Shown here: positions 1 to 64,000 of the stretch, one piece after another
How positions within the stretch are numbered: the stretch's first letter is position 1
Layout of the letters: every line of letters begins with the position of its first letter
Assembly: GCA_002328025.1 (NCBI GenBank)
Contig: DCVE01000014.1
Span: 5,882 to 69,881, forward strand
Length of the DNA: 64,000 nucleotides
DNA from: Patescibacteria group bacterium UBA2196
GTDB taxonomy: Bacteria; Patescibacteriota; Patescibacteriia; UBA2196
Reading direction: 5' to 3'
The notes under the pieces: model-generated
The model's input: the letters and a program-made list of their open reading frames with translations, nothing else
Database searches by the model: none
Told to the model about the DNA's origin: nothing
Program-made: the position numbers and the translations under genes

Positions 1-5
1 CCGCT

Positions 6-1793
6 TTGGTTGCCACCAGTCTAAATTTGTCACCAGAGAAAAATGATTTATTGTGCGAGGTACACTTGGGTGAAGCCGAAGGTAAAAGTGGTGGGTGGGT
101 GGAAAAAAATATTGGCTCTTTAAAAAAACGCATAGAAAATGGTTGGCCGCAGGGCGAAACCATGGAACAGTTAAAAACACGTGTTCGTCAATTTGTGGCA
201 GAAATAGAAGAAAAATATGTGGGTAAAAAAATTCTAGTGGTCAGTCATGGAGACACCCTATGTTCTTTAATTAGTTTATTTGACGGTAAAACAGATTTGG
301 AAACCTGGAAAAACAATTATCCTGCCAAAGGTCAGTTAATAGGTTCTTTTGATAAAATGTTTAAAAATAATAATCAGACACACTTTGATCCACACCGTCC
401 GTTTATTGATGAAATTAATTTTCAATGCGAAAAATGTTCTGGCACAATGAAACGCACACCAGAAGTTATGGACTGTTGGTTTGATTCAGGTGCCATGCCT
501 TTGGCACAAACTCATTATCCTTTTGAAAACAAAGATCAGATTGATTCTGGAGCCCAATACCCAGCCAAATATATTTCTGAAGCCATTGATCAGACACGTG
601 GCTGGTTTTATACATTATTAGCCGTGGCTACTTTGTTGGGCAAAGAAGCGCCTTATAAAAATGTTATTTGTTTGGGTCATTTATTGGACAAAAAAGGTCA
701 AAAAATGTCAAAACATATCGGTAATGTTGTTAATCCTTGGGAAATGTTTGAAAAATATGGTGCCGATGTCGTCAGGTGGTATTTATATACAGTCAACCAG
801 CCGGGTGAACCCAAAAGATTTGATGAATCTTTTTTGAAGGAGTCGGCGCGCATGTTTAACACTCTTTTAAACACTTTAACTTTTTATCAAACCTATGTAA
901 ACGAAGTTGCCGCGGTTGAGTTTACAGAATTACAACCCAAAAATATTTTAGACAAATGGATCTCAGCTCAGCTTCATTTATTAATTAAAGAGGTTACTCA
1001 AAGTTTGGAAAATTATGATATTACTACGGCGGCCAGAAAAATTGAAGAATTTATTAATGAATTATCAATTTGGTATGTGCGTCGGTCACGCGATAGGTTT
1101 AAAGGCGATAGCCAAGACGATAAACTGCAAGCTGTTTATGTTTTGGGTAAAGTTTTGTTTGAATTATCAAAATTATTAGCGCCTTTTATTCCGTTTTCAG
1201 CTGAATATATTTATCAAGAATTAAGTAAAAATTGTGGTGCGCTAAAAGAATCAGTACACTTAGAAAACTGGCCAGCCTGTCGCGAAGAAATGATTGATCA
1301 AAAAGTTTTAGAACAGATGCAATCTGTGCGTCAAGTGGTTGAATTAGGTTTAGCCAAACGCGCCGAAGCTGGCATAAAAATTAGGCAACCACTAAAGCGA
1401 CTTTCAACTTTTAATTTTATTTTTTTGAATGAATACGTTGAGTTGATAAAAGATGAGTTAAATGTTAAGAGTGTCAGCGTAGAAAAAGATAATAGTGGGG
1501 AACTAGGGGTAGAACTTGACACTGCTTTGACTGACGAACTCAAAGCCGAGGGTTTGTTACGTGAACTGGTGCGTGGCATTAATAATTTACGCAAGGAAAT
1601 GAAGCTGACCATTCAAGATAGAGTAAAAATTTTATATCACACCGACGATGAAATTTTAAAATCGGTTTTTGTTAAATATGCGGTAGAGTTGCAAAAACAA
1701 ACCTTAGCAGACGATTTAACTTTGTCAGCTGAAGCTGCGGATAAAATAAAAATTAATAATGCCGAAGTTAAAATTAAAATTGTTCAACTTTAA
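6..1793 (+). CDS. ileS: Isoleucyl-tRNA synthetase, C-terminal part (5' partial at window edge); the first ~120 aa resemble the C-terminal half of a histidine phosphatase (PGAM)
   Basis: HRPFID..CEKCSG..VMDCWFDSG, DQTRGWFYT and GQKMSKHIGN (KMSKS) are IleRS hallmarks; upstream VVSHGDTL...is histidine-phosphatase-like; ORF is open to position 6. Confidence 0.8.
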   Translation: MVATSLNLSPEKNDLLCEVHLGEAEGKSGGWVEKNIGSLKKRIENGWPQGETMEQLKTRVRQFVAEIEEKYVGKKILVVSHGDTLCSLISLFDGKTDLETWKNNYPAKGQLIGSFDKMFKNNNQTHFDPHRPFIDEINFQCEKCSGTMKRTPEVMDCWFDSGAMPLAQTHYPFENKDQIDSGAQYPAKYISEAIDQTRGWFYTLLAVATLLGKEAPYKNVICLGHLLDKKGQKMSKHIGNVVNPWEMFEKYGADVVRWYLYTVNQPGEPKRFDESFLKESARMFNTLLNTLTFYQTYVNEVAAVEFTELQPKNILDKWISAQLHLLIKEVTQSLENYDITTAARKIEEFINELSIWYVRRSRDRFKGDSQDDKLQAVYVLGKVLFELSKLLAPFIPFSAEYIYQELSKNCGALKESVHLENWPACREEMIDQKVLEQMQSVRQVVELGLAKRAEAGIKIRQPLKRLSTFNFIFLNEYVELIKDELNVKSVSVEKDNSGELGVELDTALTDELKAEGLLRELVRGINNLRKEMKLTIQDRVKILYHTDDEILKSVFVKYAVELQKQTLADDLTLSAEAADKIKINNAEVKIKIVQL

Positions 1794-1802
1794 AAGCTAA
1801 TC

Positions 1803-2390
1803 ATGTATTATAATTTACATGTTATAATTTTAAAGCGCCAGGCTTTTCGCGAAGACGATCTGTTGGTGACGGTTTATTCGGAGGAAAAAGGTAAATTAGT
1901 GTTGACGGCGCGTGGTGGTAAAAAAATTTTAAGTAAACTAGCCGGCCATTTAGAGCCGGTCAGTTTATCTTATCTCAATGTCGTTTTTGGCAAAAGCATT
2001 GATCAGTTGACTGGCGCGCAGATGCTTAGAAGCTATGCGTCAATAAAAAATGATTTAATCAAAACACAAGCAGCGGGTTGGTTTTTAAACCTATTAGACA
2101 GTTTGACCTTAGAAAATCATCAGGATAAAAATATTTTTAAACTAGCCGAAAGATATTTGGATTTTTTAGAGCATAGTGCTTCAGAGTATGAAATAGCCAA
2201 AACTGTTGCTTGGGTTAAACTTTTGCATCTTTTGGGTTTAAATCCAGCTCAAAAACAGGAGTCAGGTTTTAAACAACAGTTTAATTTTATCGTTAAAAAC
2301 AAGATGGGAGAAATTATAAAATTTAAAAATAAATTTGATTTTGATAAAATAAACAATCTTTTGCAGTTTGAAATTGAAAATATTAGTTAA
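1803..2390 (+). CDS. recO: DNA repair protein RecO (short form)
   Basis: N-terminal OB-fold-like pattern LKRQAFREDDLLVTVYSEEKGKLVLTARG typical of RecO. Confidence 0.55.
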   Translation: MYYNLHVIILKRQAFREDDLLVTVYSEEKGKLVLTARGGKKILSKLAGHLEPVSLSYLNVVFGKSIDQLTGAQMLRSYASIKNDLIKTQAAGWFLNLLDSLTLENHQDKNIFKLAERYLDFLEHSASEYEIAKTVAWVKLLHLLGLNPAQKQESGFKQQFNFIVKNKMGEIIKFKNKFDFDKINNLLQFEIENIS

Positions 2391-2406
2391 AAAATATTTA
2401 ATCTGT

Positions 2407-3540
2407 ATGTTAAAAAAAATTATCCACTCAAAAAAATCATCTGCCAGAATTTGTACGGTTGCAACACCACACGGCATTCTTGAAACACCATTTTTTATGC
2501 CCGATGCGACCTATGGCGTAGTCAAACACTTAAGTGAACAGGAGTTAGAAAAAATTGGTGTGCCTGCCATGGTGGTTAACACTTATCATCTTTATCTGAA
2601 TATTGGTGTGGATAGAATTAAAAAATTAGGTGGCATACATAAATTAATGGCTTGCAAAAAACCGCTTTTATCTGATAGTGGTGGTTTTCAAATTTTTTCT
2701 TTAATTCATAAAAATAATCAAAAAAATGGAAAAATTTTAGCTGATAAGGTAATTTTTAGTTCACCCCTTGATGGTTCACGGCACGAATTGACGCCAGCAA
2801 AATCTATTCAGATTCAGTTTGATTTGGGGACTGATATGATTGTGTGCTTGGATGATTGTCGACCGAATGATACCGATCAACACCAAGCTGTTGAGGCAAT
2901 TCAGCGCACAGTGGCTTGGGCCAAATTATGTAAACAAGAATACGATCGGCAGATAAAAAAACGCCACCTGAAAGGTAAGCTCAGACCTTTATTATTTGGT
3001 GTGGTTCAGGGCGGAATTTTTCCAGCCTTAAGACAAACATGCGCCGCAAGTTTGGCCGCCATTGGTTTTGATGGTTTGGGTTATGGTGCGCGGCCAGTTG
3101 ATGAAAATGGTGTTTTTTTGAGCGATGTTTTGCGCACCACGGCCGTCAATATTCCAGATAATTATCTAAAATTTGCTTTGGGTGTTGGTACTCCAGAAGA
3201 TATTTTACGATGTGTTAAATTGGGCTGGGATATGTTTGACTGTGTTATACCAACTCGTGAAGGACGGCATGGGCGTTTGTATCAATTTTCCAATCACATA
3301 GTCAGTAAAGATTTTTATAAAGTTTTAAACAGTAACAGTGCCCAGTTTAAAAATAATTTGGAACCCATCAACAAAAAAAGTTCTTTAAAGGAATTGCAGA
3401 TTTATTCTAAAGCCTACTTACACCATTTATTTAAAATCAAAGAACCTTTGGCTCAACGTTTGGCCACTTTAAATAATTTGGAATTTTACACTAATCTGCT
3501 GCAACAAATAAAAGTTAATATCCGCAGTTCAAAAATCTAG
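2407..3540 (+). CDS. tgt: Queuine tRNA-ribosyltransferase (tRNA-guanine transglycosylase)
   Basis: TPHG..ETPFFMP, LSDSGGFQ, GVGTPED, DCVIPTR, AYLHHL motifs; start moved to internal Met (MLKKII). Confidence 0.85.
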   Translation: MLKKIIHSKKSSARICTVATPHGILETPFFMPDATYGVVKHLSEQELEKIGVPAMVVNTYHLYLNIGVDRIKKLGGIHKLMACKKPLLSDSGGFQIFSLIHKNNQKNGKILADKVIFSSPLDGSRHELTPAKSIQIQFDLGTDMIVCLDDCRPNDTDQHQAVEAIQRTVAWAKLCKQEYDRQIKKRHLKGKLRPLLFGVVQGGIFPALRQTCAASLAAIGFDGLGYGARPVDENGVFLSDVLRTTAVNIPDNYLKFALGVGTPEDILRCVKLGWDMFDCVIPTREGRHGRLYQFSNHIVSKDFYKVLNSNSAQFKNNLEPINKKSSLKELQIYSKAYLHHLFKIKEPLAQRLATLNNLEFYTNLLQQIKVNIRSSKI

Positions 3541-3562
3541 GCTTTTTTATTTCTTACACAAG

Positions 3563-3946
3563 TTGTGGTATAATATTTTTATGATGCGTGAAAATATTAT
3601 CACCAATACTTTTAAATTCGTAGCCTTTAATGTGGTGGGGGATTTTTTGTATTTTCCAATTTGGTGGTATTCAGGTGGTTTAAAAGCTAGATTTAAATTT
3701 TTAATTAAACAGATACGGGCAGCCAATCGTCGATCAGCTCTTTTGTTGTGGTTAAAAAATATGTTTGTGCCCATGTACGGCTATTACGACTTTACTAGTC
3801 GTGCTATCAGTTTGGTAATACGTTTGGTAATGTTAGTTTTCAAGGTGACCGTTTTTTTAATTTGGTTTATTTTTCATTTAACCATCTTTTTGATTTATTT
3901 TTTGTTACCCCCGGCAATTATTTTCATGGTTTTTAGAAGTTTTTAA
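3563..3946 (+). CDS. hypothetical small membrane protein
   Basis: ORF with several hydrophobic helices, no recognisable family. Confidence 0.3.
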   Translation: MWYNIFMMRENIITNTFKFVAFNVVGDFLYFPIWWYSGGLKARFKFLIKQIRAANRRSALLLWLKNMFVPMYGYYDFTSRAISLVIRLVMLVFKVTVFLIWFIFHLTIFLIYFLLPPAIIFMVFRSF

Positions 3947-3949
3947 TTT

Positions 3950-6652
3950 ATGGCCCTTGTGGTGTGTAATTTTTGTCAAGGAAAAAAACAAGATTGTCCG
4001 CTTTGTCATGGTTGGCTGGCAGTTTTGGTTTTTGATGGCCGTGTTTTTTATTGGCAAAAACAACTGTCCCGCGTCAGCATCTATAATCAACGTCTATTAA
4101 ATTTGGTAAAAAAAATAATTGACGGCTTGTCCTATGTTTTTGTCTTAGCTGCTTTGGTGGTAACTTTTTATTTTTTTTATCAATTTGTCTCTACTGGTGG
4201 CGAGGCGTGGAAATTTTTTGCCCGTCAGAATATCTTAATGCGACTTTTTTGGCCAGCTTTTTTAGTTGGGTTGTATATTTTTTATCGCATGTCCAGTGAA
4301 AAAACAGCTGACGAACTGGTGATTAAAAAATATGTTGATTTTAAATTAGATTTAAATTTTGAAAGTTCTGAAATTTGGCAAACGGAAAATTTATTACCCA
4401 AGATAAATGTGGCTAAAGCTTTTCAATATCAAGCTCTGGCCTTAATTGAGCACGCTTATTTAGGAGCTGAAAATTTTGGACAGACCCTAACGCCGGCGCA
4501 CATTTTTTATGAATTATTAAAAAATAGCGCGGTTTGTGGTTATTTGACACGTCTGGGTATTAATGCGGGCGAACTTAGAGAAAAACTGGAAAAAAATTTG
4601 GTTGGTTTAGAAAAAGGCGATGGTCCGTCTTTATCAACCGCCAAGGTTTTTTTACGCGCTTATTGGGAAGCGTTTTTTAGTAATCAAAAAACTGTCACGA
4701 CCGATGAATTATTAATTGCTTGTGCCAGCGAAGAGGGTTTGATTAAAGAACTACTGGACAGTTTGGAAATTGATGTTGATAAAATACGCAATGTAGTAGA
4801 GTGGGCGCGTATTCAAAATCAAATAGCACGTCATTGGAGTGTTTTGCAGGCACGTGCTGGCCAAAAACCAAAGCACGAAATTAATCGTTCTTATACTGCC
4901 ATGGCCTCGCCTTTTTTGGATCAATTTTCTGAAGATTTAACCCAATTAGCGCGTGCGGGGGCCATTGAACCAACTGTGGGTAAAGAAAACGAGCTAACTG
5001 AGTTGCTTAGTTATTTTAATGCTGGCCGCGATGGAGTAATTTTGGTTGGTGAACAAGGAACTGGCAAGTCTTTTGTGGTTGATAGTTTGGCTGAACTAAT
5101 GGCCGCCGAAGACGTGCCAGCTCTTTTCCAGGATAAAAGATTAGTGCGTTTATCAGTCCCGGCTTTAATCGCCGGTGCTAATGAATCTGGTGCCATTGAA
5201 TTTCGTCTGATTGCCATTTTAAAAGAGGTGGCTCGGGCTGGTAATATAATTTTAGTTATTGATAACATTGAATCTTTGGTTGGTTTGGGTACCGAATCAT
5301 CAACCAGTTTAGATTTGGCGCAGGTCTTAGTCGAAGAGTTAGAAAAAGGATATTTTTTATTAATTGCTGTTTCTGATCGTGAAAAATATAATCAACATTT
5401 ACGTGATTCTTTGTTGGGCGGCTTATTGGCCGTGGTTGAAGTTAAGGAGCCGGATCGCAATGCTGCTATTCGTATTTTGGAAACCAAGGCACCCCTGTTG
5501 GAAAATAAACATAAAGTTGTTTTCTCTTACCAAGCTTTAGAAACAGCTGTTGATTTGGCTACAAAATATATTCATCGTCAGTTTTTACCAATCAAAGCCA
5601 TTACGGTTATGGAACGCGCGGCTGCTTTGGCTAGACAAAACAAAGGCGTAGGTTGTGTTGTTGCTAATGAAGACGTGATGACCGTTGTGTCTGAAATAAC
5701 CAAAATACCCTTAGAAAAAACTTCGGTTAAAGAAGCAGAAAAACTATTGAATTTGGAAGAAGAAATCCGTCACAAAATTGTGGGGCAAGACGAAGCGGTG
5801 GTGGCAGTAGCCGAAGCTTTGCGACGTTCGCGCGCCGAACTGCATCCAGGCAAACGACCAATTGCTTCTTTTTTATTTTTAGGTCCAACCGGTGTTGGCA
5901 AGACAGAAATTGCTCGTGTTTTATCAGAAATATATTTTGGTGGTGCGGAGCATTTTATTCGTCTTGATATGTCTGAGTATAGTACTCTTGACGGAGTGGC
6001 TAAATTAATTGGTTTTTCTGGGTCAACTACTCGTGGTTATTTAACAGAACGGGTGGCTGATAAACCCTTTGCTTTATTATTATTGGATGAATTTGAAAAA
6101 GCCACCGCCGAAGTACACAATCTTTTTTTACAGGTCATGGAAGATGGTCGTTTAACTGATTCTAATGGTGAGACAATTGATTTTACCAACACCATTATTA
6201 TTGCCACTTCTAACGCTGGTACAGATTTAATTCAACAAGGCTTACGTGATGGTCACACCTTGCCGGTCATTAAACAGGAATTGATAGAAACTAAATTAAA
6301 TCAATATTTTAAGGTAGAACTTTTAAACCGTTTTGATGGTATTATTATTTTTAAGCCTTTATTAATGCCAGAAGTTTTGGCTATTACTAAGTTATTACTT
6401 AATAATCTGGCAGAACTTTTAATCACAAAAAGTATCACCTTGATTTACTCAGAAACCGTGGCGCAAGAAATTTCGCAAGCTGGTTTTGATCAAACCTTGG
6501 GTGCCCGGCCTTTAAGACGAGTAATCCAAGATCAAGTGGAAAATAAAATCGCTAACTTAATATTAACCAAGACTGTTTCTCGGCGTGATAAAATTATTTT
6601 AAATAGCTTGACCGATATTCAGGTTGAAAAAGCACCACCTCTGTTTGTTTAA
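3950..6652 (+). CDS. ClpC/ClpB-like double AAA+ ATPase with N-terminal zinc-ribbon and transmembrane segment
   Basis: CNFCQGKKQDCPLCHG then TM helix; Clp_N-like repeats; D1 Walker A GEQGTGKS with Walker B ILVIDN (DN not DE); D2 GPTGVGKTE, LLLDEFEKA, GARPLRR. Confidence 0.75.
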   Translation: MALVVCNFCQGKKQDCPLCHGWLAVLVFDGRVFYWQKQLSRVSIYNQRLLNLVKKIIDGLSYVFVLAALVVTFYFFYQFVSTGGEAWKFFARQNILMRLFWPAFLVGLYIFYRMSSEKTADELVIKKYVDFKLDLNFESSEIWQTENLLPKINVAKAFQYQALALIEHAYLGAENFGQTLTPAHIFYELLKNSAVCGYLTRLGINAGELREKLEKNLVGLEKGDGPSLSTAKVFLRAYWEAFFSNQKTVTTDELLIACASEEGLIKELLDSLEIDVDKIRNVVEWARIQNQIARHWSVLQARAGQKPKHEINRSYTAMASPFLDQFSEDLTQLARAGAIEPTVGKENELTELLSYFNAGRDGVILVGEQGTGKSFVVDSLAELMAAEDVPALFQDKRLVRLSVPALIAGANESGAIEFRLIAILKEVARAGNIILVIDNIESLVGLGTESSTSLDLAQVLVEELEKGYFLLIAVSDREKYNQHLRDSLLGGLLAVVEVKEPDRNAAIRILETKAPLLENKHKVVFSYQALETAVDLATKYIHRQFLPIKAITVMERAAALARQNKGVGCVVANEDVMTVVSEITKIPLEKTSVKEAEKLLNLEEEIRHKIVGQDEAVVAVAEALRRSRAELHPGKRPIASFLFLGPTGVGKTEIARVLSEIYFGGAEHFIRLDMSEYSTLDGVAKLIGFSGSTTRGYLTERVADKPFALLLLDEFEKATAEVHNLFLQVMEDGRLTDSNGETIDFTNTIIIATSNAGTDLIQQGLRDGHTLPVIKQELIETKLNQYFKVELLNRFDGIIIFKPLLMPEVLAITKLLLNNLAELLITKSITLIYSETVAQEISQAGFDQTLGARPLRRVIQDQVENKIANLILTKTVSRRDKIILNSLTDIQVEKAPPLFV

Positions 6653-6851
6653 AAAAACCAAATATAAACCATTGAGTGTATCTTTATCATCCGTACGTTG
6701 GGTGATTTTTAAATTTGCCTTATTCTAGCTTTTATTATAAAATTAAAGCAATATATATAATTAAATTTAAAAATATGCCAAATCCAATGGAAAATCCAAC
6801 AGAGAAAACCCCCCCAATATAAATTCAATAGAAGATGCTGTAGAATATACT

Positions 6852-7043
6852 ATGAGTAATTGGACTAGCGACATTACACCAGTAATAGATTTTTTAAAAA
6901 AACAAAAACCAACAGAAGATGTACCTTCTCCTATAACAGAGTTTTGTTTATCTATAAGGGATAAGTATATCCCTAATGATACAGCATCTAGCCCACCAAT
7001 TATAGTATTGGCTGTGATTATGGAAAAAATATTGGCAAAATAA
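6852..7043 (+). CDS. hypothetical small ORF in a long intergenic region (doubtful)
   Basis: 63 aa ORF, no RBS, no similarity recognised. Confidence 0.15.
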   Translation: MSNWTSDITPVIDFLKKQKPTEDVPSPITEFCLSIRDKYIPNDTASSPPIIVLAVIMEKILAK

Positions 7044-7047
7044 TAAT

Positions 7048-8361
7048 ATGCAAACTAATGATAAACCTGCCTCGTCGGCAGACAAGATGGAAAAAATTGT
7101 TTCTCTTTGCAAGAGACGCGGTTTTGTTTTTCCCGGTTCAGAAATTTATGGCGGTTTGCAAGGTTTTTATGATTTTGGCCCACTAGGAGTAGAAATGAAA
7201 AACAATTTAAAGCAACTTTGGTGGCAGTGGATGACCAGAGAACATGAAAATATTGTCGGTCTTGATGGCGCTATTATTACTAACCCCAAAGTTTGGGAAG
7301 CTTCTGGGCATGTTAAAAGTTTTGTTGACCCTTTAGTTGAGTGCAAAAAATGTCATCATCGTTTTAAAGCTGATGATATTCTCGTTGAAAAATGTCCAGA
7401 TTGTTATGGTGAATTAACCGAGCCCAGAATTTATAATATTCTAGTGCCCACTGAACTTGGTGTTATTGAAGGTGATAAAACCAGAAGTTATCTCCGTGGT
7501 GAAGCTTGCCAAACAATATATTTAGATTATAAAAATGTTTTAAGTTCCACTCGCGGTTTAAAAATTCCTTTTGGCATTTGCCAAATTGGCAAAGCTTTTC
7601 GCAATGAAGTTACTCCGGGTAATTTTCTATTTCGTCAAAGAGAATTTGAACAATGGGATTTACAATGGTTTTGTCACGAAAGTGAAATGGATAAATGGTT
7701 TGAATTTTGGAAAAACGAAAGAATGAATTGGTATAAATCAATTTTTACTCATCCAGAAAATCTTGGTTTTTATGAACATGAAAAATTAGCTCATTATGCT
7801 AAAAAAGCTTTTGATATTGAATACACTGCTTCGCCGGTTGGTAAAGAAATGGAAGGCATTCATTGGCGCGGGGATTGGGATTTGTCCAATCATGCCAAAT
7901 TTTCTGGCGAGGATTTAAGTTATTTTGACGCTGAAAAAAACGAAAAATTTATTCCGCAAATCGTAGAAACTTCTGGTGGAGTAGACCGTACATTTTTATT
8001 TTTAATGCTTGATGCCTACACCGAAGAAGAAGACAGAATTGTTTTAAAATTAAATTATAAAATTGCGCCCTATCAGGTGGCCGTCTTTCCTTTGCTCGCT
8101 AATAAACCAGAGTTAGTGGCCAAAGCTAGAGAAATTTATAATAATTTGAAAAAAGAATTTAATGTGGCATGGGATGAACGGGGTAATATTGGCAAAAGAT
8201 ATTATTCGCAAGATGAAATCGGCACGCCATTTTGTGTCACAGTAGATTTTGAAACTCTTGAAGATAAAATGGTCACAGTCCGTAATCGCGATACCATGCA
8301 GCAGGAAAGAGTTGAAATTAACGAATTAAAAAAATATTTATTTAATAGTTTAAAATTTTAA
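7048..8361 (+). CDS. glyQS: Glycyl-tRNA synthetase (dimeric class II type)
   Basis: KRRGFVFPGSEIYGGLQGFYDFGPLG and anticodon-binding C-terminus. Confidence 0.9.
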   Translation: MQTNDKPASSADKMEKIVSLCKRRGFVFPGSEIYGGLQGFYDFGPLGVEMKNNLKQLWWQWMTREHENIVGLDGAIITNPKVWEASGHVKSFVDPLVECKKCHHRFKADDILVEKCPDCYGELTEPRIYNILVPTELGVIEGDKTRSYLRGEACQTIYLDYKNVLSSTRGLKIPFGICQIGKAFRNEVTPGNFLFRQREFEQWDLQWFCHESEMDKWFEFWKNERMNWYKSIFTHPENLGFYEHEKLAHYAKKAFDIEYTASPVGKEMEGIHWRGDWDLSNHAKFSGEDLSYFDAEKNEKFIPQIVETSGGVDRTFLFLMLDAYTEEEDRIVLKLNYKIAPYQVAVFPLLANKPELVAKAREIYNNLKKEFNVAWDERGNIGKRYYSQDEIGTPFCVTVDFETLEDKMVTVRNRDTMQQERVEINELKKYLFNSLKF

Positions 8362-8362
8362 T

Positions 8363-9085
8363 ATGAATCAGACTGATGTTTTTGGTTTTTTAAGGGGTAA
8401 GCTTGTGTCCAGTCGCATTTATCCAGAGTTTTTCCCTTTTAACAAAGAAGACAGGGTGGTTAATATTGGTTGTGGTCAAGGCCCGCAGGCCATTGCTTAT
8501 GCTGGTCAATATAAAGAGATGATAGGAGTTGATCTGGATGAAAAAAGGTTAGAAAAATCACATGAAGCCATGCGCATGTATGGGGTAAATAATTATAAAA
8601 CTATTTGTAGCAACGTGGAAGCCATGCCCTTACCAGATCAAAGTTTTGATAAAGCCATTGCCGTTGATATTGTGGAACATGTGCAAAACCCACAAAAACT
8701 TTGTTCTGAAGCCAATCGATTATTAAAGCCAACTGGTGAATTATTGGTTACTTTTCCCACCATGCATGATAAATTTACTGATTTTGTTTCTAAGATCGGA
8801 CGTGTTTTAGGGAGAAAAAATCAAACAGTTAAGTCTACCACTTGGAATCCAGATGAACATAATCAATTTCATTCGCCCAAAGCATGGATTGCTCTTGTTG
8901 AAGGCTGTGGTTTTAAGTTGAGTAAATCACGCGCCAGCACACTATTTCCTCCCTTGCACCTTTATGGCCTTCCCAGATTTTGGTACAGCAATAACTTTAT
9001 TCATGAAATTGATAGTTTTTTTTGCCAGCTGTCGGGTTTAAAAAATTATGGCCAAGCATTGGTCTGTGTATTCAGAAAAATATAA
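8363..9085 (+). CDS. Class I SAM-dependent methyltransferase
   Basis: VVNIGCGQG (motif I), VDLDE, AVDIVEHV. Confidence 0.7.
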   Translation: MNQTDVFGFLRGKLVSSRIYPEFFPFNKEDRVVNIGCGQGPQAIAYAGQYKEMIGVDLDEKRLEKSHEAMRMYGVNNYKTICSNVEAMPLPDQSFDKAIAVDIVEHVQNPQKLCSEANRLLKPTGELLVTFPTMHDKFTDFVSKIGRVLGRKNQTVKSTTWNPDEHNQFHSPKAWIALVEGCGFKLSKSRASTLFPPLHLYGLPRFWYSNNFIHEIDSFFCQLSGLKNYGQALVCVFRKI

Positions 9086-9089
9086 ATTT

Positions 9090-9587
9090 ATGAAAAAAGC
9101 TTTAATTATTATTGATGTTCAAAAAGGTTTTTTAAACCCTTTAACAAAAATTTTTCCATTTAAAATTAAAAAATATTTAGAGCAAAATAAACGTAAATTT
9201 GATTTGGTTCTGTTTACCCAATATCTTAATCGTCAAAACAGTCAGTTTGCCAAGTTGCTTAATTGGTATCGTTTTATAGACAAAAAAGAAAATGATTTAT
9301 GTGAAGAGATAAAACCATTTGTTAATAAAAATAATTTGTTTAAGAAATATACTTATGGTAGTTTTGTGGATGATAAATTGTTAAAAGTTTTAAAGAAAAA
9401 TAAAATTGTTGAAGTGTATTTAATGGGTATTGCTACGGAAAATTGTGTTTTAACTTTTGCTAGAGATGCTTTTGATAGGGGATTTAAGGTTATAGTTTTA
9501 AAAAAATACTGTCTAAGCGATTCTAATAAAAAATTGCATGAGGCGGCTTTGAAAATCATTAGAAATAATATCGGCGAAGTAAAATAA
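9090..9587 (+). CDS. Isochorismatase-family cysteine hydrolase (nicotinamidase-like)
   Basis: MKKALIIIDVQKGF, GIATENCVL (catalytic Cys); start placed at internal Met. Confidence 0.7.
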   Translation: MKKALIIIDVQKGFLNPLTKIFPFKIKKYLEQNKRKFDLVLFTQYLNRQNSQFAKLLNWYRFIDKKENDLCEEIKPFVNKNNLFKKYTYGSFVDDKLLKVLKKNKIVEVYLMGIATENCVLTFARDAFDRGFKVIVLKKYCLSDSNKKLHEAALKIIRNNIGEVK

Positions 9588-9592
9588 ATTTT

Positions 9593-10858
9593 ATGCAAAA
9601 ATATACTTTAAAAAACGGCACACGAGTCATTTTAACACCCCTTAAGGGTACTGAAGCGGTGACGATTTTAGTTTTGTATGGCGTGGGTTCGCGCCATGAA
9701 ACTGAGGACATTGCTGGCATATCTCATTTTTTGGAACACATGATGTTTAAGGGTACCACTAAAAGGCCTAACACTTTGGTTTTATCAAAAGAATTAGACC
9801 AAGTTGGCGCGCAGTTTAATGCCTATACCTCAACAGATAATACTGGTTACTGGATTAAGGTTAATAGTGAGCATATAAATTTGGGTTTGGATATGCTTTC
9901 TGACATGCTGCATAATTCTAAATTAGAAGAAGAAGAAATTAGTCGTGAAAAGGGGACTATTATTGAAGAAATTAATATGTACGAAGATACACCCAGAAGA
10001 CAGGTGGAAAATTTATTAATGAACATCGTTTTTAAAGGTAATACTTTGGCTCGGGATATTGCTGGCTCCAAAGAAACAGTTTCTCAAACAACCAGGCAAA
10101 AAATGTTAAATTATTGGCAAACAAAATATACGCCTAAAAATTGCATCATTAGTATTGCCGGTAAATTTAATCAAACTCAAGTAGAAAACAATATTGCTAA
10201 ATATTTTGACAAAGAAGTAAAAGAAAATAAAAAAAATACTTTTATTAAATTTCAGGAATTTCAAACCGTGCCTCAATTAAAATTACACTTTAAAAAAACC
10301 GAACAAGTGCATTTGTCTTTTGGTTTTACTGGCCCAAAATTAGCTGACAAAGATTTAATGGCCACGCAACTTTTGGGAATAATTCTGGGCGGTTCCATGA
10401 GTTCCAGACTGTTTATTAATATTCGTGAACGGCATGGTCTTTGCTATTATATTCGTGCCACACACGATCCTGTTCAAGACACTGGAATTTTTAGTATTTC
10501 AGCAGGTTTGGATAAAAAAAGAATTTTTAAAGCCATCAAATTAATTTTAGAAGAAATAAGAAAAATTAAAAATCAGGGCGTTAGCATTGAGGAATTAAAA
10601 AAAGCCCAAGAATTTTTGAAAGGACATTTAATTTTGGAAATGGAAGATTCTTCAAGTGTGGCCGATTGGTATGGTCGGCAGGAGCTAATGTTGGGTAAAA
10701 CCAAAACGCCAACAGAAAAAATAAAACTAATTATGTCGGTTAAAAAAACTGCTCTTGATGCCGTGGCGCGTAAAATTTTTCAAACCAACAAAATAAATTT
10801 GGCATTAATTGGACCATTTAAAAATGAACAAGAATTTTTAAAAATAATTAAAATTTAA
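9593..10858 (+). CDS. M16 family zinc peptidase (insulinase-like)
   Basis: HFLEHMMFKGT inverted zinc-binding motif (HxxEH). Confidence 0.8.
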   Translation: MQKYTLKNGTRVILTPLKGTEAVTILVLYGVGSRHETEDIAGISHFLEHMMFKGTTKRPNTLVLSKELDQVGAQFNAYTSTDNTGYWIKVNSEHINLGLDMLSDMLHNSKLEEEEISREKGTIIEEINMYEDTPRRQVENLLMNIVFKGNTLARDIAGSKETVSQTTRQKMLNYWQTKYTPKNCIISIAGKFNQTQVENNIAKYFDKEVKENKKNTFIKFQEFQTVPQLKLHFKKTEQVHLSFGFTGPKLADKDLMATQLLGIILGGSMSSRLFINIRERHGLCYYIRATHDPVQDTGIFSISAGLDKKRIFKAIKLILEEIRKIKNQGVSIEELKKAQEFLKGHLILEMEDSSSVADWYGRQELMLGKTKTPTEKIKLIMSVKKTALDAVARKIFQTNKINLALIGPFKNEQEFLKIIKI

Positions 10859-10876
10859 TTTACATAAAATAAGCCT

Positions 10877-11938
10877 ATGCTTGCAACTAAAAACACAAAT
10901 TTAATTTCTTACGGTTCAATTTTTAGGGTCGTTATAGTAATTTTGGGCTTGGCGTTTTTGTACGTCATTCGGGATGTGGCTGGTTTGGTTTTTGTGGCTG
11001 TGGTGGTAGCCGCGGCTTTGGATCCTTTTGTGGATTATTTGCATAAAAAAAAGATCCCGCGCGCGCTTTCTATTTTAGCCATCTATTTAATTTTGTTCGG
11101 CATAGTTAGTTTAATGATTATTTCTTTAGTTCCAGCAGTCTCGGAACAGGCCGGACAACTGGCCAGCAATCTGCCGGATTATTATGAACGGGTTGCTTTG
11201 GGTTTTAACCGCTTAAGTGATGGCCAACAGAACGTGCCAGCCACCTTACCACAGGCTCTTTCGGGTCTAAGTTCCAATTTAGCCGGAACCACCAGAGATG
11301 TTTTTTCTACCATTACTGGTATTTTTGGCGGTTTAGTTTATTTGGTTTCATTTTTGGTTATTGTGTTTTATTTAGTGGTTCAAGAAAACGGAGTCAAATA
11401 TTTTTTGCAATTCTTGGTTCCTTTAAAACAACGGACATCAGTCATGCGTTTAGTTGACAAAATCCAAACTAAATTAGGTTTTTGGTTAAGAGGACAATTA
11501 ATACTTTGTTTGTTGGTTGGGCTAATGGTTTATCTTCTATTGCTAATCATGGGAGTTAAATATGCTTTACTACTAGGTTTAATTGCAGCCGTTACCGAGA
11601 TCATACCATATGTAGGTCCAATCATTGGCGCTGTGCCGGGTATTTTTATTGCTTTTTCTGATTCTTTTACCAAGGTTTTAATGGTGGCTCTAGTTTATTT
11701 AATTGTTCAACAAGTTGAAAATAGTTTGTTGGTGCCAAAAATTATGCAAAAGTCAGTTGGGTTGAATCCAGTTGTGGTCATGGTGGCTATTTTAGTTGGT
11801 GGTTCACTGGGCGGCGTGGTGGGTGCACTTTTGGCTGTGCCAGTGGCGGCCATCATTGATGTGGTGGTTGAAGATAAATTTCCGCGTTATAAAGAAGTTC
11901 TAGAAGCGACCAGCGAAGAAATTAAAGATGAAAAATAA
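10877..11938 (+). CDS. AI-2E family transporter (PerM/UPF0118 permease)
   Basis: multi-TM protein with the typical AI-2E architecture. Confidence 0.7.
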   Translation: MLATKNTNLISYGSIFRVVIVILGLAFLYVIRDVAGLVFVAVVVAAALDPFVDYLHKKKIPRALSILAIYLILFGIVSLMIISLVPAVSEQAGQLASNLPDYYERVALGFNRLSDGQQNVPATLPQALSGLSSNLAGTTRDVFSTITGIFGGLVYLVSFLVIVFYLVVQENGVKYFLQFLVPLKQRTSVMRLVDKIQTKLGFWLRGQLILCLLVGLMVYLLLLIMGVKYALLLGLIAAVTEIIPYVGPIIGAVPGIFIAFSDSFTKVLMVALVYLIVQQVENSLLVPKIMQKSVGLNPVVVMVAILVGGSLGGVVGALLAVPVAAIIDVVVEDKFPRYKEVLEATSEEIKDEK

Positions 11939-11956
11939 TAATAAACAGTAAGCTTT

Positions 11957-12643
11957 ATGTTATATATTGTTGCCACACCCATTGGAAATTTGGAAGATAT
12001 AACTTTGCGCGCTTTGCGTATTTTAAAAGAAGTTAATTATATTTTGTGTGAAGATACTCGTGTGTCTAAAAAACTTTTAGATCATTATGAAATAAAAGAT
12101 AAAAAATTAATTAGTTATCATCATCACTCTAGTGAAAGTAAAATTCAAGAAATTATTGAATTAATAAAAAATAACCAAGTAGCTTTAATTACTGACGCTG
12201 GCACACCGGGTATTTCTGATCCGGGAAATATATTGATTAGTAAAATTGTGCAAACAGATTGTAGTTTGCCTATTATATCAATTCCAGGCGCTAGTGCTGT
12301 TATAGCGGCTTTGTCAATTTCAGGCCTGCCCACAGATAAATTTATTTTTAAAGGTTTTATTCCGCACAAAAAAGGCCGTGAAACTTTTTTAAAACAAGTT
12401 TTAGAAGCTAAAGAAACAGTGGTTTTTTACGAATCGTGTCATCGAATTTTAAAATGTTTGGAACAATTAAATACTGCTTATCAGAATATGACCTCGCCAT
12501 GTTCAAAACACCTTGTTGTCTGCCGCGAACTTACCAAAAAATTTGAAACCATTTATCGAGGGCCAGCTGAAGAAATCTTAGAAAAAATAAAAAAGGAGTT
12601 CCACGCAGGAACCCCAAAAGGTGAATTCGTCTTGTTAATTTAA
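11957..12643 (+). CDS. rsmI: 16S rRNA (cytidine1402-2'-O)-methyltransferase
   Basis: LYIVATPIGNLEDITLRAL...CEDTR, tetrapyrrole-methylase fold. Confidence 0.85.
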   Translation: MLYIVATPIGNLEDITLRALRILKEVNYILCEDTRVSKKLLDHYEIKDKKLISYHHHSSESKIQEIIELIKNNQVALITDAGTPGISDPGNILISKIVQTDCSLPIISIPGASAVIAALSISGLPTDKFIFKGFIPHKKGRETFLKQVLEAKETVVFYESCHRILKCLEQLNTAYQNMTSPCSKHLVVCRELTKKFETIYRGPAEEILEKIKKEFHAGTPKGEFVLLI

Positions 12644-12802
12644 AATAAAAATTAAGCCAACTAATATTAATAAATAACACAACCCCCGACCATCTATTAT
12701 TGATGGTCTACCGGATAACTCGGGTTCATTTTGTTCGTTTATTTTGTTTATTATGAGTCCAATAAACCCAAAAATAAAACAAATAATCCCTAGATATTTC
12801 AT
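12635..12802 (-). CDS. small two-helix membrane protein (55 aa), not in the ORF track
   Basis: GGAGG 4 nt upstream of ATG on the minus strand; MKYLGIICFIFGFIGLII...LCYLLILVGLIFILN; 3' end overlaps rsmI stop by 9 nt. Confidence 0.35.
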   Translation of the reverse strand: MKYLGIICFIFGFIGLIINKINEQNEPELSGRPSIIDGRGLCYLLILVGLIFILN

Positions 12803-12826
12803 ACTTCCTCCATTTTATATTGTATT

Positions 12827-14290
12827 ATGTTAAATAAATTCTATCTTACCACAACCCTGCCCTATGTCAATGCCGAACCGCACATTGGTTTTGCTTTGGA
12901 AATAATTCAGGCTGATGTTATTGCGCGCTGGCAAAAACTAAATGGCGCTGAAGTTTTTTTTAATACTGGCACAGATGAGCATGGTTTAAAAATTTATCGC
13001 AAAGCTTTAGAGTTGGGTTTAGACCCACAAAAGTATTGTGATGAGTATGCGGCTAAATTTGATAATTTAAAAAGCGCTTTAAATCTAAGTTATAATAATT
13101 TTATTCGCACCACAGACGATCATCACATAAAGGCTGCTCAAGAATTTTGGCAACGTTGTGAAAAAGCTGGTGATATTTACAAAAAAAATTATAGCGTCAA
13201 ATATTGCGTGGGTTGTGAATTGGAAAAAACTGAATCAGAATTAGTTGATAATAAATGTCCGGTCCATCCCAATTTAGAATTAGAATTAATTGCTGAAGAA
13301 AATTATTTTTTCCGTTTTTCCAAATATCAAAAACCACTTTTAGAACTATACGAAAAAAATCCAAACTTTGTTGTGCCCGCGCACAGGTTAAATGAAATTA
13401 AAAATTTTGTGGAGGCTGGTTTAGAAGATTTTAGTATTTCGCGTCTTAAAGAAAAAATGCCTTGGGGCGTAGAAGTGCCCGGTGATGAAACACAAGTTAT
13501 GTATGTTTGGTTTGACGCATTGGTTAATTATATTTCTTGTTTAGGTTGGCCAGAAAATTTAGAAAAATTTAATAATTTTTGGCCGGGTATGCAAGTAGCT
13601 GGTAAAGACAATTTACGTCAGCAAACTGCCATGTGGCAGGCCATGTTGATGTCGGCAGGACTCCCCAATTCTAAACAAATTTTTATTCATGGTTTTATAA
13701 CTTCAGGTGGCGAAAAAATGAGTAAATCTCTTGGCAATGTGGTTAATCCTTTTGAATTGGTAGCTAAATTTGGCACTGATGCCTTGCGTTATTATTTACT
13801 GGCCAAGATTTCTCCAGCTGAAGACGGTGACTATACTGAAGAAAAATTTAAAGAAGCCTATACTGCTGATCTTTGTAATGGCCTTGGTAATTTAGTATCT
13901 AGAGTATCAAACTTGATGGAAAAAAACACCGTTTCTTTGCCATTAGCACACCTCTCTTTGTCATCCCGACGAAAGTCGGGATCCAGTGCTATTAGTGATG
14001 ACAAATTGTCTAAAGAATTTTCCGAAAAACTCTCCCATTATAAATTCAATGAAGCCTTAGAAATTCTTTGGACCAAACTGCGCGCTTGCGATGAAACCAT
14101 TACTAAAACTGAACCATGGAAAATTAAAGATCAAGAAAGGCTAAAAGAAATTTTAGAGCCAGTTGCAGAAGATATTTTAAATGTGGCTATTTTGCTTCAA
14201 CCCTTTATGCCCTCCACGGCTGAAAAAATTATTAAAACATTCACCGCAGAAAAAATTATCAAAGGGGAAATACTTTTCCCCAGAGTATAA
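12827..14290 (+). CDS. metG: Methionyl-tRNA synthetase
   Basis: PYVNAEPHIGF (HIGH variant), GTDEHGLKI, zinc knuckle CVGC..CPVH, GEKMSKSLGN. Confidence 0.9.
   Translation: MLNKFYLTTTLPYVNAEPHIGFALEIIQADVIARWQKLNGAEVFFNTGTDEHGLKIYRKALELGLDPQKYCDEYAAKFDNLKSALNLSYNNFIRTTDDHHIKAAQEFWQRCEKAGDIYKKNYSVKYCVGCELEKTESELVDNKCPVHPNLELELIAEENYFFRFSKYQKPLLELYEKNPNFVVPAHRLNEIKNFVEAGLEDFSISRLKEKMPWGVEVPGDETQVMYVWFDALVNYISCLGWPENLEKFNNFWPGMQVAGKDNLRQQTAMWQAMLMSAGLPNSKQIFIHGFITSGGEKMSKSLGNVVNPFELVAKFGTDALRYYLLAKISPAEDGDYTEEKFKEAYTADLCNGLGNLVSRVSNLMEKNTVSLPLAHLSLSSRRKSGSSAISDDKLSKEFSEKLSHYKFNEALEILWTKLRACDETITKTEPWKIKDQERLKEILEPVAEDILNVAILLQPFMPSTAEKIIKTFTAEKIIKGEILFPRV
13950..13990. repeat. GC-rich palindromic mini-element inserted in-frame in metG (tgtcatcccgac-gaaa-gtcgggat)
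   Basis: perfect 8-bp stem with GAAA loop at 13963-13982; GC-rich island in AT-rich gene; left arm matches the terminal repeat of the 41271-41402 element. Confidence 0.6.
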
Positions 14291-14341
14291 TTAAATTTAT
14301 TTTTAAAATTATTTTTCCATTTTTATGGAAAATAAAAATTT

Positions 14342-15832
14342 ATGAAAAAAACATTTTTCTTCTTCTTACTGGCGTGTTTTTTAATGGCACCGGCTATCAC
14401 CAAGGCCGATAATTTGTCTGATTTTATTATTACTGATATTACCTTAGAAGATTCAGACGGACTCTGGGTTTATTTTCAAAACATTGGTGGTAGTACAGTT
14501 TTTGGTAAATTGCCAATTGAAATCGTCGATTTGGATACCAGTGAATCATATTATCAAGAAAATGAACAAATGTATTGGACGAACACGACTTACAAACTTT
14601 ATCTCGGGATGCTTAAAAACCGCAATCGTAGTAGTTACCGCTTACAGGCCATAATAGATACGCACAATTTTTTTAGTGAATCTAATGAAAATAATAATTC
14701 TTTAATTAAAACTTTTTATAAACCAGTGCCGTTTTGTACAGAAACTGATGGCGGTAGAAATTATGATCAAGCGGGTAGTGTTAGCGGCATTGCTGAATGG
14801 GGTAAGGGTTCACCATCGTCAAATTTTGTTGATAGTTGTCTTGATAGTTTAAAATTAAACGAAATGTTTTGTGGTGCAGATAAATATGTATATCAGGAAG
14901 CTTACACTTGCCCACATGGATGTTCAAATGGTGTTTGTATAAAACTGCCAGAAAATCCACCCGTTGTTGAGGTAAAAAAACCAGATCTTGCCATTCAAAA
15001 CGTACAAACAATTGATTTAAGAAAAAACCGTGGACAATTTGACTGGCGATTAACATACGAAGCTATTAATTTGGGAGAAACTAATGTCAATAAACCTTTT
15101 AAGATTATTGGTAAAAATTTAACTAATAATCAAATTCTGGGCGAGATAACCCCGGATTCTGGTGAATTTAAGCCAAATGTTTTGCTTTCTTCGCCCGGGT
15201 ATTATTTTGAGGGAAAACTTGGTAAAGAATTTATATACGGGGTAAACAACATAGAAATTTGCATTGATGCTAACAACATCATCTCAGAAAGTAATGAAAA
15301 TAATAACTGCCTTACAAAGCAGATAGATGCTACTCAATATAATATAGATAGATCGTTTGCTAAAAGATTAGCAGGAAAGTTGCTTTTGGGTGTTGAACAG
15401 GGTGGCGCAATCTGGTATGTAGATTTAATTAATAATCAACGTCATTTAGTAACTTGGGACAACGCCATAACTTTATTTCAAAAATTTGCTCTTGGTATTT
15501 TGGATCAGGATTTATTGAAAATCCCAGCCGACTTATCCAGCGTTAAAGCGGAATTAGATTCTGATAATGATGGATATAGTGATGTTATTGAGTTGCAGAA
15601 CAATTATAATCCTTATCTTTTAGGGGGTAATAAATTTAAAATTGACAAAAAATTAGCTTCTCGGTTAAGAGGTAGGTTTTTATTGCAAGTTGATCAACAT
15701 GGACCAATTTGGTATGTAGCTCCAAATGGTTTTCGATATAATATTCATTGGAATAATTTAATGGATGTTTTTACCAAACTTTCACTGGGTATTAATAATT
15801 CTGATTTAAACAAAATAGAAGTAGCACCATAA
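14342..15832 (+). CDS. secreted repeat protein (signal peptide, internal repeats, DxDxDG calcium-binding-like motif)
   Basis: N-terminal MKKTFFFFLLACFLMAPAITKA signal; repeated ESNENNN(S/C)L and two ~60-aa C-terminal repeats (GxxLLxVxQxGxIWYVxxxxxR). Confidence 0.5.
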   Translation: MKKTFFFFLLACFLMAPAITKADNLSDFIITDITLEDSDGLWVYFQNIGGSTVFGKLPIEIVDLDTSESYYQENEQMYWTNTTYKLYLGMLKNRNRSSYRLQAIIDTHNFFSESNENNNSLIKTFYKPVPFCTETDGGRNYDQAGSVSGIAEWGKGSPSSNFVDSCLDSLKLNEMFCGADKYVYQEAYTCPHGCSNGVCIKLPENPPVVEVKKPDLAIQNVQTIDLRKNRGQFDWRLTYEAINLGETNVNKPFKIIGKNLTNNQILGEITPDSGEFKPNVLLSSPGYYFEGKLGKEFIYGVNNIEICIDANNIISESNENNNCLTKQIDATQYNIDRSFAKRLAGKLLLGVEQGGAIWYVDLINNQRHLVTWDNAITLFQKFALGILDQDLLKIPADLSSVKAELDSDNDGYSDVIELQNNYNPYLLGGNKFKIDKKLASRLRGRFLLQVDQHGPIWYVAPNGFRYNIHWNNLMDVFTKLSLGINNSDLNKIEVAP

Positions 15833-15851
15833 TTTTATAATTTTTAAAAAC

Positions 15852-16376
15852 ATGACTCTCACTATTTTAGATTTTGTATTAGTTATAATTTTAGTCGCTT
15901 TTGGCGCGGGCGGATTTGCTTTTGGTTTAATTCACGCACTGGGAGCCTTGGTTGGCACAGTTGTGGGTGCTGTGGTGGCGGCCAATTATTTTGACCTCAT
16001 TTCTGGTATGATTGGTTTACCATTTGGCATGCATCCAAATCTAGTTAAAATCATTAGTTTTGTTTTAATTTTTATTGTGGTGAGCCGTTTGGTTAGTTTG
16101 GTTTTTTATCTTTTTGACAAATTTTTTAATGTTTTAACCATTATTCCTTTTTTAAAAATCATTAATCGTTTGGCCGGTGCAATTTTGGGGTTAATTGAAG
16201 GCGGATTGGCTTTGGGTATATTATTGGTTTTTGCAGTTAAATTTCCGTTTGCTGGTTTTTTAGAACACACGATTTCTTCTTCCAATATTGCTAAGTTTTT
16301 ATATTTTTGTGGCCAAACCCTCTTACCGTTGTTACCAGATTTTTTTAGACAGGCCAAAGATATTATTAAAATATGA
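15852..16376 (+). CDS. CvpA-family membrane protein
   Basis: N-terminal hydrophobic architecture typical of colicin V production protein family. Confidence 0.55.
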   Translation: MTLTILDFVLVIILVAFGAGGFAFGLIHALGALVGTVVGAVVAANYFDLISGMIGLPFGMHPNLVKIISFVLIFIVVSRLVSLVFYLFDKFFNVLTIIPFLKIINRLAGAILGLIEGGLALGILLVFAVKFPFAGFLEHTISSSNIAKFLYFCGQTLLPLLPDFFRQAKDIIKI

Positions 16377-17170
16377 AATTAATTGATTCGCATACTCACT
16401 TAAATTTTCCGGATTTTAAGGATAATTATCAAAAAATTATTGCCGATTGCTTAAAAAAAGGAATCGGCGTTGTTAACATTGGCGCTGATTTTGAAAGTTC
16501 AAAAAGAGCTGTCGAAATTGCCAATGAATATCCCGATCAGCCAGTTTATGCTTCCATTGGCATGCATCCAGAAAGTATTAATGAAAATTTTGAGGCTGAA
16601 AAATTTCAAAATTTGATTAATAATAAAGTTGTGGCAGTGGGCGAGATTGGTTTAGAATATTATTTTGATAACAATCATGACATAATAGAAAAACAGAAAG
16701 AATTATTTAAACAGCAATTAAATTTTGCTATAGAAAACAATTTGCCTGTAATTTTACATGCCAGAGGGAGTAAAGATAATTCCCATGGTGCCTATTTAGA
16801 TATTGTTGATGGCATCAATCAACTACAAATTGTCGGTGTCGCCCACTGTTTTGGCGCTAACGAGAAAATCGCTCAAAAGTTTTTAGATTTGGGTTTTTAT
16901 CTTGGTTTTACCGGTATTATAACTTTTAAAAATAAGTCGCTAGAAAGTTTAAGAGAAGTGGTAAAATATTGTCCCTTGGATAGGATTCTAATAGAGACTG
17001 ATGCGCCGTGGCTCACTCCAGAGCCTCATCGTGGAGAACAAAACTTACCACAATATGTAGAGTTGGTAGCGCAAAAAGTTGCTGAACTAAAAAGTTTAAC
17101 TTTAGAACAAGTCTGTCAAAAAACCACCAAAAATTGGCAACAACTATTTAAGAAATGGCATGACATATAA
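16373..17170 (+). CDS. tatD: TatD-family metal-dependent hydrolase/DNase
   Basis: MKLIDSHTHLNFPDF, GEIGLEYY, ETDAPWL. Confidence 0.85.
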   Translation: MKLIDSHTHLNFPDFKDNYQKIIADCLKKGIGVVNIGADFESSKRAVEIANEYPDQPVYASIGMHPESINENFEAEKFQNLINNKVVAVGEIGLEYYFDNNHDIIEKQKELFKQQLNFAIENNLPVILHARGSKDNSHGAYLDIVDGINQLQIVGVAHCFGANEKIAQKFLDLGFYLGFTGIITFKNKSLESLREVVKYCPLDRILIETDAPWLTPEPHRGEQNLPQYVELVAQKVAELKSLTLEQVCQKTTKNWQQLFKKWHDI

Positions 17171-17807
17171 ATATTGGCAGAAAATAAATTTAAAAAATTT
17201 TGATGTCAAAAATATTGTAGAAAAATATAATACCGGTTTTGTATTGACCAGAATTAAAAATGAAATGCATCAAATTAAGAGTTTACGTTTTGGTTTAAAA
17301 CAGTTTTCTTTATCTTCCGAGAACCGGCGTATTTTGCGAAAAGGTGAAGATTTTCAAATAAAGATACTGGAATTGCCGCTTGGTATGGAAAAGTACGATT
17401 GGCACATCCATGCTGTGGGTTCAAAATTTTATTGCGACCGTTTTGGTGCTCACATCTTTAGCGCTAACAAAATTAAAGAACTTATTACTGATCCGCTAAA
17501 ATCAAATTTCAATCGTTTAATTGTTTTGCAAGATAAAAAAAACAACCGCTCAATCGGTTGGTGCATTGGTTTCGAGGCAGCTGATTTGTTTCATTATAGT
17601 TACCCTTTTTATGAGCTGGAATACCTTCAAAAAAATATTGGCATGATTATGCTCTTAAAAACAATTTTATTGATCAAAGATAAAAACATTAGTCAATTTT
17701 ATCTGGGTTCAATCTGGGATAAAAAAGCTAAATACAAATTACAACTCCAGCCAGCCTATTTTTTTGATGGCAAGTCTTGGCAGACAACAGACAACCTAGA
17801 GTTTTGA
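17160..17807 (+). CDS. Bpt/ATE C-domain-like protein (arginyl/leucyl-tRNA-protein transferase-like)
   Basis: FYLGSIWDKKAKYKLQLQPAYFFDGKSW resembles the ATE_C motif YLGYWI..KM.YK..F.P.E. Confidence 0.35.
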   Translation: MTYKYWQKINLKNFDVKNIVEKYNTGFVLTRIKNEMHQIKSLRFGLKQFSLSSENRRILRKGEDFQIKILELPLGMEKYDWHIHAVGSKFYCDRFGAHIFSANKIKELITDPLKSNFNRLIVLQDKKNNRSIGWCIGFEAADLFHYSYPFYELEYLQKNIGMIMLLKTILLIKDKNISQFYLGSIWDKKAKYKLQLQPAYFFDGKSWQTTDNLEF

Positions 17808-17810
17808 GAG

Positions 17811-17969
17811 TTATTTGTCGTTTTCTACCACTTTGACATTGGCGGTGTTGCCATCAATTTCAGTTATCATGACAGTCATGCCACACTCTGGACAGTCTAA
17901 AAACGTACCGACAGACACTTCTTCCAATAATTCGTTTAAATTGTTGCATTCGGGGCAAGAATAATTCAT
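17811..17969 (-). CDS. LysW-like zinc-ribbon small protein (52 aa), not in the ORF track
   Basis: MNYSCPECNNL...DCPECGMTV two CPEC knuckles as in LysW/amino-group carrier proteins; ends NDK rather than EDWGE. Confidence 0.45.
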   Translation of the reverse strand: MNYSCPECNNLNELLEEVSVGTFLDCPECGMTVMITEIDGNTANVKVVENDK

Positions 17970-18030
17970 AGATTTTTTTTAATATTAAATAAAAGTTTTT
18001 ACATTTTAATTTTAATTCTTTGTCTAAAAC

Positions 18031-18912
18031 ATGTCAAATTATATTTTTAAATCATTATTGCTGTCCAAAAAAAATAATCAAGAAATTTATTTGGTCAACG
18101 AAACAATAAATCCAACTGGCTCACATAAAGACAGGTCGTTTTCTGTTTGGATAGCCAAAGAAGTGGCAAGTGGCGCCACTGGTTTTGCCATTTCTTCTTC
18201 TGGTAATGCCGCTGCTGCTGCGGCTTATTGGTGTAATAAATTAAAACGGCCATTAGAAATTTTTATTTCTGAAAAAATTAAAAAAGAAAAGTTACGAAAA
18301 ATTGTATCTTTTTGTCATCCAATAATTAAACATTCAACTAAACAAATCAATCAGAATTTTGGTATCATAAAAATTCATTTAGTAAAAAAACCAATTTTTG
18401 AAGCTTTTCAAATGGCTAAAAAAAAAGGTTTTGTTTTTTTACGGGCTTCAATCTCAACTCAAGCACTGGTGGGTTATCAATCTCTGGCTGAAGAAATAAA
18501 CACAGCTCTACCCAACTTGGGCTCAATTTTTATACCAGCCTCGTCTGGTACTTTGGTGGCTGGTCTCTATCAATATCTCAAGTCTAAACCACAATTTCAT
18601 GTGGTCCAAACGACTGTGGTTAATACCTTAGTCAAAGATTTTGATCAATATTATACTAAAGAAAGCAAATCCACAGCTGACGCGGTGGTGGATGTGGTGG
18701 GGCATCGCAAAAAAGAAGTTGTTGAAATAATTAAAAGTAGTCGCGGGTTTGGTTGGACAATTTCTAATCAAGAGTTAAAATTAGCTCAAGATGAGTTAAA
18801 TGAAATAAACGTTTATTGTTCTGCTACGTCTGCTTTGGGTCTGGCTGGTTTGTTAAAAGCTAGGCAGGAAAAATTTAAAATAAAAGAACCTCTATTGATT
18901 ATTATCACTTAA
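18031..18912 (+). CDS. PLP-dependent enzyme, fold type II (threonine synthase/cysteine synthase-like)
   Basis: NPTGSHKDR (PLP lysine), SSGNAAAA. Confidence 0.55.
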   Translation: MSNYIFKSLLLSKKNNQEIYLVNETINPTGSHKDRSFSVWIAKEVASGATGFAISSSGNAAAAAAYWCNKLKRPLEIFISEKIKKEKLRKIVSFCHPIIKHSTKQINQNFGIIKIHLVKKPIFEAFQMAKKKGFVFLRASISTQALVGYQSLAEEINTALPNLGSIFIPASSGTLVAGLYQYLKSKPQFHVVQTTVVNTLVKDFDQYYTKESKSTADAVVDVVGHRKKEVVEIIKSSRGFGWTISNQELKLAQDELNEINVYCSATSALGLAGLLKARQEKFKIKEPLLIIIT

Positions 18913-18918
18913 TTTTTT

Positions 18919-20196
18919 ATGAGGATAGTCTTTGTCAGTAACGATTTGGAAAAAGTATCTTACTGTGTGGAATCTATTACTGACGCCAAGTTGATAACTT
19001 TTGCTGATCAGAAAGACAAACCGTGGCCTAAAAATTGGTCAGTTGTTTTTTTTCATATTTATAAAAATTTTAGCACATTAGCTTTGTTATCTAACCCACG
19101 TTTTAAAGATTTTGTTTTTGAAAATAGCATTGTTTTTTTGGCGGTATTTAAAAATAGCTATTTAATTGAATTGACAGCCCAAAAAAACAATCTTAAACTT
19201 TTAAATCCACCCAGTTTTTTAATTGAAAAAATTGAAGGTAAAATTTCCCAATTAATTTTTTTTGAAAAACTAAAAAATTATTTTCCACCGTTTATTGTTG
19301 CGACGCCAGAAAGCCACACTTTTCAAGATTTAGTAAAAATACTGGGCAATAAAATTATTGCTCAATTTAACACCAGTCATTCTGGTGAAGGCACGTTTTT
19401 TTTGGATGCAGATTTATGGCAAAGCTGGTATCACAAATTTCCTCAACGCCCAATACGTTTAAGTCAGTTTATTGGGGGCGAAAATTTAACTCTTAATTTG
19501 CTAGTTTTACCGCAGGGAATTTTAAATGGGCAATTAAGTTTGCAATTGACTGGATTAGAAAATTTAACCGATCAAAAGTTTGCCACCGTTGGGAATGCGT
19601 GGGTTGATTTTGATAGCGAAGTTTTACAACAAGCCAAACTTTTAAGTATTGAAGTGGGAAATATTTTACGAGGAAATAATTTTTTTGGACCTGCTGGTCT
19701 TGATTTTGTTTATGACAAAAATGCTTGTCGGCTGTATTTAATTGAAGTCAACGCTCGTCAGACAGCTTCTTTTAATTTGGAAAATTGGTTACTAAAGCTG
19801 GCTGGCGGTCAACCCATGTTTGATTTTTTAATTAATTATTGGCAAGGGAAAATATTAAATAAACTGCCAGAAAATTTTACCAAACTTTCCGGTGGCCAAA
19901 TTGTTTGGCGTGCGAATAAAGATGATCAGGGTGTTTTAAATCAAGCCCCAGCCACAGGAATTTATACACTCAAAGACGGACAGGTTGTTTATCAAGAAAA
20001 GCGTATAATTTTAAAAAATAAAAACGAGTTTTTAGTTTTTGTTAAAACCACCGGTAGATCAATAGTTGCAGGTGAAGAAATTTTAAAAATACAAACGGGT
20101 TGTAATTTTTTATCTCACAACAATGATTTGTCGCCAGAAATTAAACTTCTGATTGCTGAGTTGAAAAAAGAGACCAAGTTTGCTAAAATAAAGTAA
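18919..20196 (+). CDS. ATP-grasp domain protein
   Basis: SHSGEGTFF, FGPAGLDFVYDKNACRLYLIEVNAR (ATP-grasp E/N/R motif); 7 nt after PLP gene. Confidence 0.55.
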   Translation: MRIVFVSNDLEKVSYCVESITDAKLITFADQKDKPWPKNWSVVFFHIYKNFSTLALLSNPRFKDFVFENSIVFLAVFKNSYLIELTAQKNNLKLLNPPSFLIEKIEGKISQLIFFEKLKNYFPPFIVATPESHTFQDLVKILGNKIIAQFNTSHSGEGTFFLDADLWQSWYHKFPQRPIRLSQFIGGENLTLNLLVLPQGILNGQLSLQLTGLENLTDQKFATVGNAWVDFDSEVLQQAKLLSIEVGNILRGNNFFGPAGLDFVYDKNACRLYLIEVNARQTASFNLENWLLKLAGGQPMFDFLINYWQGKILNKLPENFTKLSGGQIVWRANKDDQGVLNQAPATGIYTLKDGQVVYQEKRIILKNKNEFLVFVKTTGRSIVAGEEILKIQTGCNFLSHNNDLSPEIKLLIAELKKETKFAKIK

Positions 20197-20213
20197 ATCC
20201 TTATTATTTTTTT

Positions 20214-21284
20214 ATGTCCACCTTTGAAATTATTTTAATTGTCGTTTGTCTAGGCGGTTTTAGCGCTGTGTTATGGTTGCTGTCGCATAAAGGCGGCCGT
20301 GACACCCCGCAAGAACAGCAACTAAAAACAGTTAATGATGAAATGGTTAAAATTAAAGATGAAATGAAAAGCAGTTTGGAAAAAAATCTTGATTTTTTAC
20401 AAAAACAGTCCTTTGCAACGACTGATATGATGCAAAAACAGTCCAGCGAAACGGCCAAAATAGTGCAAGACGTAACCTCTAAATTAGAAAAATTGGAAGC
20501 CACCAACAAACAAGTGGTTGATTTTACTGGTCAATTGCAAAATTTAGAAAAAGTTTTAACCAATTCAAAAAATCGTGGTTCTTTGGGAGAAGCAAGTTTA
20601 GAATTAATTTTGAGCAATATTTTGCCGCCCCAGACATATGAAATGCAATATCGTTTTGAAAACGGTGAAGTGGTGGATGCGATAATTAAAATTAAAGATA
20701 AAATTTTATCTGTTGACGCTAAGTTTTCGTTAGAAAATTATCGACGTATTATGTCTGAAAAAGACGCCGATGAAAAGAAAAGATTAGAATTGGTTTTTCG
20801 TAATGATTTAAAAAAGAGAATTGATGAAACATCTAAATATATTCGGCCGAGCGAAAATACTTTAGACTTTGCTTTTATGTTTATTCCAGCCGAAGGAATT
20901 TATTATGATTTATTAATTAATGAGGTGGGAGCAGTTAAAATTGATACCGGTGGTTTGATTGATTATGCTTTTCGGGAAAAGAAAGTGATTATTGTTTCGC
21001 CCACCACCTTTGCCGCTTATTTACAAACCGTCTTACAGGGTTTACGAGCTTTACAAATTGAAGAATCAGCCAAGGAAATTCGCAAACGCGTTGAAGATTT
21101 GGGTAAGCATCTCATAAATTTTGATGATTTTATGAAAAAACTGGGTAATAATTTGGGTACCACCGTTAATATGTATAACAATGCTTATAGAGAACTAAAT
21201 AAAATTGATAAAGACGTAGTAAAAATAACAGAAGGTGAAAAAAAAATTGAGCCTTTGGTTTTAGATAAACCACACACAGAATAA
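20214..21284 (+). CDS. rmuC: DNA recombination protein RmuC
   Basis: N-terminal TM, coiled coil, NSKNRGSLGEASLELIL. Confidence 0.8.
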   Translation: MSTFEIILIVVCLGGFSAVLWLLSHKGGRDTPQEQQLKTVNDEMVKIKDEMKSSLEKNLDFLQKQSFATTDMMQKQSSETAKIVQDVTSKLEKLEATNKQVVDFTGQLQNLEKVLTNSKNRGSLGEASLELILSNILPPQTYEMQYRFENGEVVDAIIKIKDKILSVDAKFSLENYRRIMSEKDADEKKRLELVFRNDLKKRIDETSKYIRPSENTLDFAFMFIPAEGIYYDLLINEVGAVKIDTGGLIDYAFREKKVIIVSPTTFAAYLQTVLQGLRALQIEESAKEIRKRVEDLGKHLINFDDFMKKLGNNLGTTVNMYNNAYRELNKIDKDVVKITEGEKKIEPLVLDKPHTE

Positions 21285-21299
21285 AAATTTACTACATAT

Positions 21300-21352
21300 T
21301 TGACGTTAGCATGAAATTAATATAAAATATAAACGTAGATCATAGTATAATC
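21300..21352 (+). promoter_or_regulatory. candidate promoter(s) of the atp operon
   Basis: TTGACG...TATAAAAT and a perfect TATAAT (tagtataat) upstream of atpI. Confidence 0.3.
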
Positions 21353-21391
21353 TTATCTTAATAAAAACTTCTTTTCTGGAGCTTTTATTTT

Positions 21392-21646
21392 TTGCATAAA
21401 ACAAGAAATATGTCCAATAATTATCAAAAAAACATTGCTGCACTAGGCTTAGTTTGGGAATTGCTTTATAATTTAGCCATACCTGTGGTGGTTTTTACGC
21501 TTGTTGGTAATTATTTAGACAAAAAATTGGGTTATAACTTTTTATTTATAATAATTGGTGGTATTTTGGGTATTGGGTTAGCCCTTTTTATTGTCTATAA
21601 AAAATCAGCCAGTTTAAAAAAACGTTTCTACCCCAAAGAAAAATAA
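21392..21646 (+). CDS. atpI: ATP synthase protein I/AtpZ-like small membrane protein
   Basis: position immediately upstream of atpB, two TM helices. Confidence 0.4.
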   Translation: MHKTRNMSNNYQKNIAALGLVWELLYNLAIPVVVFTLVGNYLDKKLGYNFLFIIIGGILGIGLALFIVYKKSASLKKRFYPKEK

Positions 21647-21655
21647 TTTAATATT

Positions 21656-22444
21656 ATGCATTTAAGCTTAGCTGCAGAACCAATTTTTTATTTTCTTGGT
21701 TTTCCTGTTACTAATTCTATTATTAACACCTGGTTAGCCATTATTTTTTTCTTTGGCATTGGTTTAACTTTAAAAATTAAAGGTATAAAAAAAATACCCC
21801 TTGGCCTACAAAATTTTTTAGAGCTTGTTTTAGAAACCATACTAAAATATATTGACGGTGTAACGCATGATCGCAAAAAATCTGAAAGATTTTTACCAAT
21901 TATTGCTAGTTTGTTTTTATTTATTTTAATTTTAAACTGGATGGGTCAAATTCCAGGTACTGGTTCTGTCGGTTGGTGGGAACACAAAGAAGGCGTAAAG
22001 ATTTTGGTACCTTTTTTACGGCCCGCTACCAGTGATCTTAATACCACCTTGGCCTTAGCCATTTTTGCAGTTATAAGCACACATGTTTTTGGTATAATTT
22101 CTATAGGTTTTTTAAAGCATTTTAATAAATATTTACACTTTGGTGGTCTTTTTAAAGCGATTAAGATATTTAATCCGTTAAAAATTTTTACCGCTTTTAT
22201 TAATTTTTTTATTGGAATCATTGAATTGTTTTCAGAAGTTGCTAAAACAGTTTCTCTGTCTTTAAGGTTATTTGGTAATGTTTTTGCTGGCGAGGTATTA
22301 TTAACTGTCATGGCATCTTTGGTGGCCTACTTTATTCCGTTGCCGTTTATGTTTTTAGAGCTTTTGGTCGGTTTGGTTCAGGCAACTATTTTTGCTATGT
22401 TGACTTTGGTGTTTATGGAAGTAGCCAGTGCTGAAGCGCATTAA
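21656..22444 (+). CDS. atpB: F0F1 ATP synthase subunit a
   Basis: LSLRLFGNVFAGEVLL. Confidence 0.9.
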   Translation: MHLSLAAEPIFYFLGFPVTNSIINTWLAIIFFFGIGLTLKIKGIKKIPLGLQNFLELVLETILKYIDGVTHDRKKSERFLPIIASLFLFILILNWMGQIPGTGSVGWWEHKEGVKILVPFLRPATSDLNTTLALAIFAVISTHVFGIISIGFLKHFNKYLHFGGLFKAIKIFNPLKIFTAFINFFIGIIELFSEVAKTVSLSLRLFGNVFAGEVLLTVMASLVAYFIPLPFMFLELLVGLVQATIFAMLTLVFMEVASAEAH

Positions 22445-22531
22445 TTTTTTTTAATAAATTATTAATAGGACATAAAATATTTTTGGCGTTATCGGCCGTT
22501 TCGCCTCGGCCTGTCCTAAAGAAGGTTAATT

Positions 22532-22750
22532 ATGGATGCAGAGATGATAAAAATTGTGGCCAAAAGTTTAACTATGGCCATTGGTGGTATTTTTCCAGCC
22601 CTAGCTATTGGAAAAATTGTCTCCAAAGCCATGGAAGCCATCGGGCGTAATCCAGAAGCTGGTGATAAACTTTTTGTGCCCATGCTTTTAGGGGCTGCTT
22701 TTTCCGAAGCCATTGCTATTTATGCTTTGGTGGTAGTCTTTACTTTATAA
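22532..22750 (+). CDS. atpE: F0F1 ATP synthase subunit c
   Basis: 72 aa hairpin, GRNPEA...LGAAFSEAIAIYALVV. Confidence 0.9.
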   Translation: MDAEMIKIVAKSLTMAIGGIFPALAIGKIVSKAMEAIGRNPEAGDKLFVPMLLGAAFSEAIAIYALVVVFTL

Positions 22751-22826
22751 TTTTTTAAACCTGCTTTTTTAAGCAGGCAAGGGGTTATGTTTTTAATTCC
22801 TTGTTTGTTTATTAAACTTTAAAATC

Positions 22827-23387
22827 ATGTCTTTAATTTTTATTAACACAGTTTGGGCTGCCACTGAGGCTGTTGCCGAAAACCCAGTTGCACAACAGGA
22901 CTTGTTGGCTGTTTTGGGTATTGATTGGAAAATTTTAATTGCTCAAATTATAAACTTTGCTATTGTGTTGTTAATTTTATGGCGCTGGGTTTATAAACCA
23001 CTAATTAAGACACTATCAGAACGGACTAAAAAAATAGACACCAGTTTAAAGAATGTTGGTGAAATTGAAACGCGTTTGGCACAGGTTAAGGTTGAACAAG
23101 AAAATATTTTAAACACTGCCAGACAAGAGGCAACCTTTATTATTGAAGAGGCACAAAAAAGTGTCTTGATTGAACAGCAGAAAATTGCAGATGAAACTAA
23201 AGTACAAATTGAAAAACAGTTAGCTGTGGCTAAAGATAAATTAAAACAGGAAAAAGATCAGGTTTTGTTGGATATAAAAAAAGCCGCAGCTGGTTTAATT
23301 GAAATTGGGGCGGCAAAAATTTTAGCTGAAAAAATCGATGCCAAAACTAATAAAAAAATAATAAAAAATAATTTAGATATAAGTTAG
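22827..23387 (+). CDS. atpF: F0F1 ATP synthase subunit b
   Basis: N-terminal TM plus long charged coiled coil, operon position. Confidence 0.75.
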   Translation: MSLIFINTVWAATEAVAENPVAQQDLLAVLGIDWKILIAQIINFAIVLLILWRWVYKPLIKTLSERTKKIDTSLKNVGEIETRLAQVKVEQENILNTARQEATFIIEEAQKSVLIEQQKIADETKVQIEKQLAVAKDKLKQEKDQVLLDIKKAAAGLIEIGAAKILAEKIDAKTNKKIIKNNLDIS

Positions 23388-23395
23388 TTAATATT

Positions 23396-23794
23396 ATGTA
23401 TAGTCAATTAGCTTACGCCCAATTGCTTTATTGGTTATCTCAGCATGAGTCCAGCGCCAAAATTGCGGTTGAAAAGTTTTTACTATTTTTAAAAGCTAAT
23501 GGCGATGAAAAACGTTTAGCCGCTATTGTTAATTTTTTTACACACAACCATCAAATACTTTCTGGTGTGCTAGAGTCGCGAGTGATATCGGCTAATAAAT
23601 TAGACAAAGAAACCATGACCTGTATAAAAAATTATTTGCGTCGAATAATACCCAGTGCTAAAGATATAATTTTACAGCCAGAGATAGATACCAACCTTTT
23701 GGGTGGAGTAAAAATTTTATACAACGATACCTTGTTAGATTTGACTATTAAAAAACAACTCACTAATTTAAAAAATAGCTTGTTAAAAATATGA
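23396..23794 (+). CDS. atpH: F0F1 ATP synthase subunit delta (short)
   Basis: operon position, [22 protein letters not shown]-terminus. Confidence 0.6.
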
Positions 23795-25311
23795 AAATAA
23801 ACAAAGAAGAAATTTTAGCAGAATTGAAAACGCAAATTGATGTTTTTCAAAATACTTTTAAACAGGAACATGTGGGGCGTGTGGCGGAAGTTGGTGATGG
23901 TATAGTCAAGGTAGTTGGTTTGGATGCCATAAAAATGTCAGAAATGGTGGAGTTTAAAAAAGATGAACAAGTTATTGTTTCTGGTGTGGCCTTAAACCTA
24001 TTAACTGATGGAGTGGGGATTATTGTTTTGGGTGATAGCACGCTAATTAAAGAAGGTGATTTAGCCTACGCGACAGGAAAAATTTTATCTGTGCCAGTTG
24101 GTAATGAACTTCTGGGTCGCGTAGTTAATCCTCTGGGAGAACAGCTTGATGATCAAGGCCCCATAAAAGCGATGACTAATTATCCGGTTGAAAAAATTGC
24201 TCCCGGTGTAGTTACTCGTGAGTCAGTCAAAAACCCACTACAAACTGGCATTAAGGCCATTGATTCGGTTATTCCCATTGGTCGTGGTCAGCGCGAGTTA
24301 ATTATTGGCGATCGTCAAACTGGTAAGACAGCCATTGCTATTGATACCATTATTAATCAAAAAGACACTGATGTTATACCAATCTATGTGGCCATTGGGC
24401 AAAAAGAGTCAAAGGTGGCAAAGATTATTGTTGAACTAAAAAAACACAACGTGATGGACAAAACCATTGTGGTGTTAGCTGGCGCTTCTGATCCCGCCGC
24501 CTTGTCTTATATTGCACCTTATGCGGGTTGTGCCATGGCAGAATATTTTATGGATCAAGGCAAAGATGTTTTAATTGTTTATGATGATCTATCAAAACAC
24601 GCTTGGGCCTATCGTGAAATATCATTATTGTTGCGCCGTCCACCAGGTCGCGAAGCCTATCCAGGTGATATTTTTTATTTGCACTCAAGATTGTTGGAAA
24701 GATCGGCCAAACTTAGTTCAGATTTTGGCGGTGGTTCCATTACAGCTTTACCAATCATTGAAACTCAAGCTGGCGATGTCTCGGCTTATATTCCAACCAA
24801 TGTTATTTCTATTACTGATGGTCAAATTTATTTAGAGGCTGATTTATTTTATCAAGGTGTTAGACCGGCTCTAAATGTTGGTTTGTCAGTTTCGCGTGTT
24901 GGTTCAGCTGCGCAAATTAAAGCCATGAAACAGGTGGCTGGCAAATTGCGTATTGATTTAGCACAGTTTAGAGAATTGGAAGCTTTTGCTCAATTTAGTT
25001 CTGATTTGGATACAGAAACAAAAAAAAGACTAGAACTTGGTAAGCGCTTGTCAGAATTATTAAAACAGGATCAATATGAACCCATGCCGGTTACGGAACA
25101 AGTAGCTGTTTTATATGCGGCAGTTAACGGTTTGTTAAATGAAGTGCCGCTTGAAAAAATTAAACTTTGGGAAAAAGGTTTTATTAATTATTTAAAAATT
25201 AATGGCCAACAAATTTTGATTGATCTAAGTAAACCCACCGGGCTCACAGCAGAATTGGAAGAGAAACTCAAACAGTCCGTGATTGAATATAGTCAAAGTT
25301 TTAAATCTTAA
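23791..25311 (+). CDS. atpA: F0F1 ATP synthase subunit alpha
   Basis: [19 protein letters not shown]-loop. Confidence 0.95.
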
Positions 25312-25321
25312 ATTTAAGATT

Positions 25322-27669
<2,348 letters not shown>

Positions 27670-27684
27670 TTTCAGTTTTAAAAT

Positions 27685-28122
27685 ATGTTGCCAAAAATTA
27701 AATTTCAAATAACCACTCCAGAGAGAATAGTTTTTCAGGACGAGGTTGAAGCGGTTAGTTTGCCAACTGAAAATGGTGAGATAACTGTTTTAGCGCACCA
27801 TATCCCCTTGGTGACTAATTTAGTCGCGGGTGAAATTATTATTAAAAAAAGCGGTGAAAAAATAAGCCTAGCTGTGTCTGGTGGTTTGGTGCGGGTTAAT
27901 GCAACTTCAGAGGTTTTGGTCTTGGCCGACACAGCTGAACATGCTTTAGAAATTGATTTGCAAAGAGCCGAAGAAGCACGACTACGTGCCCAAGAAATGT
28001 TGGATGAAAAAAAAGAGGATGCCGAGGATTACGCCTTATTAAGCGCCAAGTTGCAAAAAGAATTAGTACGTCTTAAGGTGGCTAAAAAACATCACAGCAA
28101 AAAAATAAATTTTAATGATTAA
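27685..28122 (+). CDS. atpC: F0F1 ATP synthase subunit epsilon
   Basis: operon position and size. Confidence 0.85.
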   Translation: MLPKIKFQITTPERIVFQDEVEAVSLPTENGEITVLAHHIPLVTNLVAGEIIIKKSGEKISLAVSGGLVRVNATSEVLVLADTAEHALEIDLQRAEEARLRAQEMLDEKKEDAEDYALLSAKLQKELVRLKVAKKHHSKKINFND

Positions 28123-28164
28123 TTTTAAACTGTTTTAATAAAAGTAACATTGTTATATTAAAAA

Positions 28165-28196
28165 AACGTGTTTTTTAAAACACGGTTTTTTATTTT
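28165..28196 (+). terminator. rho-independent terminator after atpC
   Basis: cgtgtttt..aaaacacg hairpin followed by gttttttatttt. Confidence 0.5.
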
Positions 28197-28223
28197 ATAT
28201 TTTTATGCTAAAGTTTAGTTAAT

Positions 28224-31200
28224 ATGTCAACTCATGATTTAAATGAACAACAAAAACAGGCAGTTACTCATGGTAGTGGGCCGCTTTTAATTGTGGCTGG
28301 CGCTGGAACTGGTAAAACCACAGTTATTACCGAGCGGGTGGCGTGGTTGATTGAACAAGGTTTGGCACAAGCTGATGAAATTTTAGCTCTGACGTTTACC
28401 GATAAGGCAGCGAGCGAGATGGAAGAAAGAGTAGATCGTTTGTTACCATATGGCTATGTTGATTTGTGGATTATGACTTTTCATGCTTTTGCTGAACGTT
28501 TGTTGCAGCAACATGGTTTGGATATTGGTTTATCAACCAATTTTAAATTATTAAATCAAACCGAACAATGGCTTTTGGTGCGTCAAAATTTGGATCGTTT
28601 TAATTTGGATTATTATCAGCCTTTGGGTAATCCGACCAAGTTTATTCATGCTCTAATTAAACATTTTTCTCGTTGTAAAGATGAAGAAATTTGGCCGGAA
28701 GACTATTTAAAATATGCTGAGAATTTAAAAATTAATTTGGATAGTATGGAGGCAAGTGGAGGAGTTATGTTAAAACATGAAAATATTAAAACATTAAAAC
28801 CAGACCCCCTCCGCCCTGCGGGGCGACTCCCCCTTATCAAAGGGGAGATGGCCGAAGCTCCCCTCCTTTATAAGGAGGGGGTGGGGGGAGGTAGTGAAGA
28901 AATAGACACTTCAGAAATTAAAAGAGTGGAAGAAATTGCTAATGCCTATCATCTTTATCAACAATTGTTATTAGAAAACAGCTCTTTGGATTTTGGTGAT
29001 CTCATTAATTACACCTTAAAACTTTTGCGTACCCGGCCGCACATCTTAAAACTCTATCAAGAAAAATTTAAATATATTTTGGTGGACGAATTTCAAGATA
29101 CAAATTTTGCTCAGTATGAGCTAATTAAGCTTTTGGCCAGTGGCCACGGCAATTTAACCGTGGTGGGCGATGATGATCAATCAATTTATAAATTTCGCGG
29201 TGCTTCGGTGGCCAACATTTTACAATTTAAGGATGATTTTAAAAATGCTCATGAAATTTATTTAATTCACAACTATCGTTCTTGTCAAAATATTTTGGAT
29301 TTAGCCTATAATTTCATTCAACTCAACAATCCCGAACGTTTGGAAGTTAAACTCAAACAAATTTCTGACAATGTTTCAAATTTAAGCAAAAAACTTTTTG
29401 CCCAGTCAGTAGAAACAGGCAGCATTGAACTTTTGCAAGCCGAAGATGCTGGTGCTGAAGCTGTCATGGTGGTAGAAAAAATTTTAGCTTTAAAGGCGAG
29501 TGATCCAACCCTCACTTGGAATGATTTTGCTGTTTTAGTGCGTGCCAATTCGCAAGCGGAAACGTTTTTGTTAGCTTTACGTATGCAAGATTTGCCGCAT
29601 ACGTTTGTGGCGTCCAAGGGGTTGTATCAAAAAGAAGTAATTATGGACGTGTTGGCCTATCTAAAATTATTAGATAATTATCATGAATCATTGGCTTTGT
29701 GGCGTGTGTTAAATTTACCAACACTAAACATTGTCACTGAAGATCTAATGGAAATTAGTCGTTTTGCTACTCGTAAAGCCTGGTCGTTATTTGAATGTTT
29801 AAAACAAATTAATTTAGTTATTGCTATTTCTGAAGACACCAAGCAAAAAGTCACTAAAATTTTAGGTTTGCTAAATAAACACACCGCTCTGGCCAAAGAA
29901 AAAAGCGTGCGGCATGTTGTTCTGGCTTTTTTACAAGATTTTAATTACAGTCAATATTTGCTCAAAAAAAATGATGTGCAATCTTTTAGTTATTTAAATC
30001 AATTGGGAAAAAAGATTGATGATTTTTCTGCCCGAGGTGGAGATCAATCATTTGATGAACGCAGTGTAAAAAATTTTATCAATTTAATTAGTCTAGAGCT
30101 GGAAGCCGGCGAAGAGGGTAGTTTGATTCCAGAATCTGATGAGGGGCCAGAAGCCATAAAAGTTATGACCGTACATGCAGCCAAGGGTTTGGAATTTAAA
30201 TATGTTTTTGTGGTTGGTTTGGTGGATAAAAGATTTCCTTCGCTAGAAAGAAAAGAATCCATTGAATTACCCATAGAATTAATAAAAGAAAAAATTCCAA
30301 CCGGCGATATTCATTTGCAAGAGGAAAGACGACTTTTTTATGTCGCTATGACGCGTGCCAAACAAGGTTTATTTTTTACAGTGGCTGAAAATTATGGTGG
30401 CAAAGAACGTAAAAAATTATCGCGTTTTTTGTTTGAAATTGATTTGGCCGTGCCAGAAACCATAAAAATTAAAAGCAAAAAAAATATTTTAGATGACGAC
30501 TTAAATTTAAAGCCGGCCATGGCAGTTTCTAAAAACCCAACCACCAAGACAACACCTTCGATTGAAAACAGTCATTTTTCTTTTTCACAACTCAAAGCTT
30601 TTGCTATGTGCCCTTATCAATATTATTTAAGTTTTGTGGTTAAGGTGCCGGTCATGGGTAAAGCCAGTTTTAGTTATGGCAAGACCATGCACTCTACTTT
30701 ACAAAAGTTTTTTACGTTAATTAAAGATAGTAATATTTCTACGCAAAACGAACTTTTTGCTGGCACTCAAAAATCGATAGTTAATAATAAAACTAAAAAA
30801 ATTCCAACCTGGGAACAGGTGTTAAATTTTTATAACGAATCTTGGATAGATGATTGGTATGTTGATAAAAAACAAAAAGACGAATACAGAAAATTAGGTG
30901 AAAAATCTTTAAGAAAATTATATACCCAGTTGCAGGAATTTGGTATTCCCGAGACGCAATTTTTGGAAATTGGTTTTAATTTCAAATTAGCAACTCGCAC
31001 CATTAAGGGTTTTATTGATCGAGTGGACAAGCTGCCCGGTGGTGGATTTGAAATAATAGATTATAAAACCGGCGCGTCCAAAAATGAAAAAACTTTAGAA
31101 AAAGATCAATTGTTAATTTATCAAATTGCAGCTGTTGAGAATTTACATTGGCCAGTAGAAAAATTAACTTTTTATTATCTTGATGATGGCACGGCGGTTT

Positions 31201-31355
31201 CTTTTTTAGGCACCGCTAAGGAAGTTGATAAGATGAAAGAAAAAATTATAGTCATTACTGATAAAATTATGCAGGCTGATTTTTCTGCCACACCATCAGT
31301 CTTTAATTGTCATTATTGTGATTTTAAAGAAATCTGCCAATATCGCGAATTATAA
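28224..31355 (+). CDS. UvrD/PcrA-family helicase fused to a C-terminal PD-(D/E)xK (RecB/Cas4-like) nuclease domain
   Basis: QQKQAV..AGAGTGKTT; C-terminal QLKAFAMCPYQYY...IDRVDK...EIIDYKTG...CHYCDFKEIC. Confidence 0.8.
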   Translation: MSTHDLNEQQKQAVTHGSGPLLIVAGAGTGKTTVITERVAWLIEQGLAQADEILALTFTDKAASEMEERVDRLLPYGYVDLWIMTFHAFAERLLQQHGLDIGLSTNFKLLNQTEQWLLVRQNLDRFNLDYYQPLGNPTKFIHALIKHFSRCKDEEIWPEDYLKYAENLKINLDSMEASGGVMLKHENIKTLKPDPLRPAGRLPLIKGEMAEAPLLYKEGVGGGSEEIDTSEIKRVEEIANAYHLYQQLLLENSSLDFGDLINYTLKLLRTRPHILKLYQEKFKYILVDEFQDTNFAQYELIKLLASGHGNLTVVGDDDQSIYKFRGASVANILQFKDDFKNAHEIYLIHNYRSCQNILDLAYNFIQLNNPERLEVKLKQISDNVSNLSKKLFAQSVETGSIELLQAEDAGAEAVMVVEKILALKASDPTLTWNDFAVLVRANSQAETFLLALRMQDLPHTFVASKGLYQKEVIMDVLAYLKLLDNYHESLALWRVLNLPTLNIVTEDLMEISRFATRKAWSLFECLKQINLVIAISEDTKQKVTKILGLLNKHTALAKEKSVRHVVLAFLQDFNYSQYLLKKNDVQSFSYLNQLGKKIDDFSARGGDQSFDERSVKNFINLISLELEAGEEGSLIPESDEGPEAIKVMTVHAAKGLEFKYVFVVGLVDKRFPSLERKESIELPIELIKEKIPTGDIHLQEERRLFYVAMTRAKQGLFFTVAENYGGKERKKLSRFLFEIDLAVPETIKIKSKKNILDDDLNLKPAMAVSKNPTTKTTPSIENSHFSFSQLKAFAMCPYQYYLSFVVKVPVMGKASFSYGKTMHSTLQKFFTLIKDSNISTQNELFAGTQKSIVNNKTKKIPTWEQVLNFYNESWIDDWYVDKKQKDEYRKLGEKSLRKLYTQLQEFGIPETQFLEIGFNFKLATRTIKGFIDRVDKLPGGGFEIIDYKTGASKNEKTLEKDQLLIYQIAAVENLHWPVEKLTFYYLDDGTAVSFLGTAKEVDKMKEKIIVITDKIMQADFSATPSVFNCHYCDFKEICQYREL
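28803..28890. repeat. composite GC-rich palindromic insertion (three hairpin modules) in-frame in the helicase gene
   Basis: cgccc-tgcg-gggcg; ctcccc-cttatcaaa-ggggag; cccctcctt-tat-aaggagggg (28860-28880), ends gggaggt; encodes PLRPAGRLPLIKGEMAEAPLLYKEGVGGG. Confidence 0.6.
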
Positions 31356-31367
31356 TTATGTTTTTCT

Positions 31368-31664
31368 ATGTCTTTTACTCAAATTTACAATATTTTAAAT
31401 AAACAAGTAGTTAGTAAAGGCTTGACGCATCAAATTACTGCCGCGTTATTATGTGAGGAATTTGATAAAATGGTGGTTGAAAAATGGGGGATTGAGATGC
31501 AGAACAAAGCCAAGGCCTTGTACTGGAAAGATAAAATTTTAACCGTGGCTTGTTTGTCATCCACCATGGCGCAGGAGATCAAGTTAAATGAGGGTCAAAT
31601 TTTGGATGTTTTAAACAAAAAATTTAACTCTTTGGTGGTGGAAAAAATTAGATATGTTTTGTAG
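31368..31664 (+). CDS. DUF721/DciA-like small protein
   Basis: 98 aa, LTVACLSSTMAQEIKLNEGQIL pattern. Confidence 0.35.
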   Translation: MSFTQIYNILNKQVVSKGLTHQITAALLCEEFDKMVVEKWGIEMQNKAKALYWKDKILTVACLSSTMAQEIKLNEGQILDVLNKKFNSLVVEKIRYVL

Positions 31665-31765
31665 TTAAGATTAGCCAAAAAAAGCGTTTATTTACATTTG
31701 CCGTTATTTTTCTTTTTTGGTATAATAAAAACACTTACTTTAAGGTCTAAAACAACCAAAAAGCC

Positions 31766-32143
31766 ATGACTTTAGCCCGTTATTTATTTTTTATGACTGT
31801 GGCGACTTTGTTGTGTTGGGGCGCATTAGCGCTGGTTGTGTTTTTTGTTGATCCAAACGAATCTGGTCTAATTGGTATTATAATTTTCTACGCAGCCGAA
31901 TTTTTTGCTGTCATTGGCACAGCTTCTTTGGTTGGTTTTTTATGTCGTTATTATTTTCAACCCAGAGAATTTTCTCACATTCAAGTTAGAAATTCTTTTC
32001 GTCAGGCAGTGTGGTTGGGTTTTTTAATTACTGGCGCCTTGATTTTACAAAGTTTAAATCTGGTCACTTGGTGGATTTTATTAATTTTGGTTTTGATTTT
32101 AACTGTGTTGGAAATGCTTGTTCTATCACTTAAAAAACAATAA
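31766..32143 (+). CDS. hypothetical membrane protein
   Basis: four predicted TM helices. Confidence 0.3.
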   Translation: MTLARYLFFMTVATLLCWGALALVVFFVDPNESGLIGIIIFYAAEFFAVIGTASLVGFLCRYYFQPREFSHIQVRNSFRQAVWLGFLITGALILQSLNLVTWWILLILVLILTVLEMLVLSLKKQ

Positions 32144-32148
32144 TTTTT

Positions 32149-33192
32149 TTGTTTATGCAAGATTTATTAAAAAATTTAAAAGACGAAATTGAAAATAAAA
32201 TAAAAGCTGTTAAAGACGATGTGGTTTTGGAAAATTTACGCGTGGAATATTTGGGTCGTAAAGGTAAATTTACTGAAGCCTTAAAAAGTATTAAAAAATT
32301 GCAAGCCGAAGAAAAACCGCTGATTGGCAAGCTAGCGAATGAAATTAAATTAGAAATTGAACACATTTTTAATGAAACCAAAAATATTTTGGCTGGTGCT
32401 GGCCAAGAGAAAAATAATAAAATTTATGATACCAGTTTGCCTGGTCAGCCCGTGACACTATCTGGGTTGCATCCCATTACAAAAATTATTTATGATTTAA
32501 ACGATGTTTTTCGTTCTTTAAATTTCGAAATTTACGAAGGCAATGAGTTGTCAAATGAAAAAGAAGTCTTTGATGATTTAAATTTTCCACCAGGTCATCC
32601 AGCCAGAGAATCCATGGATACTTATTGGTTAAAACAGTCAGAAAAAAATTGTGGGGTTGATAGATTGTGTCTACGACCACATTTAACCGGTGCCAGCGTA
32701 CAATACATGCGCACGCACCAGCCACCGTTCCAGTTTGTCTATCCGGGGCGGGTTTTTCGTCTTGAGGCTACGGATGCTGGACATGAGCGTTGTTTTTATC
32801 AATACGAAGCTTTGATTGTGAATAAGGATTTTGCTTTTTCAGCTGGTAAAATTATGATTAACACCATTTTGGAGCGTGTTTTTGGCCATCCCATAGAGAC
32901 ACGTATGCGCGCCGGTTTTTTTCCTTTTGTAGAACCCGGATTTGAAATTGATATGCAATGCCAAGTTTGTCATGGTCACGGTTGTAGTGTGTGCAAACAC
33001 AACGGTTGGTTGGAGGTTATGCCGGGTGGAGCTCCGCACCCCAATGTTTTAAAAGCCGGCGGTTTGGATCCAAAAGTTTGGCAAGGTTTTTATATCAACG
33101 TAGGGCTTGATCGTTTGGCTATGATGAAATATGGTATTGATGATGTACGTTTAATGCATAGTGGGGATCTTCGATTTTTAAAACAGTTTTAA
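32149..33192 (+). CDS. pheS: Phenylalanyl-tRNA synthetase alpha subunit
   Basis: FPPGHPARESMDTYW, class II motifs. Confidence 0.9.
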   Translation: MFMQDLLKNLKDEIENKIKAVKDDVVLENLRVEYLGRKGKFTEALKSIKKLQAEEKPLIGKLANEIKLEIEHIFNETKNILAGAGQEKNNKIYDTSLPGQPVTLSGLHPITKIIYDLNDVFRSLNFEIYEGNELSNEKEVFDDLNFPPGHPARESMDTYWLKQSEKNCGVDRLCLRPHLTGASVQYMRTHQPPFQFVYPGRVFRLEATDAGHERCFYQYEALIVNKDFAFSAGKIMINTILERVFGHPIETRMRAGFFPFVEPGFEIDMQCQVCHGHGCSVCKHNGWLEVMPGGAPHPNVLKAGGLDPKVWQGFYINVGLDRLAMMKYGIDDVRLMHSGDLRFLKQF

Positions 33193-33201
33193 AATCAATT
33201 T

Positions 33202-34251
33202 ATGTCAGTTGCAAAAATTTTTATTCTAACAGTCTTGGCTTTCGTGGGCGCCTTTTGGTGGGCGCCAATTTTGGCACGCTTTTTAACCAAGCACAAAATG
33301 TGGAAAGAAGCGCGTCAGCTTACCACCGATGGTCGGGTGTTGGTGACATTTCAAAAAATAGAAAAAGATCATAAAATTAAAACTCCTCGTGGAGGCGGTC
33401 TTTTAATTTGGGTTACAATTTTATTTTTGGCACTTTTGATGTCTGTGCTTGATAATTTTTTTCCCGGAGTTTTTAGTAATTTAGAATTTTTATCACGTTC
33501 CGAAACATGGTTGCCACTTGGAATTTTGGTTTTGGCTGGAGTGCTTGGTTTTGCTGATGATATTTTAACAGCCAAAGGCAAAGGTAAATATTTGGGTGGT
33601 GGTATGAGTTTAAAACGCCGCATTGTTATGGTTTTTGTAATTGGTTTGGTTGGCGCCTTGTGGTTTCATTTTAAACTTGGTTGGGACACCATCCACCTTC
33701 CATTTTTTGGTGATTTTTATATTAATGGTTTTTATATTCCTCTGTTTGCTATTACCATGGTGGCGGTTTTTTCTTCAGGTGTTATTGATGGCATTGATGG
33801 TCTTTCGGGGGGAGTTTTTGCTCCGCTTTTTGCCACCTATGGTGTGATTGCGTTTTTGCGTGGCCAAACTGATTTAGCTGCTTTTTGTGCCATGATCGCC
33901 AGCACGCTGGCAGTATTTTTGTGGTTTAATGCTCCGCCAGCACGTTTTTATATTGGTGAAACAGGTATTTTGGCTTTGACTACAACTTTAACTGTGGTTG
34001 CTTTTATGACCAACGCTGTTTTGTTATTGCCGTTGGCTGGTGTTATGTTGGTCATCACCACCGCTTCGGATATTATTCAACTTACGCATCGTAAAATTAA
34101 AGGTCATAAATTGTTTCCTGCGGCACCCATTCATCACACCTTTCAACTGCAAGGTATAAAAGATGAAACCATTGTTATGCGTTATTGGATTATTACTGGC
34201 ATGGCTTGCATTACCGCAATTATGATTTATTTATTGGATAAAGGATTATAG
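33202..34251 (+). CDS. mraY: MraY/WecA-family phospho-sugar transferase (likely MraY)
   Basis: GFADDIL, PAAPIHHTFQL...RYWII. Confidence 0.65.
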   Translation: MSVAKIFILTVLAFVGAFWWAPILARFLTKHKMWKEARQLTTDGRVLVTFQKIEKDHKIKTPRGGGLLIWVTILFLALLMSVLDNFFPGVFSNLEFLSRSETWLPLGILVLAGVLGFADDILTAKGKGKYLGGGMSLKRRIVMVFVIGLVGALWFHFKLGWDTIHLPFFGDFYINGFYIPLFAITMVAVFSSGVIDGIDGLSGGVFAPLFATYGVIAFLRGQTDLAAFCAMIASTLAVFLWFNAPPARFYIGETGILALTTTLTVVAFMTNAVLLLPLAGVMLVITTASDIIQLTHRKIKGHKLFPAAPIHHTFQLQGIKDETIVMRYWIITGMACITAIMIYLLDKGL

Positions 34252-34253
34252 TT

Positions 34254-35004
34254 ATGTATCAAATTAAAGAATTATTGAAATATAAAGACTTACAGCATGC
34301 CACTTCAACATTAGAAGACGGAAATATGAGTTTTAAGTTTGATGATGAAAAAACGGTTTTTAATAACAGAAAAAAAATTTTTTAAAAAAATAAAAATAAA
34401 TTCCAAAGATGTTATTGATATGGGGCCTGTGGTTGACAAAGCAAATAAGGTGGTTTTTGTAAAAAAAAAAGACGGTTTGAATTCTTTGGATCAGAAAATT
34501 GAGCCAGTTTGGGGTGATGCCTTAATAACAAACAGAAAAAAATATTATTTAGCCATGAGTTTTGCTGATTGCTTTGGAATAATTTTTTATACACCTAAAA
34601 AAAATGTTTTAGCCCTGGCCCATGCTGGTTACGTTCCAATCAGTGCTGGTATTATTGCTAGGACATTATCTAAATTGAAAAAGGATTTTAAAATAAACGC
34701 AGAAGATTTGTTTTGTGTGGTAACTCCGGGAGCACAAGATTGTTGTTTAAAATATAAAAAAGTTTTTAAATCGGTTTTACAGACAAAAAAAGCCACAGAG
34801 CATATTTATAGACGACAAGGTTATTATCATCTTGATCTTTTAAAATGGATACTGGATGATTTAAAAGATGGGGGTATCAACGAGGTGGTGATAAGTAATT
34901 TTTGCTCCGCGTGTGGTAATAAGAATGTTTTTTATTCAAAAGAAAAACAAAATAAAGGTCTGCAAAAGAAAGGTAGAAATATGTTAATTGTTGGTATGAG
35001 ATAA
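34254..35004 (+). pseudogene. pgeF: pgeF/yfiH (DUF152 purine nucleoside phosphorylase/peptidoglycan editing factor) split by a frameshift in an A8 run
   Basis: frame A (34254-34385) encodes LQHATSTLEDGNMSFKFDDEKTVFNNRKKIF; frame B (34339-35004) carries DALITNRKK...MSFADCFGII...ALAHAGY; 7 instead of 8 A at 34370-34377 joins them. Confidence 0.55.
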
Positions 35005-35010
35005 AAATTT

Positions 35011-35829
35011 ATGGAAAATTTATTTTATAAAATTAAATATTATTTTGGCACTATTTATCGCGGATTAATCGGTCGTTTTCATAATATTTTTGATAAAGCG
35101 CCAGCAATTAAAAGCGGGGCTGAATGGTATTCTTTGGGCGATTCAACTCAGGGTCGCAATATTCGGTGTTATAAATTTGGACAAGGTGAAAAAAAAATAT
35201 TACTAATGGGTGGAATTCATGGCAATGAAGTTGGCACGGTTAAACTTGCGCATAATTTAATTAATTGGTTATGTGGCAACCAATTAAGATTTTCCAATCT
35301 AACAATTTTTGTTGTGCCGTGTTTAAACCCAGATGGAGCTGAAGTTGCCAGACAATTTCCAGACTATAAGCATCGTGGTCGGATTGGTCGTCTCAATGCG
35401 CGCGATGTGGATTTAAACCGCAACTTTCCAACAACTGATTTTATGAGCCAGACAACTTGGAAAACCGGTCGCAATTATCATGATGAAACCATCGCGGTTT
35501 TTGGGGGAGACTTTGCTGGCTCTGAAGCAGAAACAAAAATAATTATGGACCTAATTAAAAAAGAAAACATCAAAAATATCATCGCATTTCACAATATGGG
35601 CAGTGATGTTATGCCGGTGAGTGGTGATGCGGTGGCAGAAACTTGGGCTCAGATTTATTTTAAAAAAGCCAAATTTAAAATCAGATATAATGTCAATTTG
35701 TCCGGTAGCTTGTCCAGTTGGGCCAAAGAAAATAATATTCATTATTTAACCGTCGAAGGTAGTTCACGCTGGGGAAGTGATTGGCATCGACAGTATAAGG
35801 CCATAGAGGAAATATTGGCTTCCATGTAG
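35011..35829 (+). CDS. M14-family zinc carboxypeptidase (murein peptide amidase-like)
   Basis: GGIHGNEVG, NRNFP, IAFHNMG. Confidence 0.6.
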   Translation: MENLFYKIKYYFGTIYRGLIGRFHNIFDKAPAIKSGAEWYSLGDSTQGRNIRCYKFGQGEKKILLMGGIHGNEVGTVKLAHNLINWLCGNQLRFSNLTIFVVPCLNPDGAEVARQFPDYKHRGRIGRLNARDVDLNRNFPTTDFMSQTTWKTGRNYHDETIAVFGGDFAGSEAETKIIMDLIKKENIKNIIAFHNMGSDVMPVSGDAVAETWAQIYFKKAKFKIRYNVNLSGSLSSWAKENNIHYLTVEGSSRWGSDWHRQYKAIEEILASM

Positions 35830-35870
35830 AATATAGAGATATTACTTTTATCATTTACATGTAGGCGTGA

Positions 35871-36416
35871 ATGATAAAACAACAACACAACATATTTATG
35901 CGCAAAAAAGAAAATAATTACGCTTTCATTGATAGTCAAAATTTGAATTTAGGTGTGCAAAACTTAGGTTGGAAATTGGATTATAAAAGATTCATGATTT
36001 ATCTAAAAGATAAGTATGGAGTTTTGGTTGCTTATTTGTTTATTGGTTATTTGCCAGAAAATCAAGATTTATATTCATCTCTTCAAAGAGCTGGTTATTA
36101 TTTGGTTTTTAAACCCACTCTGCCGGATAAAGACGGGGAGATAAAAGGTAATGTTGATGCGGATCTGGTTTTACAAACAATGCTTGATTATGATAAGTTT
36201 GATAAAGCAATTATTGTTTCAAGTGATGGAGATTTTTATTCTCTGGTTAAATATTTATATAAACAAAATAAACTTAAATGTGTTTTGAGTCCTTATGTTA
36301 AAACTTGCTCGGTTTTATTAAAAAGAACTGCTCGGGAAAAAATTGTTTTTATGAATAATTTAAGGCAAAAATTAGAATATAAAAGAAAAACACCGCTAAG
36401 GGACAGAACCACTTAG
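35871..36416 (+). CDS. NYN/LabA-like (PIN-like) domain protein
   Basis: YAFIDSQNLN...VSSDGDFYSLVKYL. Confidence 0.6.
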   Translation: MIKQQHNIFMRKKENNYAFIDSQNLNLGVQNLGWKLDYKRFMIYLKDKYGVLVAYLFIGYLPENQDLYSSLQRAGYYLVFKPTLPDKDGEIKGNVDADLVLQTMLDYDKFDKAIIVSSDGDFYSLVKYLYKQNKLKCVLSPYVKTCSVLLKRTAREKIVFMNNLRQKLEYKRKTPLRDRTT

Positions 36417-36519
36417 AGGTATTTTTCGTATGTATACTGGTTTAAGAATAACATGGTATATAAAAAAAGTCAAACACAAAGCTGTGGATAAATTGTAGAA
36501 TAAATAATTATTAAACTAT

Positions 36520-38979
36520 ATGTTTCTTTCACTAAACTGGCTTAAAACTTACGTTAATTTACCCAAAGGCCTGACAGTCAAACAACTGGCGCACGATTTA
36601 ACCATGTCCACCGTGGAAGTGGAGGGCGTGGAAAATCAAGCTGAAAAGTTTGAGAATATTGTAATTGGAAAAATTGTGGAAATAAAAGCTCATCCCAATG
36701 CTGACAAATTAAAAATTGTCATGCTTGATATTGGCAAAAAAGATTTAGTGCGAGTTGTTTGTGGTGGTACAAACTTGACAGTCAACATGTTGGTGGCCGT
36801 GGCTTTACCTGGCGCCAAAGTCCGCTGGCATGGGGAAGGGAATTTGGTAGAACTGCAAGCCACAGAAATTCGTGGGGAAAAATCTTTTGGCATGATTTGT
36901 TCGGCTAATGAAATTGGTTTAGAAAAAATCTTACCCTGTGGAGAAAAAGAAATTGTGGATTTGAGTGGTTTTTATCCCCTCCTTACGAAGGAGGGGCGCC
37001 TCGACGGAGTCGGGCGGGGAGGTTTAAAACCCGGTCAAAATTTGGCCGAAGCCCTTGGTTTGGATGACACCATTGTTGAATTAGATAATAAATCCATTAC
37101 GCATCGGTCTGATTTATGGAATCATTATGGTGTGGCCAGAGAATTGGCAGTTATTTATAAAACCAATCTTAAACCGTTGGTTTTAAGTCAAGCTAAACAA
37201 AATAATAATAAAAAAATAAAAATTAGCATTGAAGACAAAAAATCCTGTGATCGTTACATGGGTTGTGTTATAAAAAATATTAAAATTGCGCCTTCGCCAG
37301 ATTGGCTGGTAAAAAGTCTGGAAGCAGTAGGTTTGCGTTCAATTAATAACATTGTGGACATTACCAATTATGTAATGTTGGATGTGGGCGAACCTATGCA
37401 CGCGTTTGATATGACCAAATTAAATCAACCACAGATTATTATTCGTAAGGCTCAAAAAAATGAGAAAATTCTAGCTTTGGATGGTGTGGAGAGAAAGTTA
37501 GACGAGTCAATGTTAGTTATTGCGGATAATAAAAACCCTATTGCCATTGCTGGTGTGATGGGCGGAAGTGAGTCTGCGGTGGATGAAAAAACTACCACCA
37601 TAATTTTGGAAGCAGCACATTTTGATGCCGTGACCGTACGTCGCGCAACACAAAAACTAGATTTAAGAACAGATGCTTCTAATCGTTTTGAAAAAAGTTT
37701 GGACCCATGTCTGGTTGAAACTGGTATGCAGAGGGCTTTGACTTTGATTAAAGCAGTAATTCCAAACACTGAAGTTGAAAGTTTGGTGGATGTTAATTAT
37801 GTAAAAAAAGAAAAAATAACTATTACCGCCGAACATGCATATTTAGAAAAAAAAATTGGCCAAAAATTTGAATCGCAAGAAATAGTTAAAATTTTAGAAC
37901 GCCTAGGGTTTGTTGTCAGTAAAAAAACAAAATCAAAAGAAATTGTTTATACTTTGGAAGTCCCCACCTGGCGTTCTAATGGCGACATAAAATACCCGGA
38001 AGATATCGTGGAAGAAGTGGCCAGAATTTACGGCTATGATAATTTACCAGCGCAAACGCAAACCATTGCAATGCATAAAGCTGTCTGGCAGCCAGCCAAG
38101 GAATTAGAACGTCAAATTAAGGTTTTTTTGGCTAATAATGCGGGCATGCAAGAGGTGTTTTGCTATCCGTGGGCTGATACAAAAACCTTGAATGCCTTGG
38201 GTTTTTATGGTAAAATTAGAAAGACAGAAAGTGCTGGCGCAGGTGACAGTAGTTGTCTTGAAACCAGTTTAATTCCCAATCTTCTAAAAGCCACTGAAGA
38301 TAATTTGCGTTATTTTAGTGAGTTTAAAATTTTTGAAGTTGCCAAGATTTTTCCAGCTTCCGGTAGCGAAAAAAAAATGTTAGCTTGTGCGATTGCGACT
38401 GAAAAAAATAAAGATGCTTTTTTAATCATCAAAGGTATTCTGGAAAGTTTGTTAAAAGATTTAAGAATCAAGATTTATGATTTAAAAAATGGAGAAACAC
38501 CAACTTATATTAGCAAAGAAAAAAAATTAAATATTTTTTTAAAAGACAAGAACAGTGGTTGGTTGGGAATGCTGGAAAAAAATATTTATCAGAAATTTAA
38601 TTTTAAAAACAGAGAAATTTGTTTGGTTGAAATAGATTTGGAAGAATTGATTGTAAGTGCTCTTGTGGCGCCAGAAAAAAAATATGCAGTCCTGCCACAA
38701 TTTCCTAGTGTGCAAAGAGATTTGTCGTTTGAATTGGAATGGTCAACAAAATGGGAAAACATAAAAGATGAGATCCTGCGACTCGCTCCGTCTGCCCAAG
38801 ATAAATTAATACAAACAATAGAATTTTTATCAGAATTTGATGCGGGTGAAAAAAAATCTATTGCTTTACGCACTGTTTATCAAGCCAATCGGACATTAAA
38901 AGATGAAGAAGTAGAAGTAATTCAAAATAAAATAATAAAATTAATGCAAGAAAAATTTAATGGGAAATTGAGAGTCTAA
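36520..38979 (+). CDS. pheT: Phenylalanyl-tRNA synthetase beta subunit
   Basis: tRNA-binding N-domain, B3/4, B5 and FDX-ACB-like C-terminus. Confidence 0.9.
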   Translation: MFLSLNWLKTYVNLPKGLTVKQLAHDLTMSTVEVEGVENQAEKFENIVIGKIVEIKAHPNADKLKIVMLDIGKKDLVRVVCGGTNLTVNMLVAVALPGAKVRWHGEGNLVELQATEIRGEKSFGMICSANEIGLEKILPCGEKEIVDLSGFYPLLTKEGRLDGVGRGGLKPGQNLAEALGLDDTIVELDNKSITHRSDLWNHYGVARELAVIYKTNLKPLVLSQAKQNNNKKIKISIEDKKSCDRYMGCVIKNIKIAPSPDWLVKSLEAVGLRSINNIVDITNYVMLDVGEPMHAFDMTKLNQPQIIIRKAQKNEKILALDGVERKLDESMLVIADNKNPIAIAGVMGGSESAVDEKTTTIILEAAHFDAVTVRRATQKLDLRTDASNRFEKSLDPCLVETGMQRALTLIKAVIPNTEVESLVDVNYVKKEKITITAEHAYLEKKIGQKFESQEIVKILERLGFVVSKKTKSKEIVYTLEVPTWRSNGDIKYPEDIVEEVARIYGYDNLPAQTQTIAMHKAVWQPAKELERQIKVFLANNAGMQEVFCYPWADTKTLNALGFYGKIRKTESAGAGDSSCLETSLIPNLLKATEDNLRYFSEFKIFEVAKIFPASGSEKKMLACAIATEKNKDAFLIIKGILESLLKDLRIKIYDLKNGETPTYISKEKKLNIFLKDKNSGWLGMLEKNIYQKFNFKNREICLVEIDLEELIVSALVAPEKKYAVLPQFPSVQRDLSFELEWSTKWENIKDEILRLAPSAQDKLIQTIEFLSEFDAGEKKSIALRTVYQANRTLKDEEVEVIQNKIIKLMQEKFNGKLRV
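36974..37022. repeat. GC-rich palindromic insertion in-frame in pheT
   Basis: cccctcctt-acg-aaggagggg (36976-36996), the same 9-bp arms as the helicase copy; then ctcgac-gga-gtcggg; ends gggaggt; encodes PLLTKEGRLDGVGRGG. Confidence 0.6.
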
Positions 38980-38986
38980 CCGTTAA

Positions 38987-41161
<2,175 letters not shown>

Positions 41162-41200
41162 AATAAAATTTTTTAAATAATAAACATTTGACAATAAATT

Positions 41201-41245
41201 GGGGTTTATGTTAATATATGTACATAAGCCCAAAAGGGCTTTTTA
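41201..41245 (+). terminator. gyrB terminator (two hairpins, the second aagccc-aaaa-gggctt + ttttt)
   Basis: inverted repeats read directly; T-run at 41241-41244. Confidence 0.55.
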
Positions 41246-41270
41246 AAATAGAATTATTCAAACTAAATAA

Positions 41271-41402
41271 GGTGTCATTCCGACCGAAGCGATCCGCCAG
41301 TTGGCGGAGAGCGAAGTGGAGGAATCTTTTATACTAATATTAAATTAGTCAAAGAGATCCCTCGACTCCTAACGGCCTTCAAGGCCGCTCGGGATGACAA
41401 GC
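41271..41402. repeat. 130-bp GC-rich structured element with imperfect terminal inverted repeats (tgtcattccgaccg ... cgctcgggatgaca) between gyrB and secE
   Basis: terminal inverted repeats match the metG mini-element arm; internal ccgcca-gt-tggcgg and ggcctt-c-aaggcc hairpins; tandem GA mismatches; AT-rich core. Confidence 0.5.
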
Positions 41403-41409
41403 AATTATT

Positions 41410-41598
41410 ATGCCTAATAAACTAATCCAATACCTCAAGGACTCTAAAGTGGAACTAAAAAAAGTCGTTTGGCCCACCAAAAAACAGGTCTTAAATCACA
41501 CTTTGTTAGTGATTGGTTTTTCTTTGAGTGCGGCTATTTTTTTAGGCGCAATTGACCTTGGTCTTATTAAGTTGGTGGAAAAAATTATCGCTTGGTAA
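41410..41598 (+). CDS. secE: Preprotein translocase subunit SecE
   Basis: 62 aa, KVVWPTKKQVLNHTLLVIGF single TM. Confidence 0.8.
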   Translation: MPNKLIQYLKDSKVELKKVVWPTKKQVLNHTLLVIGFSLSAAIFLGAIDLGLIKLVEKIIAW

Positions 41599-41617
41599 AT
41601 TTAATAAGTTATTTTTT

Positions 41618-42163
41618 ATGCCCAGACAAAATGAAAATCAAGGCCGGCGTTGGTATGCCATTCATACCTATTCGGGGTATGAGGAAAGCGTGGCCCATAA
41701 TTTAAAACAAAGAATCGATTCTTTGGACATGCAAGATAAAATTTATCAGGTTTTGGTGCCCAAAGAAAAGAAGATAAAAATTAAAAATGGCAAACGTTCA
41801 ACAATTGAAGAAAAAATTTATCCAGGTTATGTGTTGGTAGAAATGTCAGTCACCGACGCCTCGTGGTACGTGGTCCGCAACACTCCCAATGTCACTGGCT
41901 TTATTGGTACCGGCACCACCCCAACCCCCATGTCAGATAAAGAAGTGGAAGAACTGCAGAAACGCATGGGTGTGGAAGAGCCAAAATATAAAATTGATAT
42001 CAGTGTTGGTTCGGCCGTGCGTATGGTGGATGGTCCGTTTAAAGAAATGGAAGGTAAAATTTCTGAAATTGATGAAGGCCGTGGTCGGGTCAAGGTTTTG
42101 GTTTCTATGTTTGGCCGCGAAACACCAGTTGATCTGGATTTTTTACAGATTAAAAAGATTTAA
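41618..42163 (+). CDS. nusG: Transcription termination/antitermination factor NusG
   Basis: RWYAIHTYSGYEESV, KOW region GSAVRMVDGPFKEMEGKI. Confidence 0.9.
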   Translation: MPRQNENQGRRWYAIHTYSGYEESVAHNLKQRIDSLDMQDKIYQVLVPKEKKIKIKNGKRSTIEEKIYPGYVLVEMSVTDASWYVVRNTPNVTGFIGTGTTPTPMSDKEVEELQKRMGVEEPKYKIDISVGSAVRMVDGPFKEMEGKISEIDEGRGRVKVLVSMFGRETPVDLDFLQIKKI

Positions 42164-42253
42164 TATCTGCGTTTATTTATTGATTGGCTTCATCTTGCTT
42201 CTGGATGGAGCTTTAATCACTTAAAATAAACCAACAAAATAATAAATAATAAT

Positions 42254-42676
42254 ATGGCTAGAGAGATAAAAACAATATTAAAATTGCAAATTAAAGCCGG
42301 AGCTGCTAATCCAGCGCCACCCATTGGCCCAGCTTTGGGTCAACATGGTTTAAATATCCAGGAATTTTGTACTAAGTTTAATGAAGCCACTAAAGATAAA
42401 GCTGGTGATGTTATTCCAGCCGAAATTACTGTTTATACTGATCGGACTTTTACTTTCAAACTTAAAACTCCGCCAGCCGCTGAATTATTAAAAAAAGCCG
42501 CCAAGGTTGAAAAGGGTTCTGGCAAACCTTTGGTTGAAAAAATTGGCAAAGTGACCAAAGCTCAAATACGTGAAATCGCCGAAGTTAAAATGGTGGACTT
42601 AAACACCGAAAACATTGAAGCCGCCATGCGCATTATTGAAGGCACAGCCAGACAAATGGGAATTACGGTTGAATAA
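42254..42676 (+). CDS. rplK: 50S ribosomal protein L11
   Basis: [24 protein letters not shown]. Confidence 0.95.
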
Positions 42677-42703
42677 GTTTTAAAATTCAAATTATAAATT
42701 TTT

Positions 42704-43630
42704 ATGAAAAAAATAACTAAGCAGCCAAAAACATTAGTGATGGTTTTGATTATGGCCATTGCACTGGCTTTATTAGTTTTTGATATAGTTTGGATTTATA
42801 CCCAGGTGAAAAAAGCATATTTGACACAGGGTTCAGGAGTGGAACTTAATAATGTTGAGCTTAATAGCACTGAGAAAGTTAGCAATGATAAAAACGATAA
42901 ACAGAGTTTTACCTTACGTGGTTTTTTTATTAATAAAGATGTTTCTGCGTGCGGGTACTATAGTGATGGAAAAAATATTTTTTTTGAAGATAATATAATA
43001 GAAAACGCAGATTTGGAAACTTTTGATATAGTTGGACTAACCAATGATTCTTATCTAAGTTGTTTTAAAGAGGAATACACGAGAGATAAAAATTTTGTTT
43101 ATTCGTTTGGAAGAAAAATTGAAGGTGCTGATCAAAATACATTCGAATTGCTGAATCGTGTCTATGCTAAGGATAAAAATTTTGTTTATTCGTTTGGAAG
43201 AAAAATTGACGGAGCCGATTCTGATACGTTTAAAGTGTTGGGTGATTATTATGCTAAAGATAAAAACAGTGCTTATTGTGATCGGAAGAAAATGGATCCC
43301 AGTGTAGATATTAATTCTTTCCAGTCTTTAGATTATAATTATGCAAAAGATAAAAACAGTGTTTATAAACATGGTTTAAAAATTGATAGGGATGTAGATT
43401 CATTCATAATTATCAATAGTATGTATTCTAAGGACAATCTTGGGGTTTATTTTGAAGCAGATTTTGTGCCATTAGAAAAAATTGAAGGAGCTGATCCACA
43501 CACATTCGAAGTTGTCTATCAAAAAAATTCTAATGGCTACATTATAAATGAATATGCAAAAGATAAAAACAATGTTTATAGAGATGGTCAATTAATTGAA
43601 GGCGCAGATCCAAAGACATACAAACCGTAA
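42704..43630 (+). CDS. membrane-anchored DKNYY-repeat protein (six Y(A/T)KDKNxVY repeats)
   Basis: N-terminal TM; repeats YTRDKNFVY, YAKDKNFVY, YAKDKNSAY, YAKDKNSVY, YSKDNLGVY, YAKDKNNVY, each followed by GAD..TF. Confidence 0.6.
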   Translation: MKKITKQPKTLVMVLIMAIALALLVFDIVWIYTQVKKAYLTQGSGVELNNVELNSTEKVSNDKNDKQSFTLRGFFINKDVSACGYYSDGKNIFFEDNIIENADLETFDIVGLTNDSYLSCFKEEYTRDKNFVYSFGRKIEGADQNTFELLNRVYAKDKNFVYSFGRKIDGADSDTFKVLGDYYAKDKNSAYCDRKKMDPSVDINSFQSLDYNYAKDKNSVYKHGLKIDRDVDSFIIINSMYSKDNLGVYFEADFVPLEKIEGADPHTFEVVYQKNSNGYIINEYAKDKNNVYRDGQLIEGADPKTYKP

Positions 43631-43710
43631 AAGCTATACGAATAAAAAAAATATAATGAAGCTGTTTCTACATTTAAATTTATAAAGTAACAAAATAATT
43701 TTTGTGGGAG

Positions 43711-43748
43711 ATCCGCCAGTCCCGGATCGTTGACCACACAACATTTAA
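43711..43748 (+). promoter_or_regulatory. structured GC-rich leader immediately upstream of rplA (candidate L1 autoregulatory site)
   Basis: tgtgg..gatccg-ccagtcc-cggatc..ccaca nested hairpin 5-40 nt before the rplA ATG. Confidence 0.35.
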
Positions 43749-43752
43749 TACT

Positions 43753-44439
43753 ATGAAAAAGCAAATTGTAAAGAAGAAAGAGAAAAAAGTTGATTCTAAA
43801 ATTGAAAAAGGCAAAGCTTATTCAATTGAAGAAGGAATTAAACTTTTAAAAGAAAGTGTTAAAGCCAAGTTTGACGAATCCGTGGAGCTGCATTTGCATT
43901 TAGGAACCAATCCAGCCAAGGGTGAACAACAGGTTCGTTCCACCGTGGTTTTACCACATGGAACTGGCAAGACAAAAAAAATAGTTGTCTTTACTGAAAA
44001 TGACAAAGAAGCTTTGGAAGCCGGCGCTGATTTGGCGGGTGGCAAAGAATTGATTGATAAAATTAAAGCCACTGGTGTTGTTGATTTTGAAGTGGCAGTG
44101 TCCACACCAGCCATGATGAAAGAGTTGGCTCAAATTGCAAAAATTTTAGGTCCTCGAGGTTTAATGCCCAGTCCAAAAAACGAAACCGTTACGACCAATA
44201 TCAAAAAAGTGGTGGCTGAATTAAAAGGTGGCAAAGTGGCTTTTAAAAGTGATGAAACTTCCAATATTCATCAAATGATTGGCAAGGTTTCTTGGTCAGA
44301 AGATAAAATTAAAGAAAACATTCAATTTTTTACAGAAGCTGTAAAAAAGGCCAAGCCGGCCGGCGTAAAAGGTGATTATATAAAAAACGTGGTTTTGTGT
44401 TCCACCATGGGACCTGGCATCAAGCTTGATATTAGATAA
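43753..44439 (+). CDS. rplA: 50S ribosomal protein L1
   Basis: typical L1 sequence; start moved to MKKQIV. Confidence 0.9.
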   Translation: MKKQIVKKKEKKVDSKIEKGKAYSIEEGIKLLKESVKAKFDESVELHLHLGTNPAKGEQQVRSTVVLPHGTGKTKKIVVFTENDKEALEAGADLAGGKELIDKIKATGVVDFEVAVSTPAMMKELAQIAKILGPRGLMPSPKNETVTTNIKKVVAELKGGKVAFKSDETSNIHQMIGKVSWSEDKIKENIQFFTEAVKKAKPAGVKGDYIKNVVLCSTMGPGIKLDIR

Positions 44440-44509
44440 AATATATTTTTTATTAAAAAACTGTTTCGTGATAATTGCGGAGCGGTTTTTTATTTGTTAT
44501 ACTTAAGTC

Positions 44510-45925
44510 ATGAGGAAGGTAATTTTAATTTGTTTCGCTATTATACTTGTTTTTACTGCGGTATTTTTTTGGTCTGCAAAAACCAAGGCTGTTGTTGAAA
44601 ACTCGGTCATTAAAATTTTTAGTACCAAGACCGGCGCATTAGAAAGCGCCATCGCCATTAAAGATATTCGTCCCAACTATTCTTTTGCTTTGGTTGATTT
44701 GGGTGGCGACGGACAAAAAGAAATTTTAATTGGTGCTGGCACTGATATGGAACCAGTTGTAAAAATCTATCGGGCTGATGGCTCGTTAATCAATAGTTTT
44801 TTGGCTTATGCCCAAAATTTTAAAGGCGGTGTCAATGTTTCGGCTTGTAATTTTGATAATGATAATTTGGATGAAATTTTAACCAGTCCGTTTCGCAACG
44901 GTTCGGCACATATCAGAATTTTTGATGGCTATGGTCATCCAAAGATTAATGCTGGTTTTTTTGCTTTTGATAAAAAAGAAACCACCGGCGCTCAAAGCGT
45001 GTGTGCTGATGTAAATGGCGACAAAATTGATGAGATTATTGTGGTGGGGGTTGAAAAGAATGTTCGTGAGATTAGAGTTTTTGATGTCAGTGGTAAATTA
45101 TTAAGTAAAAATAAAATAGATTTTATCGGTAACGATATCAGTTTGGCCAGCCTTGATTTGGGCGGCGATGGTATTGAAGAAATACTCGTCGCTGGTGGAC
45201 GTGGTGACCAACCGTTAATAAAAATATTTCGTGGCGACTTAAGTTTGGTTAATGAATTTTTGGGCTATGAAGATAAAAATTTTAAGATGGGGTTGTCTGT
45301 TTTTGGCGCTGATGTTGACAATGATGGCAAAGGAGAAATTATAGTCACCCCGGGTGTTGGTGGTAAAGCACAAATTAAAATTTTTGATGGTTATGGTAAT
45401 TTAAAAAATACTAATCTGGACATTATTTTTGCGGATAAATTTTTAGGTGGTTTAAAGGTGGCAGTCGGCGATTTGGATGGTGATTTGGAGTTGGAATTTA
45501 TCACTGTACCCAAAAGTTTGCCAGTTGGTAAAACAGATCTTTATAAATATATTGATGTTGATGTCAGTGAACAACGTTTTCGATATTATCAAAACGGTTA
45601 TTTGGTTGATGATTTACAAACTTCCACCGGCAAACCATCTACACCCACCAGATTGGGAGAATTTACAGCTTTTTCAAAATATGAAATGGCTTATGGTGGA
45701 GCCGACGGACAAAGATGGGGTATGCCATATTTTATTGGTTTTTATAAATCCGGTTCACTGGAAAATGGTATTCATGAGCTGCCCTTTCTTGGTGGACGAC
45801 GCGAAGGTGAGCGCAGTTTGGGTATCGCGGTTTCGCATGGTTGTGTGCGTTTGGGTATTGGCCGAGCCAGAGAAGTTTATGATTGGTTAGAAATTAATAA
45901 AACTAAAGTTTTTGTTCATAAATAA
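44510..45925 (+). CDS. L,D-transpeptidase (YkuD domain) with N-terminal FG-GAP/VCBS-like repeats
   Basis: repeats DLGGDG.EEIL / DVNGDKIDEI / DVDNDGKGEI; C-terminal catalytic SHGCVRL. Confidence 0.8.
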   Translation: MRKVILICFAIILVFTAVFFWSAKTKAVVENSVIKIFSTKTGALESAIAIKDIRPNYSFALVDLGGDGQKEILIGAGTDMEPVVKIYRADGSLINSFLAYAQNFKGGVNVSACNFDNDNLDEILTSPFRNGSAHIRIFDGYGHPKINAGFFAFDKKETTGAQSVCADVNGDKIDEIIVVGVEKNVREIRVFDVSGKLLSKNKIDFIGNDISLASLDLGGDGIEEILVAGGRGDQPLIKIFRGDLSLVNEFLGYEDKNFKMGLSVFGADVDNDGKGEIIVTPGVGGKAQIKIFDGYGNLKNTNLDIIFADKFLGGLKVAVGDLDGDLELEFITVPKSLPVGKTDLYKYIDVDVSEQRFRYYQNGYLVDDLQTSTGKPSTPTRLGEFTAFSKYEMAYGGADGQRWGMPYFIGFYKSGSLENGIHELPFLGGRREGERSLGIAVSHGCVRLGIGRAREVYDWLEINKTKVFVHK

Positions 45926-45936
45926 AATATTAAAAT

Positions 45937-46506
45937 ATGTTAAATAAAAAATTTATCCAGAAATTAAAAAAAGATTATGAAAAACAAGAAGGCGAGCGAC
46001 GGCAGATAATCGCTTTGTCTAATGATGTTTTGCATGCTTCAAAAAGAGTTATTTTTTCTTTACATCGTTTTGAAATACAACCAGCCGGGGAGAGTTTAAA
46101 AAACATTGAAAAAACTTTTTTAGCTTTAAAAAAGAAATTTGGTTTGGAAAGGTTAAACGTGGAAGGTTCTTACAAAGCCGGAGTGGAAGAATATGTGGAG
46201 GCCAAAATGTTTTATTTATTTATGACTGGTGCTAAGATTGATGCTATTAAGGGCCTAGATTTGAGCCTAGAAGGCTATTTGGGCGGCATTTGTGACCTAA
46301 CTGGTGAATTAGTTCGTTTGGCCACCAATCTGGCAGCTGACGGCAAAATTGTGGAAGCCAAGAAAATTAAGTCCACCATTGTTGCGGTCCTAGCTGAACT
46401 GGTGGGTTTTGATCTAACCGGCTATTTACGCACTAAATATGATCAAGCCAAAACTAATTTGCGCAAAATTGAACAGATTAATTACGAACTAAGTTTAAGA
46501 AAATAA
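45937..46506 (+). CDS. hypothetical helical protein (possibly translin-like)
   Basis: GGICDLTGELVR segment; weak. Confidence 0.25.
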   Translation: MLNKKFIQKLKKDYEKQEGERRQIIALSNDVLHASKRVIFSLHRFEIQPAGESLKNIEKTFLALKKKFGLERLNVEGSYKAGVEEYVEAKMFYLFMTGAKIDAIKGLDLSLEGYLGGICDLTGELVRLATNLAADGKIVEAKKIKSTIVAVLAELVGFDLTGYLRTKYDQAKTNLRKIEQINYELSLRK

Positions 46507-46518
46507 ATTTTAAATAAT

Positions 46519-47052
46519 ATGACAGAAGAACGTCAACATTATCGACCCTCTTGGGATGATTATTTTATGGCCATCGCTAAAATTATTGCAAGTCGCGGCA
46601 CTTGCGATCGTCTTTATTCTGGTGCGGTGCTTGTGAAAAACAATCGAATTATTTCCACTGGTTATAATGGTTCTCCGCCAAATTTGCCACACTGCCATGA
46701 CGTGGGTCATTTATTAGAAGACGCACACTGTGTGCGTACAATTCATGGTGAACACAATGCATTATTGCAAGCAGCGGTTCAAGGCGGAACAAGCACCACC
46801 GATTCCACACTTTATACCAAATATAGCCCTTGTATTCATTGTGCTAAATATATTGTAGCTTGTGGAATTAAGCGTGTGGTAATGGCTAGAGTTTATCGTA
46901 ATAATCAAGCGGTAGATTATCTAAAAAGTGTTGGTATCCAGGTGGATATTTATCAGGAAAATATAAAATGGCACGACGAAATTATTCAAATTTTTGATGA
47001 AGATATTCCAGAAAGAGTTAATGAAGGAACTGTTAAATTAGAAATCAACTAA
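46519..47052 (+). CDS. dCMP deaminase (ComEB-like)
   Basis: HGEHNAL and YSPCIHCAKYI zinc-binding motifs. Confidence 0.8.
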   Translation: MTEERQHYRPSWDDYFMAIAKIIASRGTCDRLYSGAVLVKNNRIISTGYNGSPPNLPHCHDVGHLLEDAHCVRTIHGEHNALLQAAVQGGTSTTDSTLYTKYSPCIHCAKYIVACGIKRVVMARVYRNNQAVDYLKSVGIQVDIYQENIKWHDEIIQIFDEDIPERVNEGTVKLEIN

Positions 47053-47055
47053 AAT

Positions 47056-47628
47056 ATGAATGATAATAAACAAATTATTATTGGCATTACCGGTACACTT
47101 GGTGCTGGTAAGGGTACTGTTGTTGATTATTTAAAGACAAAAGGTTTTAAACATTATTCAGTTAGAAATTTTTTAATGGAAGAAATAAAAAAAAGAAACT
47201 TACCGATTAATCGAGACAGTATGGTAATAGTAGCCAATGATTTAAGAGAAAAAAAATATCCAGGCTATATTGTAGAGTGTCTTTATCAAAAAGCCAAAGA
47301 AAATTATGATAATGCAATTATTGAAAGTATTAGAAATTTGGGTGAAATAGAAACTCTTAAAAACAAAGGAAATTTTTATTTATTCGCAGTAGACGCTGAT
47401 CCAAAAATCAGATATTCTAGAATTGTCGGTAGAAAAAGCGAGACTGATAAAATCAGTTTTGAAAAATTTTTAGAAGATGAAAAAAAAGAAATAAACAACA
47501 CAGAGGCACACACACAAAATTTGAGTGCTTGTATAAAAAAAGCTGATTTTTTATTAGATAATAATACTACTCTTGACGACTTGCATATACAAATTGAAAA
47601 AATATTAGAAAAAATAATTGCAGATTAA
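47056..47628 (+). CDS. P-loop nucleoside monophosphate kinase-like protein
   Basis: GITGTLGAGKGT P-loop of the adenylate/cytidylate-kinase type. Confidence 0.5.
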   Translation: MNDNKQIIIGITGTLGAGKGTVVDYLKTKGFKHYSVRNFLMEEIKKRNLPINRDSMVIVANDLREKKYPGYIVECLYQKAKENYDNAIIESIRNLGEIETLKNKGNFYLFAVDADPKIRYSRIVGRKSETDKISFEKFLEDEKKEINNTEAHTQNLSACIKKADFLLDNNTTLDDLHIQIEKILEKIIAD

Positions 47629-47642
47629 ATCAAAAGAAAGTT

Positions 47643-48362
47643 ATGAGAAAAAATATTTTAATCACAGGTATGCCAAGAAGTGGTAAATCCACAATTCTAA
47701 AAAAAATAATTAAAAAATATGATAGAAAGGTTGGTTTTGTTACTGATGAAGTTCGAGAAAATGGAGAAAGAGTTGGGTTTCAAATAGAAACACATACTGG
47801 AGAAAAAACCATGCTTGCAAATATAAATTTTAAAACCAACTTTAAAGTTTCAAGATATTTTGTTGATGTTAATAATCTTGATCAGGTAATCCCAAAAGTT
47901 TCTGTGTTTAATAATGATGATTTATTATTTCTTGATGAAATCGGTCAAATGGAATTATTTTCAGAAAAATTTAAAAATCTTGTTTACGAGTATCTAGATT
48001 CTTCAAATGTTTGTATCGCAACTTTATCTAAGATATTTAGTGATGCATTTACTGAAAAAATAAAAAACAGAGATGATGTAATTATTGTTGAAATAAATGA
48101 AGAGACTCGTGATGTGAAAGAAAAGTATCTTGAAATCTTATTAACAAAAATTTTAAAGGCAAAAAGATACATTTCCGATTTAGAAAGATTTATGGTTAAC
48201 CAAAATGAGGCAAACATGGTTACAGATCATGGAACTAGAAAATTAACAAAACAAAAAGAAGGATGGATTTGTGATTGTGATTTTTTTCTAGAAAATGATA
48301 TCTGTAGTCATGTTATTGCACTCAACGAATATCAAAAAATCATCAATGAACCTCAAAATTAA
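47643..48362 (+). CDS. THEP1-like NTPase fused to a C-terminal SWIM-type zinc finger
   Basis: ILITGMPRSGKST...GFVTDEVRENGERVGFQI...FLDEIGQMEL; C-terminal CDCDFF...CSHVIAL. Confidence 0.6.
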   Translation: MRKNILITGMPRSGKSTILKKIIKKYDRKVGFVTDEVRENGERVGFQIETHTGEKTMLANINFKTNFKVSRYFVDVNNLDQVIPKVSVFNNDDLLFLDEIGQMELFSEKFKNLVYEYLDSSNVCIATLSKIFSDAFTEKIKNRDDVIIVEINEETRDVKEKYLEILLTKILKAKRYISDLERFMVNQNEANMVTDHGTRKLTKQKEGWICDCDFFLENDICSHVIALNEYQKIINEPQN

Positions 48363-48768
48363 AAAAATCTATTCCGACGCACACCTGCCAACTTATGGCC
48401 GACCTGGCGATGCTGGTATGGATTTATATTCTTATGAAGAAAAAGAATTATTGCCTGGCGAAAGATACACCTTTAAAACCGGTGTGGCAATTGAAGTTCC
48501 AACTGGTTTTGTAATGTTAATTTGGGACAGATCTGGGTTGCCCATTAAACACGGTTTAACAACTCTGGCCGGTGTGATTGATTCAAATTTTAGGGGTGAA
48601 ATTGGTGTCTGTATTTTAAACACTGGCCAAGAAAAATATTTTGTCCACAAAAACGATCGCATTGCGCAGTTTTTAATTCAAAAAATTGAACCACTAGAAA
48701 TCATTGAAGTTAATGAATTATCCACTACTGATAGGGGAGAAAATTGGCAGGCTTCCAGTGGCTATTGA
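48347..48768 (+). CDS. dut: dUTP diphosphatase
   Basis: GRPGDAGMDLYS, RSGL, IDSNFRGEI. Confidence 0.85.
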
Positions 48769-49030
48769 TAATTTTTTAAAATAGATTAAGATAAAACAAA
48801 ACAAACTCACAATTTAAGGCTGGAGGGAAAGAAAGTGCGCAGAAAAAATATTGACCTAGATGTGGGGAGCGCAAACTTAGAGTTGAGAAACAGGTTTGTG
48901 CTAACCACGATTGGTTTCAGGTGGCATACATCTGCTTGTCAGGAGGGTATTTTTCCCGTCATTTTTTTCAACCCGAAAAGCATACTCTTATGCCTTTCAT
49001 TTTTTTTTCATTATGTTAAAATATAAATAT

Positions 49031-50539
49031 ATGAAAAATCAAAATTATCAACCCACCATTGGCCTAGAAATCCATGTTGAATTAAAAACCAAAACTAAAA
49101 TGTTTTGCGCTTGTTTAAATGAAACCTGGAAAATTGGTCAAGAAGAACTTTTGCCCAATAAAAATATTTGTCCGGTTTGTATGGGTCATCCCGGCACCTT
49201 GCCAGCCATTAATAAAGAAGCTGTAAAAATGGTCATCAAAACTGGTCTGGCTTTAAATTCCACTATTGCGGAAAAATCCAAATTTGATCGTAAACAATAT
49301 TTTTATCCTGATTTACCCAAGGGTTATCAAATTTCTCAATATGACCAACCTTTGTGTAGCGGTGGCGAATTAGAAATTAATGGCAAAAAAATTGGTATCA
49401 CCCGCATTCACTTAGAAGAAGATACTGGCAAGCTTTCACACAGCACTGCTGCCACATTAATTGATTATAATCGGGCTGGCGTGCCATTAATGGAATTGGT
49501 CACCGAGCCGGACATTAACTCGGCTCTGGAAGCCAAAGAATTTTGTCAGGAATTGCAGCTCATTTTAAGAGAGCTGGAAGTTTCCGACGCTGATATGGAA
49601 AAAGGGCAGATGCGCTGTGAAGTCAACATTTCTTTAAGTGCAACCAAAGAGCTGGGCACCAAAGTTGAAATTAAAAATTTAAATTCTTTTCGATCTGTAG
49701 AAAGAGCTGTTAATTACGAAATTGAAAGACAGACAAAAGCCTTGGAGAGCGGGGAAAAAATTATGCAGGAAACGCGTGGTTGGAATGATACAAAACAAGA
49801 AACTTACACACAACGCGTTAAAGAAGGCTCGGCTGACTATCGCTATTTTCCAGAACCCGATTTGCCGCCTTTGGATTTTTCACAAGATTCTGAAATTGAT
49901 TTAGCGGCTCTAAAAAATAGTTTACCCGAATTGCCGGCTCAAAAACGAGCGCGTTTTATGAACGCCGAAACTGGTTTTAATGCGGCTGATGCCAAAATTT
50001 TAATGAGTGATCCGCTGTTGGCTGATTATGTGGAGCAGGTGATTTCTGAACTAAAAATTTGGTTAAAAGACTCAGGTGTTTTTGAAGGTACGGAAGAAGA
50101 AATTTGGCTTGAAAATAAAGATAAAGTTAATAAATTGGTGACCGGTTGGTTGTTTAGTAAATTGGGTGGTTTATTGACCGCTCGTAAATTGGGCTGGAAT
50201 CAAAACACCATCAGCGCTGAAAATTTTGCCGAATTTATTACCATGCTTTTTACTCGTCAGGTCTCCACCAAAAACGCCAATCTGTTATTGGAAAGAATGT
50301 TGGAAACCGGTGGCGATCCGTCTAATATTTTGGTAGATGAAAACTTAAATCAAAGTGATGACTTTAATTTAGCAGCAGTTGTGGACGGTGTTATAAACAC
50401 CAATCCAGCGCAAGTACAAGAATTTAAAGCCGGCAAAAGTGTTTTAATTAAATTTTTTCTAGGTGCCGTGATGAAAGAATCCAAAGGCCAAGCCGATCCA
50501 GTTGAAGCCGAAAATATGCTTTTACAAAAACTGAGTTAA
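49031..50539 (+). CDS. gatB: Asp-tRNA(Asn)/Glu-tRNA(Gln) amidotransferase subunit B
   Basis: PTIGLEIHVELKTKTKMFCAC; start placed at MKNQNYQ. Confidence 0.9.
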   Translation: MKNQNYQPTIGLEIHVELKTKTKMFCACLNETWKIGQEELLPNKNICPVCMGHPGTLPAINKEAVKMVIKTGLALNSTIAEKSKFDRKQYFYPDLPKGYQISQYDQPLCSGGELEINGKKIGITRIHLEEDTGKLSHSTAATLIDYNRAGVPLMELVTEPDINSALEAKEFCQELQLILRELEVSDADMEKGQMRCEVNISLSATKELGTKVEIKNLNSFRSVERAVNYEIERQTKALESGEKIMQETRGWNDTKQETYTQRVKEGSADYRYFPEPDLPPLDFSQDSEIDLAALKNSLPELPAQKRARFMNAETGFNAADAKILMSDPLLADYVEQVISELKIWLKDSGVFEGTEEEIWLENKDKVNKLVTGWLFSKLGGLLTARKLGWNQNTISAENFAEFITMLFTRQVSTKNANLLLERMLETGGDPSNILVDENLNQSDDFNLAAVVDGVINTNPAQVQEFKAGKSVLIKFFLGAVMKESKGQADPVEAENMLLQKLS

Positions 50540-50541
50540 AA

Positions 50542-51459
50542 TTATAAAAATTTTTTGACCGTCTTTTCTGCCGCGCCATAATTTTTTATCCACTTAATAT
50601 TTTTATTGCGAGAAAACCAGGTCATCTGACGTTTGGCAAATTGGTGAGTATGAATTTTTATTAGTTCTGCGGCTTGTTCCAAAGTCGTTTTTTTGTTTAA
50701 GTGGTCAACCATTTCTTTATAGCCAATGGTTTCTAAAGGCACGGCAGTTAAGCCGTATTTTTTAATTATTTTTTTTGTTTCTTCAACCAAACCGTCTTTT
50801 AACATTTGATCTACCCGCTGGTTTATTCTTTCTTTTATTAGCTGTCTTTCAATTTTAATTCCAATTTGCAAGACATTAAATATTGATTCTTTTTTTTGTC
50901 TTAATTCTGAAAATTTATAACCAGCCAAACAAACTTCTAATGCTCGGTCAACTCGGCGCGGATTTTTTAAATCCATAAATTGTAAACTGGCTGGATCCAT
51001 TTTTTTTAATAATTTTACTTTGTCTACCAGAGTCATGCTGGTCATTTTTTTTCTGACTTTAAAATCTGGTTTAATTTTTGGGATGTCATAATTATCAACA
51101 ATAGCTGAAATATATAGGCCAGTGCCACCAACCACAATGGGTAGTTTGCCGCGTTTCAAAATACCTTGGATTGTTTTTAGGGCTAATTTTTTATACTTGG
51201 CCACATTAAATTTTTGATTTGGATTTATAACATCAATTAGGTGATGGGGGATAGTTATTTTATTTTGTTGGTAATCTTTTAAATCTTTGCCAGTTCCAAT
51301 ATCCATTTCACGATAAACCTGCCGACTGTCAGCTGAAATTATTTCACCATTAAACCGCTGAGCCAGTTTAACTGCCAATTTGGTTTTTCCACTGGCCGTT
51401 GGCCCCACAATAACGACTATTTTGGCTAATTTGTGCTTGTTTTTAGTTAAACTTGACAT
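50542..51459 (-). CDS. miaA: tRNA dimethylallyltransferase
   Basis: IVIVGPTASGKT, IISADSRQVY. Confidence 0.9.
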   Translation of the reverse strand: MSSLTKNKHKLAKIVVIVGPTASGKTKLAVKLAQRFNGEIISADSRQVYREMDIGTGKDLKDYQQNKITIPHHLIDVINPNQKFNVAKYKKLALKTIQGILKRGKLPIVVGGTGLYISAIVDNYDIPKIKPDFKVRKKMTSMTLVDKVKLLKKMDPASLQFMDLKNPRRVDRALEVCLAGYKFSELRQKKESIFNVLQIGIKIERQLIKERINQRVDQMLKDGLVEETKKIIKKYGLTAVPLETIGYKEMVDHLNKKTTLEQAAELIKIHTHQFAKRQMTWFSRNKNIKWIKNYGAAEKTVKKFL

Positions 51460-51512
51460 AACTGTTTTAGGTTTGTGGGCTTGTCAGTCACACTGGCAAG
51501 CTTTTTTTATTT

Positions 51513-52787
51513 TTAAATTATTTCTCCCTCCAGATTCCAAACATTAGCTTTGGTAATTTTTACTTTAACAAAATTGCCCATTAACTTTTTACTATTATCT
51601 TTGGTGCTACCATTAATTTTAATTCTTTTAAAGTTTTTGGTTTTACCAAAAATTAACGCGTTGTCTTTTATTGTGTCTATCAGAACTTCGGTTTCTTGCC
51701 CCAACATTTTTTGGTTATTTTTCAAAGTGGTCTTTTTTAAAATTTCATTTAAAATATTTTTACGTTGTTCTTTTTCTTGTTTACTAATATTGTCTTTTAG
51801 TTTTGACGCCGCGGTGTGTGGACGCGCTGAGTAGGCGGCCAAATAGGCCATATCAAATTTTATTTTTTCCATGGCTTTAATTGTGGCTAAAAAATCTTTT
51901 TTTGTTTCGTTCGGAAAGCCGCTAATTATGTCGGTTGAAATGGTTAGATGCGGATTAACAAAATTATTTTTTCGAATTTTTTTTATCAATTTTTCATAAT
52001 GCGCCACAGTATATTTTCTGTTCATCATTTTTAAAATTTTATTAGAGCCGGACTGCAAAGGCAGGTGTAAATAGGGAACCAGGTGTTTACATTCAGCAAA
52101 ACAATTTATTAATTCATCTGACATGTCTTTGGGGTGCGAGGTTAAAAAAGATAGCCAGTAGTTGCCAGGAATTTTATCAATCTTTTTTAGGAGCTGAACA
52201 AAATTTATTTTTTTTGTTTTTTGTCGGCCGTCATAAGAATTTACGTTTTGACCTAATAAAATTATTTCTTTAACTCCTTGAACAATTAATTTGTTCACCT
52301 CACATAAAATTTCTTTTGCTGGTCTAGAATATTCTCGTCCGCGCGTAAAGGGCACGGCGCAATAAGTACAAAAATTATTACAACCCGTCATGATTGGCAC
52401 ACAAGCTGAAAACTTGGAGGTATAATTTGGTAAAATAGAAAAATAATCTTTTGGTTTTTTTATGCTTATTTTTTTATTTTTTTGAATTTTTTGTGGCCAG
52501 TTGGTCAAGTCTTTGATATCTAAAATTAAATATTTTTTTTCATTAAATTTTTTCTTGTCTTTTGGTAAAATGCAGCCGGTTAAAATAACGGTTTTATCTT
52601 TCGTTTTTCTCAACATTCCCCACACGCGATCAACGGCTGTTTGTCTAACCGAACACAAATTAAAAATTAAAAAATCGGCTTTGTTTTGATCAGCATTTTT
52701 TAAACCCATCTCGTTCATTACAGAAGCGATGCGCTCTGAATCAGAGATGTTCATTTGGCAGCCAAAAGTGGTAATGTTGTAAGTCAT
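51513..52787 (-). CDS. miaB: tRNA-i6A37 methylthiotransferase (radical SAM MTTase)
   Basis: TFGCQMN, CNNFCTYCAVP, TRAM C-terminus. Confidence 0.9.
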   Translation of the reverse strand: MTYNITTFGCQMNISDSERIASVMNEMGLKNADQNKADFLIFNLCSVRQTAVDRVWGMLRKTKDKTVILTGCILPKDKKKFNEKKYLILDIKDLTNWPQKIQKNKKISIKKPKDYFSILPNYTSKFSACVPIMTGCNNFCTYCAVPFTRGREYSRPAKEILCEVNKLIVQGVKEIILLGQNVNSYDGRQKTKKINFVQLLKKIDKIPGNYWLSFLTSHPKDMSDELINCFAECKHLVPYLHLPLQSGSNKILKMMNRKYTVAHYEKLIKKIRKNNFVNPHLTISTDIISGFPNETKKDFLATIKAMEKIKFDMAYLAAYSARPHTAASKLKDNISKQEKEQRKNILNEILKKTTLKNNQKMLGQETEVLIDTIKDNALIFGKTKNFKRIKINGSTKDNSKKLMGNFVKVKITKANVWNLEGEII

Positions 52788-53205
52788 AAGATTAAAATAA
52801 TCTTAACATATTGGCTTAAAAAAACAAAAACACTTCGTTTTTTCAGAAGTGCTTTGATTTTTGTTTTGGTTTTTTTTAAAGAGCAGGGGACTAACTATAT
52901 TAAATAGTTTTTATGGGGTAACACAATTATTTTAGACGCCTTGTGTGTGGCGTTTTAATGACCCCCAAAAAACTTAATTACTCAATAAAAAAACAGTCGA
53001 CACCAGAAAAATTGCGACTGCCACATAAAAATAAGACTTTATTAGTTTATCGGTTCTTTTGTCAATAAAAAAACCTGAATTGCTGGTTTCTTGTTTATAC
53101 ATATTTTTATTTTTGTTTTTATTTTAACTAACAAATTAAGTATAGCACACTTTTTTACAAAAGTCAATCAAAATAGGTAATTTTTATGCACATTACCCTT
53201 TTCTA

Positions 53206-53234
53206 TTGACAAGAATTAGTTTTTGTAATACACT
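53206..53234 (+). promoter_or_regulatory. candidate promoter for the radical SAM island
   Basis: TTGACA at 53206-53211 with TAcAcT/TAATAC -10 candidates 14-17 nt downstream. Confidence 0.25.
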
Positions 53235-53318
53235 TTTTAAATAAAATTTAAAAAATACCTTTAAAAGCACAGAATATAAATAATAAAGATAAAGGGTATT
53301 ATTAGTTGGAGGTTACAG

Positions 53319-53558
53319 ATGGACAGACAAGATATTCTCACTCGGGCAAAAAAAATATGCCCGGCAGATTTAGAGCCAAGCACAATTGCTCGACGCCTCA
53401 ATAGGGAATTTGAACTTGAACTGGCTGCAGCTCAAGGCATCATGTTCCGATTGAAACCGGATCTTTTTGCGGGAATAAAAAATGTTCAACAAGTTATCGT
53501 GATATTGCTCGATCTGCTTGATGTCGAGTTAACCCACGACAAGCCAGGTTGGCCATAA
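53319..53558 (+). CDS. 79-aa protein ending ...LTHDKPGWP; candidate long-leader precursor peptide of the rSAM island
   Basis: GGAGG RBS 7 nt upstream; C-terminal THDKPGW shared with the downstream 38-aa ORF; elevated GC. Confidence 0.4.
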   Translation: MDRQDILTRAKKICPADLEPSTIARRLNREFELELAAAQGIMFRLKPDLFAGIKNVQQVIVILLDLLDVELTHDKPGWP

Positions 53559-53577
53559 ATCAGAATAGGAGGGGAGT

Positions 53578-54588
53578 ATGGAATCTCAGTTTAATGTGCC
53601 AGTGCCAGTGCATACCGTTCTGAAAGTTTCGGAAAGGTGTAATCTGGGTTGTGTCGGGTGCTATTATAAAAGACACATGAGAAATAGACCGAGCACTATA
53701 GACCCAGTAACCACTACGTTACTTTTGGCCAAGAAAATAAAAAAATACAACGATAGCTTCCAGAAACCTTCGGACATCATTCTGCATGGCGGAGAACCAG
53801 GGTTGATTGGTCTTGGCCAGCTAGAAGAGATCGTTGACGGTATTCATCAGGCCGGAGCGGCCGTCAGTTTTGTCACCAACCTGGCCTTTGCCCGGCTCAA
53901 TGATCGTTGGCTTGCATTATTAGCCAGGTTCGATCATTTTGGCGTTTCTTTGAATGGGGACGAGAGGGGCAATGCCGGACGAGCATTTAAGAATGGTCGA
54001 GCTTCTTTCCCGCTTGTCACTCGAAACCTGAGGGCACTAAGAGAAGCTAAGGTTCAAAACTATGGCATTATCTGCACTGTCACCAGAGACAATGTCGGAC
54101 GTGGTTTTGACACAGCCATTTTTCTGCATAGCCTATGCACAGATGTAAAAATCCTACCCATGGATCAGCCAAATTTTAAGCCGATGGAGCTCGCCACTTT
54201 TTTAGAGGAGTCTCTTCGGGCGTTTTTGGTGCTTGATGATCCGGAATTTCGTCTGTCATCCGTAGATGAGGGGCTACGCCTTTTAAAGGGGATAGATCCA
54301 TTGAGCTGCACATTAAGCAGACAGTTCGCCTGTAAGTATAATATTACAGTAAAGTTGAACGGCGACGTATTGCCATGTGACTCAGTCGGGGTGGACCTAT
54401 TCCAGATCGGTGGGAATCTTTTCCAAACAGAAATGGATGAGATTCTATCTGGTCCAAAGTGGTCAGGCTTGATGCACCAATTTGAAAGCGCAAAAAAAAG
54501 TCAATTCCATTGCGCTTGTACCAATGGTGTTTACCTTGAGGCGTGGCAAAAATACGTGAATACCCTTAAGGAAACACTTGGAAGTTAA
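53578..54588 (+). CDS. Radical SAM enzyme with partial SPASM/twitch-like C-terminal domain (peptide-modifying maturase candidate)
   Basis: CNLGCVGCYY (CxxxCxxC), ILHGGEPGL, SLNGDER..NGRASF; C-terminal CKYNITVKLNGDVLPC (Cx9Gx4C) and HCAC; AGGAGG RBS. Confidence 0.8.
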   Translation: MESQFNVPVPVHTVLKVSERCNLGCVGCYYKRHMRNRPSTIDPVTTTLLLAKKIKKYNDSFQKPSDIILHGGEPGLIGLGQLEEIVDGIHQAGAAVSFVTNLAFARLNDRWLALLARFDHFGVSLNGDERGNAGRAFKNGRASFPLVTRNLRALREAKVQNYGIICTVTRDNVGRGFDTAIFLHSLCTDVKILPMDQPNFKPMELATFLEESLRAFLVLDDPEFRLSSVDEGLRLLKGIDPLSCTLSRQFACKYNITVKLNGDVLPCDSVGVDLFQIGGNLFQTEMDEILSGPKWSGLMHQFESAKKSQFHCACTNGVYLEAWQKYVNTLKETLGS

Positions 54589-54607
54589 CCAACTGAAAGG
54601 AGATTAG

Positions 54608-54724
54608 TATGACAGCGCTCAACGCTGCAGTGTTGCGTGTCATCGCCGAAAGCACCCACCCTCGCACGTGCCAAATTACTACCCATGACAAGGGATGGGA
54701 CAAAGATTGGGGCAAAAAGAAATA
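54608..54724 (+). CDS. 38-aa peptide MTALNAAVLRVIAESTHPRTCQITTHDKGWDKDWGKKK; candidate RiPP precursor, not in the ORF track
   Basis: AAAGGAG RBS 7 nt upstream; 20 nt after rSAM stop; Trp/Lys-rich C-terminus with W-x-K motifs; shares THDK-GW with the 79-aa ORF. Confidence 0.45.
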
Positions 54725-54832
54725 GGCGAGGAACACCATAGCACGAGGGCACTAAACAAATCACAAAAAAGATTTGTCCCTGGTGTCCTTTTTAATTAAA
54801 TATAAAAAATAAATTATAGCAAAAAAATATAG

Positions 54833-54866
54833 CAGGGTCTCTCATAGAGTACCCTGTATTTTTTTG
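54833..54866. terminator. bidirectional rho-independent terminator between the rSAM island (+) and thrS (-)
   Basis: cagggt-ctctcatagagt-accctg hairpin flanked by A-run upstream and T-run downstream. Confidence 0.6.
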
Positions 54867-54888
54867 ACAGTTTTAAATTTGCATTCCT

Positions 54889-56658
54889 TTACAACTCAAC
54901 TGTTTTATCATCAACCACCTTCTTGATATGCTCCATAAATTTTTCTTTTTCAAATTCCACGGTTTCTTTTTCCCCGCGTTTTCGGATTTGTAGTTTATCC
55001 GAGCCCATTTCTTTATCGCCGATCACCAGCATATAAGGAATTTTTTCTGCTACGGCTTTACGGATTTTATTGCCCACGGTTTCATTTTCATCCCAAACCT
55101 CCACCCTGATATTTTCATTTTTAAATTCTTGAGCTAATTTTTGGCAATGTGCGGCATGTGCTTCAGCGACAGAAATTATTACCACCTGTGTTGGAGAAAG
55201 CCATACAGGAAACGCCCCAGCATAACGTTCAATTAAGAACGCCATTGTTCTTTCTAGACAACCAATTGAAGAACGATGAATAACTATCGGTCTTTCTTGC
55301 TCTCCGTTTTTATTAGTAAAAAACAAGTCAAATCTTTCCGGCATCACAAAATCATATTGTACAGTAAAGGCAGTTTCTTCATTGCCAGAAATTTTTTTCA
55401 TTTGAATATCAATTTTTGGTCCATAAAATGCAGCTTCGTTGGCAGCTTCATAAAATGGCGCCTTAACTTCAGTCAAAACTTCTCGCAACACATTTTCGGC
55501 GTAATTCCAAGCCTCGTCATCTTTATAATATTTTTTAGTATCTGATCGATCGCCCAGTGAAAGGCGATAGCGATAATCAACACCTTTTACCAATCCCAAA
55601 GTTCCATTAATAAAATCTATTAATTCTAAAACCTCTTTAATAACTTGTTTAGCCTGATCTTTGGCCGAGATAATATGAGCATCAGCTAGACAAAACATTC
55701 TTACACGAGTTAATCCAGACAACTCACCACTTTTTTCGTAACGATATTGGTGAGCAATTTCACCAATACGATAGGGTAAATCACGATAACTGTGCATTTC
55801 AGATTTATAAAACATAAAATGGTGAGGACAAGTCATTGGCTTTAGAATCAATTCCTCATCGTCTATTTTCATAACTGGGTACATAGTGTCCTTATAGTAA
55901 GGATAGTGTCCAGATTTTTTATAAAGATCAACTTTTGCCAAATCAGGAGTGACCACATGATGATAGCCGTGTTTTATTTCTTCATCAATGGTGAATCTCT
56001 CTAGCTCTCTTTTAATAGTGGCCCCCTTTGGTCCAAACGTTGGTAAGCCTTTGCCTACTAAATCAGAAAATACGAAAAGTCCCAAATCTTTGCCCACAAC
56101 TCTGTGGTCTCTTTTTTTTGCTTCTTCTATATTTTTTAAATATTCACCAAGTTCTTTTTTAGATTCAAAAGCCGTGCCATAAATTCTAGTTAACATTTTA
56201 TTTTTCTCATCTCCATGCCAATAAGCGCCAGCAATTTTTAATAATTTAAAAGCTTTAATTTCGCCAGTTGAATTGACATGTGGCCCGGCGCACAAATCAA
56301 CAAATTCATTACCAACCCAATACACAGTAGCTTTTTCTCCCCGCGTTTCTATTTCATCCAGCCATTCTTCTTTATATTCATTGCTCTTAAATAACTCTCG
56401 CGCTTCGGCAACGGAAATTTCTTTTTTTGTAATTGGTAAATTTTCCGCAATAATTTTTTGCATTTCCGCTTCAATTTTTGGAAAATTTTCCTCGGAAATT
56501 TTTGTTGCTGAATCAAAATCAAAATAAAAGCCCTCGTCAGTAGCCGGCCCCATCGCCATTTTTATACTAGGATAAAGCTTGAGCATGGCCATTGTCAGCA
56601 CATGCTCGGCGCTATGGCGTAGTGCCCACAAACTGTCTTTGTGTTGTTCTTTAGACAT
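54889..56658 (-). CDS. thrS: Threonyl-tRNA synthetase (lacks N-terminal TGS domain)
   Basis: editing-domain HxxxH (LRHSAEHVL), class II core, anticodon-binding C-terminus. Confidence 0.9.
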   Translation of the reverse strand: MSKEQHKDSLWALRHSAEHVLTMAMLKLYPSIKMAMGPATDEGFYFDFDSATKISEENFPKIEAEMQKIIAENLPITKKEISVAEARELFKSNEYKEEWLDEIETRGEKATVYWVGNEFVDLCAGPHVNSTGEIKAFKLLKIAGAYWHGDEKNKMLTRIYGTAFESKKELGEYLKNIEEAKKRDHRVVGKDLGLFVFSDLVGKGLPTFGPKGATIKRELERFTIDEEIKHGYHHVVTPDLAKVDLYKKSGHYPYYKDTMYPVMKIDDEELILKPMTCPHHFMFYKSEMHSYRDLPYRIGEIAHQYRYEKSGELSGLTRVRMFCLADAHIISAKDQAKQVIKEVLELIDFINGTLGLVKGVDYRYRLSLGDRSDTKKYYKDDEAWNYAENVLREVLTEVKAPFYEAANEAAFYGPKIDIQMKKISGNEETAFTVQYDFVMPERFDLFFTNKNGEQERPIVIHRSSIGCLERTMAFLIERYAGAFPVWLSPTQVVIISVAEAHAAHCQKLAQEFKNENIRVEVWDENETVGNKIRKAVAEKIPYMLVIGDKEMGSDKLQIRKRGEKETVEFEKEKFMEHIKKVVDDKTVEL

Positions 56659-56659
56659 A

Positions 56660-56900
56660 TTATTATATTTTTAATTTATTAAAAATTTAAAAAACCCTCC
56701 AACCCAAAAATACTAAAATTAGTATCTATGGGACGGAAGGCTTTATTTTTTATTTAATAATTTATACCTTTCGCGGTTCCACCCAACTTCTCGCCTCATC
56801 GGCGAACACTTTTTAAAATTGTTTTGAGGCTTAGGGAATTTTTCCACCCATGTTTGGATGCAAGCTTGGTGAACCTGCCAATCACCTCATTTTGTACTTA
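56660..56900 (-). promoter_or_regulatory. T-box riboswitch leader of thrS (Thr specifier ACC)
   Basis: minus strand reads AAGTTGGGTGGAACCGCGAAAG (T-box core GGGUGGNACCGCG); upstream hairpin loop ttcACCAag; terminator hairpin + TTTTTT before the thrS ATG. Confidence 0.6.
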
Positions 56901-56904
56901 TAAA

Positions 56905-56933
56905 ATAATACAGCTGTTTTTGCCACTTGTCAA
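56905..56933 (-). promoter_or_regulatory. sigma70-type promoter for the thrS T-box leader
   Basis: minus strand TTGACA-17 nt-TATTAT. Confidence 0.5.
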
Positions 56934-58075
56934 TTTTTTACTTCAATCACTATATGATCGGCCATGCTGGGTACTGCCTTAACCCAAAATGGCCAGAACT
57001 TTACTTCTACATTTTTTATATTGTCATATTGATCAAAAAAATATTTGACACCATCTTTGTCCAGACCATAAAGTTTTTCTTTTTCAATTGTCTGCGGATT
57101 AAGCTCCTTTAAATTATAGGCCGAAAGTGAAGTTGTAACCCGTGCGGTCGTATCCACTAGATTATCCAACGTGTATTTAAAAGAATCTAAATTATAACTT
57201 ATTAAAGTAGTTTGGCTGGGCATTTGTTTTTTGTACTCATCTTTGGTTAGGCTGAGTAATTTTTCTTTATCCAAAGAAACAACAGTGACTTGTGCTTTAA
57301 TTGTAATGGTATATTTTTCCACTTCGTCGCCCTCTTTATTAGATATATTTTCTTCTAAAATTTTTTTATCCAAAAAAATTATATTTTGTTCGCTGTCTTG
57401 AATGCCTAATTTTTCTTTTATATCTTTATCCAAATCAGTTAAGGTCGTCTTTTGGGCAGCGGTTATTTCTTCTGTGCTAAGGCGACCAATTTTTTTAACG
57501 CCGCCGTTCATGACTGTGGTGGTTTTGCCATAAATCTTACTTTGTAAGGTTTCGCTCAGGCCCGGAATGGTAAAACTCGTTGGCGCGATGTCATATTTAT
57601 CACCGCTTTGGTCAGCCTCAACGGTGGCGGTTATTTCCTGCTTGGCCGGCACTGTCACGTTTTCTTGCAGACGAAAAATTAGACCATTGGGTGCCAAAAA
57701 TCTGGTGGTGGCAATCAATGTCTGGCTTTTATCATTATCATTTGTAATTGTCATTATACCCGTGGCTTTGCCGGGTTCAGTTTTAAAGTTTTGCACCTCA
57801 AAGTTTTTAACTATTTCTACTTCCTGGGTTGTAAGTGTACCGTTCAAGACCACCTCAGTTGAAGTTGTATTTAATGGGATATTAAAAGTAAAGCTTTTTG
57901 CCTCGGGGGCTTCTTTGGGTTCCAAAGTGATAACAGCTTTAGAAAGAGTAAAGTAAACAATTATCAAGGTTAAAAGGGAGGTCAAAACGATAAATGAAAG
58001 CGCTATTTTTTTATACGGTCTGTCGGGTAAAGAAAACTGTTCTTCTTGCCCGATCTCTTTGTTTTGTTTTGACAT
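56930..58075 (-). CDS. hypothetical membrane-anchored exported protein
   Basis: N-terminal TM (IALSFIVLTSLLTLIIVYFTL), Thr/Lys-rich extracellular part; between dnaE and thrS. Confidence 0.4.
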   Translation of the reverse strand: MSKQNKEIGQEEQFSLPDRPYKKIALSFIVLTSLLTLIIVYFTLSKAVITLEPKEAPEAKSFTFNIPLNTTSTEVVLNGTLTTQEVEIVKNFEVQNFKTEPGKATGIMTITNDNDKSQTLIATTRFLAPNGLIFRLQENVTVPAKQEITATVEADQSGDKYDIAPTSFTIPGLSETLQSKIYGKTTTVMNGGVKKIGRLSTEEITAAQKTTLTDLDKDIKEKLGIQDSEQNIIFLDKKILEENISNKEGDEVEKYTITIKAQVTVVSLDKEKLLSLTKDEYKKQMPSQTTLISYNLDSFKYTLDNLVDTTARVTTSLSAYNLKELNPQTIEKEKLYGLDKDGVKYFFDQYDNIKNVEVKFWPFWVKAVPSMADHIVIEVKN

Positions 58076-58091
58076 ATTTTTAATTTATTAT

Positions 58092-61000
58092 TTACGTAAA
58101 AAATTTTAATTCAACACTATTTATGCCGATCATCTTTTCCAGTGTCATTTTTATGTTTTCATTATAACTTATTTTATAATTTGTTTCAATTTTGCGACAG
58201 GTACCATTATGATTAACAATAATATTGACCTGCGTTTCGCCTGGCGAATTTAAGAAGACCTCCTTAATTTGATTGTGTATGATTGAATCAAAAAAACGTG
58301 GCAGTGTCACTTGAAGATATTGTTGCAATGGTTGTTTAGCTATTGGTTGATTATGATGTGTGGGGTTAGTATTATAAAATTGTCGTTGTACGTGGGAGTT
58401 GTTGTAGGAGTTTGAATTTTGTATTTTTTGAATGGCGGCAGGTGTTTCTTCAACAGTAAAATTACAACCATGTTCAACAATTATTTTTACTTCCTCGTCG
58501 CGATTGGAGATTCTTCCGTTTATAGCAATAAACTTTTCTGCTTCCCAAACTGATTCATTTTTTTTAAGCACACTTGGAAATACAATTAGTTCTATGCTGG
58601 TGGTCATGTCCTCAATGGTGACAAAAAGCATCAGCTCGTTTTTTTTGGTGAATATTTTTTTAACGTTGCTTATTAAGCCCAAACTCAAAATTTTTTCATC
58701 ATCACTTTTGTTTTTGATTTCGGTCAAGGTGGAAACCGTGCCATTAATTTGTAAAGCCACGGCGCTAAAAGGATGTGATGAAACATATAGACCCAAAAGT
58801 TCTTTTTCCCACGCTAATTTGTTTTGATCATTAGCTGCTGTGACTGGTTTTAAATTTAGTGGCGGCATTTTTTTTGGTCCGCTATTTTGATCATTAAAAT
58901 TAAAAAGAGAAAATTGTTTACTGTCTTGATCTTTTTTGCCGTTTTTTATGTAATTTAAAATTTGATCAATATTTTCTACCACCATATTTCTTTCAATCAA
59001 AGAATCCAATGCGCCACTTTTTGCCAACGCCTCCAAAGATTTTTTATTTAAATTACGTGAATGCACACGATTTAGTAAATCTTCCAAGCTTACAAAATTA
59101 CCATTTTCTTGCCGTTCTTTGATTAAAAAAGTAATAATATCGCTGCCTAAGTTTTTGATTGCTAAAAGTCCAAAGCGGATGGTTTGATCAGAAACATAGG
59201 TAAAACTATGAAAGGATTGATTTATATCGGGTGGTAGCACCTGAATACCCATTTTTTTAGCTTCATGAACCGTGGCTGCAATTTTTTCTGGTTCATCAAA
59301 TTGCATTGTCAAAACAGCAGTCAAAAATTCAGCTGGCCAATGGGCTTTTAGATAAGCAGTTTGATAAGCCACCAGACCATAAGAGGCGGCGTGAGCTTTA
59401 TTAAAACCATAGGCGGCAAACGGAGTGATGAGTTGCCAAAGTTCATTTGTTTTTTCTTGGGATAAATTATTTTTTTGACAACCATTTTTAAATTTTTCTT
59501 CCTGGGCTGCCATTTCGGCTGGAATTTTTTTACCCATGGCTTTTCTAAATTTATCAGCTTCTTCCCAAGTGTAGCCGGCCAGATTGATGGCGATCAAAAG
59601 CACGTCGTCTTGATAGGTGATAATACCATAAGACATATCCAAAATATCTTTAAGCCGTGGATCAAGATAGGTTATGGAGCTTGGGTTGTGTTTACGACGA
59701 ATGAATTCGGGAATAGATTCCATTGGTCCTGGGCGGTATAAAGCCACCATGGCCATGATGTCAAAAATATTGGTTGGTTTTAAATCTATTAAATATTTAG
59801 TCATGGCCGAACCGCCCAACTGAAAAAGTCCAATAGTTTGGCCACGTGCCAAAAGAGCAAAAGTGTTTTTATCATCAAGTGGAATATTATTAATATCCAC
59901 CTCAACGTTTTTTATTTTTTTTATTAGTTTTACCGCTTCGCCCAAAATTGAAAGATTGGTAATACCCAAAAAATCAAATTTTAATAAACCAGCTGCTTCG
60001 GAAGATTTCATTTCATATTGAGTTATTTTTTTGCGTCCGGCTGGATCTCTTTGCAAGGGCACAAAATTAGTTATTTTGCTTGGTGCGATTAAAGTTCCGG
60101 CCGCATGTACAGAAGAATGGCGTGCACAGCCTTCAATTTTTTGTGCCAAATCCAGTACCTGTTTGGCCCGTGGGTCGTTTTGATAAATATTTTTTAATTC
60201 CTGATTCATTTCCAGGGCTTTTTTTATTGTCATAGGAAAACCCTGCGAACCAAAGGGGATTAATTTTGATAAGCGATCGCCAAATTCATATGGCAAGCCC
60301 AAAACCCGCGTCACATCACGCACTGAACCGCGCGCCATCATGGTGCCAAAAGTACAAATTTGTGCCACCTTGTCGTCGCCATATTTCTGTTTGGCGTATT
60401 CAAATAATTCTTCGCGCCGATTATCGGCAAAATCCATATCAATATCCGGCGGTGTCGGACGAAAAGGATTTAAGAATCTTTCAAAGGGTAATTTAAATTT
60501 TAATGGGTCAATGGTAATAATTCCAATACAATAACTAACCAATGATCCAGCGGCCGAACCACGAGTGGTAACTACAATACCCTGTGTGCGCGCCCAATTA
60601 ATTAGGTCTGCCACAGTCAAAAAATATGGAGAATAACCCTTGCTTTTAATAACTTCTAATTCGTAGTTCAATCTGTCTTTATAAACTTGGCTTGGGGTTG
60701 AAATTTTTTCTTGTAATCCATTTTCAGCCTGTGTTCGTAATTCTTCGTCAGCAGTCTTGCCGCTGGGAATTTCTATAGTTGGAAAGTTCCATTTACCCAG
60801 ATCCAATTCTAAATTACACAGGTTGGCTATTTTTTGTGTATTGGCAATTGCTTCTGGTATGTGTTTGAATTTTTCTTCCATTACTTCTGGGCTGCTAAAA
60901 GAACAGTCAAATTCACGCATCGTCAAACGTTTGGGATCACTTAAAGTCGTACCAGTGTTGATGCACAAAAGCACTTCTTGTGCCTCAGCGTCTTCTTTAT

Positions 61001-61631
61001 CTATATAGTGGGCATCTTTGGTAACTATTAAAGGCGTTGCTGTTTTTTTGCCCAAGGCAATAATTTTTTCAAAAAGTTCTTCTTGACCATTTATATTTTC
61101 ACCCAGATAGACCATTTCCAAATAAAAATTTTCTACTCCAAAAATATCTTTGTATTCCAAGGTTAATTTTTCAGCTAAATTTATGTCACTACTCCTTAAA
61201 GCGCGAGCAATTTCGCCGGCCCAGCAGGCTGAAGTAGCAATTAATCCGCCAGAATATTTTTTTAAAACCTCTTTATCCAAACGTGGTTTATAATAAAAAC
61301 CATCAAGCTGGGCAATGGTAGCTAGTTCGATTAGATTGTGGTAACCAACCATGTCTTTAGCCAGAAGTATTAAATGTGCTGGCTTGTCATCAATTTTTGT
61401 TTTTTTATAAATCAATTTTCTGGGTGCTATATAAGTTTCTATGCCAATGATGGGTTTTATGTTGGCCTCTTTGGCTTTTTGATAAAATTCAATAGCGCCA
61501 TACATTGCGCCATGATCAGTTAAAGCCATGGCCGGCATTTTATATTCCACACATTTTTTTATATATTCCTTAATTTTTGGCAAACCATCTAAAAGGGAAT
61601 AATGTGAATGATTATGAAGATGGATGAACAT
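58092..61631 (-). CDS. dnaE: DNA polymerase III alpha subunit
   Basis: N-terminal PHP domain MFIHLHNHSHYSLLDG, polymerase core, OB fold. Confidence 0.95.
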   Translation of the reverse strand: MFIHLHNHSHYSLLDGLPKIKEYIKKCVEYKMPAMALTDHGAMYGAIEFYQKAKEANIKPIIGIETYIAPRKLIYKKTKIDDKPAHLILLAKDMVGYHNLIELATIAQLDGFYYKPRLDKEVLKKYSGGLIATSACWAGEIARALRSSDINLAEKLTLEYKDIFGVENFYLEMVYLGENINGQEELFEKIIALGKKTATPLIVTKDAHYIDKEDAEAQEVLLCINTGTTLSDPKRLTMREFDCSFSSPEVMEEKFKHIPEAIANTQKIANLCNLELDLGKWNFPTIEIPSGKTADEELRTQAENGLQEKISTPSQVYKDRLNYELEVIKSKGYSPYFLTVADLINWARTQGIVVTTRGSAAGSLVSYCIGIITIDPLKFKLPFERFLNPFRPTPPDIDMDFADNRREELFEYAKQKYGDDKVAQICTFGTMMARGSVRDVTRVLGLPYEFGDRLSKLIPFGSQGFPMTIKKALEMNQELKNIYQNDPRAKQVLDLAQKIEGCARHSSVHAAGTLIAPSKITNFVPLQRDPAGRKKITQYEMKSSEAAGLLKFDFLGITNLSILGEAVKLIKKIKNVEVDINNIPLDDKNTFALLARGQTIGLFQLGGSAMTKYLIDLKPTNIFDIMAMVALYRPGPMESIPEFIRRKHNPSSITYLDPRLKDILDMSYGIITYQDDVLLIAINLAGYTWEEADKFRKAMGKKIPAEMAAQEEKFKNGCQKNNLSQEKTNELWQLITPFAAYGFNKAHAASYGLVAYQTAYLKAHWPAEFLTAVLTMQFDEPEKIAATVHEAKKMGIQVLPPDINQSFHSFTYVSDQTIRFGLLAIKNLGSDIITFLIKERQENGNFVSLEDLLNRVHSRNLNKKSLEALAKSGALDSLIERNMVVENIDQILNYIKNGKKDQDSKQFSLFNFNDQNSGPKKMPPLNLKPVTAANDQNKLAWEKELLGLYVSSHPFSAVALQINGTVSTLTEIKNKSDDEKILSLGLISNVKKIFTKKNELMLFVTIEDMTTSIELIVFPSVLKKNESVWEAEKFIAINGRISNRDEEVKIIVEHGCNFTVEETPAAIQKIQNSNSYNNSHVQRQFYNTNPTHHNQPIAKQPLQQYLQVTLPRFFDSIIHNQIKEVFLNSPGETQVNIIVNHNGTCRKIETNYKISYNENIKMTLEKMIGINSVELKFFT

Positions 61632-61694
61632 AATTTTGGTTATTTTTTATCTTTATCAACTATATCTTATCAGACTAAAAAATGATTGACAAAT

Positions 61695-61735
61695 AAAAAA
61701 ACACACACCCAAAAGGGGAGTGTTTTTATATTTAA
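61695..61735 (-). terminator. terminator-like hairpin downstream of the 61757-62077 minus gene
   Basis: acactcccc-tttt-gggtgtgt on the minus strand followed by a T-run. Confidence 0.35.
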
Positions 61736-61756
61736 AATTAAAGCTAATTTTAAGGG

Positions 61757-62077
61757 TTATTTTTTATTTTTTACGGCTTTATCTGTTTTTTGTATCACGT
61801 TGCCATTATTATTTTTTTCATTTTTAAAATAACCAACTATTTTACTAATACCTTCAGCCGCCAGATTGATATACAAAGCTGTGTTTTCCAGTTTATCTTT
61901 GGCAGACTTTGTTAAATCGTCAAGCATTTTTAATTTTTTCTTAATACTTGTCGTGATTTGATATGCGCGGCGCATAATCATAATAACATAAAAAAGCCAC
62001 CAACTGGTAAAGATGGTCAGCCACAAGACGCAGAAAGCAATTATGATATAAAGTAGATCAAGCGAAGTTTCTAGCAT
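61757..62077 (-). CDS. small membrane protein (DUF948-like: TM + coiled coil)
   Basis: N-terminal TM helix and charged helical tail. Confidence 0.3.
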   Translation of the reverse strand: MLETSLDLLYIIIAFCVLWLTIFTSWWLFYVIMIMRRAYQITTSIKKKLKMLDDLTKSAKDKLENTALYINLAAEGISKIVGYFKNEKNNNGNVIQKTDKAVKNKK

Positions 62078-62184
62078 ATTTTTATTTTTTAAATTAAGTT
62101 TAATGTGGTGGATAAATTATACCATTTTATTTTATTTTAACAAAATTTGTGTTATAATAATTATTATTAAATTAATTTTTCCCC

Positions 62185-63045
62185 ATGTCCGAAATATTTT
62201 CCAAATGGTATTTAAGAATAGCTTATTTTTTTATTGCTAATCAGGTTGTTATTAAACGGGCAATTATTTTTATTTTTATATTTAGTAATATGCTTTTGTG
62301 GGGTTGGAGTATCGTGGCTTGGACTAACTATCTCACCAATACCGCGATACACAATAACACCATCGCGCTTATGCGTGAAAATTTAGTTAACTATGCCAGT
62401 TTTAAAGCCACCCACACTCCCTTAGAACCAGAGATTTTAGTTGCTTCAGCTGTGCCCAATGGTTTGGGTAAATATGATTTTTTGGCTAAAGTAAGAAATT
62501 TAAACATGAATTGGGCCATGACAAAAATTAAATATCGTTTTATTTATGCTAGTGGGGTAACTAGTGTTAGAGAAAACTTTTTATTGCCGGGCCAGGAAAA
62601 ATATCTTTTTGAATTTTTAGAAAATATTTCTGGAGCAGTGGGTGAAGCACATTTAGAGATAATGGAAATAAATTGGTGGCGAGTTAATCAGACAGAAGCC
62701 GATAAGATAACCGCCATTCTTAATGATCTTACCTTTACGGAAGAGAAATTTCAAACCGTCGCAGAAAATTCTGTTGTTTCTTTTAAGGCCAAAAATAATA
62801 CGCCATACAGTTTCTGGGAAACTGGGTATCAGGTTGTTTTATATAATGGTTCGCGACCTATGGCCATAAATTATCTTTTGGCCACCAATTTTAAGTCTGC
62901 CACAGAACAGCAATTGCAGGCTACTTGGTTTTCTGCGCTCCCAAGTCCCAGTCGTATCGAAATTATTAGTGATGCGAATTTATTAAACTCCCAAAGTTAC
63001 ATGTCCACTTATGATAATTTAATGAGACCACCCGGCCTTGAATGA
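62185..63045 (+). CDS. hypothetical membrane-anchored protein
   Basis: N-terminal TM, no recognised family. Confidence 0.35.
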   Translation: MSEIFSKWYLRIAYFFIANQVVIKRAIIFIFIFSNMLLWGWSIVAWTNYLTNTAIHNNTIALMRENLVNYASFKATHTPLEPEILVASAVPNGLGKYDFLAKVRNLNMNWAMTKIKYRFIYASGVTSVRENFLLPGQEKYLFEFLENISGAVGEAHLEIMEINWWRVNQTEADKITAILNDLTFTEEKFQTVAENSVVSFKAKNNTPYSFWETGYQVVLYNGSRPMAINYLLATNFKSATEQQLQATWFSALPSPSRIEIISDANLLNSQSYMSTYDNLMRPPGLE

Positions 63046-63075
63046 AATTTTAATTTGAGCTAGTATTGGTATATT

Positions 63076-64000
63076 ATGATTTTTAATTTTTCCAGATTAA
63101 AGAATTTTGATTGGTCTTTACTGTTAATAATTACACTTTTAGTTTGTATGGGTTTGGCTGTTATTTATAGTGTCACCTTAAGTCAGGAAAAACCGGATTA
63201 TAGTTTGCTTAATAAGCAAACTATTTTTTTTGTGCTTGGTATTTTTTTATTATTTGTTTTTGCTTTTTTTGACTACCGTGTTTTGGGTTCACTAAGCTTA
63301 ATAGTTTATATTTTTTCATTATTACTTTTGTTGGCCGTGCTTTTTTTTGGGAGTACTTTTAAGGGTACTCAGGGTTGGTTTAGTTTGTTTGGTTTTGGTT
63401 TTCAGCCAGTCGAATTTGCTAAATTGGCTTTAATAATTTTTTTGGCGAAGATTTTGAGTGACAATACTGAGGAGCATTTGTCTTTAAAATTCATGCTATT
63501 GGTTCTATTGTTGACCATTTTACCGGTCAGTCTTGTTATTTTGCAGCCGGATTTTGGTTCAGCCATGGTACTTTTAGTTTGTTCTGTAGGTTTATTGTGG
63601 TTTGCTGGGTTGCCTAAAAAATACTTATATATTTTATTTGTCGTTTTGGTAAGTGTGCTGATTGTGAGTTGGTTTTTTTTCATGATGCCTTACCAAAAAG
63701 ACAGAATTACGACTTTTTTAAATCCAATGCGTGATCCCCTAGATCAAGGCTATAATGTCAGGCAATCCATAATTGCCATTGGTTCTGGTGAATTTTTGGG
63801 GCGTGGATTGGGTTTGGGTCCACAAAGTCAACTTAAGTTTTTACCAGAAACAGCCGCTGATTTTATTTTTGCTTCATTGGGTGAAGAGTTGGGTTTTGTT
63901 GGAGTCTTTTTAATTTTTGGTCTTTATTTTTTATTTCTGTGGCGCATTTATAAAATAATAAAAACCACGCGCGATAATTTTTCCATGCTTTTAATTTTGG
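63076..64000 (+). CDS. ftsW: SEDS-family peptidoglycan glycosyltransferase FtsW/RodA (3' partial, runs off window)
   Basis: FGFQPVEFAKLALIIF, LQPDFGSAMVLL, GRGLGLGPQSQLKFLPETAADFIF; not in the ORF track because it has no stop. Confidence 0.8.
   Translation, partial: MIFNFSRLKNFDWSLLLIITLLVCMGLAVIYSVTLSQEKPDYSLLNKQTIFFVLGIFLLFVFAFFDYRVLGSLSLIVYIFSLLLLLAVLFFGSTFKGTQGWFSLFGFGFQPVEFAKLALIIFLAKILSDNTEEHLSLKFMLLVLLLTILPVSLVILQPDFGSAMVLLVCSVGLLWFAGLPKKYLYILFVVLVSVLIVSWFFFMMPYQKDRITTFLNPMRDPLDQGYNVRQSIIAIGSGEFLGRGLGLGPQSQLKFLPETAADFIFASLGEELGFVGVFLIFGLYFLFLWRIYKIIKTTRDNFSMLLIL

What the first reader, a model, noticed from the sequence alone, without database searches (positions are those of the whole stretch)
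13950..37022. Family of short GC-rich palindromic elements inserted in-frame inside essential genes (metG, helicase, pheT), resembling Rickettsia palindromic elements
Three otherwise AT-rich housekeeping genes each contain a 40-90 bp GC-rich island built of hairpins. The 9-bp arm pair cccctcctt/aaggagggg recurs with a 3-nt loop in the helicase (28860-28880) and in pheT (36976-36996). The motif cgac-g[ag]a-gtcggg recurs in metG (13963-13982, a perfect 8-bp stem with GAAA loop) and in pheT (37001-37015). Both larger copies end in gggaggt. All are read in-frame without stops: they add PLLYKEGVGGG in the helicase, PLLTKEGRLDGVGRGG in pheT and SSRRKSGSS in metG, and they use the same frame for ccc-ctc-ctt = PLL in both copies. 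Such recurrence cannot be chance in this base composition. It implies a mobile or selfish palindromic element tolerated inside protein-coding sequence, presumably on surface loops.
Basis: seen in the sequence. Interest (0 to 1): 0.75.

Follow-up and report, generated by a model that had tools for sequence, protein, structure and literature searches.

The report
Triplex-forming DNA repeats inside essential genes
The GC-rich islands inside three housekeeping genes of this small-genome (Patescibacteria) bacterium are copies of two short structured DNA repeats found across many bacterial phyla, here inserted in-frame and apparently translated as floppy protein loops; the repeat types are already known, but finding them inside essential genes, repeatedly at the same spots, is unusual.

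Summary
In detail: three loci hold the only strong GC-rich hairpins in 64 kb (0.7 expected). But they are two unrelated repeat families, not one, and neither is lineage-specific. [quoted passage not shown] Across 237 such hairpins from many phyla the mirror tail is perfect in 68% (shuffled pattern 0%), and variant arms co-vary with their tails (77 vs 4). The helicase carries an inverted TM pair; pheT carries one TM whose linker is itself a hairpin. The metG hairpin is a 27-nt dRS3/REP-like unit, also widespread. All are in-frame, absent from the closest orthologues (84-86% identical), and coincide with the only long low-confidence loops in AlphaFold models. The same sites in pheT and metG are occupied independently in several lineages, in both orientations and in two frames. 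The resemblance to Rickettsia palindromic elements is an analogy, not membership. The way these repeats spread remains unknown. Interest is moderate.

The parts
13960..13986 (+). Type-B repeat unit in metG: GTC | ATCCCGAC GAAA GTCGGGAT | CCAG. It is translated as (L)SSRRKSGS(S). The full insert relative to empty orthologues spans about 13940-13990 and includes an extra 21 nt (13942-13962) bounded by tctttgcc/tctttgtc.
   Evidence: z -4.3. The same 20-mer with conserved GTC/CCAG flanks occurs in >=120 metagenome stretches. The identical hairpin is at the same site in L009, and the site is empty in syntenic L010. pLDDT<50 at residues 374-390.
28803..28847 (-). Helicase TM1, an intrastrand triplex motif on the antisense strand. 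On the + strand it reads GACCCCCTC | cgccctgcggggcga (linker hairpin) | CTCCCCCTT atc AAAGGGGAG. There is one stem mismatch, and the third strand matches the mirror at 8/9.
   Evidence: The orthologous copy in L008 was scored as a TM (10577-10627, 8/9). The window copy was parsed by eye because of its single stem mismatch.
28860..28893 (+). Helicase TM2 on the sense strand: CCCCTCCTT tat AAGGAGGGG gtgg GGGGAGGTA. Together with TM1 and the 12-nt spacer (28848-28859) it forms an inverted ('palindromic') TM pair. The pair encodes ...DPLRPAGRLPLIKGEMAEAPLLYKEGVGGG...
   Evidence: third strand 9/9.
36976..37024 (+). pheT TM on the sense strand: CCCCTCCTT acg AAGGAGGGG | cgcctcgacggagtcgggc (19-nt linker forming a small hairpin) | GGGGAGGTT. 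It encodes residues 153-168, PLLTKEGRLDGVGRGG.
   Evidence: 9/9; z -4.1; pLDDT<50 at 153-167. Absent from L001. 91% identical over 54 nt to an intergenic copy in L036.
41273..41399 (.). Intergenic (gyrB-secE) 127-nt palindromic element. Its ends, TGTCATTCCGAC ... CTCGGGATGACA, resemble the type-B unit. It looks like an inverted doublet (REPIN/MITE-like) with larger inner hairpins.
   Evidence: (z -5.6, 11-bp terminal stem); gene identities.

Best explanation
The islands are copies of two short, structured, G+C-rich DNA repeats that occur in many bacterial phyla. In this AT-rich, gene-dense Patescibacteria genome they lie in-frame inside housekeeping genes.

Type A (helicase, pheT) is a G/C-rich class II intrastrand triplex motif. 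It has a pyrimidine arm, a loop, the complementary purine arm, a linker (2-5 nt or a small hairpin), and a third G/A/T segment. The third segment mirrors the purine arm, so it can lie antiparallel to it with G*G-C, A*A-T and T*A-T triads.

Type B (metG, and the gyrB-secE spacer) is a 20-bp GNRA-loop hairpin with GTC/CCAG flanks. It is dRS3/REP-like and is often found as inverted doublets.

Shown: the architecture, the arm/third-strand covariation, the wide distribution, presence/absence between close orthologues, the in-frame reading, and the position in predicted disordered loops.

Inferred: the inserts are transcribed and translated as part of the host protein, giving P/L/K/E/G- or S/R/K/G-rich flexible loops that are tolerated, not needed. 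As single-stranded DNA (lagging-strand template, transcription bubble) type A folds into a very stable triplex. That stalls polymerases and promotes slippage, deletion and copying. This would explain the patchy gain and loss, the nested copies and the repeated occupancy of the same permissive sites. The enzyme or process that creates new copies is unknown; no transposase is linked.
For: **Architecture.** Of 147 exact hairpin copies from >=120 genome stretches in many phyla, 84% (124) have a GGGG(A/T)GGT tail on one side. Among 237 Y/R hairpins, the mirror of the purine arm under the triad code is found within 45 nt perfectly in 67.5% and with <=1 mismatch in 90.7%. A direct-repeat pattern gives 16% and 36%; composition-matched shuffled patterns give 0% and 2.5%. 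For 82 variant-arm hairpins, an arm's own mirror beats other arms' mirrors 77 to 4. The window copies score 9/9, 9/9 and 8/9.

**Known class.** Holder et al. 2015 (PMC4666352) define TMECO as CCCTCNCCC-N3-6-GGGNGAGGG-N3-GGGNGAGGG, and several of my variant hits match it. They show triplex folding by CD and NMR (Tm 70-82 C), inverted pairs, no transposon association, and local instability.

**Insertion polymorphism.** The pheT site is empty in L001 (84% identical). It is filled by a sense TM in the window and L002, by a different sense TM in L004, by an antisense TM in L256, and by an unrelated hairpin in L255. The metG site is empty in L010, and the empty motif NLSLKLDxxSD is conserved across the tree; filled states sit on >=6 branches in two frames. 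A nested hairpin interrupts the helicase TM in L008. A TM pair is present in the L008 PALP gene but absent from the window's orthologue.

**Dispersal.** The pheT TM, linker hairpin included, is 91% identical over 54 nt to an intergenic copy in L036, with no other homology.

**Loops.** MetRS 374-390 and PheT 153-167 are the only long pLDDT<50 stretches.

**Not an artefact.** The identical PheT with its insert occurs in >=4 independent samples.

**Type B.** >=120 metagenome stretches with conserved flanks and inverted partners. It is in-frame in MnmA, Wzy, RadA and CobN elsewhere.
Against: Triplex folding of these particular sequences was not measured. Holder et al. saw no triplex in duplex DNA or by in vivo DMS footprinting, so the structure may be only transient. 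Translation of the inserts is inferred only from intact reading frames. Gene callers and protein searches favour intact ORFs, which biases the sample towards in-frame copies. No target-site duplication or clear insertion junction was found: the filled and empty sites have diverged, and part of the ancestral sequence is replaced instead of simply interrupted. Repeated occupancy of one site could reflect targeting, recombination between lineages, or selection alone; these could not be separated. Only 64 kb of this genome was seen, and the window holds no intergenic type-A copy.
Confidence: 0.8

Rival explanations
1. The segments are native coding sequence. They are flexible Gly/Pro/Lys-rich linkers selected for a protein-level role, and the palindromy is incidental.
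For: They lie at domain boundaries or hypervariable linkers. The helicase insert is conserved as a peptide across a clade at 62-86% identity.
Against: The same DNA occurs between genes in unrelated phyla. It is read in different frames and in both orientations inside genes. It is absent from the nearest orthologues. The third segment co-varies with the purine arm according to a nucleic-acid pairing code, not a codon pattern.
Confidence: 0.03
2. The inserts are not translated. They are removed from the mRNA or skipped by the ribosome, like tiny introns or translational-bypass elements (T4 gene 60 or mitochondrial byp elements; recalled from memory).
For: They are strong local structures inside coding sequence. 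No expression data are available.
Against: Every genic copy examined keeps the host frame open with no stop codon: helicase, pheT in five lineages, metG in many lineages, PALP, glycosyltransferase, Lgt, MnmA, RadA, CobN and Wzy. That would be unnecessary if the segment were excised or bypassed. No take-off/landing codon pairs or splice-like boundaries were seen. Caveat: there is ascertainment bias towards intact ORFs.
Confidence: 0.05
3. They are RNA-level regulatory hairpins selected to pause ribosomes at domain boundaries. The purine arm AAGGAGG is Shine-Dalgarno-like, and the pyrimidine arm CCTCCTT mimics the 16S rRNA 3' end.
For: The SD/anti-SD-like arms can be read directly from the sequence. 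The positions lie between Pfam domains.
Against: Genic copies occur in both orientations: helicase TM1, the L008 PALP pair and L256 pheT. Variant arms that are not SD-like, such as GGGAGAGGG and AAAGGGGGA, behave in the same way. The mirror third strand makes no sense for Watson-Crick RNA folding, and purine-motif triplexes are reported not to form in RNA (PMC4666352). The closest orthologues do without the inserts.
Confidence: 0.05
4. They are a lineage-specific family homologous to the Rickettsia palindromic elements.
For: They are palindromic, inserted in-frame into housekeeping genes, variable between lineages and located in loops. These are the behaviours described for RPEs.
Against: RPEs are about 150 bp, fall into ten families each with a conserved peptide, and occur in Rickettsia. 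The units here are 27-49 nt, fall into two unrelated families, occur in many phyla, and lie mostly between genes.
Confidence: 0.03

Closest known systems
G/C-rich class II intrastrand triplex motifs (TM; TMECO; earlier 'PIT elements' and BoxC of E. coli) - Holder et al. 2015, PMC4666352
   Same: Pyrimidine stem, loop, complementary purine stem, loop, and a mirror purine/T stem of about 9 nt. G/C-rich and multi-copy. Occurs singly or as inverted pairs. No linked transposase. Presence varies between close relatives. Several hits in my scan match the TMECO pattern itself.
   Different: The window's arms are CCCCTCCTT/AAGGAGGGG, not CCCTCNCCC/GGGNGAGGG. The pheT copy has a 19-nt hairpin as loop 2, whereas ITxF allowed 1-6 nt. 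The E. coli K-12 copies are 'always located intergenically', but here all three copies are in-frame inside essential genes. The host is Patescibacteria, whereas the 262 TMECO genomes are proteobacterial.
Rickettsia palindromic elements (RPE) - Ogata et al. 2000/2002, as summarised in PMC10969869
   Same: Palindromic repeats inserted in-frame into unrelated housekeeping genes of a reduced genome, at positions compatible with protein folding, and differing between related lineages.
   Different: RPEs are about 150 bp, fall into ten families each with a conserved peptide, and are confined to Rickettsia. The units here are 27-49 nt, with no conserved peptide (several frames and orientations), spread across phyla, and mostly intergenic outside this group.
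Neisseria dRS3 repeats / NIMEs (ATTCCC-N8-GGGAAT) - Bentley et al. 2007, PMC1797815
   Same: The metG hairpin is a 20-bp unit with 6-bp terminal inverted repeats around 8 central bases (ATCCCG-ACGAAAGT-CGGGAT). Partner copies in metagenome loci, such as ATTCCCGCGAAAGCGGGAAT, fit the dRS3 consensus exactly.
   Different: The termini differ from ATTCCC/GGGAAT at 2 of 6 positions. There are no RS-element arrays in the window. The host is not Neisseria. The copy is inside a gene.
REP sequences and REPIN doublets mobilised by RAYT transposases (Bertels and Rainey 2011, PMC3116915, seen only as title and abstract)
   Same: Short GC-rich hairpins, multi-copy, and frequently arranged as inverted doublets separated by a short spacer. 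This applies to type-B partners, to the window element at 41273-41399, and to TM pairs.
   Different: REPs are extragenic by definition and lineage-specific, with one RAYT per genome. No RAYT-like gene recurs near the 120 TM loci, and none was looked for genome-wide.

Membership tests
Intrastrand triplex motif repeats (class II, C-G-G; TM/PIT/BoxC) | Pyrimidine-rich stem A and complementary purine-rich stem B form a hairpin (stems 6-15 nt) | tested here: met
   Perfect 9-bp stems at 28860-28880 and 36976-36996; 9 bp with one mismatch at 28827-28847.
Intrastrand triplex motif repeats (class II, C-G-G; TM/PIT/BoxC) | Third stem C mirrors stem B under the purine-motif code (G*G-C, A*A-T, T*A-T) | tested here: met
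   9/9 for helicase TM2 and pheT; 8/9 for helicase TM1 (and manual parse). Family-wide: 67.5% perfect against 0% for shuffled patterns; own mirror beats others 77 to 4.
Intrastrand triplex motif repeats (class II, C-G-G; TM/PIT/BoxC) | Short loops (ITxF: 1-6 nt; Hoyne et al.: 0-10 nt) | tested here: inconclusive
   Helicase TM2 has loops of 3 and 4 nt (met). The same hairpin-linker form is common in other phyla.
Intrastrand triplex motif repeats (class II, C-G-G; TM/PIT/BoxC) | Dispersed, multi-copy, present in many genomes | tested here: met
My own estimate of the chance expectation is about 17 hits for 596 Gb.
Intrastrand triplex motif repeats (class II, C-G-G; TM/PIT/BoxC) | Folds into a triplex as single-stranded DNA (CD/NMR) | not testable with these tools
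   ViennaRNA models only Watson-Crick and wobble pairs. Holder et al. measured TMECO only.
TMECO sensu stricto | Consensus CCCTCNCCC-N3-6-GGGNGAGGG-N3-GGGNGAGGG | tested here: not met
   The window arms are CCCCTCCTT/AAGGAGGGG and CTCCCCCTT/AAGGGGGAG. They are sequence variants of the class, not TMECO.
Rickettsia palindromic elements | About 100-150 bp element belonging to one of the RPE families, with a conserved encoded peptide | tested here: not met
   Units are 27-49 nt (91 nt for the helicase pair). The same DNA is read in several frames and orientations. Definition.
Rickettsia palindromic elements | Sequence similarity to RPE consensus sequences | not tested
   No RPE consensus or Rickettsia genome was available in the collections used.
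Rickettsia palindromic elements | In-frame insertion into unrelated housekeeping ORFs, variable between lineages, at structurally tolerated positions | tested here: met
Neisseria dRS3 | 20-bp unit ATTCCC-N8-GGGAAT | tested here: not met
   The metG unit is ATCCCG-N8-CGGGAT: the same 6+8+6 geometry, but 4 of 6 terminal bases match. Related copies elsewhere do match.
REP/REPIN-RAYT | Inverted doublets of a short hairpin repeat | tested here: met
   Type-B copies with inverted partners 10-25 nt away are seen in many metagenome loci. The window element 41273-41399 folds as one long hairpin. The helicase carries a TM pair.
REP/REPIN-RAYT | A cognate RAYT (Y1 transposase) gene in the genome | not tested
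   Only 64 kb of the genome was seen. Among the 120 TM-bearing loci, the recurrent neighbours are only response regulators, ABC ATPases, SDRs and the like.
MITE | Terminal inverted repeats plus a target-site duplication | tested here: inconclusive
   The 41273-41399 element has an 11-bp terminal stem. No clear duplication was seen at the pheT or metG junctions. The direct repeat tctttgcc/tctttgtc next to the metG unit is suggestive only.

The most novel reading that the evidence does not exclude
Triplex motifs and dRS3-like hairpins are delivered to particular positions by a process that is directed by structure or microhomology and needs no transposase, for example template switching at forks stalled by the folded repeat, or uptake-and-recombination of repeat-bearing DNA. 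On this reading, the repeated independent occupancy of the same codon-level sites in pheT, metG and the helicase, in both orientations and in different frames, reflects targeting and not merely tolerance. In gene-dense Patescibacteria this would act as a built-in generator of loop variation in essential proteins.
Probability: 0.15. Interest if true: 0.75.

Novelty: new member of a known kind. Interest (0 to 1): 0.5.

Why it matters
How intrastrand triplex repeats spread, and what they do, has been open since BoxC/PIT elements were described. The published work found them only between genes in E. coli and found no mobility genes. Here the same class, and a second hairpin repeat, sit inside essential genes of a reduced genome. 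Filled and empty sites occur in close relatives, and several independent occupancies share the same site. That provides natural insertion and excision junctions in conserved, alignable sequence, where the mechanism can be read off by comparative genomics. [quoted passage not shown] Two practical points follow. Such inserts inflate and distort protein alignments of marker genes (aaRS, helicases) used for phylogeny of candidate phyla. And the hairpin-linker form of the motif is missed by the published triplex finder.

Tried and rejected
1. The generic repeat finder was swamped by AT-rich low-complexity matches and did not show the elements. I replaced it with custom hairpin scans.
2. Rfam: no family covers the elements in the window or in 18 element-bearing loci.
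3. Linked mobility gene: clustering 1404 ORFs from 120 loci gave only ubiquitous superfamilies, with no transposase.
4. Literature search by sequence strings (GGGGTGGTT, AAGGAGGGG and others) gave only irrelevant hits. A search for palindromic elements in Patescibacteria gave nothing.
5. I considered that homopurine/homopyrimidine arms are specially stop-free in all six frames. Rejected: TMs average 4.6 open frames, and composition-matched shuffles 4.5, so this is a G+C effect only.
6. One family covering all three genes: rejected, because metG has no Y/R arms and no mirror tail.
7. The shared PLL frame as meaningful: rejected, because other genic copies use other frames and strands.
8. Tail pairing with the pyrimidine arm by Watson-Crick rules, or a G-quadruplex: the mirror A-to-A/T covariation fits neither. 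Holder's NMR excluded a quadruplex for TMECO.
9. Target-site duplications: none convincing.
10. I could not determine whether L036 belongs to the window's genome; only the 54-nt element matches.

Full report
**1. Observation**

The window is 35% G+C. The reported motifs are all present:
- ATCCCGAC-GAAA-GTCGGGAT at 13963-13982.
- CCCCTCCTT-N3-AAGGAGGGG at 28860-28880 and at 36976-36996.
- cgacggagtcggg at 37002-37014.
- A ggggaggt ending on both larger islands.

The 21-nt pattern has two hits against none in 100 shuffles, even with three mismatches allowed. A custom scan for perfect GC-rich hairpins (stem >=7 bp, >=5 G.C) finds only these three loci in 64 kb, against 0.68 hits in shuffles. The hosts are MetRS (12827-14290), a UvrD-type helicase fused to a PD-(D/E)XK nuclease (28224-31355), and PheT (36520-38979). 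The organism is a Patescibacteria (CPR) bacterium close to Kuenenbacteria (source names). The identical PheT gene, insert included, was assembled in at least four independent samples, so it is not an assembly artefact.

**2. The inserts are lineage-variable and sit at hot spots**

*PheT.* The closest orthologue (P0002, 84% identical) reads DLSALK-NIKPGQN, with AT-rich DNA and no island, as do most of the 60 orthologues aligned. The same site is occupied in several lineages:
- A sense copy with CCCCTCCTT arms in the window and in L002 (58% orthologue).
- A sense copy with CCCTCTCCTT arms, plus a second hairpin, in L004.
- An antisense copy in L256.
- An unrelated hairpin, GGTTCAAG/CTTGAACC, in L255.

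*MetRS.* The orthologues P0122, P0124 and P0125 (85-86% identical; L010 is syntenic with the window) are empty, while L009 (85%) has the identical hairpin at the same place. On a tree built without the insert region, the empty motif NLSLKLDxxSD recurs throughout, so empty is the ancestral state. Filled states lie on at least six branches and in two reading frames (SRRKSGS-type and CHPE..DP-type).

*Helicase.* The site is a hypervariable linker. The whole island is shared by a clade at 62-86% identity. Other lineages have different inserts, including independent PLL.KEG..GGGG peptides. In L008 one hairpin is interrupted by yet another hairpin.

**3. What the helicase and pheT elements are**

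The hits come from Chlamydiota, Bacteroidota, Nitrospirota, Acidobacteriota, Proteobacteria (tandem arrays in Thiomargarita), Planctomycetota, Chloroflexota and many CPR classes. My estimate of the chance expectation is about 17 hits in 596 Gb.

The flanks show a conserved larger element: 84% of 147 copies have GGGG(A/T)GGT(T) on one side, and often a small GC hairpin lies in between. That tail is the mirror image of the purine arm: AAGGAGGGG is followed by GGGG[A/T]GG[T][T]. I tested this on 237 perfect pyrimidine/purine hairpins:

| Pattern searched within 45 nt | Perfect | <=1 mismatch |
|---|---|---|
| Mirror of purine arm (G to G, A to A/T) | 67.5% | 90.7% |
| Direct repeat of purine arm | 16% | 36% |
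| Composition-matched shuffled pattern | 0% | 2.5% |

For 82 hairpins with other arm sequences, an arm's own mirror beat other arms' mirrors 77 to 4. Examples are GGGAGAGGG with GGGTGAGGG, AAAGAGGGG with GGGGAGATT, and AGGAGGAG with GAGGTGGT.

This is the code of an antiparallel purine-motif triple helix. It identifies the elements as the G/C-rich class II intrastrand triplex motifs of Holder et al. 2015 (PMC4666352), earlier called PIT elements or BoxC. That paper defines TMECO as CCCTCNCCC-N3-6-GGGNGAGGG-N3-GGGNGAGGG and reports the following:
- Triplex folding of the single strand by CD and NMR, with Tm 70-82 C.
- No triplex signal in duplex DNA or by in vivo DMS footprinting.
- Inverted pairs.
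- No association with transposons, and no promoter or terminator activity.
- Elevated local rearrangement.
- Strictly intergenic location in E. coli K-12.

**4. Anatomy in the window (plus reading)**

- pheT, 36976-37024: CCCCTCCTT acg AAGGAGGGG | cgcctcgacggagtcgggc | GGGGAGGTT. It is on the sense strand, the third strand matches 9/9, and the 19-nt linker folds as a hairpin.
- Helicase TM2, 28860-28893: CCCCTCCTT tat AAGGAGGGG gtgg GGGGAGGTA (9/9).
- Helicase TM1, 28803-28847, on the opposite strand: GACCCCCTC | cgccctgcggggcga | CTCCCCCTT atc AAAGGGGAG. It has one stem mismatch and a third strand at 8/9.

The helicase island is therefore an inverted TM pair, as described for E. coli. The pheT element, linker included, is 91% identical over 54 nt to a copy in an AT-rich intergenic spacer of another low-GC genome (L036). 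Nothing else is shared between the two sequences.

**5. The metG element is a different repeat**

It has no pyrimidine/purine arms and no mirror tail. Its exact 20-mer occurs in at least 120 metagenome stretches with G+C from 0.26 to 0.71. The flanks are conserved (GTC on the 5' side and CCAG on the 3' side). Very often an inverted partner such as CTGGATTCCGGCTTTCGCCGGAATGAC follows 10-25 nt away. The metG copy carries the full 27-nt unit (13960-13986).

The unit has the 6+8+6 geometry of Neisseria dRS3 (ATTCCC-N8-GGGAAT; PMC1797815), but its terminal bases differ. Some partners match dRS3 exactly. The doublet form resembles REPINs.

The window's gyrB-secE spacer holds a 127-nt palindromic element (41273-41399) with ends TGTCATTCCGAC / CTCGGGATGACA. 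It folds with z = -5.6 and looks like a doublet of this family.

Type-B units are also in-frame in MnmA, RadA, CobN and a Wzy-type protein in other contigs.

**6. Genic residence**

In related CPR loci, triplex motifs occur both between genes and inside other genes: a PALP enzyme in L008 (a pair that the window's orthologue lacks), a glycosyltransferase in L007, and Lgt in L051 (three copies). Both orientations occur. Across all phyla most copies are intergenic. In low-GC genomes only 7 of 46 lie in long open frames, and 2 of those 7 are the window's own.

AlphaFold models built from orthologue alignments are confident overall: MetRS has mean pLDDT 87 and PheT 85.8. The only long pLDDT<50 stretches are MetRS 374-390 and PheT 153-167. 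These match the inserts; the TM encodes PheT residues 153-168. The inserts are therefore predicted to be disordered loops between folded elements.

**7. Mechanism**

*Shown:* the architecture, the covariation, the dispersal, the presence/absence polymorphism, the intact frames and the loop location.

*Inferred:*
- The inserts are translated as tolerated flexible loops.
- The triplex (type A) or hairpin (type B) forms in transiently single-stranded DNA and provokes stalling, slippage, deletion and copying. This would explain the patchy distribution, the nested copies and the hot spots, in line with the instability reported by Holder et al.
- The source of new copies is unknown. No transposase is linked and no target-site duplication was found.
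- An RNA-level role is unlikely. Genic copies occur in both orientations, and purine-motif triplexes are reported not to form in RNA.

**8. Comparison and novelty**

The elements work like Rickettsia palindromic elements: selfish palindromes tolerated in protein loops. They fail the membership criteria on size, peptide conservation and host. Type A is a member of the published triplex-motif class, with different arms.

As far as the searched literature shows, three things are new:
- In-frame residence in essential genes of Patescibacteria.
- Repeated independent occupancy of the same sites.
- The hairpin-linker form of the motif.

I rate this as a new member of a known kind, of moderate interest.

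Noticed in passing
window 41273-41399: A 127-nt GC-rich palindromic element in the gyrB-secE spacer. Its 11-bp terminal stem is TGTCATTCCGA/TCGGGATGACA, and it has inner hairpins TCCGCC-agtt-GGCGGA and CGGCCT-tca-AGGCCG. It looks like an inverted doublet related to the metG repeat.
   Followed up: partly
window 13942-13962: Relative to L009, the window's metG insert has an extra 21 nt (attagcacacctctctttgtc) bounded by the near-direct repeat tctttgcc/tctttgtc. This may be a slippage duplication next to the hairpin. Downstream, 'gtgatgacaaa' is an inverted match to 'tttgtcat' at the element's 5' edge.
   Followed up: no
L255 1403-1435, 1454-1474, 1986-2007 and L256 1397-1429, 1448-1468, 1980-2001: pheT genes of two relatives carry further in-frame hairpins at other sites: a perfect 15-bp stem tgcgtttgataaagc-AAA-gctttatcaaacgca near residue 300, plus cctgcct-N7-aggcagg and gagacgcaa-GATA-ttgcgtctc. 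These explain their extra length (852-854 aa). The window's pheT lacks them.
   Followed up: no
Helicase orthologues P0248, P0267, P0269, P0278: These orthologues are 1343-1420 aa long and carry precomputed Hint/intein domains (PF01079, PF14890). Some relatives therefore have an intein in the same helicase gene, so this gene hosts several kinds of selfish insert.
   Followed up: no
L079 7048-7312 (Thiomargarita sp. contig DZAL01000039.1): Head-to-tail tandem array of complete triplex motifs with a 41-nt period (CCCCTCCTTACCAAGGAGGGGTTGGGGGTGGTTAAGTTCCT). This organisation is different from the single and inverted-pair forms.
   Followed up: no
window about 50500-54000: Cumulative GC skew rises steadily from position 1, peaks near 52-54 kb and then falls. 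Gene orientation switches from + to - at about 50.5 kb. This is consistent with a replication terminus (skew maximum) in that interval. All three triplex motifs lie on the arm where genes and the G-rich strand are on +.
   Followed up: no
window 42704-43630 (repeats 43071-43624): ORF with internal tandem repeats of about 87 nt (29 aa). Pfam identifies it as a DKNYY-family repeat protein (E = 1.4e-47).
   Followed up: yes
L051 3454-3781 (Candidatus Andersenbacteria contig DATDYZ010000057.1): Three triplex motifs of two arm types, in both orientations, lie within about 330 nt inside one open frame that matches Lgt (prolipoprotein diacylglyceryl transferase). The Pfam match is split into two stretches.
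   Followed up: partly
L008 10526-10750: The helicase TM2 of this relative has lost its purine arm to a nested insertion (cctgcctcgccaagtcaaggcgggg) while keeping the pyrimidine arm and the third strand. This is a snapshot of repeat-into-repeat insertion inside a coding sequence.
   Followed up: partly

Follow-up and report, generated by a model that had tools for sequence, protein, structure and literature searches.

Patescibacteria, a group of ultra-small bacteria, make up a large and mostly uncultured share of bacterial diversity with minimal biosynthesis, and the supply of D-amino acids and diamino acids for their cell wall is poorly understood. In a genome of this group, a short gene for a LysW-like zinc-ribbon protein faces the genes of a PLP enzyme and an ATP-grasp ligase. 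LysW, together with LysX and LysK, sets the precedent for a small protein on which a substrate is loaded, modified and released. To our knowledge, lysine, arginine and a few secondary-metabolite pathways are the only ones with carriers of the LysW type, and the terminal residue is always Glu; in the searchable literature we found nothing relevant on LysW or other carrier proteins that concerns Patescibacteria or peptidoglycan. Is the small protein, which ends in Lys, a carrier too, and if so, what would it carry? We address this question for the window, i.e. the whole 64-kb stretch of DNA analysed here, and for the related loci in other genomes.

Table 1. Features of the locus, with positions in the window.
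Feature	Positions	Strand	Description
ATE/Bpt-like aminoacyl-tRNA-protein transferase homologue	17160-17807	+	215 aa, ATE_C region only
LysW-like small protein gene	17811-17969	-	52 aa, MNYSCPECNN...DCPECGMTVMITEIDGNTANVKVVENDK
Divergent intergenic region, small gene/PLP gene	17970-18030		61 nt, AT-rich, common to both genes
Sigma-70-like match for the small gene	18037-18009	-	TTGACA-17-TAAAAT, overlaps the PLP gene start
Fold-type II PLP enzyme, distantly threonine-synthase-like	18031-18912	+	293 aa, TGSHKDR
ATP-grasp carboxylate-amine ligase	18919-20196	+	425 aa, Mg/ATP motif LIEVNAR
YkuD-domain protein	44510-45925

The small gene is conserved in Patescibacteria

The original prediction described a 52-residue ORF on the minus strand, facing a PLP enzyme and an ATP-grasp protein, and all three ORFs were found in place, Table 1. 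The short ORF is a genuine conserved gene. The identical protein has already been called by public gene callers on other contigs, its homologues (25-88% identity) keep both CxxC knuckles and the terminal Lys, and the median pN is 0.24 against a pS of 0.76 for 63 orthologues, i.e. the ORF is real and not due to chance. The family contains at least 739 protein clusters, and the named ones are all from Patescibacteria. Its short length, the AT-rich genome and the lack of an obvious Shine-Dalgarno sequence would suit a chance ORF or an annotation artefact, but the conservation (the number of homologous clusters, the knuckles and the tail, the pN below pS) already refutes this, and the fixed position in 85 loci and a confident prediction of the LysW fold leave it with next to no probability.

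The synteny of the trio, proposed as a check in the original prediction, is conserved. Of its partners, the small gene is most tightly linked to the PLP enzyme rather than to the ATP-grasp ligase, a point missed in the original prediction. These two genes are divergent in 85 of 85 loci; the gap between them has a median of about 96 nt, and in the window there are 61 nt between the start codons. The ATP-grasp gene adjoins the small gene only in the window clade, while elsewhere the two are approximately 4-6 kb apart. In the window it starts 6 nt after the stop of the PLP gene. The sigma-70-like site in Table 1 comes from a consensus scan and agrees at 11 of 12 positions; it is a consensus match only. 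An Rfam scan of the window found no RNA family. No natural fusion of the small protein to an enzyme was seen among 120 homologues (51-68 aa) or among the best 120 homologues of the PLP enzyme.

A LysW-like fold with a terminal lysine

The small protein is an acidic zinc ribbon with two CPEC knuckles and a flexible C-terminal tail that ends in Lys. When the family profile is compared with PDB, the best matches are LysW (3wwl and 5k2m), and the hhalign comparison with LysW of T. thermophilus has a probability of 96% (E 4.9e-9). The AF2 model has a pLDDT of 86.5, falling to 54 for the last two residues, i.e. the tail is predicted to be flexible. The top six Foldseek matches of this model in PDB are all LysW chains, with TM 0.74-0.82 and rmsd 1.1-2.7. 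The likeness to LysW that was first proposed is thereby borne out in sequence (hhalign and the PDB profile) and in the predicted fold (Foldseek).

The shared features with LysW/ArgW, the amino-group carrier proteins (AmCP) of the Thermus and archaeal lysine/arginine pathways, are a length of about 52-54 residues, the two-knuckle zinc ribbon with the above TM-scores, sequence homology over residues 1-41, strong acidity and a conserved flexible tail of the type xDxGx. The window protein remains below the curated cut-offs, with 30.7 bits against 75 for the NCBIfam LysW/ArgW carrier domain NF041070 (E 2.3e-7), 13.1 against 53.2 for TIGR01206 and 19.8 against 27 bits for PF21344. Many of its relatives with 54 residues carry precomputed PF21344 matches.

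The terminal Lys is invariant, being present in 120 of 120 database proteins and in all 85 loci. Among the 54-residue members, D51 is found in 97 out of 98 proteins and E52, G53 and K54 in all 98, equal to the Cys ligands. The conservation of the last seven residues as a whole is close to that of the zinc ligands. The tail of the family reads ...(E)xVDEGK-COOH in place of the EDWGE-COOH of LysW, and the window protein ends ...VENDK; it had been correctly described as lacking EDWGE and ending in NDK. Because the defining EDWGE-Glu tail is absent, this is not a genuine LysW/ArgW system, and LysZ, LysY, LysJ and LysK are missing among the neighbours. Judged from the alignments and the predicted fold, the small protein is a LysW relative that founds a Patescibacteria family with an invariant terminal Lys instead of Glu.

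Two other assignments were considered. The net charge is -8 in the window member (family median -7) and the pI is 4.2; this strong acidity argues against a nucleic-acid-binding regulator, and a DNA-binding one is unlikely. The ORF is also not the split-off N-terminal Cys domain of an ATE, as ATE_N is not found in the best 25 of 41 Pfam matches (E<=1) and the predicted fold is that of LysW.

The PLP enzyme and the ATP-grasp ligase

The PLP enzyme passes the cut-off of the Pfam PALP model (PF00291, E 2e-35, 123 bits, cut-off 35). The PLP lysine is located in GSHK (the invariant K33), and the SSSGN and SSGT loops are invariant in the family, which contains more than 2192 clusters, all of about 295 aa. 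Every organism-named protein among the best 120 matches is from Patescibacteria. In NCBIfam the best matches are to models of threonine synthase, none of which comes near its cut-off, and in PDB the family profile finds ThrC first (3.5e-21), followed by serine dehydratase, threonine deaminase and the serine/aspartate racemases. A true threonine synthase was rejected, with scores of 35.4 against a cut-off of 167 for TIGR00260 and 81.9 against 421 for the best model. The phosphate-binding motif NSxNPxR is missing, and the family-specific LRQSTDD is found in its place.

The ATP-grasp protein belongs to a Patescibacteria-centred family with 2403 representatives at E<=1e-3. It consists of a three-domain core and a C-terminal beta domain, as PurD and biotin carboxylase, and K108, E276, N278 and R280 are invariant. 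The only Pfam match is ATP-grasp_3 (E 4.7e-4). The sequence has no match in PDB, and the profile matches only 7r8p over 40 residues, with Ddl at E ~3. For the AF2 model (pLDDT 91.7) the top Foldseek matches are PurD, biotin carboxylase, PurK and RizA (TM ~0.65, 10-14% identity), and the modelled fold is of the PurD/biotin-carboxylase/L-amino-acid-ligase type.

The parallel to LysX/RimK that the original prediction drew did not hold for this ligase in Pfam, NCBIfam, the PDB profile or Foldseek. There is no RimK or LysX model among the Pfam/NCBIfam matches at E<=1, and chains of LysX, ArgX or RimK are missing from the PDB profile matches (E<=10) and from the 50 Foldseek matches listed. The ligase is not a housekeeping enzyme either, i.e. 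neither a carbamoyl-phosphate synthase fragment nor Ddl, the outcome that would have spoken against the initial idea. Its 62.7 bits on the 'biotin carboxylase' model PRK06524 compare with a cut-off of 684, and the likeness to biotin carboxylase and carbamoyl-phosphate synthase is at the fold level only; no BCCP or carboxyltransferase genes are found among the neighbours of the ATP-grasp loci. For Ddl, there is no Dala_Dala_lig match in Pfam and one relative reaches 18 bits on TIGR01205 (cut-off 246). A phmmer search with E. coli DdlB gave no match in 1.5 Mb around the cluster loci, ATP-grasp family included.

Among the 150 best representatives, 27 are fused to an NlpC/P60-like domain, and this domain was shown in all four of the fusions tested. 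A NUDIX domain is also found fused to an ATP-grasp relative.

A conserved cell-wall cluster

In well over a hundred of the Patescibacteria genome and metagenome sequences examined, the small gene is located beside the PLP enzyme in a cell-wall cluster. The order is murB and then the ATP-grasp ligase, an NlpC/P60-like amidase, mraY, an ATE/Bpt-like transferase, murC, the small gene (on the opposite strand) and the PLP enzyme. The full cluster is present in about 55-65 loci where the contigs allow, and the same cluster is recovered if the ATP-grasp ligase or the PLP enzyme is used as the query instead of the small gene. MurC and MraY of the cluster are the best matches to E. coli MurC and MraY. 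The amidase, a cysteine enzyme, keeps the DCSG and His motifs and is present in the cluster in most lineages.

The window contains a reduced form of the cluster, with the transferase, the small gene, the PLP enzyme and the ATP-grasp ligase. Here murC and mraY are not adjacent (mraY is about 13 kb downstream in the window clade), and no NlpC/P60-like partner is found within 64 kb. Because the window clade keeps exactly these four genes together, they probably form the functional core.

The transferase gene, directly upstream of the small gene, is a member of the same conserved module and was missed in the original prediction. It is found in the cluster at about 70 loci, and in locus L079 it is fused to MurC. 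It matches Pfam ATE_C with E 1.7e-4 and 22.6 bits (cut-off 25). The match to the NCBIfam arginyltransferase models has E 1.4e-9, and that of the orthologue in locus L010 E 5e-18, both below the cut-offs. The Cys-rich ATE_N domain was not detected in the protein, and the sequence has no match in PDB. The conserved motifs are HYSYPFY, YLGS and YKxQF.

The initial idea was that the genes could make a modified amino acid or dipeptide. As the module is embedded among murB, mraY and murC, the product is likely to serve the cell-wall peptide rather than to be a free secondary metabolite.

A proposed carrier of reversed polarity

The conserved locus points to an undescribed protein-tethered step in cell-wall peptide synthesis. 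The explanation we favour is that the small protein is a LysW-style carrier of reversed polarity, supplying a building block for the cell-wall peptide. We infer each chemical step of it and give it a little less than an even chance. It is favoured by the homology and fold shared with LysW, the invariant flexible Lys tail, the LysW-like acidity and the synteny.

As in LysW, the tail would enter the active sites of partner enzymes that are basic; their pI is uninformative for such an electrostatic fit, the background median pI being 8.5. The ATP-grasp ligase is of the PurD/L-amino-acid-ligase type, whose members activate the carboxylate of a small molecule. It would activate the carboxyl of an amino-acid substrate and couple this carboxyl to the epsilon-amino group of the Lys at the end of the tail, leaving the alpha-amino group of the substrate free, as PLP chemistry requires. 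The PLP enzyme may then act on, or with, the tethered group, by racemisation or by a beta/gamma-replacement. In the CysO-CysM pair, a fold-type II PLP enzyme takes the C-terminus of a small carrier as the nucleophile. The NlpC/P60-like amidase, often fused to the ATP-grasp ligase, would hydrolyse the product off and regenerate the carrier. The product may be an amino acid (D- or non-proteinogenic) or else a short peptide, and MurC and the tRNA-dependent transferase would use it for the stem or the side chain of peptidoglycan. In a variant that we favour less, the terminal Lys would be extended by the ligase at its alpha-carboxylate, in the manner of RimK or LysX.

The logic of loading and release is suggested by the fusions between ATP-grasp and amidase and by the retained catalytic motifs of the amidase. 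The link to the cell wall is suggested by the fusion of ATE_C to MurC and by the E. coli matches of the MurC and MraY in the cluster.

Several observations speak against a carrier. The window protein fails all the curated LysW cut-offs, the Glu tail is absent and there is no LysZ, LysY, LysJ or LysK. Outside the window clade the ATP-grasp gene is not next to the small gene, and no release enzyme is seen in the window. The small gene is on the opposite strand to all its partners, which is unusual for a stoichiometric pathway component. The NUDIX fusion also points to a nucleotide-linked precursor, such as a UDP-MurNAc-peptide, as a possible substrate of the ligase in place of a protein.

A fuller version of the carrier is more tentative, and we consider it rather unlikely. 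Here, Patescibacteria would build, epimerise or edit a wall-peptide block on a Lys-tethering, LysW-derived 'carboxyl-group carrier protein', and the PLP enzyme, the amidase, MurC and the ATE-like transferase would follow.

Alternative explanations

The best of the alternatives, possible but on balance doubtful, needs no carrier. A fold-type II PLP racemase or synthase would supply a free D- or unusual amino acid, the ATP-grasp enzyme would ligate it to a second amino acid, as an analogue of Ddl, or to the side chain of the UDP-MurNAc-peptide, as in the D-aspartate ligase operon of Enterococcus faecium or in VanT with VanC, and the small protein would be an accessory subunit, a chaperone or an allosteric partner of the PLP enzyme. 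The 6-nt spacing of the two enzyme genes in the window and a cluster built round murB, mraY and murC agree with this, as do the serine/aspartate racemases matched by the PLP profile and the Ser before Gly-Asn in the SSSGN loop. The NUDIX fusion hints at a nucleotide-linked substrate here as well. ATP-grasp relatives weakly match an archaeal 'Ddl-like pseudomurein ATP-grasp' model and TIGR01205, but these signals are very weak, with 18-27 bits where the cut-offs are 245-500, and E. coli DdlB finds nothing. The lack of a canonical DdlB homologue in 1.5 Mb around the cluster also counts in favour; this absence of ddl covers the 20-kb flanks and is silent on the rest of each genome. Making and ligating a free amino acid leaves unexplained a flexible tail whose terminal Lys is as invariant as the zinc ligands, and the amidase-ligase fusion.

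It is much less probable that the small protein acts unmodified. Its Asp-Glu-Gly-Lys-COOH tail would then mimic the end of the UDP-MurNAc tripeptide (gamma-D-Glu-L-Lys-COOH) and inhibit or time a wall enzyme, with the active site of the amidase, the ligase or the transferase as the target. The invariant terminal Lys, with acidic residues two to three positions upstream, is compatible with such a mimic, and so is the divergent transcription from a short shared intergenic region, as in many regulators; a cytoplasmic NlpC/P60-like amidase encoded in the cluster would plausibly need restraint. However, the window clade keeps the small gene with a tail xxDK instead of DEGK and with no amidase nearby, and the likeness to the stem peptide is purely a chemical argument. 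We know of no LysW-fold protein that is a substrate mimic or an inhibitor of wall enzymes.

E. coli Lpp is a small protein whose C-terminal Lys is attached to peptidoglycan by YkuD-family enzymes. A similar anchor, linked through its terminal Lys by an L,D-transpeptidase, is very improbable: a YkuD-domain protein is encoded in the window, Table 1, but its gene is 26 kb away and outside the conserved cluster, the small protein has neither a signal peptide nor a lipobox, and at its N-terminus it starts directly with a strand of the four-Cys zinc ribbon, a cytoplasmic feature.

Comparison with known systems

The locus shares features with several known systems. As in the LysW/ArgW pathways, the gene of the small protein is accompanied by those of an ATP-grasp ligase and a PLP enzyme, and in most lineages there is also a peptidase, but each component differs. 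The end is Lys (DEGK or NDK) instead of the Glu of EDWGE, and the ATP-grasp enzyme is PurD/biotin-carboxylase/L-amino-acid-ligase-like instead of RimK/LysX-like. The PLP enzyme is of fold-type II and ThrC-like instead of a fold-type I aminotransferase, and an NlpC/P60-like cysteine amidase takes the place of an M20 metallopeptidase. A kinase and a reductase are both missing, and the context is murB-mraY-murC, in Patescibacteria only, instead of amino-acid biosynthesis.

CysO-CysM of Mycobacterium tuberculosis also combines a small carrier with a fold-type II PLP enzyme. The C-terminus of CysO enters the PLP site as a nucleophile on the aminoacrylate, and a peptidase later cleaves the product. 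However, CysO is ubiquitin-like with a Gly-Gly thiocarboxylate, whereas the protein described here is a zinc ribbon ending in Lys, with no adenylating or sulfur-transfer enzyme.

The D-aspartate ligase Aslfm with the aspartate racemase of Enterococcus faecium, and VanT with VanC, are pairs in which an ATP-grasp ligase is found beside a supplier of D-amino acids and a peptidoglycan precursor is modified. A carrier protein is missing from these pairs, their racemases are unlike ThrC, and only the generic ATP-grasp core is shared between our ligase and the Ddl type.

The ATP-grasp and NlpC/P60-like fusions in the relatives are paralleled by GspSA (glutathionylspermidine synthetase/amidase), where an ATP-dependent amide-forming domain is joined in one protein with a papain-fold Cys amidase able to hydrolyse bonds of that type. 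The domain order and the families are different, and the substrates of GspSA are small molecules instead of a protein tail.

In the PEARL scaffold-peptide pathways (3-thiaglutamate), an amino acid is added from aminoacyl-tRNA to a small ribosomal scaffold, followed by tailoring and release by a protease. The enzymes are LanB-like and not ATE/Bpt-like, the scaffolds are unstructured, and there is no link to the cell wall.

Significance

If the fuller version of the carrier is true, it would give murein precursor synthesis its first step that depends on a carrier protein, and the LysW-type carriers their first member of reversed polarity. With a sister family that ends in an invariant Lys and is fixed in the murB-mraY-murC cluster of many Patescibacteria, the principle of the carrier protein would reach cell-wall synthesis and a reversed chemistry. 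The five lineage-specific genes located among essential murein genes are good candidates for the supply of D-amino acids and diamino acids in Patescibacteria. The PLP and ATP-grasp genes are currently named 'PLP-dependent lyase/thiolase' and 'hypothetical' in the genomes; if the two enzymes are non-orthologous replacements of Alr and Ddl, this would be useful for the annotation of thousands of genomes.

Conservation of the small gene

All three ORFs lie exactly where the original prediction had placed them, see the table. In the window, a 61-nt AT-rich spacer lies between the divergent starts of the small ORF and the PLP gene, and 6 nt separate the PLP stop from the ATP-grasp start. A sigma-70-like sequence for the small gene scores 11/12, a match to the consensus only. 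The window is a low-GC segment typical of Patescibacteria (CPR), with many aminoacyl-tRNA synthetases, an ATP synthase operon, gyrB and dnaE; no amino-acid biosynthesis genes were found in it. Directly upstream of cvpA-tatD, which precede the module, lies the gene of a secreted protein with a bacterial TSP3 repeat and two CARDB-like modules, both ending in a repeated SESNENNN motif. Further on lie genes for a member of the Translin family (PF01997, E 3.9e-25) and for a THEP1-like NTPase_1 protein, from mainly eukaryotic and archaeal families that are unexpected in a bacterium.

Features of the window and of relatives (L- and P-numbers)
Feature	Location	Strand	Size
LysW-like small ORF	window 17811-17969	minus	52 aa
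PLP enzyme	window 18031-18912	+	293 aa
ATP-grasp protein	window 18919-20196	+	425 aa
Sigma-70-like match	window 18037-18009		
CARDB-like secreted protein	window 14342-15832		496 aa
Small cell-wall gene group	window 33202-35829		
YkuD-domain protein	window 44510-45925		
Translin-family and NTPase_1 proteins	window 45937-46506 and 47643-48362		
FtsW fragment (window edge)	window 63064-63999		
NlpC/P60-like protein	L010:7273-8091		~260 aa
NUDIX fused to ATP-grasp	L098:4161-5804	+	547 aa
Free NUDIX gene (example)	L018:3972-4541	-	185 aa
ATE_C-like/MurC fusion	L079:10172-12211	-	680 aa
ATE_C-like/MurC fusion	L084:10056-12110	-	680 aa
NlpC/P60-like protein (further examples)	P0020, P0148, P0167, P0211		

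Judged by sequence conservation, the small ORF is a gene. The identical protein is called in eight public contigs, and a minus-strand ORF of 51-65 aa occupies the same place in relatives whose ATP-grasp is just 34-48% identical to that of the window. With a profile from five small proteins, at least 739 protein clusters were found; the top 120 range from 51 to 68 aa, and most have a precomputed Pfam Zn_ribbon_LysW match. Across 63 orthologous 54-codon genes the median pN is 0.24 and pS 0.76, and the chance that the ORF is spurious is negligible. In public annotation the family has no name or spurious automatic ones (for example 'ribosomal protein S27E', 'RpoP' or 'sulfonate ABC transporter').

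A LysW fold with a lysine tail

The proposed likeness to LysW is borne out for both fold and ancestry. The NCBIfam LysW/ArgW carrier domain matches residues 1-50 of the window protein (E 2.3e-7, under the curated cut-off). When the family profile is compared with the whole PDB, the best two matches are LysW of Thermus thermophilus and of Thermococcus kodakarensis, and hhalign against the former gives 96% probability (E 4.9e-9, 41 columns; of the LysW sequence used, residues 3-37 are confirmed by the PDB search). The AlphaFold model (pLDDT 86.5) shows five short strands, as expected, and its best six Foldseek matches in the PDB are all LysW chains, superposed over the full length with TM 0.74-0.82 and rmsd 1.1-2.7 Å; below these the scores collapse. 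The acidity of LysW is shared as well, with a net charge of -8 (family median -7) and a pI of 4.2. The window protein fails three of the four testable defining LysW/AmCP features and should therefore be kept apart from LysW, as a new variant among carrier proteins.

LysW ends in EDWGE, and its substrate is borne by the gamma-carboxylate of the final Glu. In contrast, the tail of the new family reads E-x-V-D-E-G-K, or x-(N/T/A)-D-K in the clade of the window (VENDK in the window protein). The terminal Lys is present in 120/120 database proteins and 85/85 loci. Among the 54-aa members, D51 occurs in 97/98 and E52, G53 and K54 each in 98/98; the last three are as conserved as the four cysteines. 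According to the model, confidence falls to 54 in the tail. Conservation on a par with metal ligands, in a flexible tail, marks a segment that the active sites of enzymes read.

Partner enzymes

The PLP protein is a genuine fold-type II enzyme (PF00291, 123 bits); its GSHK motif holds the PLP lysine, and it has an SSSGN loop. Among solved structures, short threonine synthases are closest to it, ahead of serine dehydratases, threonine deaminases and serine/aspartate racemases. It fails all equivalog models, and where threonine synthase has its phosphate-binding NSxNPxR segment, it carries LRQSTDD, which is specific to the family. The family counts more than 2192 clusters, all of about 295 aa and free of fusions, which NCBI names only 'PLP-dependent lyase/thiolase'.

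The Mg/ATP motifs of the ATP-grasp protein are intact, and a whole-library profile search gave 2403 representatives of its family at E<=1e-3. A PDB sequence search found nothing beyond 40 residues of 7r8p, a staphylococcal L-amino-acid ligase. The best structural matches to the confident model of the ATP-grasp protein (pLDDT 91.7) are PurD, biotin carboxylase, PurK and the L-amino-acid ligase RizA, at TM ~0.65 and 10-14% identity. A resemblance to LysX/RimK or D-Ala-D-Ala ligase had been raised beforehand and finds no support: family models and the PDB profile speak for neither LysX/ArgX/RimK nor Ddl, the latter also in an E. coli DdlB search.

Relatives encode a further protein with a conserved N-terminal PYFNNxR...RGxLRVLIGKG region and a C-terminal domain that keeps the DCSG and His motifs, with a weak but consistent match to NlpC/P60 / Amidase_6. 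Of the top 150 representatives of the ATP-grasp family, 27 have it as a C-terminal fusion; none was found within the 64-kb window. The 215-aa ATE_C-like protein (window 17160-17807, plus strand) probably shares ancestry with ATE/Bpt aminoacyl-tRNA-protein transferases, matching their catalytic half. In two loci it is fused to the N-terminus of MurC, which ties it to the UDP-MurNAc-peptide pathway.

A murein-linked gene cluster

The small-protein profile, run against a single genome of each GTDB species, gave 80 loci, which were searched with HMMs built from the cluster proteins. Most belong to Magasanikbacteria and other Parcubacteria, some being titled Wolfebacteria or Taylorbacteria. Others (L022, L023, L027, L032, L034, L092 and many more) are in records titled 'uncultured Gammaproteobacteria bacterium' or 'Candidatus Udaeobacter'; on a Patescibacteria-specific cluster such titles are probably those of mislabelled public bins.

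Every locus has the small gene and the PLP gene in divergent orientation. Where the contig is long enough, the order is murB (opposite strand), ATP-grasp, the NlpC/P60-like gene, mraY, the ATE_C-like gene, murC, the small gene (convergent with murC) and the PLP gene. The same cluster is found from the ATP-grasp or the PLP enzyme, independently of the small gene. About 35 loci carry a free NUDIX gene between murC and the small gene, and one locus has a NUDIX domain fused to the ATP-grasp; the cluster may accordingly involve an editing step or a substrate linked to a nucleotide. E. coli MurC and MraY find the cluster's MurC and MraY as best matches, and MurE and MurD-like genes are close by in a few loci. 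The canonical murein pathway is therefore present, with the cluster murC and mraY as its housekeeping genes.

The window and its close relatives L007 and L008 have a reduced order (ATE_C-like, small gene, PLP enzyme, ATP-grasp, RmuC), so the first four remain together without adjacent murC or mraY. The mraY-like gene of the window is ~13 kb downstream, in a group between pheS and an NYN-domain gene followed by pheT, together with genes for a PgeF-like peptidoglycan editing factor and an MpaA-like M14 murein-peptide amidase. Its TIGR00445 score of 119.7 bits is under the cut-off of 192 and far weaker than that of the relatives' cluster MraY. Peptidoglycan synthesis by the organism is indicated by an FtsW fragment and by a protein with FG-GAP repeats that carries a YkuD L,D-transpeptidase domain at its C-terminus.

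Possible function

The small protein has the LysW fold but a new tail with an invariant Lys, and its pairing with a ThrC-like PLP enzyme is obligate. Both belong to a murein-linked cluster, together with a ligase that forms amides, an amidase that cleaves them and a putative tRNA-dependent transferase. We tentatively propose, at somewhat less than even chances, that the small protein is a carrier. The cluster's enzymes would parallel LysX (loading), LysJ (PLP step) and LysK (release), and the ligase-amidase fusion makes sense if both act on the same tail. The substrate would be joined to the epsilon-amino group of the terminal Lys. This attachment is favoured because the Glu-to-Lys swap turns the carrier from carboxyl donor to amine acceptor, because the ligase resembles activators of small-molecule carboxylates (PurD, L-amino-acid ligases) and not the protein-carboxylate type of RimK/LysX, and because PLP chemistry requires a free alpha-amino group, which a LysW-type linkage blocks. 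A precedent is CysO-CysM, where a fold-type II PLP enzyme directly uses the C-terminus of a carrier protein. MurC and the ATE-like transferase would then use the product, a short peptide or a D- or unusual amino acid destined for the stem or the side chain.

The strongest alternative, which we regard as rather unlikely, is that the PLP enzyme (racemase or synthase) and the ATP-grasp (ligase) handle free substrates with the small protein as an accessory, like the Enterococcus D-Asp ligase and racemase, VanT and VanC, or a non-orthologous Alr and Ddl. The close coupling of the two genes in the window, an active-site loop compatible with a racemase, weak Ddl-like signals in ATP-grasp relatives and the ATP-grasp-NUDIX fusion agree with it, but the invariant tail and the amidase fusion are left unaccounted for. 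No DdlB homologue was found in the 20-kb flanks of the cluster loci. A stem-peptide mimic or regulator is improbable, and an Lpp-like wall anchor far more so.

In the literature searched on the topic, LysW-like proteins are described neither from Patescibacteria nor in connection with peptidoglycan. If the small protein does carry tethered murein-precursor chemistry, it would be considerably more than a variant of carrier proteins.

Follow-up and report, generated by a model that had tools for sequence, protein, structure and literature searches.

A head-to-head palindromic DNA repeat in the secE leader of a Patescibacteria genome, probably of the CGTC-tagged REP / Ssn-related-motif kind

The secE-nusG leader

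The 64-kb stretch of DNA analysed here (64,000 nucleotides, hereafter the window) carries a GC-rich island between gyrB and secE, which the first-pass annotation had described as a structured element at 41271-41402. The element is real, and its exact limits are 41273-41399, a length of 127 bp (Table 1). Upstream of it lies a sigma-70-like site that is likely the promoter of secE-nusG, which would place the element in the 5' UTR of these genes. A leader hairpin starts 8 nt 3' of this promoter. It had been taken for a clean terminator of gyrB, a reading that cannot be upheld given its position just past the promoter and the fact that promoter and hairpin accompany secE in 65 of 79 related loci, irrespective of the gene upstream. 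The combination of promoter, hairpin and TTTAAAA is found only once in the window, at the secE leader.

The region upstream of secE lacks the element in all 80 nusG-linked related loci, and in one of them (L006), which displays the same gyrB-promoter-hairpin-secE synteny, the site is empty and reads TTTTTAAAATAGCATT-ATG. The element is therefore an insertion in this lineage, and it would have entered the untranslated leader of secE-nusG at a point past the conserved leader hairpin and ahead of the secE start codon.

Table 1. Features of the secE leader and of the metG copy, in positions of the window
Feature	Position	Strand	Remarks
metG copy	13959..14003	+	in-frame copy within metG, the other family member in the window; single unit plus remnant of a second unit; TGTC tag 13959-13962
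Promoter TTGACA-18-TAATAT	41188..41217	+	sigma-70-like; 10/12 matches, TG before -10; likely secE-nusG promoter
Leader hairpin AAGCCC-AAAA-GGGCTT (41226-41241), then TTTTTAAA	41226..41249	+	conserved, promoter-proximal
Whole element	41273..41399	.	HH dimer of two TGTC-tagged hairpin units; pattern match and both conserved inner arms
Left unit	41273..41326	+	TGTC tag 41273-41276; stem ATTCC/GGAAT; tandem G.A/A.G; covarying C:G pair
Nested GC hairpin of left unit, TCCGCC-AGTT-GGCGGA	41293..41308	+	predicted fold
Inner arm of left unit, GTGGAGGAATC	41316-41326	+	C immediately 3' of the palindrome
AT-rich spacer	41327..41355	.	29 nt; ends complementary; tip of the central hairpin in the predicted fold
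Right unit, TGTC-ATCCC-GA-GC...GTCGAGGGATC	41356..41399	-	forward on the - strand; TGTC tag 41399-41396 (-)
Nested GC hairpin of right unit, GGCCTTCAAGGCC	41374..41386	.	predicted fold
secE	41410..41598	+	downstream gene; start region unpaired in the predicted 5' UTR fold

Anatomy and folding of the element

The element is a quasi-palindrome, in which two TGTC-tagged hairpin units stand head-to-head (HH, with the tags outward) on either side of the AT-rich spacer, and it fits the pattern TGTCATYCCGASC-N75-105-GSTCGGRATGACA. Its outer arms, TGTCATTCCGACCG and CGCTCGGGATGACA, are complementary at 12 of 14 positions, with one T.G wobble and one C.C mismatch; the imperfect terminal inverted repeat of about 13 bp that had been noticed earlier is thus confirmed. 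The 13-mer GTCATYCCGASCG is present in exact copies at 41274 (+) and 41398 (-), and the sequence common to both inverted units is TGTCATYCCGA-S-C ... S'-GAGGRATC. Each unit has a 5-bp stem beginning with AT, followed by the tandem G.A/A.G mismatches and one to two more pairs; the loops measure 20-30 nt and enclose a nested hairpin, and the tails are CTT and CTC. Both of the GC hairpins proposed at first pass exist, with loops of 4 nt and 3-5 nt instead of 2 and 1. The suggestion that the AT-rich core might carry the -10 box of secE found no support: a promoter scan revealed no promoter-like site in the spacer. A 7-bp direct repeat, AATTATT, flanks the insertion and could easily have arisen by chance in AT-rich DNA.

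Folded as RNA, the + strand of the element reaches -62.7 kcal/mol (z = -7.1) and the - strand -60.8 kcal/mol (z = -7.3), and in neither case was any of 200 shuffles as stable; for the same fold in single-stranded DNA z is -4.9. The predicted structure is a four-way junction in which two side hairpins and a long central one branch off a closing stem. The left unit on its own folds with -23.5 kcal/mol (z = -3.5). Tandem G.A mismatches, reported before for the element as a whole, are present and are a conserved feature of the family, but they form when each half is folded separately.

The copy in metG

If up to two mismatches are allowed, GTCATYCCGASCG also matches at 13960, inside metG, so that the window contains four matches versus 0.99 expected, a number reached by none of 100 shuffles. 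This bears out the postulated kinship with a mini-element in metG, but not the accompanying idea that the secE element is the full-length form and the metG copy an internally deleted version of it. The metG copy consists of TGTC-ATCCCGAC-GAAA-GTCGGGAT-CCA, followed by the remnant ..GATGACA of a second unit; its one complete unit is canonical, with a TGTC tag, an 8-bp stem, a GAAA loop and a CCA tail. The 127-bp element is a dimer whose two units are more elaborate, and the family's genuine long form is a cassette with a GIY-YIG gene placed between two units. In alignment with the 13 closest MetG homologues, the copy appears as an insertion of 13 amino acids against nine of them. Alignment with the MetRS structures in the PDB was too uncertain to call this insertion, and the closer homologues settled the question. 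The density of copies in the window is apparently low, with two sites in 64 kb.

A dispersed family with REP-like behaviour

The assignment to a dispersed family of palindromic repeats holds well beyond the window. Close relatives carry related copies at other sites (a truncated one of the same subtype in L005, four copies in L004 and three in L047), the unit is present in 87 viral-contig stretches, and the full dimer pattern occurs in at least 120 genome stretches from more than 12 phyla, at unrelated sites. Among the dimer matches listed are Acidobacteriota, Verrucomicrobiota, Gemmatimonadota, Patescibacteria, Omnitrophota, Planctomycetota, Proteobacteria, Firmicutes, Actinobacteria, Chloroflexota, Bacteroidota and Armatimonadota. 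Dimers retrieved by their outer arms alone possess both inner arms in 98 of 130 cases, compared to 0 of 2600 shuffles, which demonstrates that the homology extends beyond the search pattern. GAGGRAYC is likewise kept in 98 of the 130 dimers, whose spacers range from 5 to 78 nt (median 48), and the nested hairpins differ in sequence among family members.

The unit hairpin is under constraint, and its stem pairs covary: the S:S' pair across the tandem G.A is G-C in 114 units, C-G in 67 and non-Watson-Crick in 12, and the Y:R pair of the stem is C-G in 100 and T-A in 80. Crude ORF calling places 82 of 127 copies between genes, and where a called gene lies on each side the flanking genes are co-directional in 48 cases, convergent in 19 and divergent in 6; copies lie mostly at the 3' ends of genes, and some are inside ORFs. 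No excess of direct flanking repeats, as expected from target-site duplication, was found at any single length in 131 copies. Dispersion, absence of a target-site duplication, gene context and the in-frame copy in metG together amount to REP-like behaviour.

The closest described repeats are those of the CGTC-tagged REP superfamily, which comprises dRS3 of Neisseria and RPE-4 and RPE-6 of Rickettsia (Di Nocera, De Gregorio & Rocco 2013, BMC Genomics 14:522). These repeats have a CGTC or TGTC tag and stems that start with AT, form mostly HH dimers with spacers of 20-100 bp, and include intragenic copies (PMC3733652). Our family agrees with them in the unpaired tag at one end, in the A-T, T-A start of the stem, in the prevalence of HH dimers, with a spacer (29 nt in the secE leader) within the published range and in some cases with complementary ends, in the high similarity across distant taxa and, at the level of the family, in the dispersion between co-directional or convergent genes with in-frame intragenic copies. 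The published definition requires a stem of 8-9 bp beginning A-T, T-A, a loop of 4-5 nt and a 3-nt tail near CCA (PMC3733652). Family CGTC-1, with its 8-bp stem, 4-nt loop and CCA tail, is matched exactly by the metG copy, whereas both units of the 127-bp element depart from these dimensions with their shorter G.A-extended stems, long loops and CTT/CTC tails. CGTC-tagged REPs have been published from five phyla, which do not include Patescibacteria or most of the other phyla recorded here. A literature search with the arm sequences as text found no related paper.

Association with GIY-YIG nuclease genes

A second body of work concerns the NTS and Ssn-related motifs (SRM), which are cut as single-stranded DNA by the small GIY-YIG nuclease SsnA, with RNA and double-stranded DNA not being substrates (Chenal et al. 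2025, Nat Commun 16:2388; PMC11893778). Critical for SsnA are a GTC upstream of the palindrome and a C after it (PMC11893778), and both are directly adjacent to the palindrome in the two units of the secE leader as well as in the metG copy. The published degenerate pattern HGTCWY-N0-2-YYVSBRH-N0-5-WNVSBRG-N0-2-RNCYNB, which does match NTS, matches neither the window units nor the metG copy nor any of 260 dimer units, and the stem here reads CCGAS, not CCCGCG.

In one dimer locus (L197) the distance between the dimer and a GIY-YIG gene (PF01541) is 47 bp. TGTC/CGTC-tagged hairpins of the family also flank, within about 300 bp, each of six homologues of this gene in other lineages, so that the repeat type flanks the gene in all seven GIY-YIG loci inspected, several times with the tags outward or in arrays. 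This parallels NTS/SRM, where hairpin repeats also stand on both sides of a small single-domain GIY-YIG gene. In the protein P0241, residues Y7, Y17 and E64 match the mutated residues Y6, Y17 and E64 of SsnA. No NCBIfam model was found for the repeat-flanked GIY-YIG proteins.

A GIY-YIG gene lies within 8 kb in only 2 of 120 dimer loci, a frequency that matches the expectation from one gene per genome, yet is no evidence in itself. A profile search with 121 sequences detected no GIY-YIG gene in the window, and about 0.5 Mb of related Patescibacteria DNA yielded only one small GIY-YIG gene (L058), which is devoid of such flanking repeats. Clustering of the ORFs around the 120 dimer loci recovered generic families alone (ABC ATPases, ECF sigma factors, AMP-binding enzymes and SDRs) and no recurrent transposase family; its cut-off (90 aa, 60-residue alignment) missed the small GIY-YIG genes.

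Nature of the element

In our view the element is probably a palindromic repeat of non-coding DNA, an HH dimer of the pan-bacterial CGTC-tagged REP / Ssn-related-motif kind, which came to lie in the secE leader by a lineage-specific insertion. Its biologically relevant form would be a hairpin of single-stranded DNA. Each strand offers one forward unit at its 5' side, with the GTC tag, the AT-initiated stem and the C right after the stem, an arrangement that would be bound, and cut just upstream, by Ssn-type nucleases, small proteins with a single GIY-YIG domain. Dimers without a gene resemble miniature derivatives of the unit-GIY-YIG gene-unit cassettes and may relate to them as REPINs do to RAYT genes. 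That a cognate nuclease is present and acting in this organism we infer, as we do the manner in which copies spread. The copy in the secE leader is probably a tolerated passenger: it is predicted to add a self-contained structure of about 150 nt to the leader of the secE mRNA, in which the start-codon region stays unpaired.

The comparison with REPINs and RAYTs (Bertels & Rainey 2011), and with the BIMEs of E. coli, rests on two inverted REP hairpins that are separated by a spacer and can fold into one long hairpin. REPINs are gene-less, non-autonomous derivatives that presumably rely on an enzyme gene present in single copy and flanked by the repeat, and the present dimer is similar in this respect. 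The two systems differ in their tag and enzyme, GTAG with a Y1 HUH transposase there and TGTC with an associated GIY-YIG nuclease gene here. A selfish repeat of the same kind might also be mobilised by another enzyme, in trans by a RAYT or IS200-IS605 Y1 transposase as in a REPIN or by a DDE transposase as in a MITE, or it might be a target or product of recombinases of the IS110 type. We regard this as unlikely. The layout is exactly that of a REPIN (PMC3116915, PMC3337134), the missing target-site duplication would suit Y1 transposition, and the 13-nt terminal inverted repeats of the window element, together with its small size and the dispersed copies, recall IS-derived MITEs. However, RAYTs go with GTAG and not with TGTC, no RAYT or other transposase has been found flanked by CGTC repeats (PMC3733652), the unbiased ORF clustering returned only generic families, and the repeat flanks the gene in all seven GIY-YIG loci inspected. 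A MITE of the DDE type is further contradicted by the lack of a target duplication of fixed length and of a transposase-bearing parent element.

A functional structured RNA that acts via the four-way junction, be it a small RNA or a cis-regulatory leader at the 5' end of secE-nusG, is very improbable in our judgement, although the first-pass annotation had offered an unclassified structured RNA as one of its two readings. The very stable fold (z = -7.1) and the strong promoter upstream, which makes transcription very likely, speak for such an RNA. Moreover, the T/C difference between the outer arms yields a U.G wobble on the sense strand and a C.A mismatch on the antisense strand, and the sense strand folds slightly better, by the energies given above. 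Yet the antisense strand is nearly as stable, and the element is missing from the same leader in 80 of 80 relatives, one of them with identical synteny. The family resides at unrelated loci and in ORFs of more than 12 phyla, and it bears no sign of strand-specific selection at the RNA level: heterodimers are oriented without bias relative to the flanking genes (11 same, 7 opposite), and in the unit stems C.A mismatches (10) exceed T.G mismatches (3), the reverse of a G.U bias. Rfam gave no match at gathering score in the whole window and only noise at E <= 10 in the region 41100-41500. Finally, among characterised repeats the closest are recognised by SsnA, whose substrate is single-stranded DNA and not RNA (PMC11893778).

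Alternatively, the host might have co-opted the repeat, e.g. as a stabiliser of the mRNA, as a processing site or as a buffer between the terminator-like hairpin and the secE coding region, a possibility to which we give hardly any weight. Most REPs lie 3' of genes, and in some species they are believed to function as RNA elements (PMC3733652). The interval from the leader hairpin to the secE ATG is expanded to more than 50 nt in about one third of the related loci, several of the expanded intervals hold other GC-rich palindromes, including a TGTC-tagged hairpin in L019, and the predicted fold leaves the AUG region free. However, the sequences inserted in this interval are mutually unrelated and most relatives are without any, so that a permissive landing site suits these unrelated insertions better than a selected function does.

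A tRNA-Trp gene precedes secE in many bacteria, and both the position of the element and its cloverleaf-like four-way junction could suggest a degenerate remnant of such a gene, but this origin is effectively refuted: ARAGORN, in agreement with the earlier failure to fold the element as a tRNA, found no tRNA in the window and no tRNA-Trp upstream of secE in 80 related loci (1.2 kb upstream of nusG), Rfam gave no tRNA match even at E <= 10, and the arms belong to a repeat family present at hundreds of unrelated sites.

Implications

For annotation, recognising the GC-rich island upstream of secE as a repeat insertion and not as a new RNA gene removes a false lead. On a wider scale, the CGTC-REP / Ssn-related-motif family reaches into Patescibacteria and many other phyla, and the published SRM pattern overlooks the form with tandem G.A mismatches and nested hairpins; current counts of Ssn motifs are thus probably too low. 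The observations also join two literatures: CGTC REPs were reported in 2013 to have no dedicated enzyme, and the same repeat type flanks small GIY-YIG genes in the seven loci inspected here.

Patescibacteria are thought to depend on DNA uptake. A tentative extension of our reading, which we hold to be rather doubtful, is that the long-loop TGTC subfamily with tandem G.A mismatches represents a separate specificity class of Ssn-type nucleases in more than 12 phyla, that Patescibacteria may carry the cognate nuclease, and that the secE dimer is a miniature of a unit-ssn-unit cassette. If true, elements like this dimer would flag DNA for single-strand cleavage when it is taken up or replicated. 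In Neisseria, the role shown for NTS/SRM is the restriction of transformation. The regulatory feature of greater interest at the locus itself may be the conserved hairpin next to the promoter in the secE-nusG leader.

Anatomy of the element upstream of secE

The GC-rich inverted-repeat element that the first-pass annotation placed between gyrB and secE, at 41271-41402, is real, and its limits can be refined to exactly 127 bp (see the table). Its outer arms are complementary at 12 of 14 positions. The arm consensus GTCATYCCGASCG has two exact matches in the window, one per element end, and a close copy at 13960, in metG; when up to two mismatches are allowed there are four matches against 0.99 expected, a number that none of the shuffles reached. 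In the predicted fold the two outer arms form the closing stem, each half holds a GC hairpin (41293-41308 and 41374-41386), and a long central hairpin carries the AT-rich core at its tip. Folding of both strands as RNA, a check proposed earlier, gave stable structures for the + strand (-62.7 kcal/mol, z = -7.1) and the - strand (-60.8 kcal/mol, z = -7.3); the same structure as single-stranded DNA has z = -4.9.

One unit occurs in both halves, in inverted orientation; the two copies form a tag-outward (head-to-head, HH) dimer and are separated by an AT-rich spacer of 29 nt with complementary ends. Each unit can be folded alone into a 5-bp AT-initiated stem, a tandem G.A/A.G, one or two further pairs and a variable nested hairpin. 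The tandem G.A mismatches noticed at first reading are therefore real and belong to the fold of the unit.

Features of the element, its locus and related loci (positions in the window unless a locus from another genome, L, is named)
Feature	Position	Strand	Description
Gene order	gyrB 39008-41161, secE 41410-41598, nusG 41618-42163		pheT, gyrB, secE, nusG, rplK, DKNYY-repeat gene, rplA
Element	41273-41399		127 bp, HH dimer upstream of secE
Left unit		+	TGTC-ATTCC-GA-CC ... G-T-G-GA-GGAAT-C
Right unit		- (as read)	TGTC-ATCCC-GA-GC ... G-T-C-GA-GGGAT-C
metG copy	13959-14003, in metG 12827-14290		canonical TGTC-tagged REP unit and remnant of a second unit
secE-nusG leader module	41188-41249; also upstream of secE in L004-L083		TTGACA-16..19-TAnnnT promoter, GC hairpin, UUUAAAA
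Direct repeat	41252-41258 and 41403-41409		AATTATT, 7 bp; brackets the ~150-bp segment missing from L006
DKNYY-repeat protein gene	42704-43630		PF13644, 308 aa, with 87-90 bp tandem repeats
Single unit in a close relative	L004 ~1350-1398	-	TGTC-tagged, GTCATCCTGACGAAAGTCAGGATC, between secE stop and nusG start
Dimer on a Candidatus Nanoarchaeia contig	L264 1051-1160		full dimer of the family
GIY-YIG gene in a Patescibacteria relative	L058 3336-3573		71 aa, single-domain (PF01541), between nusG and rplK
ORF in a Fimbriimonas MAG	L216 3315-3695		overlaps a dimer; 27.7 bits against the GIY-YIG profile

A dispersed family of palindromic repeats

Several lines of evidence place the element in a dispersed palindromic repeat family, as had been proposed, together with the copy in metG. 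The full dimer pattern (TGTCATYCCGASC-N75-105-GSTCGGRATGACA), for which we estimate about 0.1 chance matches, had at least 120 matching stretches in DNA sampled at one genome per species; the matches listed include Acidobacteriota, Verrucomicrobiota, Gemmatimonadota, Omnitrophota, Planctomycetota, Proteobacteria, Firmicutes, Actinobacteria, Chloroflexota, Bacteroidota, Armatimonadota and six named lineages of Patescibacteria, and among them several MAGs were matched on three or four contigs. Both inner arms (GAGGRAYC) are present in 98 of the 130 dimers retrieved via their outer arms only, and in none of 2600 shuffled interiors. Covariation is evident among 193 distinct units: the pair bracketing the tandem G.A is G-C in 114, C-G in 67 and another combination in 12, and the Y:R pair of the basal stem is C-G in 100 and T-A in 80. 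The unit pattern was also matched in 87 viral-contig stretches, frequently with several matches on one contig. Close relatives carry the same tag and stem at other sites, with a copy of the element's own subtype in L005 (GTCATTCCGACCGAAG...GTGGAGGAATCT...AGATCCCTCGAC), three copies in L047 and four in L004, one of them between secE and nusG. With units of 53 and 43 nt and its 29-nt spacer, the window copy lies within the ranges of the family (units 24-68 nt, median 32; spacers 5-78 nt, median 48).

No target-site duplication of any fixed length was found around family copies. Crude gene calls put 82 of 127 copies between genes, and where a gene was called on each side the flanking genes are co-directional in 48 cases, convergent in 19 and divergent in 6. 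The dimer on the contig labelled Candidatus Nanoarchaeia reflects either faulty binning or a family that occurs across domains.

The window holds two family sites only. The second, TGTC-ATCCCGAC-GAAA-GTCGGGAT-CCA, is inserted in frame in metG, where it encodes ..LSLSSRRKSGSSA... Compared with 9 of the 13 closest MetG homologues, the copy appears as an insertion of 13 aa, placed in a variable loop of the anticodon-binding domain. It had been regarded as an internally deleted version of a full-length element, a view that a canonical single unit followed by the remnant of another does not bear out.

The other reading offered at first, an unclassified structured RNA, has to be given up: the strands fold about equally well, heterodimers show no orientation bias relative to flanking genes (11 same, 7 opposite), unit-stem mismatches are more often C.A (10) than T.G (3), and some family copies lie inside ORFs. 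Strand folding, dimer orientation and mismatch types give no pointer to a strand-specific RNA function. The suggested comparison with Rfam and tRNA models yielded no family at gathering score and no tRNA gene (ARAGORN) anywhere in the 64-kb window; around the element, Rfam returned only noise at E <= 10.

Relation to CGTC-tagged REPs and GIY-YIG nucleases

The CGTC-tagged REP superfamily, defined by Di Nocera et al. 2013 (PMC3733652) and including Neisseria dRS3 and Rickettsia RPE-4/6, has a tag that is often TGTC, stems of 8-9 bp starting AT, loops of 4-5 nt and a tail close to CCA. The majority are HH dimers with spacers of 20-100 bp, chiefly between co-directional or convergent genes, with some in-frame intragenic copies; that study found no associated transposase. 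The metG copy is an exact fit. In tag, AT start, HH arrangement and context the large units of the 127-bp element agree with the superfamily, but their stems are interrupted and their loops far larger. The kind of repeat is known; the element adds to it a new member, in an elaborated form and from a poorly sampled phylum.

dRS3 is part of the 28-nt element NTS (CGTCATTCCCGCGMAVGCGGGAATCYRG); the small single-domain GIY-YIG nuclease SsnA binds and cleaves NTS (Chenal et al. 2025, PMC11893778). Cutting takes place in single-stranded DNA only, on one strand only, just upstream of NTS; cleavage depends most on the three bases preceding the palindrome and binding most on the C directly following it, and "Ssn-related motifs" typically flank ssn genes throughout the bacteria (PMC11893778). 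The units of the element's family have precisely GTC and the 3' C as their invariant flanks; the published degenerate pattern of Ssn-related motifs, however, matches none of these units.

The molecular partner of the repeat is most likely an Ssn-type GIY-YIG single-strand DNA nuclease, a link that is supported for the subfamily and comes from other genomes. In Abditibacterium (L197) a 119-aa GIY-YIG gene (PF01541) lies 47 bp from a dimer. Homologues of its product were retrieved and six loci from other lineages fetched; each of the six genes has flanking TGTC/CGTC-tagged hairpins of the element's family no more than ~300 bp away, for example TGTCATTCCGAGGGAAGCGAAGCGACGAGGAATCTTT in L294, CGTCATTTCGAGCTTGTCGAGAAATCAGG on both sides of the gene in L296, and four dimers in a row in L298. 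The tags often point away from the gene, and therefore a gene-less HH dimer shares its end layout with such a cassette minus the gene. One of these proteins (P0241) has Y7, Y17 and E64; the residues mutated in SsnA in PMC11893778 are the closely matching Y6, Y17 and E64. Clustering of all larger ORFs around 120 dimer loci revealed no recurrent transposase.

A profile of 121 of the GIY-YIG proteins found no such gene in the window, and over ~0.5 Mb of related Patescibacteria DNA one small homologue only, in L058. A perfect 12-bp inverted repeat (ACCCCGCCCTCT / AGAGGGCGGGGT), rather than TGTC-tagged units, brackets this gene, which looks like a small mobile cassette inside the conserved operon. 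The Fimbriimonas ORF may be a degraded ssn-like gene beside the repeat.

Insertion into the secE-nusG leader

The window belongs to a Patescibacteria (CPR) genome. NCBI MAGs contain an annotated protein identical to its NusG, the closest named relatives being "Patescibacteria group bacterium", Falkowbacteria and similar, and the secE gene with its intergenic region shows zero differences across three independent assemblies. The DKNYY-repeat gene is inserted between rplK and rplA, which are normally adjacent.

Among 80 loci encoding NusG relatives (L004-L083), neither the element nor a tRNA-Trp lies upstream of secE in any. In L006, which shares the gyrB-secE synteny, the upstream hairpin runs directly into the start codon (TTTTTAAAATAGCATT-ATG), and the window has at the matching site TTTTTAAAATAG-AATTATT-(CAAACTAAATAAGG + 127-bp element + AGC)-AATTATT-ATG. 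The absence from all 80 leaders and the empty site in L006 argue that the element is a lineage-specific insertion, a segment of ~150 bp. The AATTATT direct repeat may have arisen by duplication during insertion, or simply by chance in AT-rich DNA.

The hairpin upstream of the element (41226-41241, followed by TTTTTAAAA) had been taken for the gyrB terminator. It lies 8 nt downstream of a TTGACA-18-TAATAT promoter, and a promoter, a GC hairpin beginning 5-19 nt past the -10 and UUUAAAA are kept upstream of secE at 65 of 79 related loci, whatever the upstream gene, which argues against a terminator of gyrB. The hairpin occurs in 68 of 79 Patescibacteria loci, 65 of which also have the promoter, and its stems vary by locus (GCCC/GGGC, CCCCC/GGGGG, GGCC/GGCC, CGCC/GGCG). 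The module occurs nowhere else in the window and has no Rfam match. Its role could be 5' stabilisation or weak termination close to the promoter; autoregulation assisted by NusG is speculation.

Since promoter and hairpin belong to the secE leader, the element lies within the 5' UTR of secE-nusG. Fold prediction for the complete leader has it folding independently, with the start-codon region unpaired in the centroid; a tolerated passenger would fit. The distance from leader hairpin to secE ATG is usually 10-30 nt and is expanded in about one third of the loci, reaching 100-200 nt in L019, L008, L017, L024, L014, L082, L051 and L047. GC-rich palindromes, mutually unrelated, occur in the expanded interval of at least five loci (L008, L017, L019, L024, L082), and that of L019 holds a TGTC-tagged hairpin of a different kind; the stretch from leader hairpin to ATG thus resembles a permissive, recurrent landing site.

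Follow-up and report, generated by a model that had tools for sequence, protein, structure and literature searches.

A horizontally acquired radical SAM cassette in a Patescibacteria genome, predicted to make a multiply crosslinked peptide

The DNA analysed here, referred to as the window, is a 64,000-nt stretch of contig DCVE01000014.1 of Patescibacteria group bacterium UBA2196. It carries a foreign island that encodes a radical SAM enzyme together with a 79-aa protein and a 38-aa peptide. Judging from the sequences and by analogy with characterised systems, the island is probably a self-contained, horizontally acquired RiPP cassette, the product of which would be a cationic, triceptide-like peptide with several crosslinks. 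The antibiotics darobactin and dynobactin belong to the radical SAM cyclophane RiPPs, a group that is intensively mined, and the cassette would represent a new family of this known kind of peptide natural-product pathway. The features of the island and its neighbours are listed in Table 1.

Table 1. Positions of the island, its genes and signals, and the neighbouring genes in the window.
Feature	Position	Strand	Remark
miaB	51513..52787	-	
Inserted island	53176..54869	.	~1.69 kb, relative to the nearest relative without the island
Promoter-like site	53206..53234	+	TTGACA, 17 nt, TACACT; 10/12 consensus matches
79-aa accessory protein	53319..53558	+	ends ELTHDKPGWP; candidate chaperone or recognition partner
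336-aa radical SAM enzyme, degenerate SPASM (twitch-like) C-terminal domain	53578..54588	+	predicted peptide crosslinking maturase
CNLGCVGC, CxxxCxxC cluster motif (C21, C25, C28)	53638..53661	+	invariant in 45/45 aligned relatives
GGEP SAM-binding motif (G71-P74)	53788..53799	+	invariant in 45/45 aligned relatives
Auxiliary-cluster cysteines C244, C252-x9-G262-x4-C267, C312 (+ C314)	54307..54519	+	alignment with 42 SPASM relatives
38-aa precursor peptide gene	54609..54725	+	predicted leader ~1-25, core ~26-38
Core motif H-D-K-G-W-D-K-D-W-G-K	54684..54716	+	three aromatic-x-Lys units, predicted ring-forming sites
Bidirectional intrinsic terminator	54820..54866	.	common to the cassette (+) and thrS (-)
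thrS	54889..56658	-	

The island and its homologues in other genomes

In the nearest relative without the island, the MAG contig DAOOQN010000004.1 (L053), blastn revealed about 177 unrelated bases at the place where the window has the island. The DNA flanking this empty site is 84-89% identical to that of the window; the blastn alignments pair window positions 51985-53175 with L053 positions 8036-9232 at 89% and window positions 54870-55236 with L053 positions 7495-7859 at 76%. In a Kuenenbacteria MAG (L008), thrS and miaB abut. ThrS of the window is 75% identical to those of Ca. Kuenenbacteria MAGs, and the host belongs to the CPR/Patescibacteria. The cassette is antiparallel to both neighbouring genes, divergent from miaB and convergent with thrS; the first-pass annotation of this DNA, made from the sequence only, had described miaB and thrS as convergent, which is incorrect as both are on the minus strand.

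The GC content of the island is 0.45-0.48 versus about 0.33 in the flanks, and that of the three cassette genes is 0.44-0.52 versus a mean of 0.352. The enzyme gene has the top GC3 value in the window (0.457 versus 0.288 ± 0.053, z ~ +3.2), in agreement with the earlier remark that the segment is more GC-rich than its surroundings. The three plus-strand ORFs are preceded, 5-7 nt 5' of their respective ATGs, by the Shine-Dalgarno (SD) sequences GGAGG, AGGAGG, and AAAGGAG. No GG-containing SD match of 4 nt or more was found in the 20 nt preceding the other 46 ORFs with 150 aa or more, the starts of which were crude first-ATG calls, and a start-independent scan located other SD-like sites mostly in-frame within longer genes. 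Strong SD sites on all three ORFs, nearly absent from the other genes of the window, had also been noted before. With composition and SD usage unlike those of the host and with an empty site in a close relative, the island is foreign, which supports the horizontal acquisition proposed earlier.

No integrase, and hence no such hallmark of a mobile element, was found in the island, and the repeats at its ends are AT-rich, 82% identical, and probably due to chance. The Rfam scan of the window gave no match. When the enzyme or its alignment was run against GTDB genomes and against metagenome and viral contigs, nothing emerged beyond one of the homologous loci described below (L002). The relatives that tblastn recovered from plasmids did not exceed 28% identity and carried annotations as anSME, YhhB, or simply radical SAM. 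As these searches added nothing, they point to no phage or plasmid vector and to no donor lineage.

The promoter-like site upstream of the cassette is suggestive only, the number of such sites being no higher than expected from shuffled sequences; a TTGACA-17-TAAGCT site is present upstream of the L001 cassette as well. At the other end, the predicted terminator hairpin has A7 on one side and T7 on the other (dG -20.5 kcal/mol, z = -5.56), and none of 200 shuffles was as stable, which fits the bidirectional terminator that had been proposed to close the island. Its sequence is unlike that of the thrS terminator of L053.

Relatives of the cassette are rare. An exhaustive search of 1.84 billion representative proteins gave only two clusters below 1e-30. 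When the enzyme, the 79-aa protein, and a profile of the three peptides served as queries in word-indexed searches of 5.8 billion proteins, only the queries themselves, one orthologue, and the weak matches P0003 and P0004 were returned, the latter two with uninformative contexts. The two enzyme homologues show 55% (P0002) and ~26% (P0007) identity. The family thus comprises three known loci, all from metagenomes, with thin covariation statistics. The three cassettes (the window, L001/L002, and L087-L089) lie in unrelated genomic contexts, and their hosts appear to be CPR bacteria, one of the three neighbourhoods having been shown to be from Patescibacteria. A short peptide ORF directly follows both homologues (38 aa in L001/L002 and 54 aa in L087-L089). 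In L001 and L087, too, the cassette genes bear SD sites and have the highest GC3 of their neighbourhoods, which are AT-rich and poor in SD sites.

The radical SAM enzyme

The enzyme displays all the features of the radical SAM superfamily, i.e., the CxxxCxxC and GGE motifs and a PF04055 score above threshold (39.2 bits, cut-off 29.5), and the CNLGCVGC, GGEP, Cx9Gx4C, and CxC motifs given in the first-pass annotation are all present. The SPASM family PF13186 was barely passed (21.9 bits, cut-off 21.5). From the seven-cysteine pattern of a two-auxiliary-cluster SPASM domain (PF13186/TIGR04085; C-x9-15-G-x4-C ... C-x2-C-x5-C-x3-C ... C), the enzyme has the first element only. In the alignment, the CxxCx5CxxxC block and the final Cys of a full SPASM domain are absent from both the window enzyme and P0002, while C244, C252, C267, and C312 are identical in the two and C314 is not kept in the orthologue. 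The SPASM-type C-terminus claimed earlier was therefore upheld for the first auxiliary cysteines but not for the second block, nor for a conserved CxC, as C314 is unconserved. Because the CxxCx5CxxxC block has been lost, the domain is apparently twitch-like with a single auxiliary cluster. The four conserved cysteines would fit a single-cluster twitch type; the NF033640 model gave 26-45 bits versus a cut-off of 170.

The window enzyme reached no curated NCBIfam family cut-off, and it is no more than ~27% identical to any characterised family. The best full-length match was anSME (TIGR03942, 95.1 bits versus a cut-off of 349), and lower scores were obtained with FxsB (TIGR04269, 73.4 versus 370), YhhB (NF041707, 63.3 versus 445), AmcB (NF041718, 63.0 versus 425), GrrM/OscB (TIGR04261, 29.9 versus 310), and XyeB (TIGR04496, 27.9 versus 450). 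DynA (NF041298) scored 67 bits versus 450 and DarE (NF038005) 25 versus 650, and WgkB (NF050035) was matched by P0007 only, with 46 bits versus 650. The P0002 and P0007 enzymes likewise stayed below the triceptide-synthase cut-offs. When residues 1-175 were scored alone, FxsB came first (75.6 bits), then anSME (66.6), YhhB (64.1), and AmcB (61.1); the cyclophane families match nothing beyond this N-terminal radical SAM core, the portion of the protein that says least about function. A sequence search of the PDB returned the triceptide synthase ChlB (9gm3) as the best match and then anSME (4k37). The near sequence neighbours are mostly sub-threshold anSME-like proteins and include a bona fide YhhB/FxsB protein (P0008, 596 bits). 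The AF2 model was poor (pLDDT 53, and below 50 for residues 239-318), and its Foldseek matches, CteB, viperin, HydE, and SkfB, cover the radical SAM barrel only and thus do not discriminate between subfamilies. Defence-system and phage-family scans (PADLOC, PHROGs) gave generic radical SAM and weak viperin matches only.

By its sequence, the enzyme thus sits between the anaerobic sulfatase maturases and the three-residue cyclophane synthases. The outcome is in line with the family search proposed earlier, since the radical SAM and SPASM Pfam families were both passed and the nearest families are peptide maturases and anSME. The public gene call of 303 aa, which is widely deposited, begins at M34, i.e., 33 codons late, so that the CxxxCxxC motif is left out. 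It has no recorded Pfam domain, and Pfam-based genome mining would probably miss the family.

The small proteins and the predicted crosslinks

The 38-aa ORF, which starts 20 nt after the stop codon of the enzyme gene and ends ITTHDKGWDKDWGKKK, was missing from the ORF track and had been pointed out in the first-pass annotation. Its conservation downstream of both enzyme homologues and its codon-position signature (identities 0.62/0.62/0.33, with 12 synonymous-only codon differences) indicate that it is a real gene; its GC3 is 0.615. The search for peptides next to related enzymes in other genomes, also suggested at the time, showed both homologues to be followed by a peptide with an aromatic/basic GW core. 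An N-terminal leader, MxAL(N/K)xA, is common to all three peptides as well.

In the orthologue, the core reads H-E-K-G-W-R-K-M-W-P-K. All aromatic residues and lysines are thus invariant while the three x positions all differ, which is the pattern expected for the aromatic1-X2-X3 motifs of triceptides (PMC11499958), and the W-x-K spacing noted in the earlier annotation belongs to the aromatic-x-Lys spacing that the orthologue keeps exactly. The distant homologue behind P0007 has Y-K-R-G-W-D-G-N-W-P-Q. The aromatic1-X2-X3 units are therefore HDK/WDK/WGK in the window, HEK/WRK/WPK in L001/L002, and YKR/WPQ (and WDG) in L087, and such motifs beside a radical SAM gene are what defines a triceptide precursor (PMC11499958). 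When all six frames of the 64-kb window were translated, the strict core pattern was encountered a single time. Based on these features, the 38-aa peptide is most likely the substrate of the enzyme and would be stapled into rings.

The 79-aa protein has an 80-aa orthologue of 53% identity at the same position in L001/L002 (tblastn, 1e-20), with the segment NREFELELAAAQGIMF(R/K)LK almost invariant between the two. No homologue was found in the third cassette (L087-L089), and no match was obtained in Pfam, NCBIfam (E <= 1), PHROGs, or PADLOC. The first-pass annotation had described two small ORFs sharing a THDK-x-GW core; this did not hold, as the orthologue ends RGQDRPGWP, leaving D(K/R)PGW(P) as the only common tail, and the third cassette lacks such a protein. 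A single-sequence AF2 model (pLDDT 71) is all-helical (H3-13, H20-45, and H47-72), with residues 75-79 disordered (pLDDT < 50) and with no PDB fold match below E = 1. A PqqD-like RRE, defined by a winged helix with a three-stranded beta-sheet and a PqqD-family HMM match, was considered and rejected, given that there was no HMM match, an all-helical model, and no fold match. For the 79-aa protein, an accessory role is more likely than that of a second precursor.

In the scheme that we propose, the cassette would bring along a promoter-like site, ribosome-binding sites, and a terminator of its own. The enzyme would recognise the MxAL(N/K)xA leader of the precursor, possibly helped by the 79-aa helical protein, and then modify the core HDK-G-WDK-D-WGK-KK. 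By analogy with three-residue cyclophane synthases, SAM would be reductively cleaved at the C21/C25/C28 cluster and the 5'-deoxyadenosyl radical would remove an sp3 hydrogen of Lys, with C-beta as the most likely site. The resulting Lys radical would attack the imidazole or indole of the residue two positions before it, and the lone auxiliary [4Fe-4S] cluster (C244/C252/C267/C312) would accept the electron for re-aromatisation. The predicted product has up to three small rings of -2 Da each, one His-x-Lys and two Trp-x-Lys. We infer the Lys/Trp crosslinks from the motif and from family resemblance; their regiochemistry, the part played by the 79-aa protein, and any bioactivity of the cationic Trp/Lys-rich product are likewise predictions. 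No protease or exporter gene was found in the cassette. The motif is not fully conserved, since one X3 position of the distant peptide is occupied by Gly (W-D-G), at which no C-beta crosslink can form.

The same peptide could also be the substrate of other radical chemistry. Since K28-G-W30 and K32-D-W34 are conserved too, the core alternates aromatic-x-K-x-aromatic and is equally readable as Lys-x-Trp, and R-G-W is retained in the distant homologue; this would suit a K-x-W Lys-Trp link in the streptide-like direction. The W-G-K of the window core is the WgkB motif (PMC11851443) and would suit a WgkB/WprB-type link to C-alpha, C-delta, or C-gamma of Lys, but WGK is replaced by WPK in the orthologue. 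Cys21, kept between the window and L001 peptides, might form a thioether, although this cannot be the chemistry of the whole family as the third peptide has no Cys. Epimerisation and formylglycine-type oxidation are further variants. The anSME model is the best full-length HMM match and PapB ranthipeptide and sactipeptide maturases score as well, but the partner peptides lack the C/S-x-P-x-R sulfatase motif, and the WgkB, StrB, and DarE models score below those of the triceptide synthases and anSME. Taken as a group, these chemistries appear unlikely.

We consider it quite unlikely that the 79-aa protein itself is modified, either as a further precursor whose leader would be long and helical or as a pseudo-substrate via its D(K/R)PGWP tail. 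Its gene occupies the usual precursor position directly upstream of the enzyme gene, and the [DE][KR]GW of the core is echoed in the tail, which is invariant in the two orthologues and disordered in the model. However, THDK is unconserved, nothing follows W-P that would complete an aromatic-x-X3 unit, the third cassette has no homologue, and conservation is strongest in the internal helix NREFELELAAAQGIMF, as for a folded partner protein. It is highly improbable that the enzyme is instead a maturase of the anSME type or of a cofactor, or a defence enzyme resembling viperin, and that the small ORFs are fortuitous. The anSME-like near neighbours and top full-length match and the weak pVip matches (39.9 bits) would agree with such a function, but the scores are far under the cut-offs (anSME 95 versus 349, viperin ~40 versus 180), neither a sulfatase nor a nucleotide kinase adjoins the enzyme in any of the three contexts, and the peptide gene, with its coding signature, is co-conserved across ~26-55% enzyme identity. 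The first-pass annotation had named robust grouping with non-peptide families, small ORFs not conserved beside homologous enzymes, and host-like GC and codon usage as observations against its proposal, and none of these was made.

We thus favour a triceptide-like peptide pathway. A more far-reaching version, which we put forward only tentatively, is that the enzymes form a new clade of single-auxiliary-cluster cyclophane synthases on a mobile mini-cassette found in three AT-rich, SD-poor neighbourhoods, that three contiguous rings are made in a 13-residue core, and that the D(K/R)PGWP tail of the helical partner mimics the substrate as a pseudo-substrate or chaperone. If this is true, the cassettes might count as one of the earliest cyclophane-type RiPP pathways to be described for CPR bacteria, and they may contribute to the interaction of these bacteria with host cells. 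The compact 336-aa enzyme and its 38-aa substrate with His and Trp motifs should be useful for studies on the control of ring type and order. The base-level boundaries and the empty site available for comparison also make the island a clear-cut example of how a reduced CPR genome has gained genes, and the strong ribosome-binding sites in all three cassettes, versus few or none nearby, raise the question of how imported genes are translated.

Comparison with known peptide-modifying systems

In common with anSME (TIGR03942; PDB 4K36-4K39), which is both the best full-length HMM match and the only full-length PDB sequence match, the enzyme has the C-x9-G-x4-C element and the overall length class. 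It differs from anSME in the loss of the CxxCx5CxxxC block, and there is no sulfatase nearby and no C/S-x-P-x-R in the partner peptides. DarE, DynA, StrB, and WgkB are radical SAM/SPASM enzymes that form Trp-Lys carbon-carbon crosslinks, and the W-S-K ring of darobactin has the same W-x-K spacing as the window core. DynA is among the better HMM matches (67-92 bits), but all matches to the darobactin, dynobactin, streptide, and tryglysin enzymes are under the 450-650-bit cut-offs, and the cassette lacks the W-x-W ether motif, the shp/rgg context, and the N-terminal RRE domain of these systems.

WprABC of Xenorhabdus links Trp-C5 to Arg-C-gamma on WPR motifs. WprB has a twitch domain, acts on three WPR motifs, and requires WprC, a small non-PqqD partner of 97-103 aa (PMC11851443). 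Compared by its description, this system resembles the cassette in the three W-x-basic motifs of the precursor, and its enzyme is described as having a twitch domain with a single auxiliary cluster (PMC11851443), which the window enzyme may have as well. WprC, being small, without PqqD/RRE similarity, and required for crosslinking, is the best precedent for the 79-aa protein (PMC11851443). WprB is, however, said to lack the Aux I cysteines, whereas in the window enzyme cysteines of the Aux I type are retained and the Aux II block is missing.

Like the enzyme of the cassette, the triceptide synthases (HtkB, ChlB, MicB, YhhB, FxsB, XyeB, and AmcB) are radical SAM proteins that carry an Fe-S domain at the C-terminus, and their precursors have repeated aromatic1-X2-X3 motifs as here, with HxK in HtkB and several aromatic-x-Lys units in MicB (PMC11499958, PMC12912966). 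HtkB crosslinks His-C2 to Lys-C-beta on HTK (PMC11499958), and MicB forms three aromatic-x-Lys cyclophanes (PMC12912966). The FxsB, YhhB, and AmcB models score best on the radical SAM core of the window enzyme and ChlB is its best solved relative, but the scores of 61-76 bits against 310-450 concern residues ~12-175 only, and the second auxiliary-cluster cysteine block is missing. In contrast to the known triceptide systems, the precursor gene is located downstream of the enzyme gene instead of upstream, the hosts appear to be CPR bacteria, and His and Trp units are mixed in a single 13-residue core.

Layout, composition and origin of the cassette

The first-pass annotation had placed three plus-strand genes with strong Shine-Dalgarno (SD) sites between miaB and thrS, and these genes were found, each with the correct spacing between SD and start codon (Table). 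The two flanking genes are not convergent as had been described; both lie on the minus strand and the cassette runs antiparallel to them. The strong SD sites were indeed peculiar to the island: of the 47 ORFs of ≥150 aa in a crude gene set for the window, the 336-aa gene alone was preceded by a GG-containing SD match of at least 4 nt, and the other SD-like sites in the window, found by a start-independent scan, were mostly in-frame within longer genes. The reported GC enrichment held as well, the 79-aa, 336-aa, and 38-aa genes having GC contents of 0.44, 0.46, and 0.52 against a gene mean of 0.352. The GC at third codon positions (GC3) of the enzyme gene, 0.457 against 0.288 ± 0.053, was the highest in the window. 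The hairpin downstream can act as a terminator on both strands, for the cassette and for thrS, which converges with it. An Rfam scan of the whole window (1-64000) gave no family at gathering score and no tRNA, rRNA or riboswitch.

Table. Features of the cassette, its flanks and the homologous loci
Feature	Sequence	Position	Strand	Details
miaB	window	51513-52787	-	
Promoter-like sequence	window	53206-53234		TTGACA-17-TACACT
79-aa ORF	window	53319-53558	+	SD GGAGG
336-aa ORF (radical SAM enzyme)	window	53578-54588	+	SD AGGAGG
38-aa ORF (putative precursor peptide)	window	54609-54725	+	SD AAAGGAG; MTALNAAVLRVIAESTHPRTCQITTHDKGWDKDWGKKK
Hairpin	window	54820-54866		flanked by A7 and T7 runs; -20.5 kcal/mol, z = -5.6
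thrS	window	54889-56658	-	
Cassette with strong SD	window	53300-54610		
Cassette with strong SD	L001	2790-4090		
38-aa peptide	L001/L002			MHALKKAMLLVGRQKLAGCSCGITTHEKGWRKMWPKKA
Cassette with strong SD	L087	4970-6015		
54-aa peptide	L087	6015-6179		MEALNIAIIRNKPIRFRLLVLFLSLFFSAPSYKRGWDGNWPQWWKAPAPNKQLE

The ThrS of the window is 75% identical to those of Candidatus Kuenenbacteria MAGs, and the host therefore belongs within Patescibacteria. A relative's contig, DAOOQN010000004.1 (L053), encodes the neighbouring 381-aa protein (93% amino-acid identity) and MiaB (89%), and the cassette is absent. At the DNA level, its positions 8036-9232 align with window 51985-53175 at 89% and 7495-7859 with window 54870-55236 at 76%, while approximately 177 unrelated bases occupy the place of window 53176-54869. 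In a Kuenenbacteria MAG (L008), thrS directly abuts miaB. Together with the foreign composition, this indicates that the cassette was gained by the window lineage rather than lost in its relatives, in line with the recent horizontal acquisition proposed earlier. No integrase and no convincing terminal repeats were found at the island, and searches of viral contigs and plasmids turned up no copy of the cassette. An imperfect AT-rich direct repeat of 22 nt (82% identical; 53233-53254 and 54787-54808) lies near both island ends; AT-rich DNA makes a chance occurrence probable, and no further sign of a mobile element was seen.

The thrS gene of L053 (6001-7842) is mosaic: relative to the window ThrS, the first 200 residues of its product are 62-86% identical and the C-terminal end 84%, but residues ~200-500 just 38-58%, whereas the window and Kuenenbacteria proteins are uniformly 66-86% identical. 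The central segment has thus been replaced in L053, and in this lineage thrS and miaB seem to mark a hot spot of recombination.

A rare radical SAM enzyme and its putative precursor peptide

An earlier assignment of the 336-aa protein as a radical SAM/SPASM enzyme was borne out by Pfam, with Radical_SAM (39.2 bits) and SPASM (21.9 bits) both above threshold, but not by the full SPASM cysteine motif. C21-x3-C25-x2-C28 and G71-G-E-P are invariant in an alignment of 45 relatives. The C-terminal domain retains C244, C252-x9-G262-x4-C267, and C312; missing are the CxxCx5CxxxC block and the final Cys that canonical SPASM domains carry. We infer that the domain is twitch-like and holds a single auxiliary cluster. 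No NCBIfam model came near its curated cut-off. The anaerobic sulfatase maturase (anSME) model matched over the full length with 95 bits, while with residues 1-175 alone the FxsB cyclophane family scored highest (75.6), followed by anSME (66.6), YhhB (64.1), and AmcB (61.1). Among solved relatives, the multiple-cyclophane synthase ChlB (9gm3) was the closest by sequence, followed by anSME (4k37). AF2 gave a poor model (pLDDT 53), whose fold matches were generic radical SAM barrels. The widely deposited public call of 303 aa (P0001) begins at M34, so that the first 33 codons (window 53578-53676) and with them the CxxxCxxC motif are lost, and no Pfam domain is recorded for it; the full 336-aa call is present in one source. 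Genome mining based on PF04055 would therefore probably overlook the family.

Searched exhaustively with HMMER, 1.84 billion representative proteins yielded 4,580 relatives at E ≤ 1e-3, and only two clusters below 1e-30: that of the enzyme itself and a distant homologue, P0007 (134 bits, 26-27% identity, likewise 336 aa). A 55%-identical orthologue (P0002) is found on two contigs, L001 and L002, in a different context (CorA, PseudoU synthase, L10, L7/L12) with an identical gene order of 80 aa, 336 aa, and 38 aa. The P0007 locus represents a third context (DprA, Vut_1), in which a 54-aa ORF comes next after the enzyme and a homologue of the 79-aa protein is absent. Related peptides thus neighbour other enzymes of this type, as the first-pass annotation had suggested looking for. 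In each of the three loci, the cassette genes have the highest GC3 and bear SD sites amid AT-rich, SD-poor surroundings. The strong SD sites could stem from recent transfers that happened repeatedly or from a functional requirement. Directly 3' of the L001 cassette lies a gene for a 720-aa protein (4358-6520) with no Pfam domain on record; it is probably not a cassette member, because its GC3 of 0.32 is host-like.

Common to the three peptides are an MxAL(N/K)xA start and a core of the form (H/Y)-x-(K/R)-G-W-x-x-x-W. Between the window and L001, all aromatics and Lys of H-x-K-G-W-x-K-x-W-x-K are invariant and all three x positions have changed; this strict motif is found just once when the window is translated in all six frames. 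Codon-position identities of 0.62/0.62/0.33 and 12 codons with synonymous-only differences give the peptide gene a clear protein-coding signature. The L087 peptide carries a hydrophobic, signal-peptide-like stretch, RFRLLVLFLSLFFSA, between leader motif and Trp-rich core, which is absent from both 38-aa peptides.

The 79-aa protein

The 79-aa protein is 53% identical to its 80-aa orthologue, an internal NREFELELAAAQGIMF(R/K)LK and a D(K/R)PGWP tail being near-invariant. The THDK reportedly common to the two small ORFs is not conserved, as the orthologue ends in RGQDRPGWP. No family match was obtained in Pfam, NCBIfam, PHROGs or PADLOC. A single-sequence AF2 model showed three helices and a disordered tail (pLDDT 71) without significant fold matches, and a PqqD-like recognition element was rejected. 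Its best precedent is WprC, on which the twitch-type enzyme WprB depends and which is likewise small and non-PqqD (PMC11851443); a second is offered by HtkC, as it is co-purified with its precursor (PMC11499958). In both orthologous cassettes the tail (53534-53555) resembles the [DE][KR]GW at the start of the precursor core (54684-54698), and it could act as a pseudo-substrate or docking element.

Proposed chemistry and relation to known pathways

By definition, triceptides contain aromatic-to-C-beta crosslinks on aromatic1-X2-X3 motifs; HtkB, for example, joins His-C2 to Lys-C-beta on HTK (PMC11499958), and MicB forms three aromatic-x-Lys rings on one peptide (PMC12912966). Given the conserved HxK-G-WxK-x-WxK core and a catalytic core closest to triceptide synthases, a tri-cyclophane appears the most likely product. 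The 5'-deoxyadenosyl radical would take a hydrogen from a Lys of the core, the Lys radical would attack the aromatic ring that lies two residues upstream of it, and oxidation would proceed through the auxiliary cluster. Alternatively, the same peptide might be modified in a K-x-W register, at the positions of the basic residue that WgkB or WprB use, or at Cys21, although a thioether cannot be the chemistry of the whole family, because Cys is absent from the L087 peptide. An anSME- or viperin-like role that does not involve a peptide is unlikely in view of the HMM scores, the genomic contexts and the co-conserved peptide gene.

The enzyme belongs to no named family, missing all curated cut-offs and the full SPASM motif, and is best regarded as forming a very small new family within a known kind of pathway. 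The proposal is computationally well founded and easily tested, and involves no new principle. By analogy, the cassette would work like a triceptide-type RiPP pathway, and it is distinguished by its single auxiliary-cluster motif, the precursor gene downstream of the enzyme, the mixed His and Trp motifs of the core, the novel helical candidate partner protein, and its residence in a CPR genome as a recent import.
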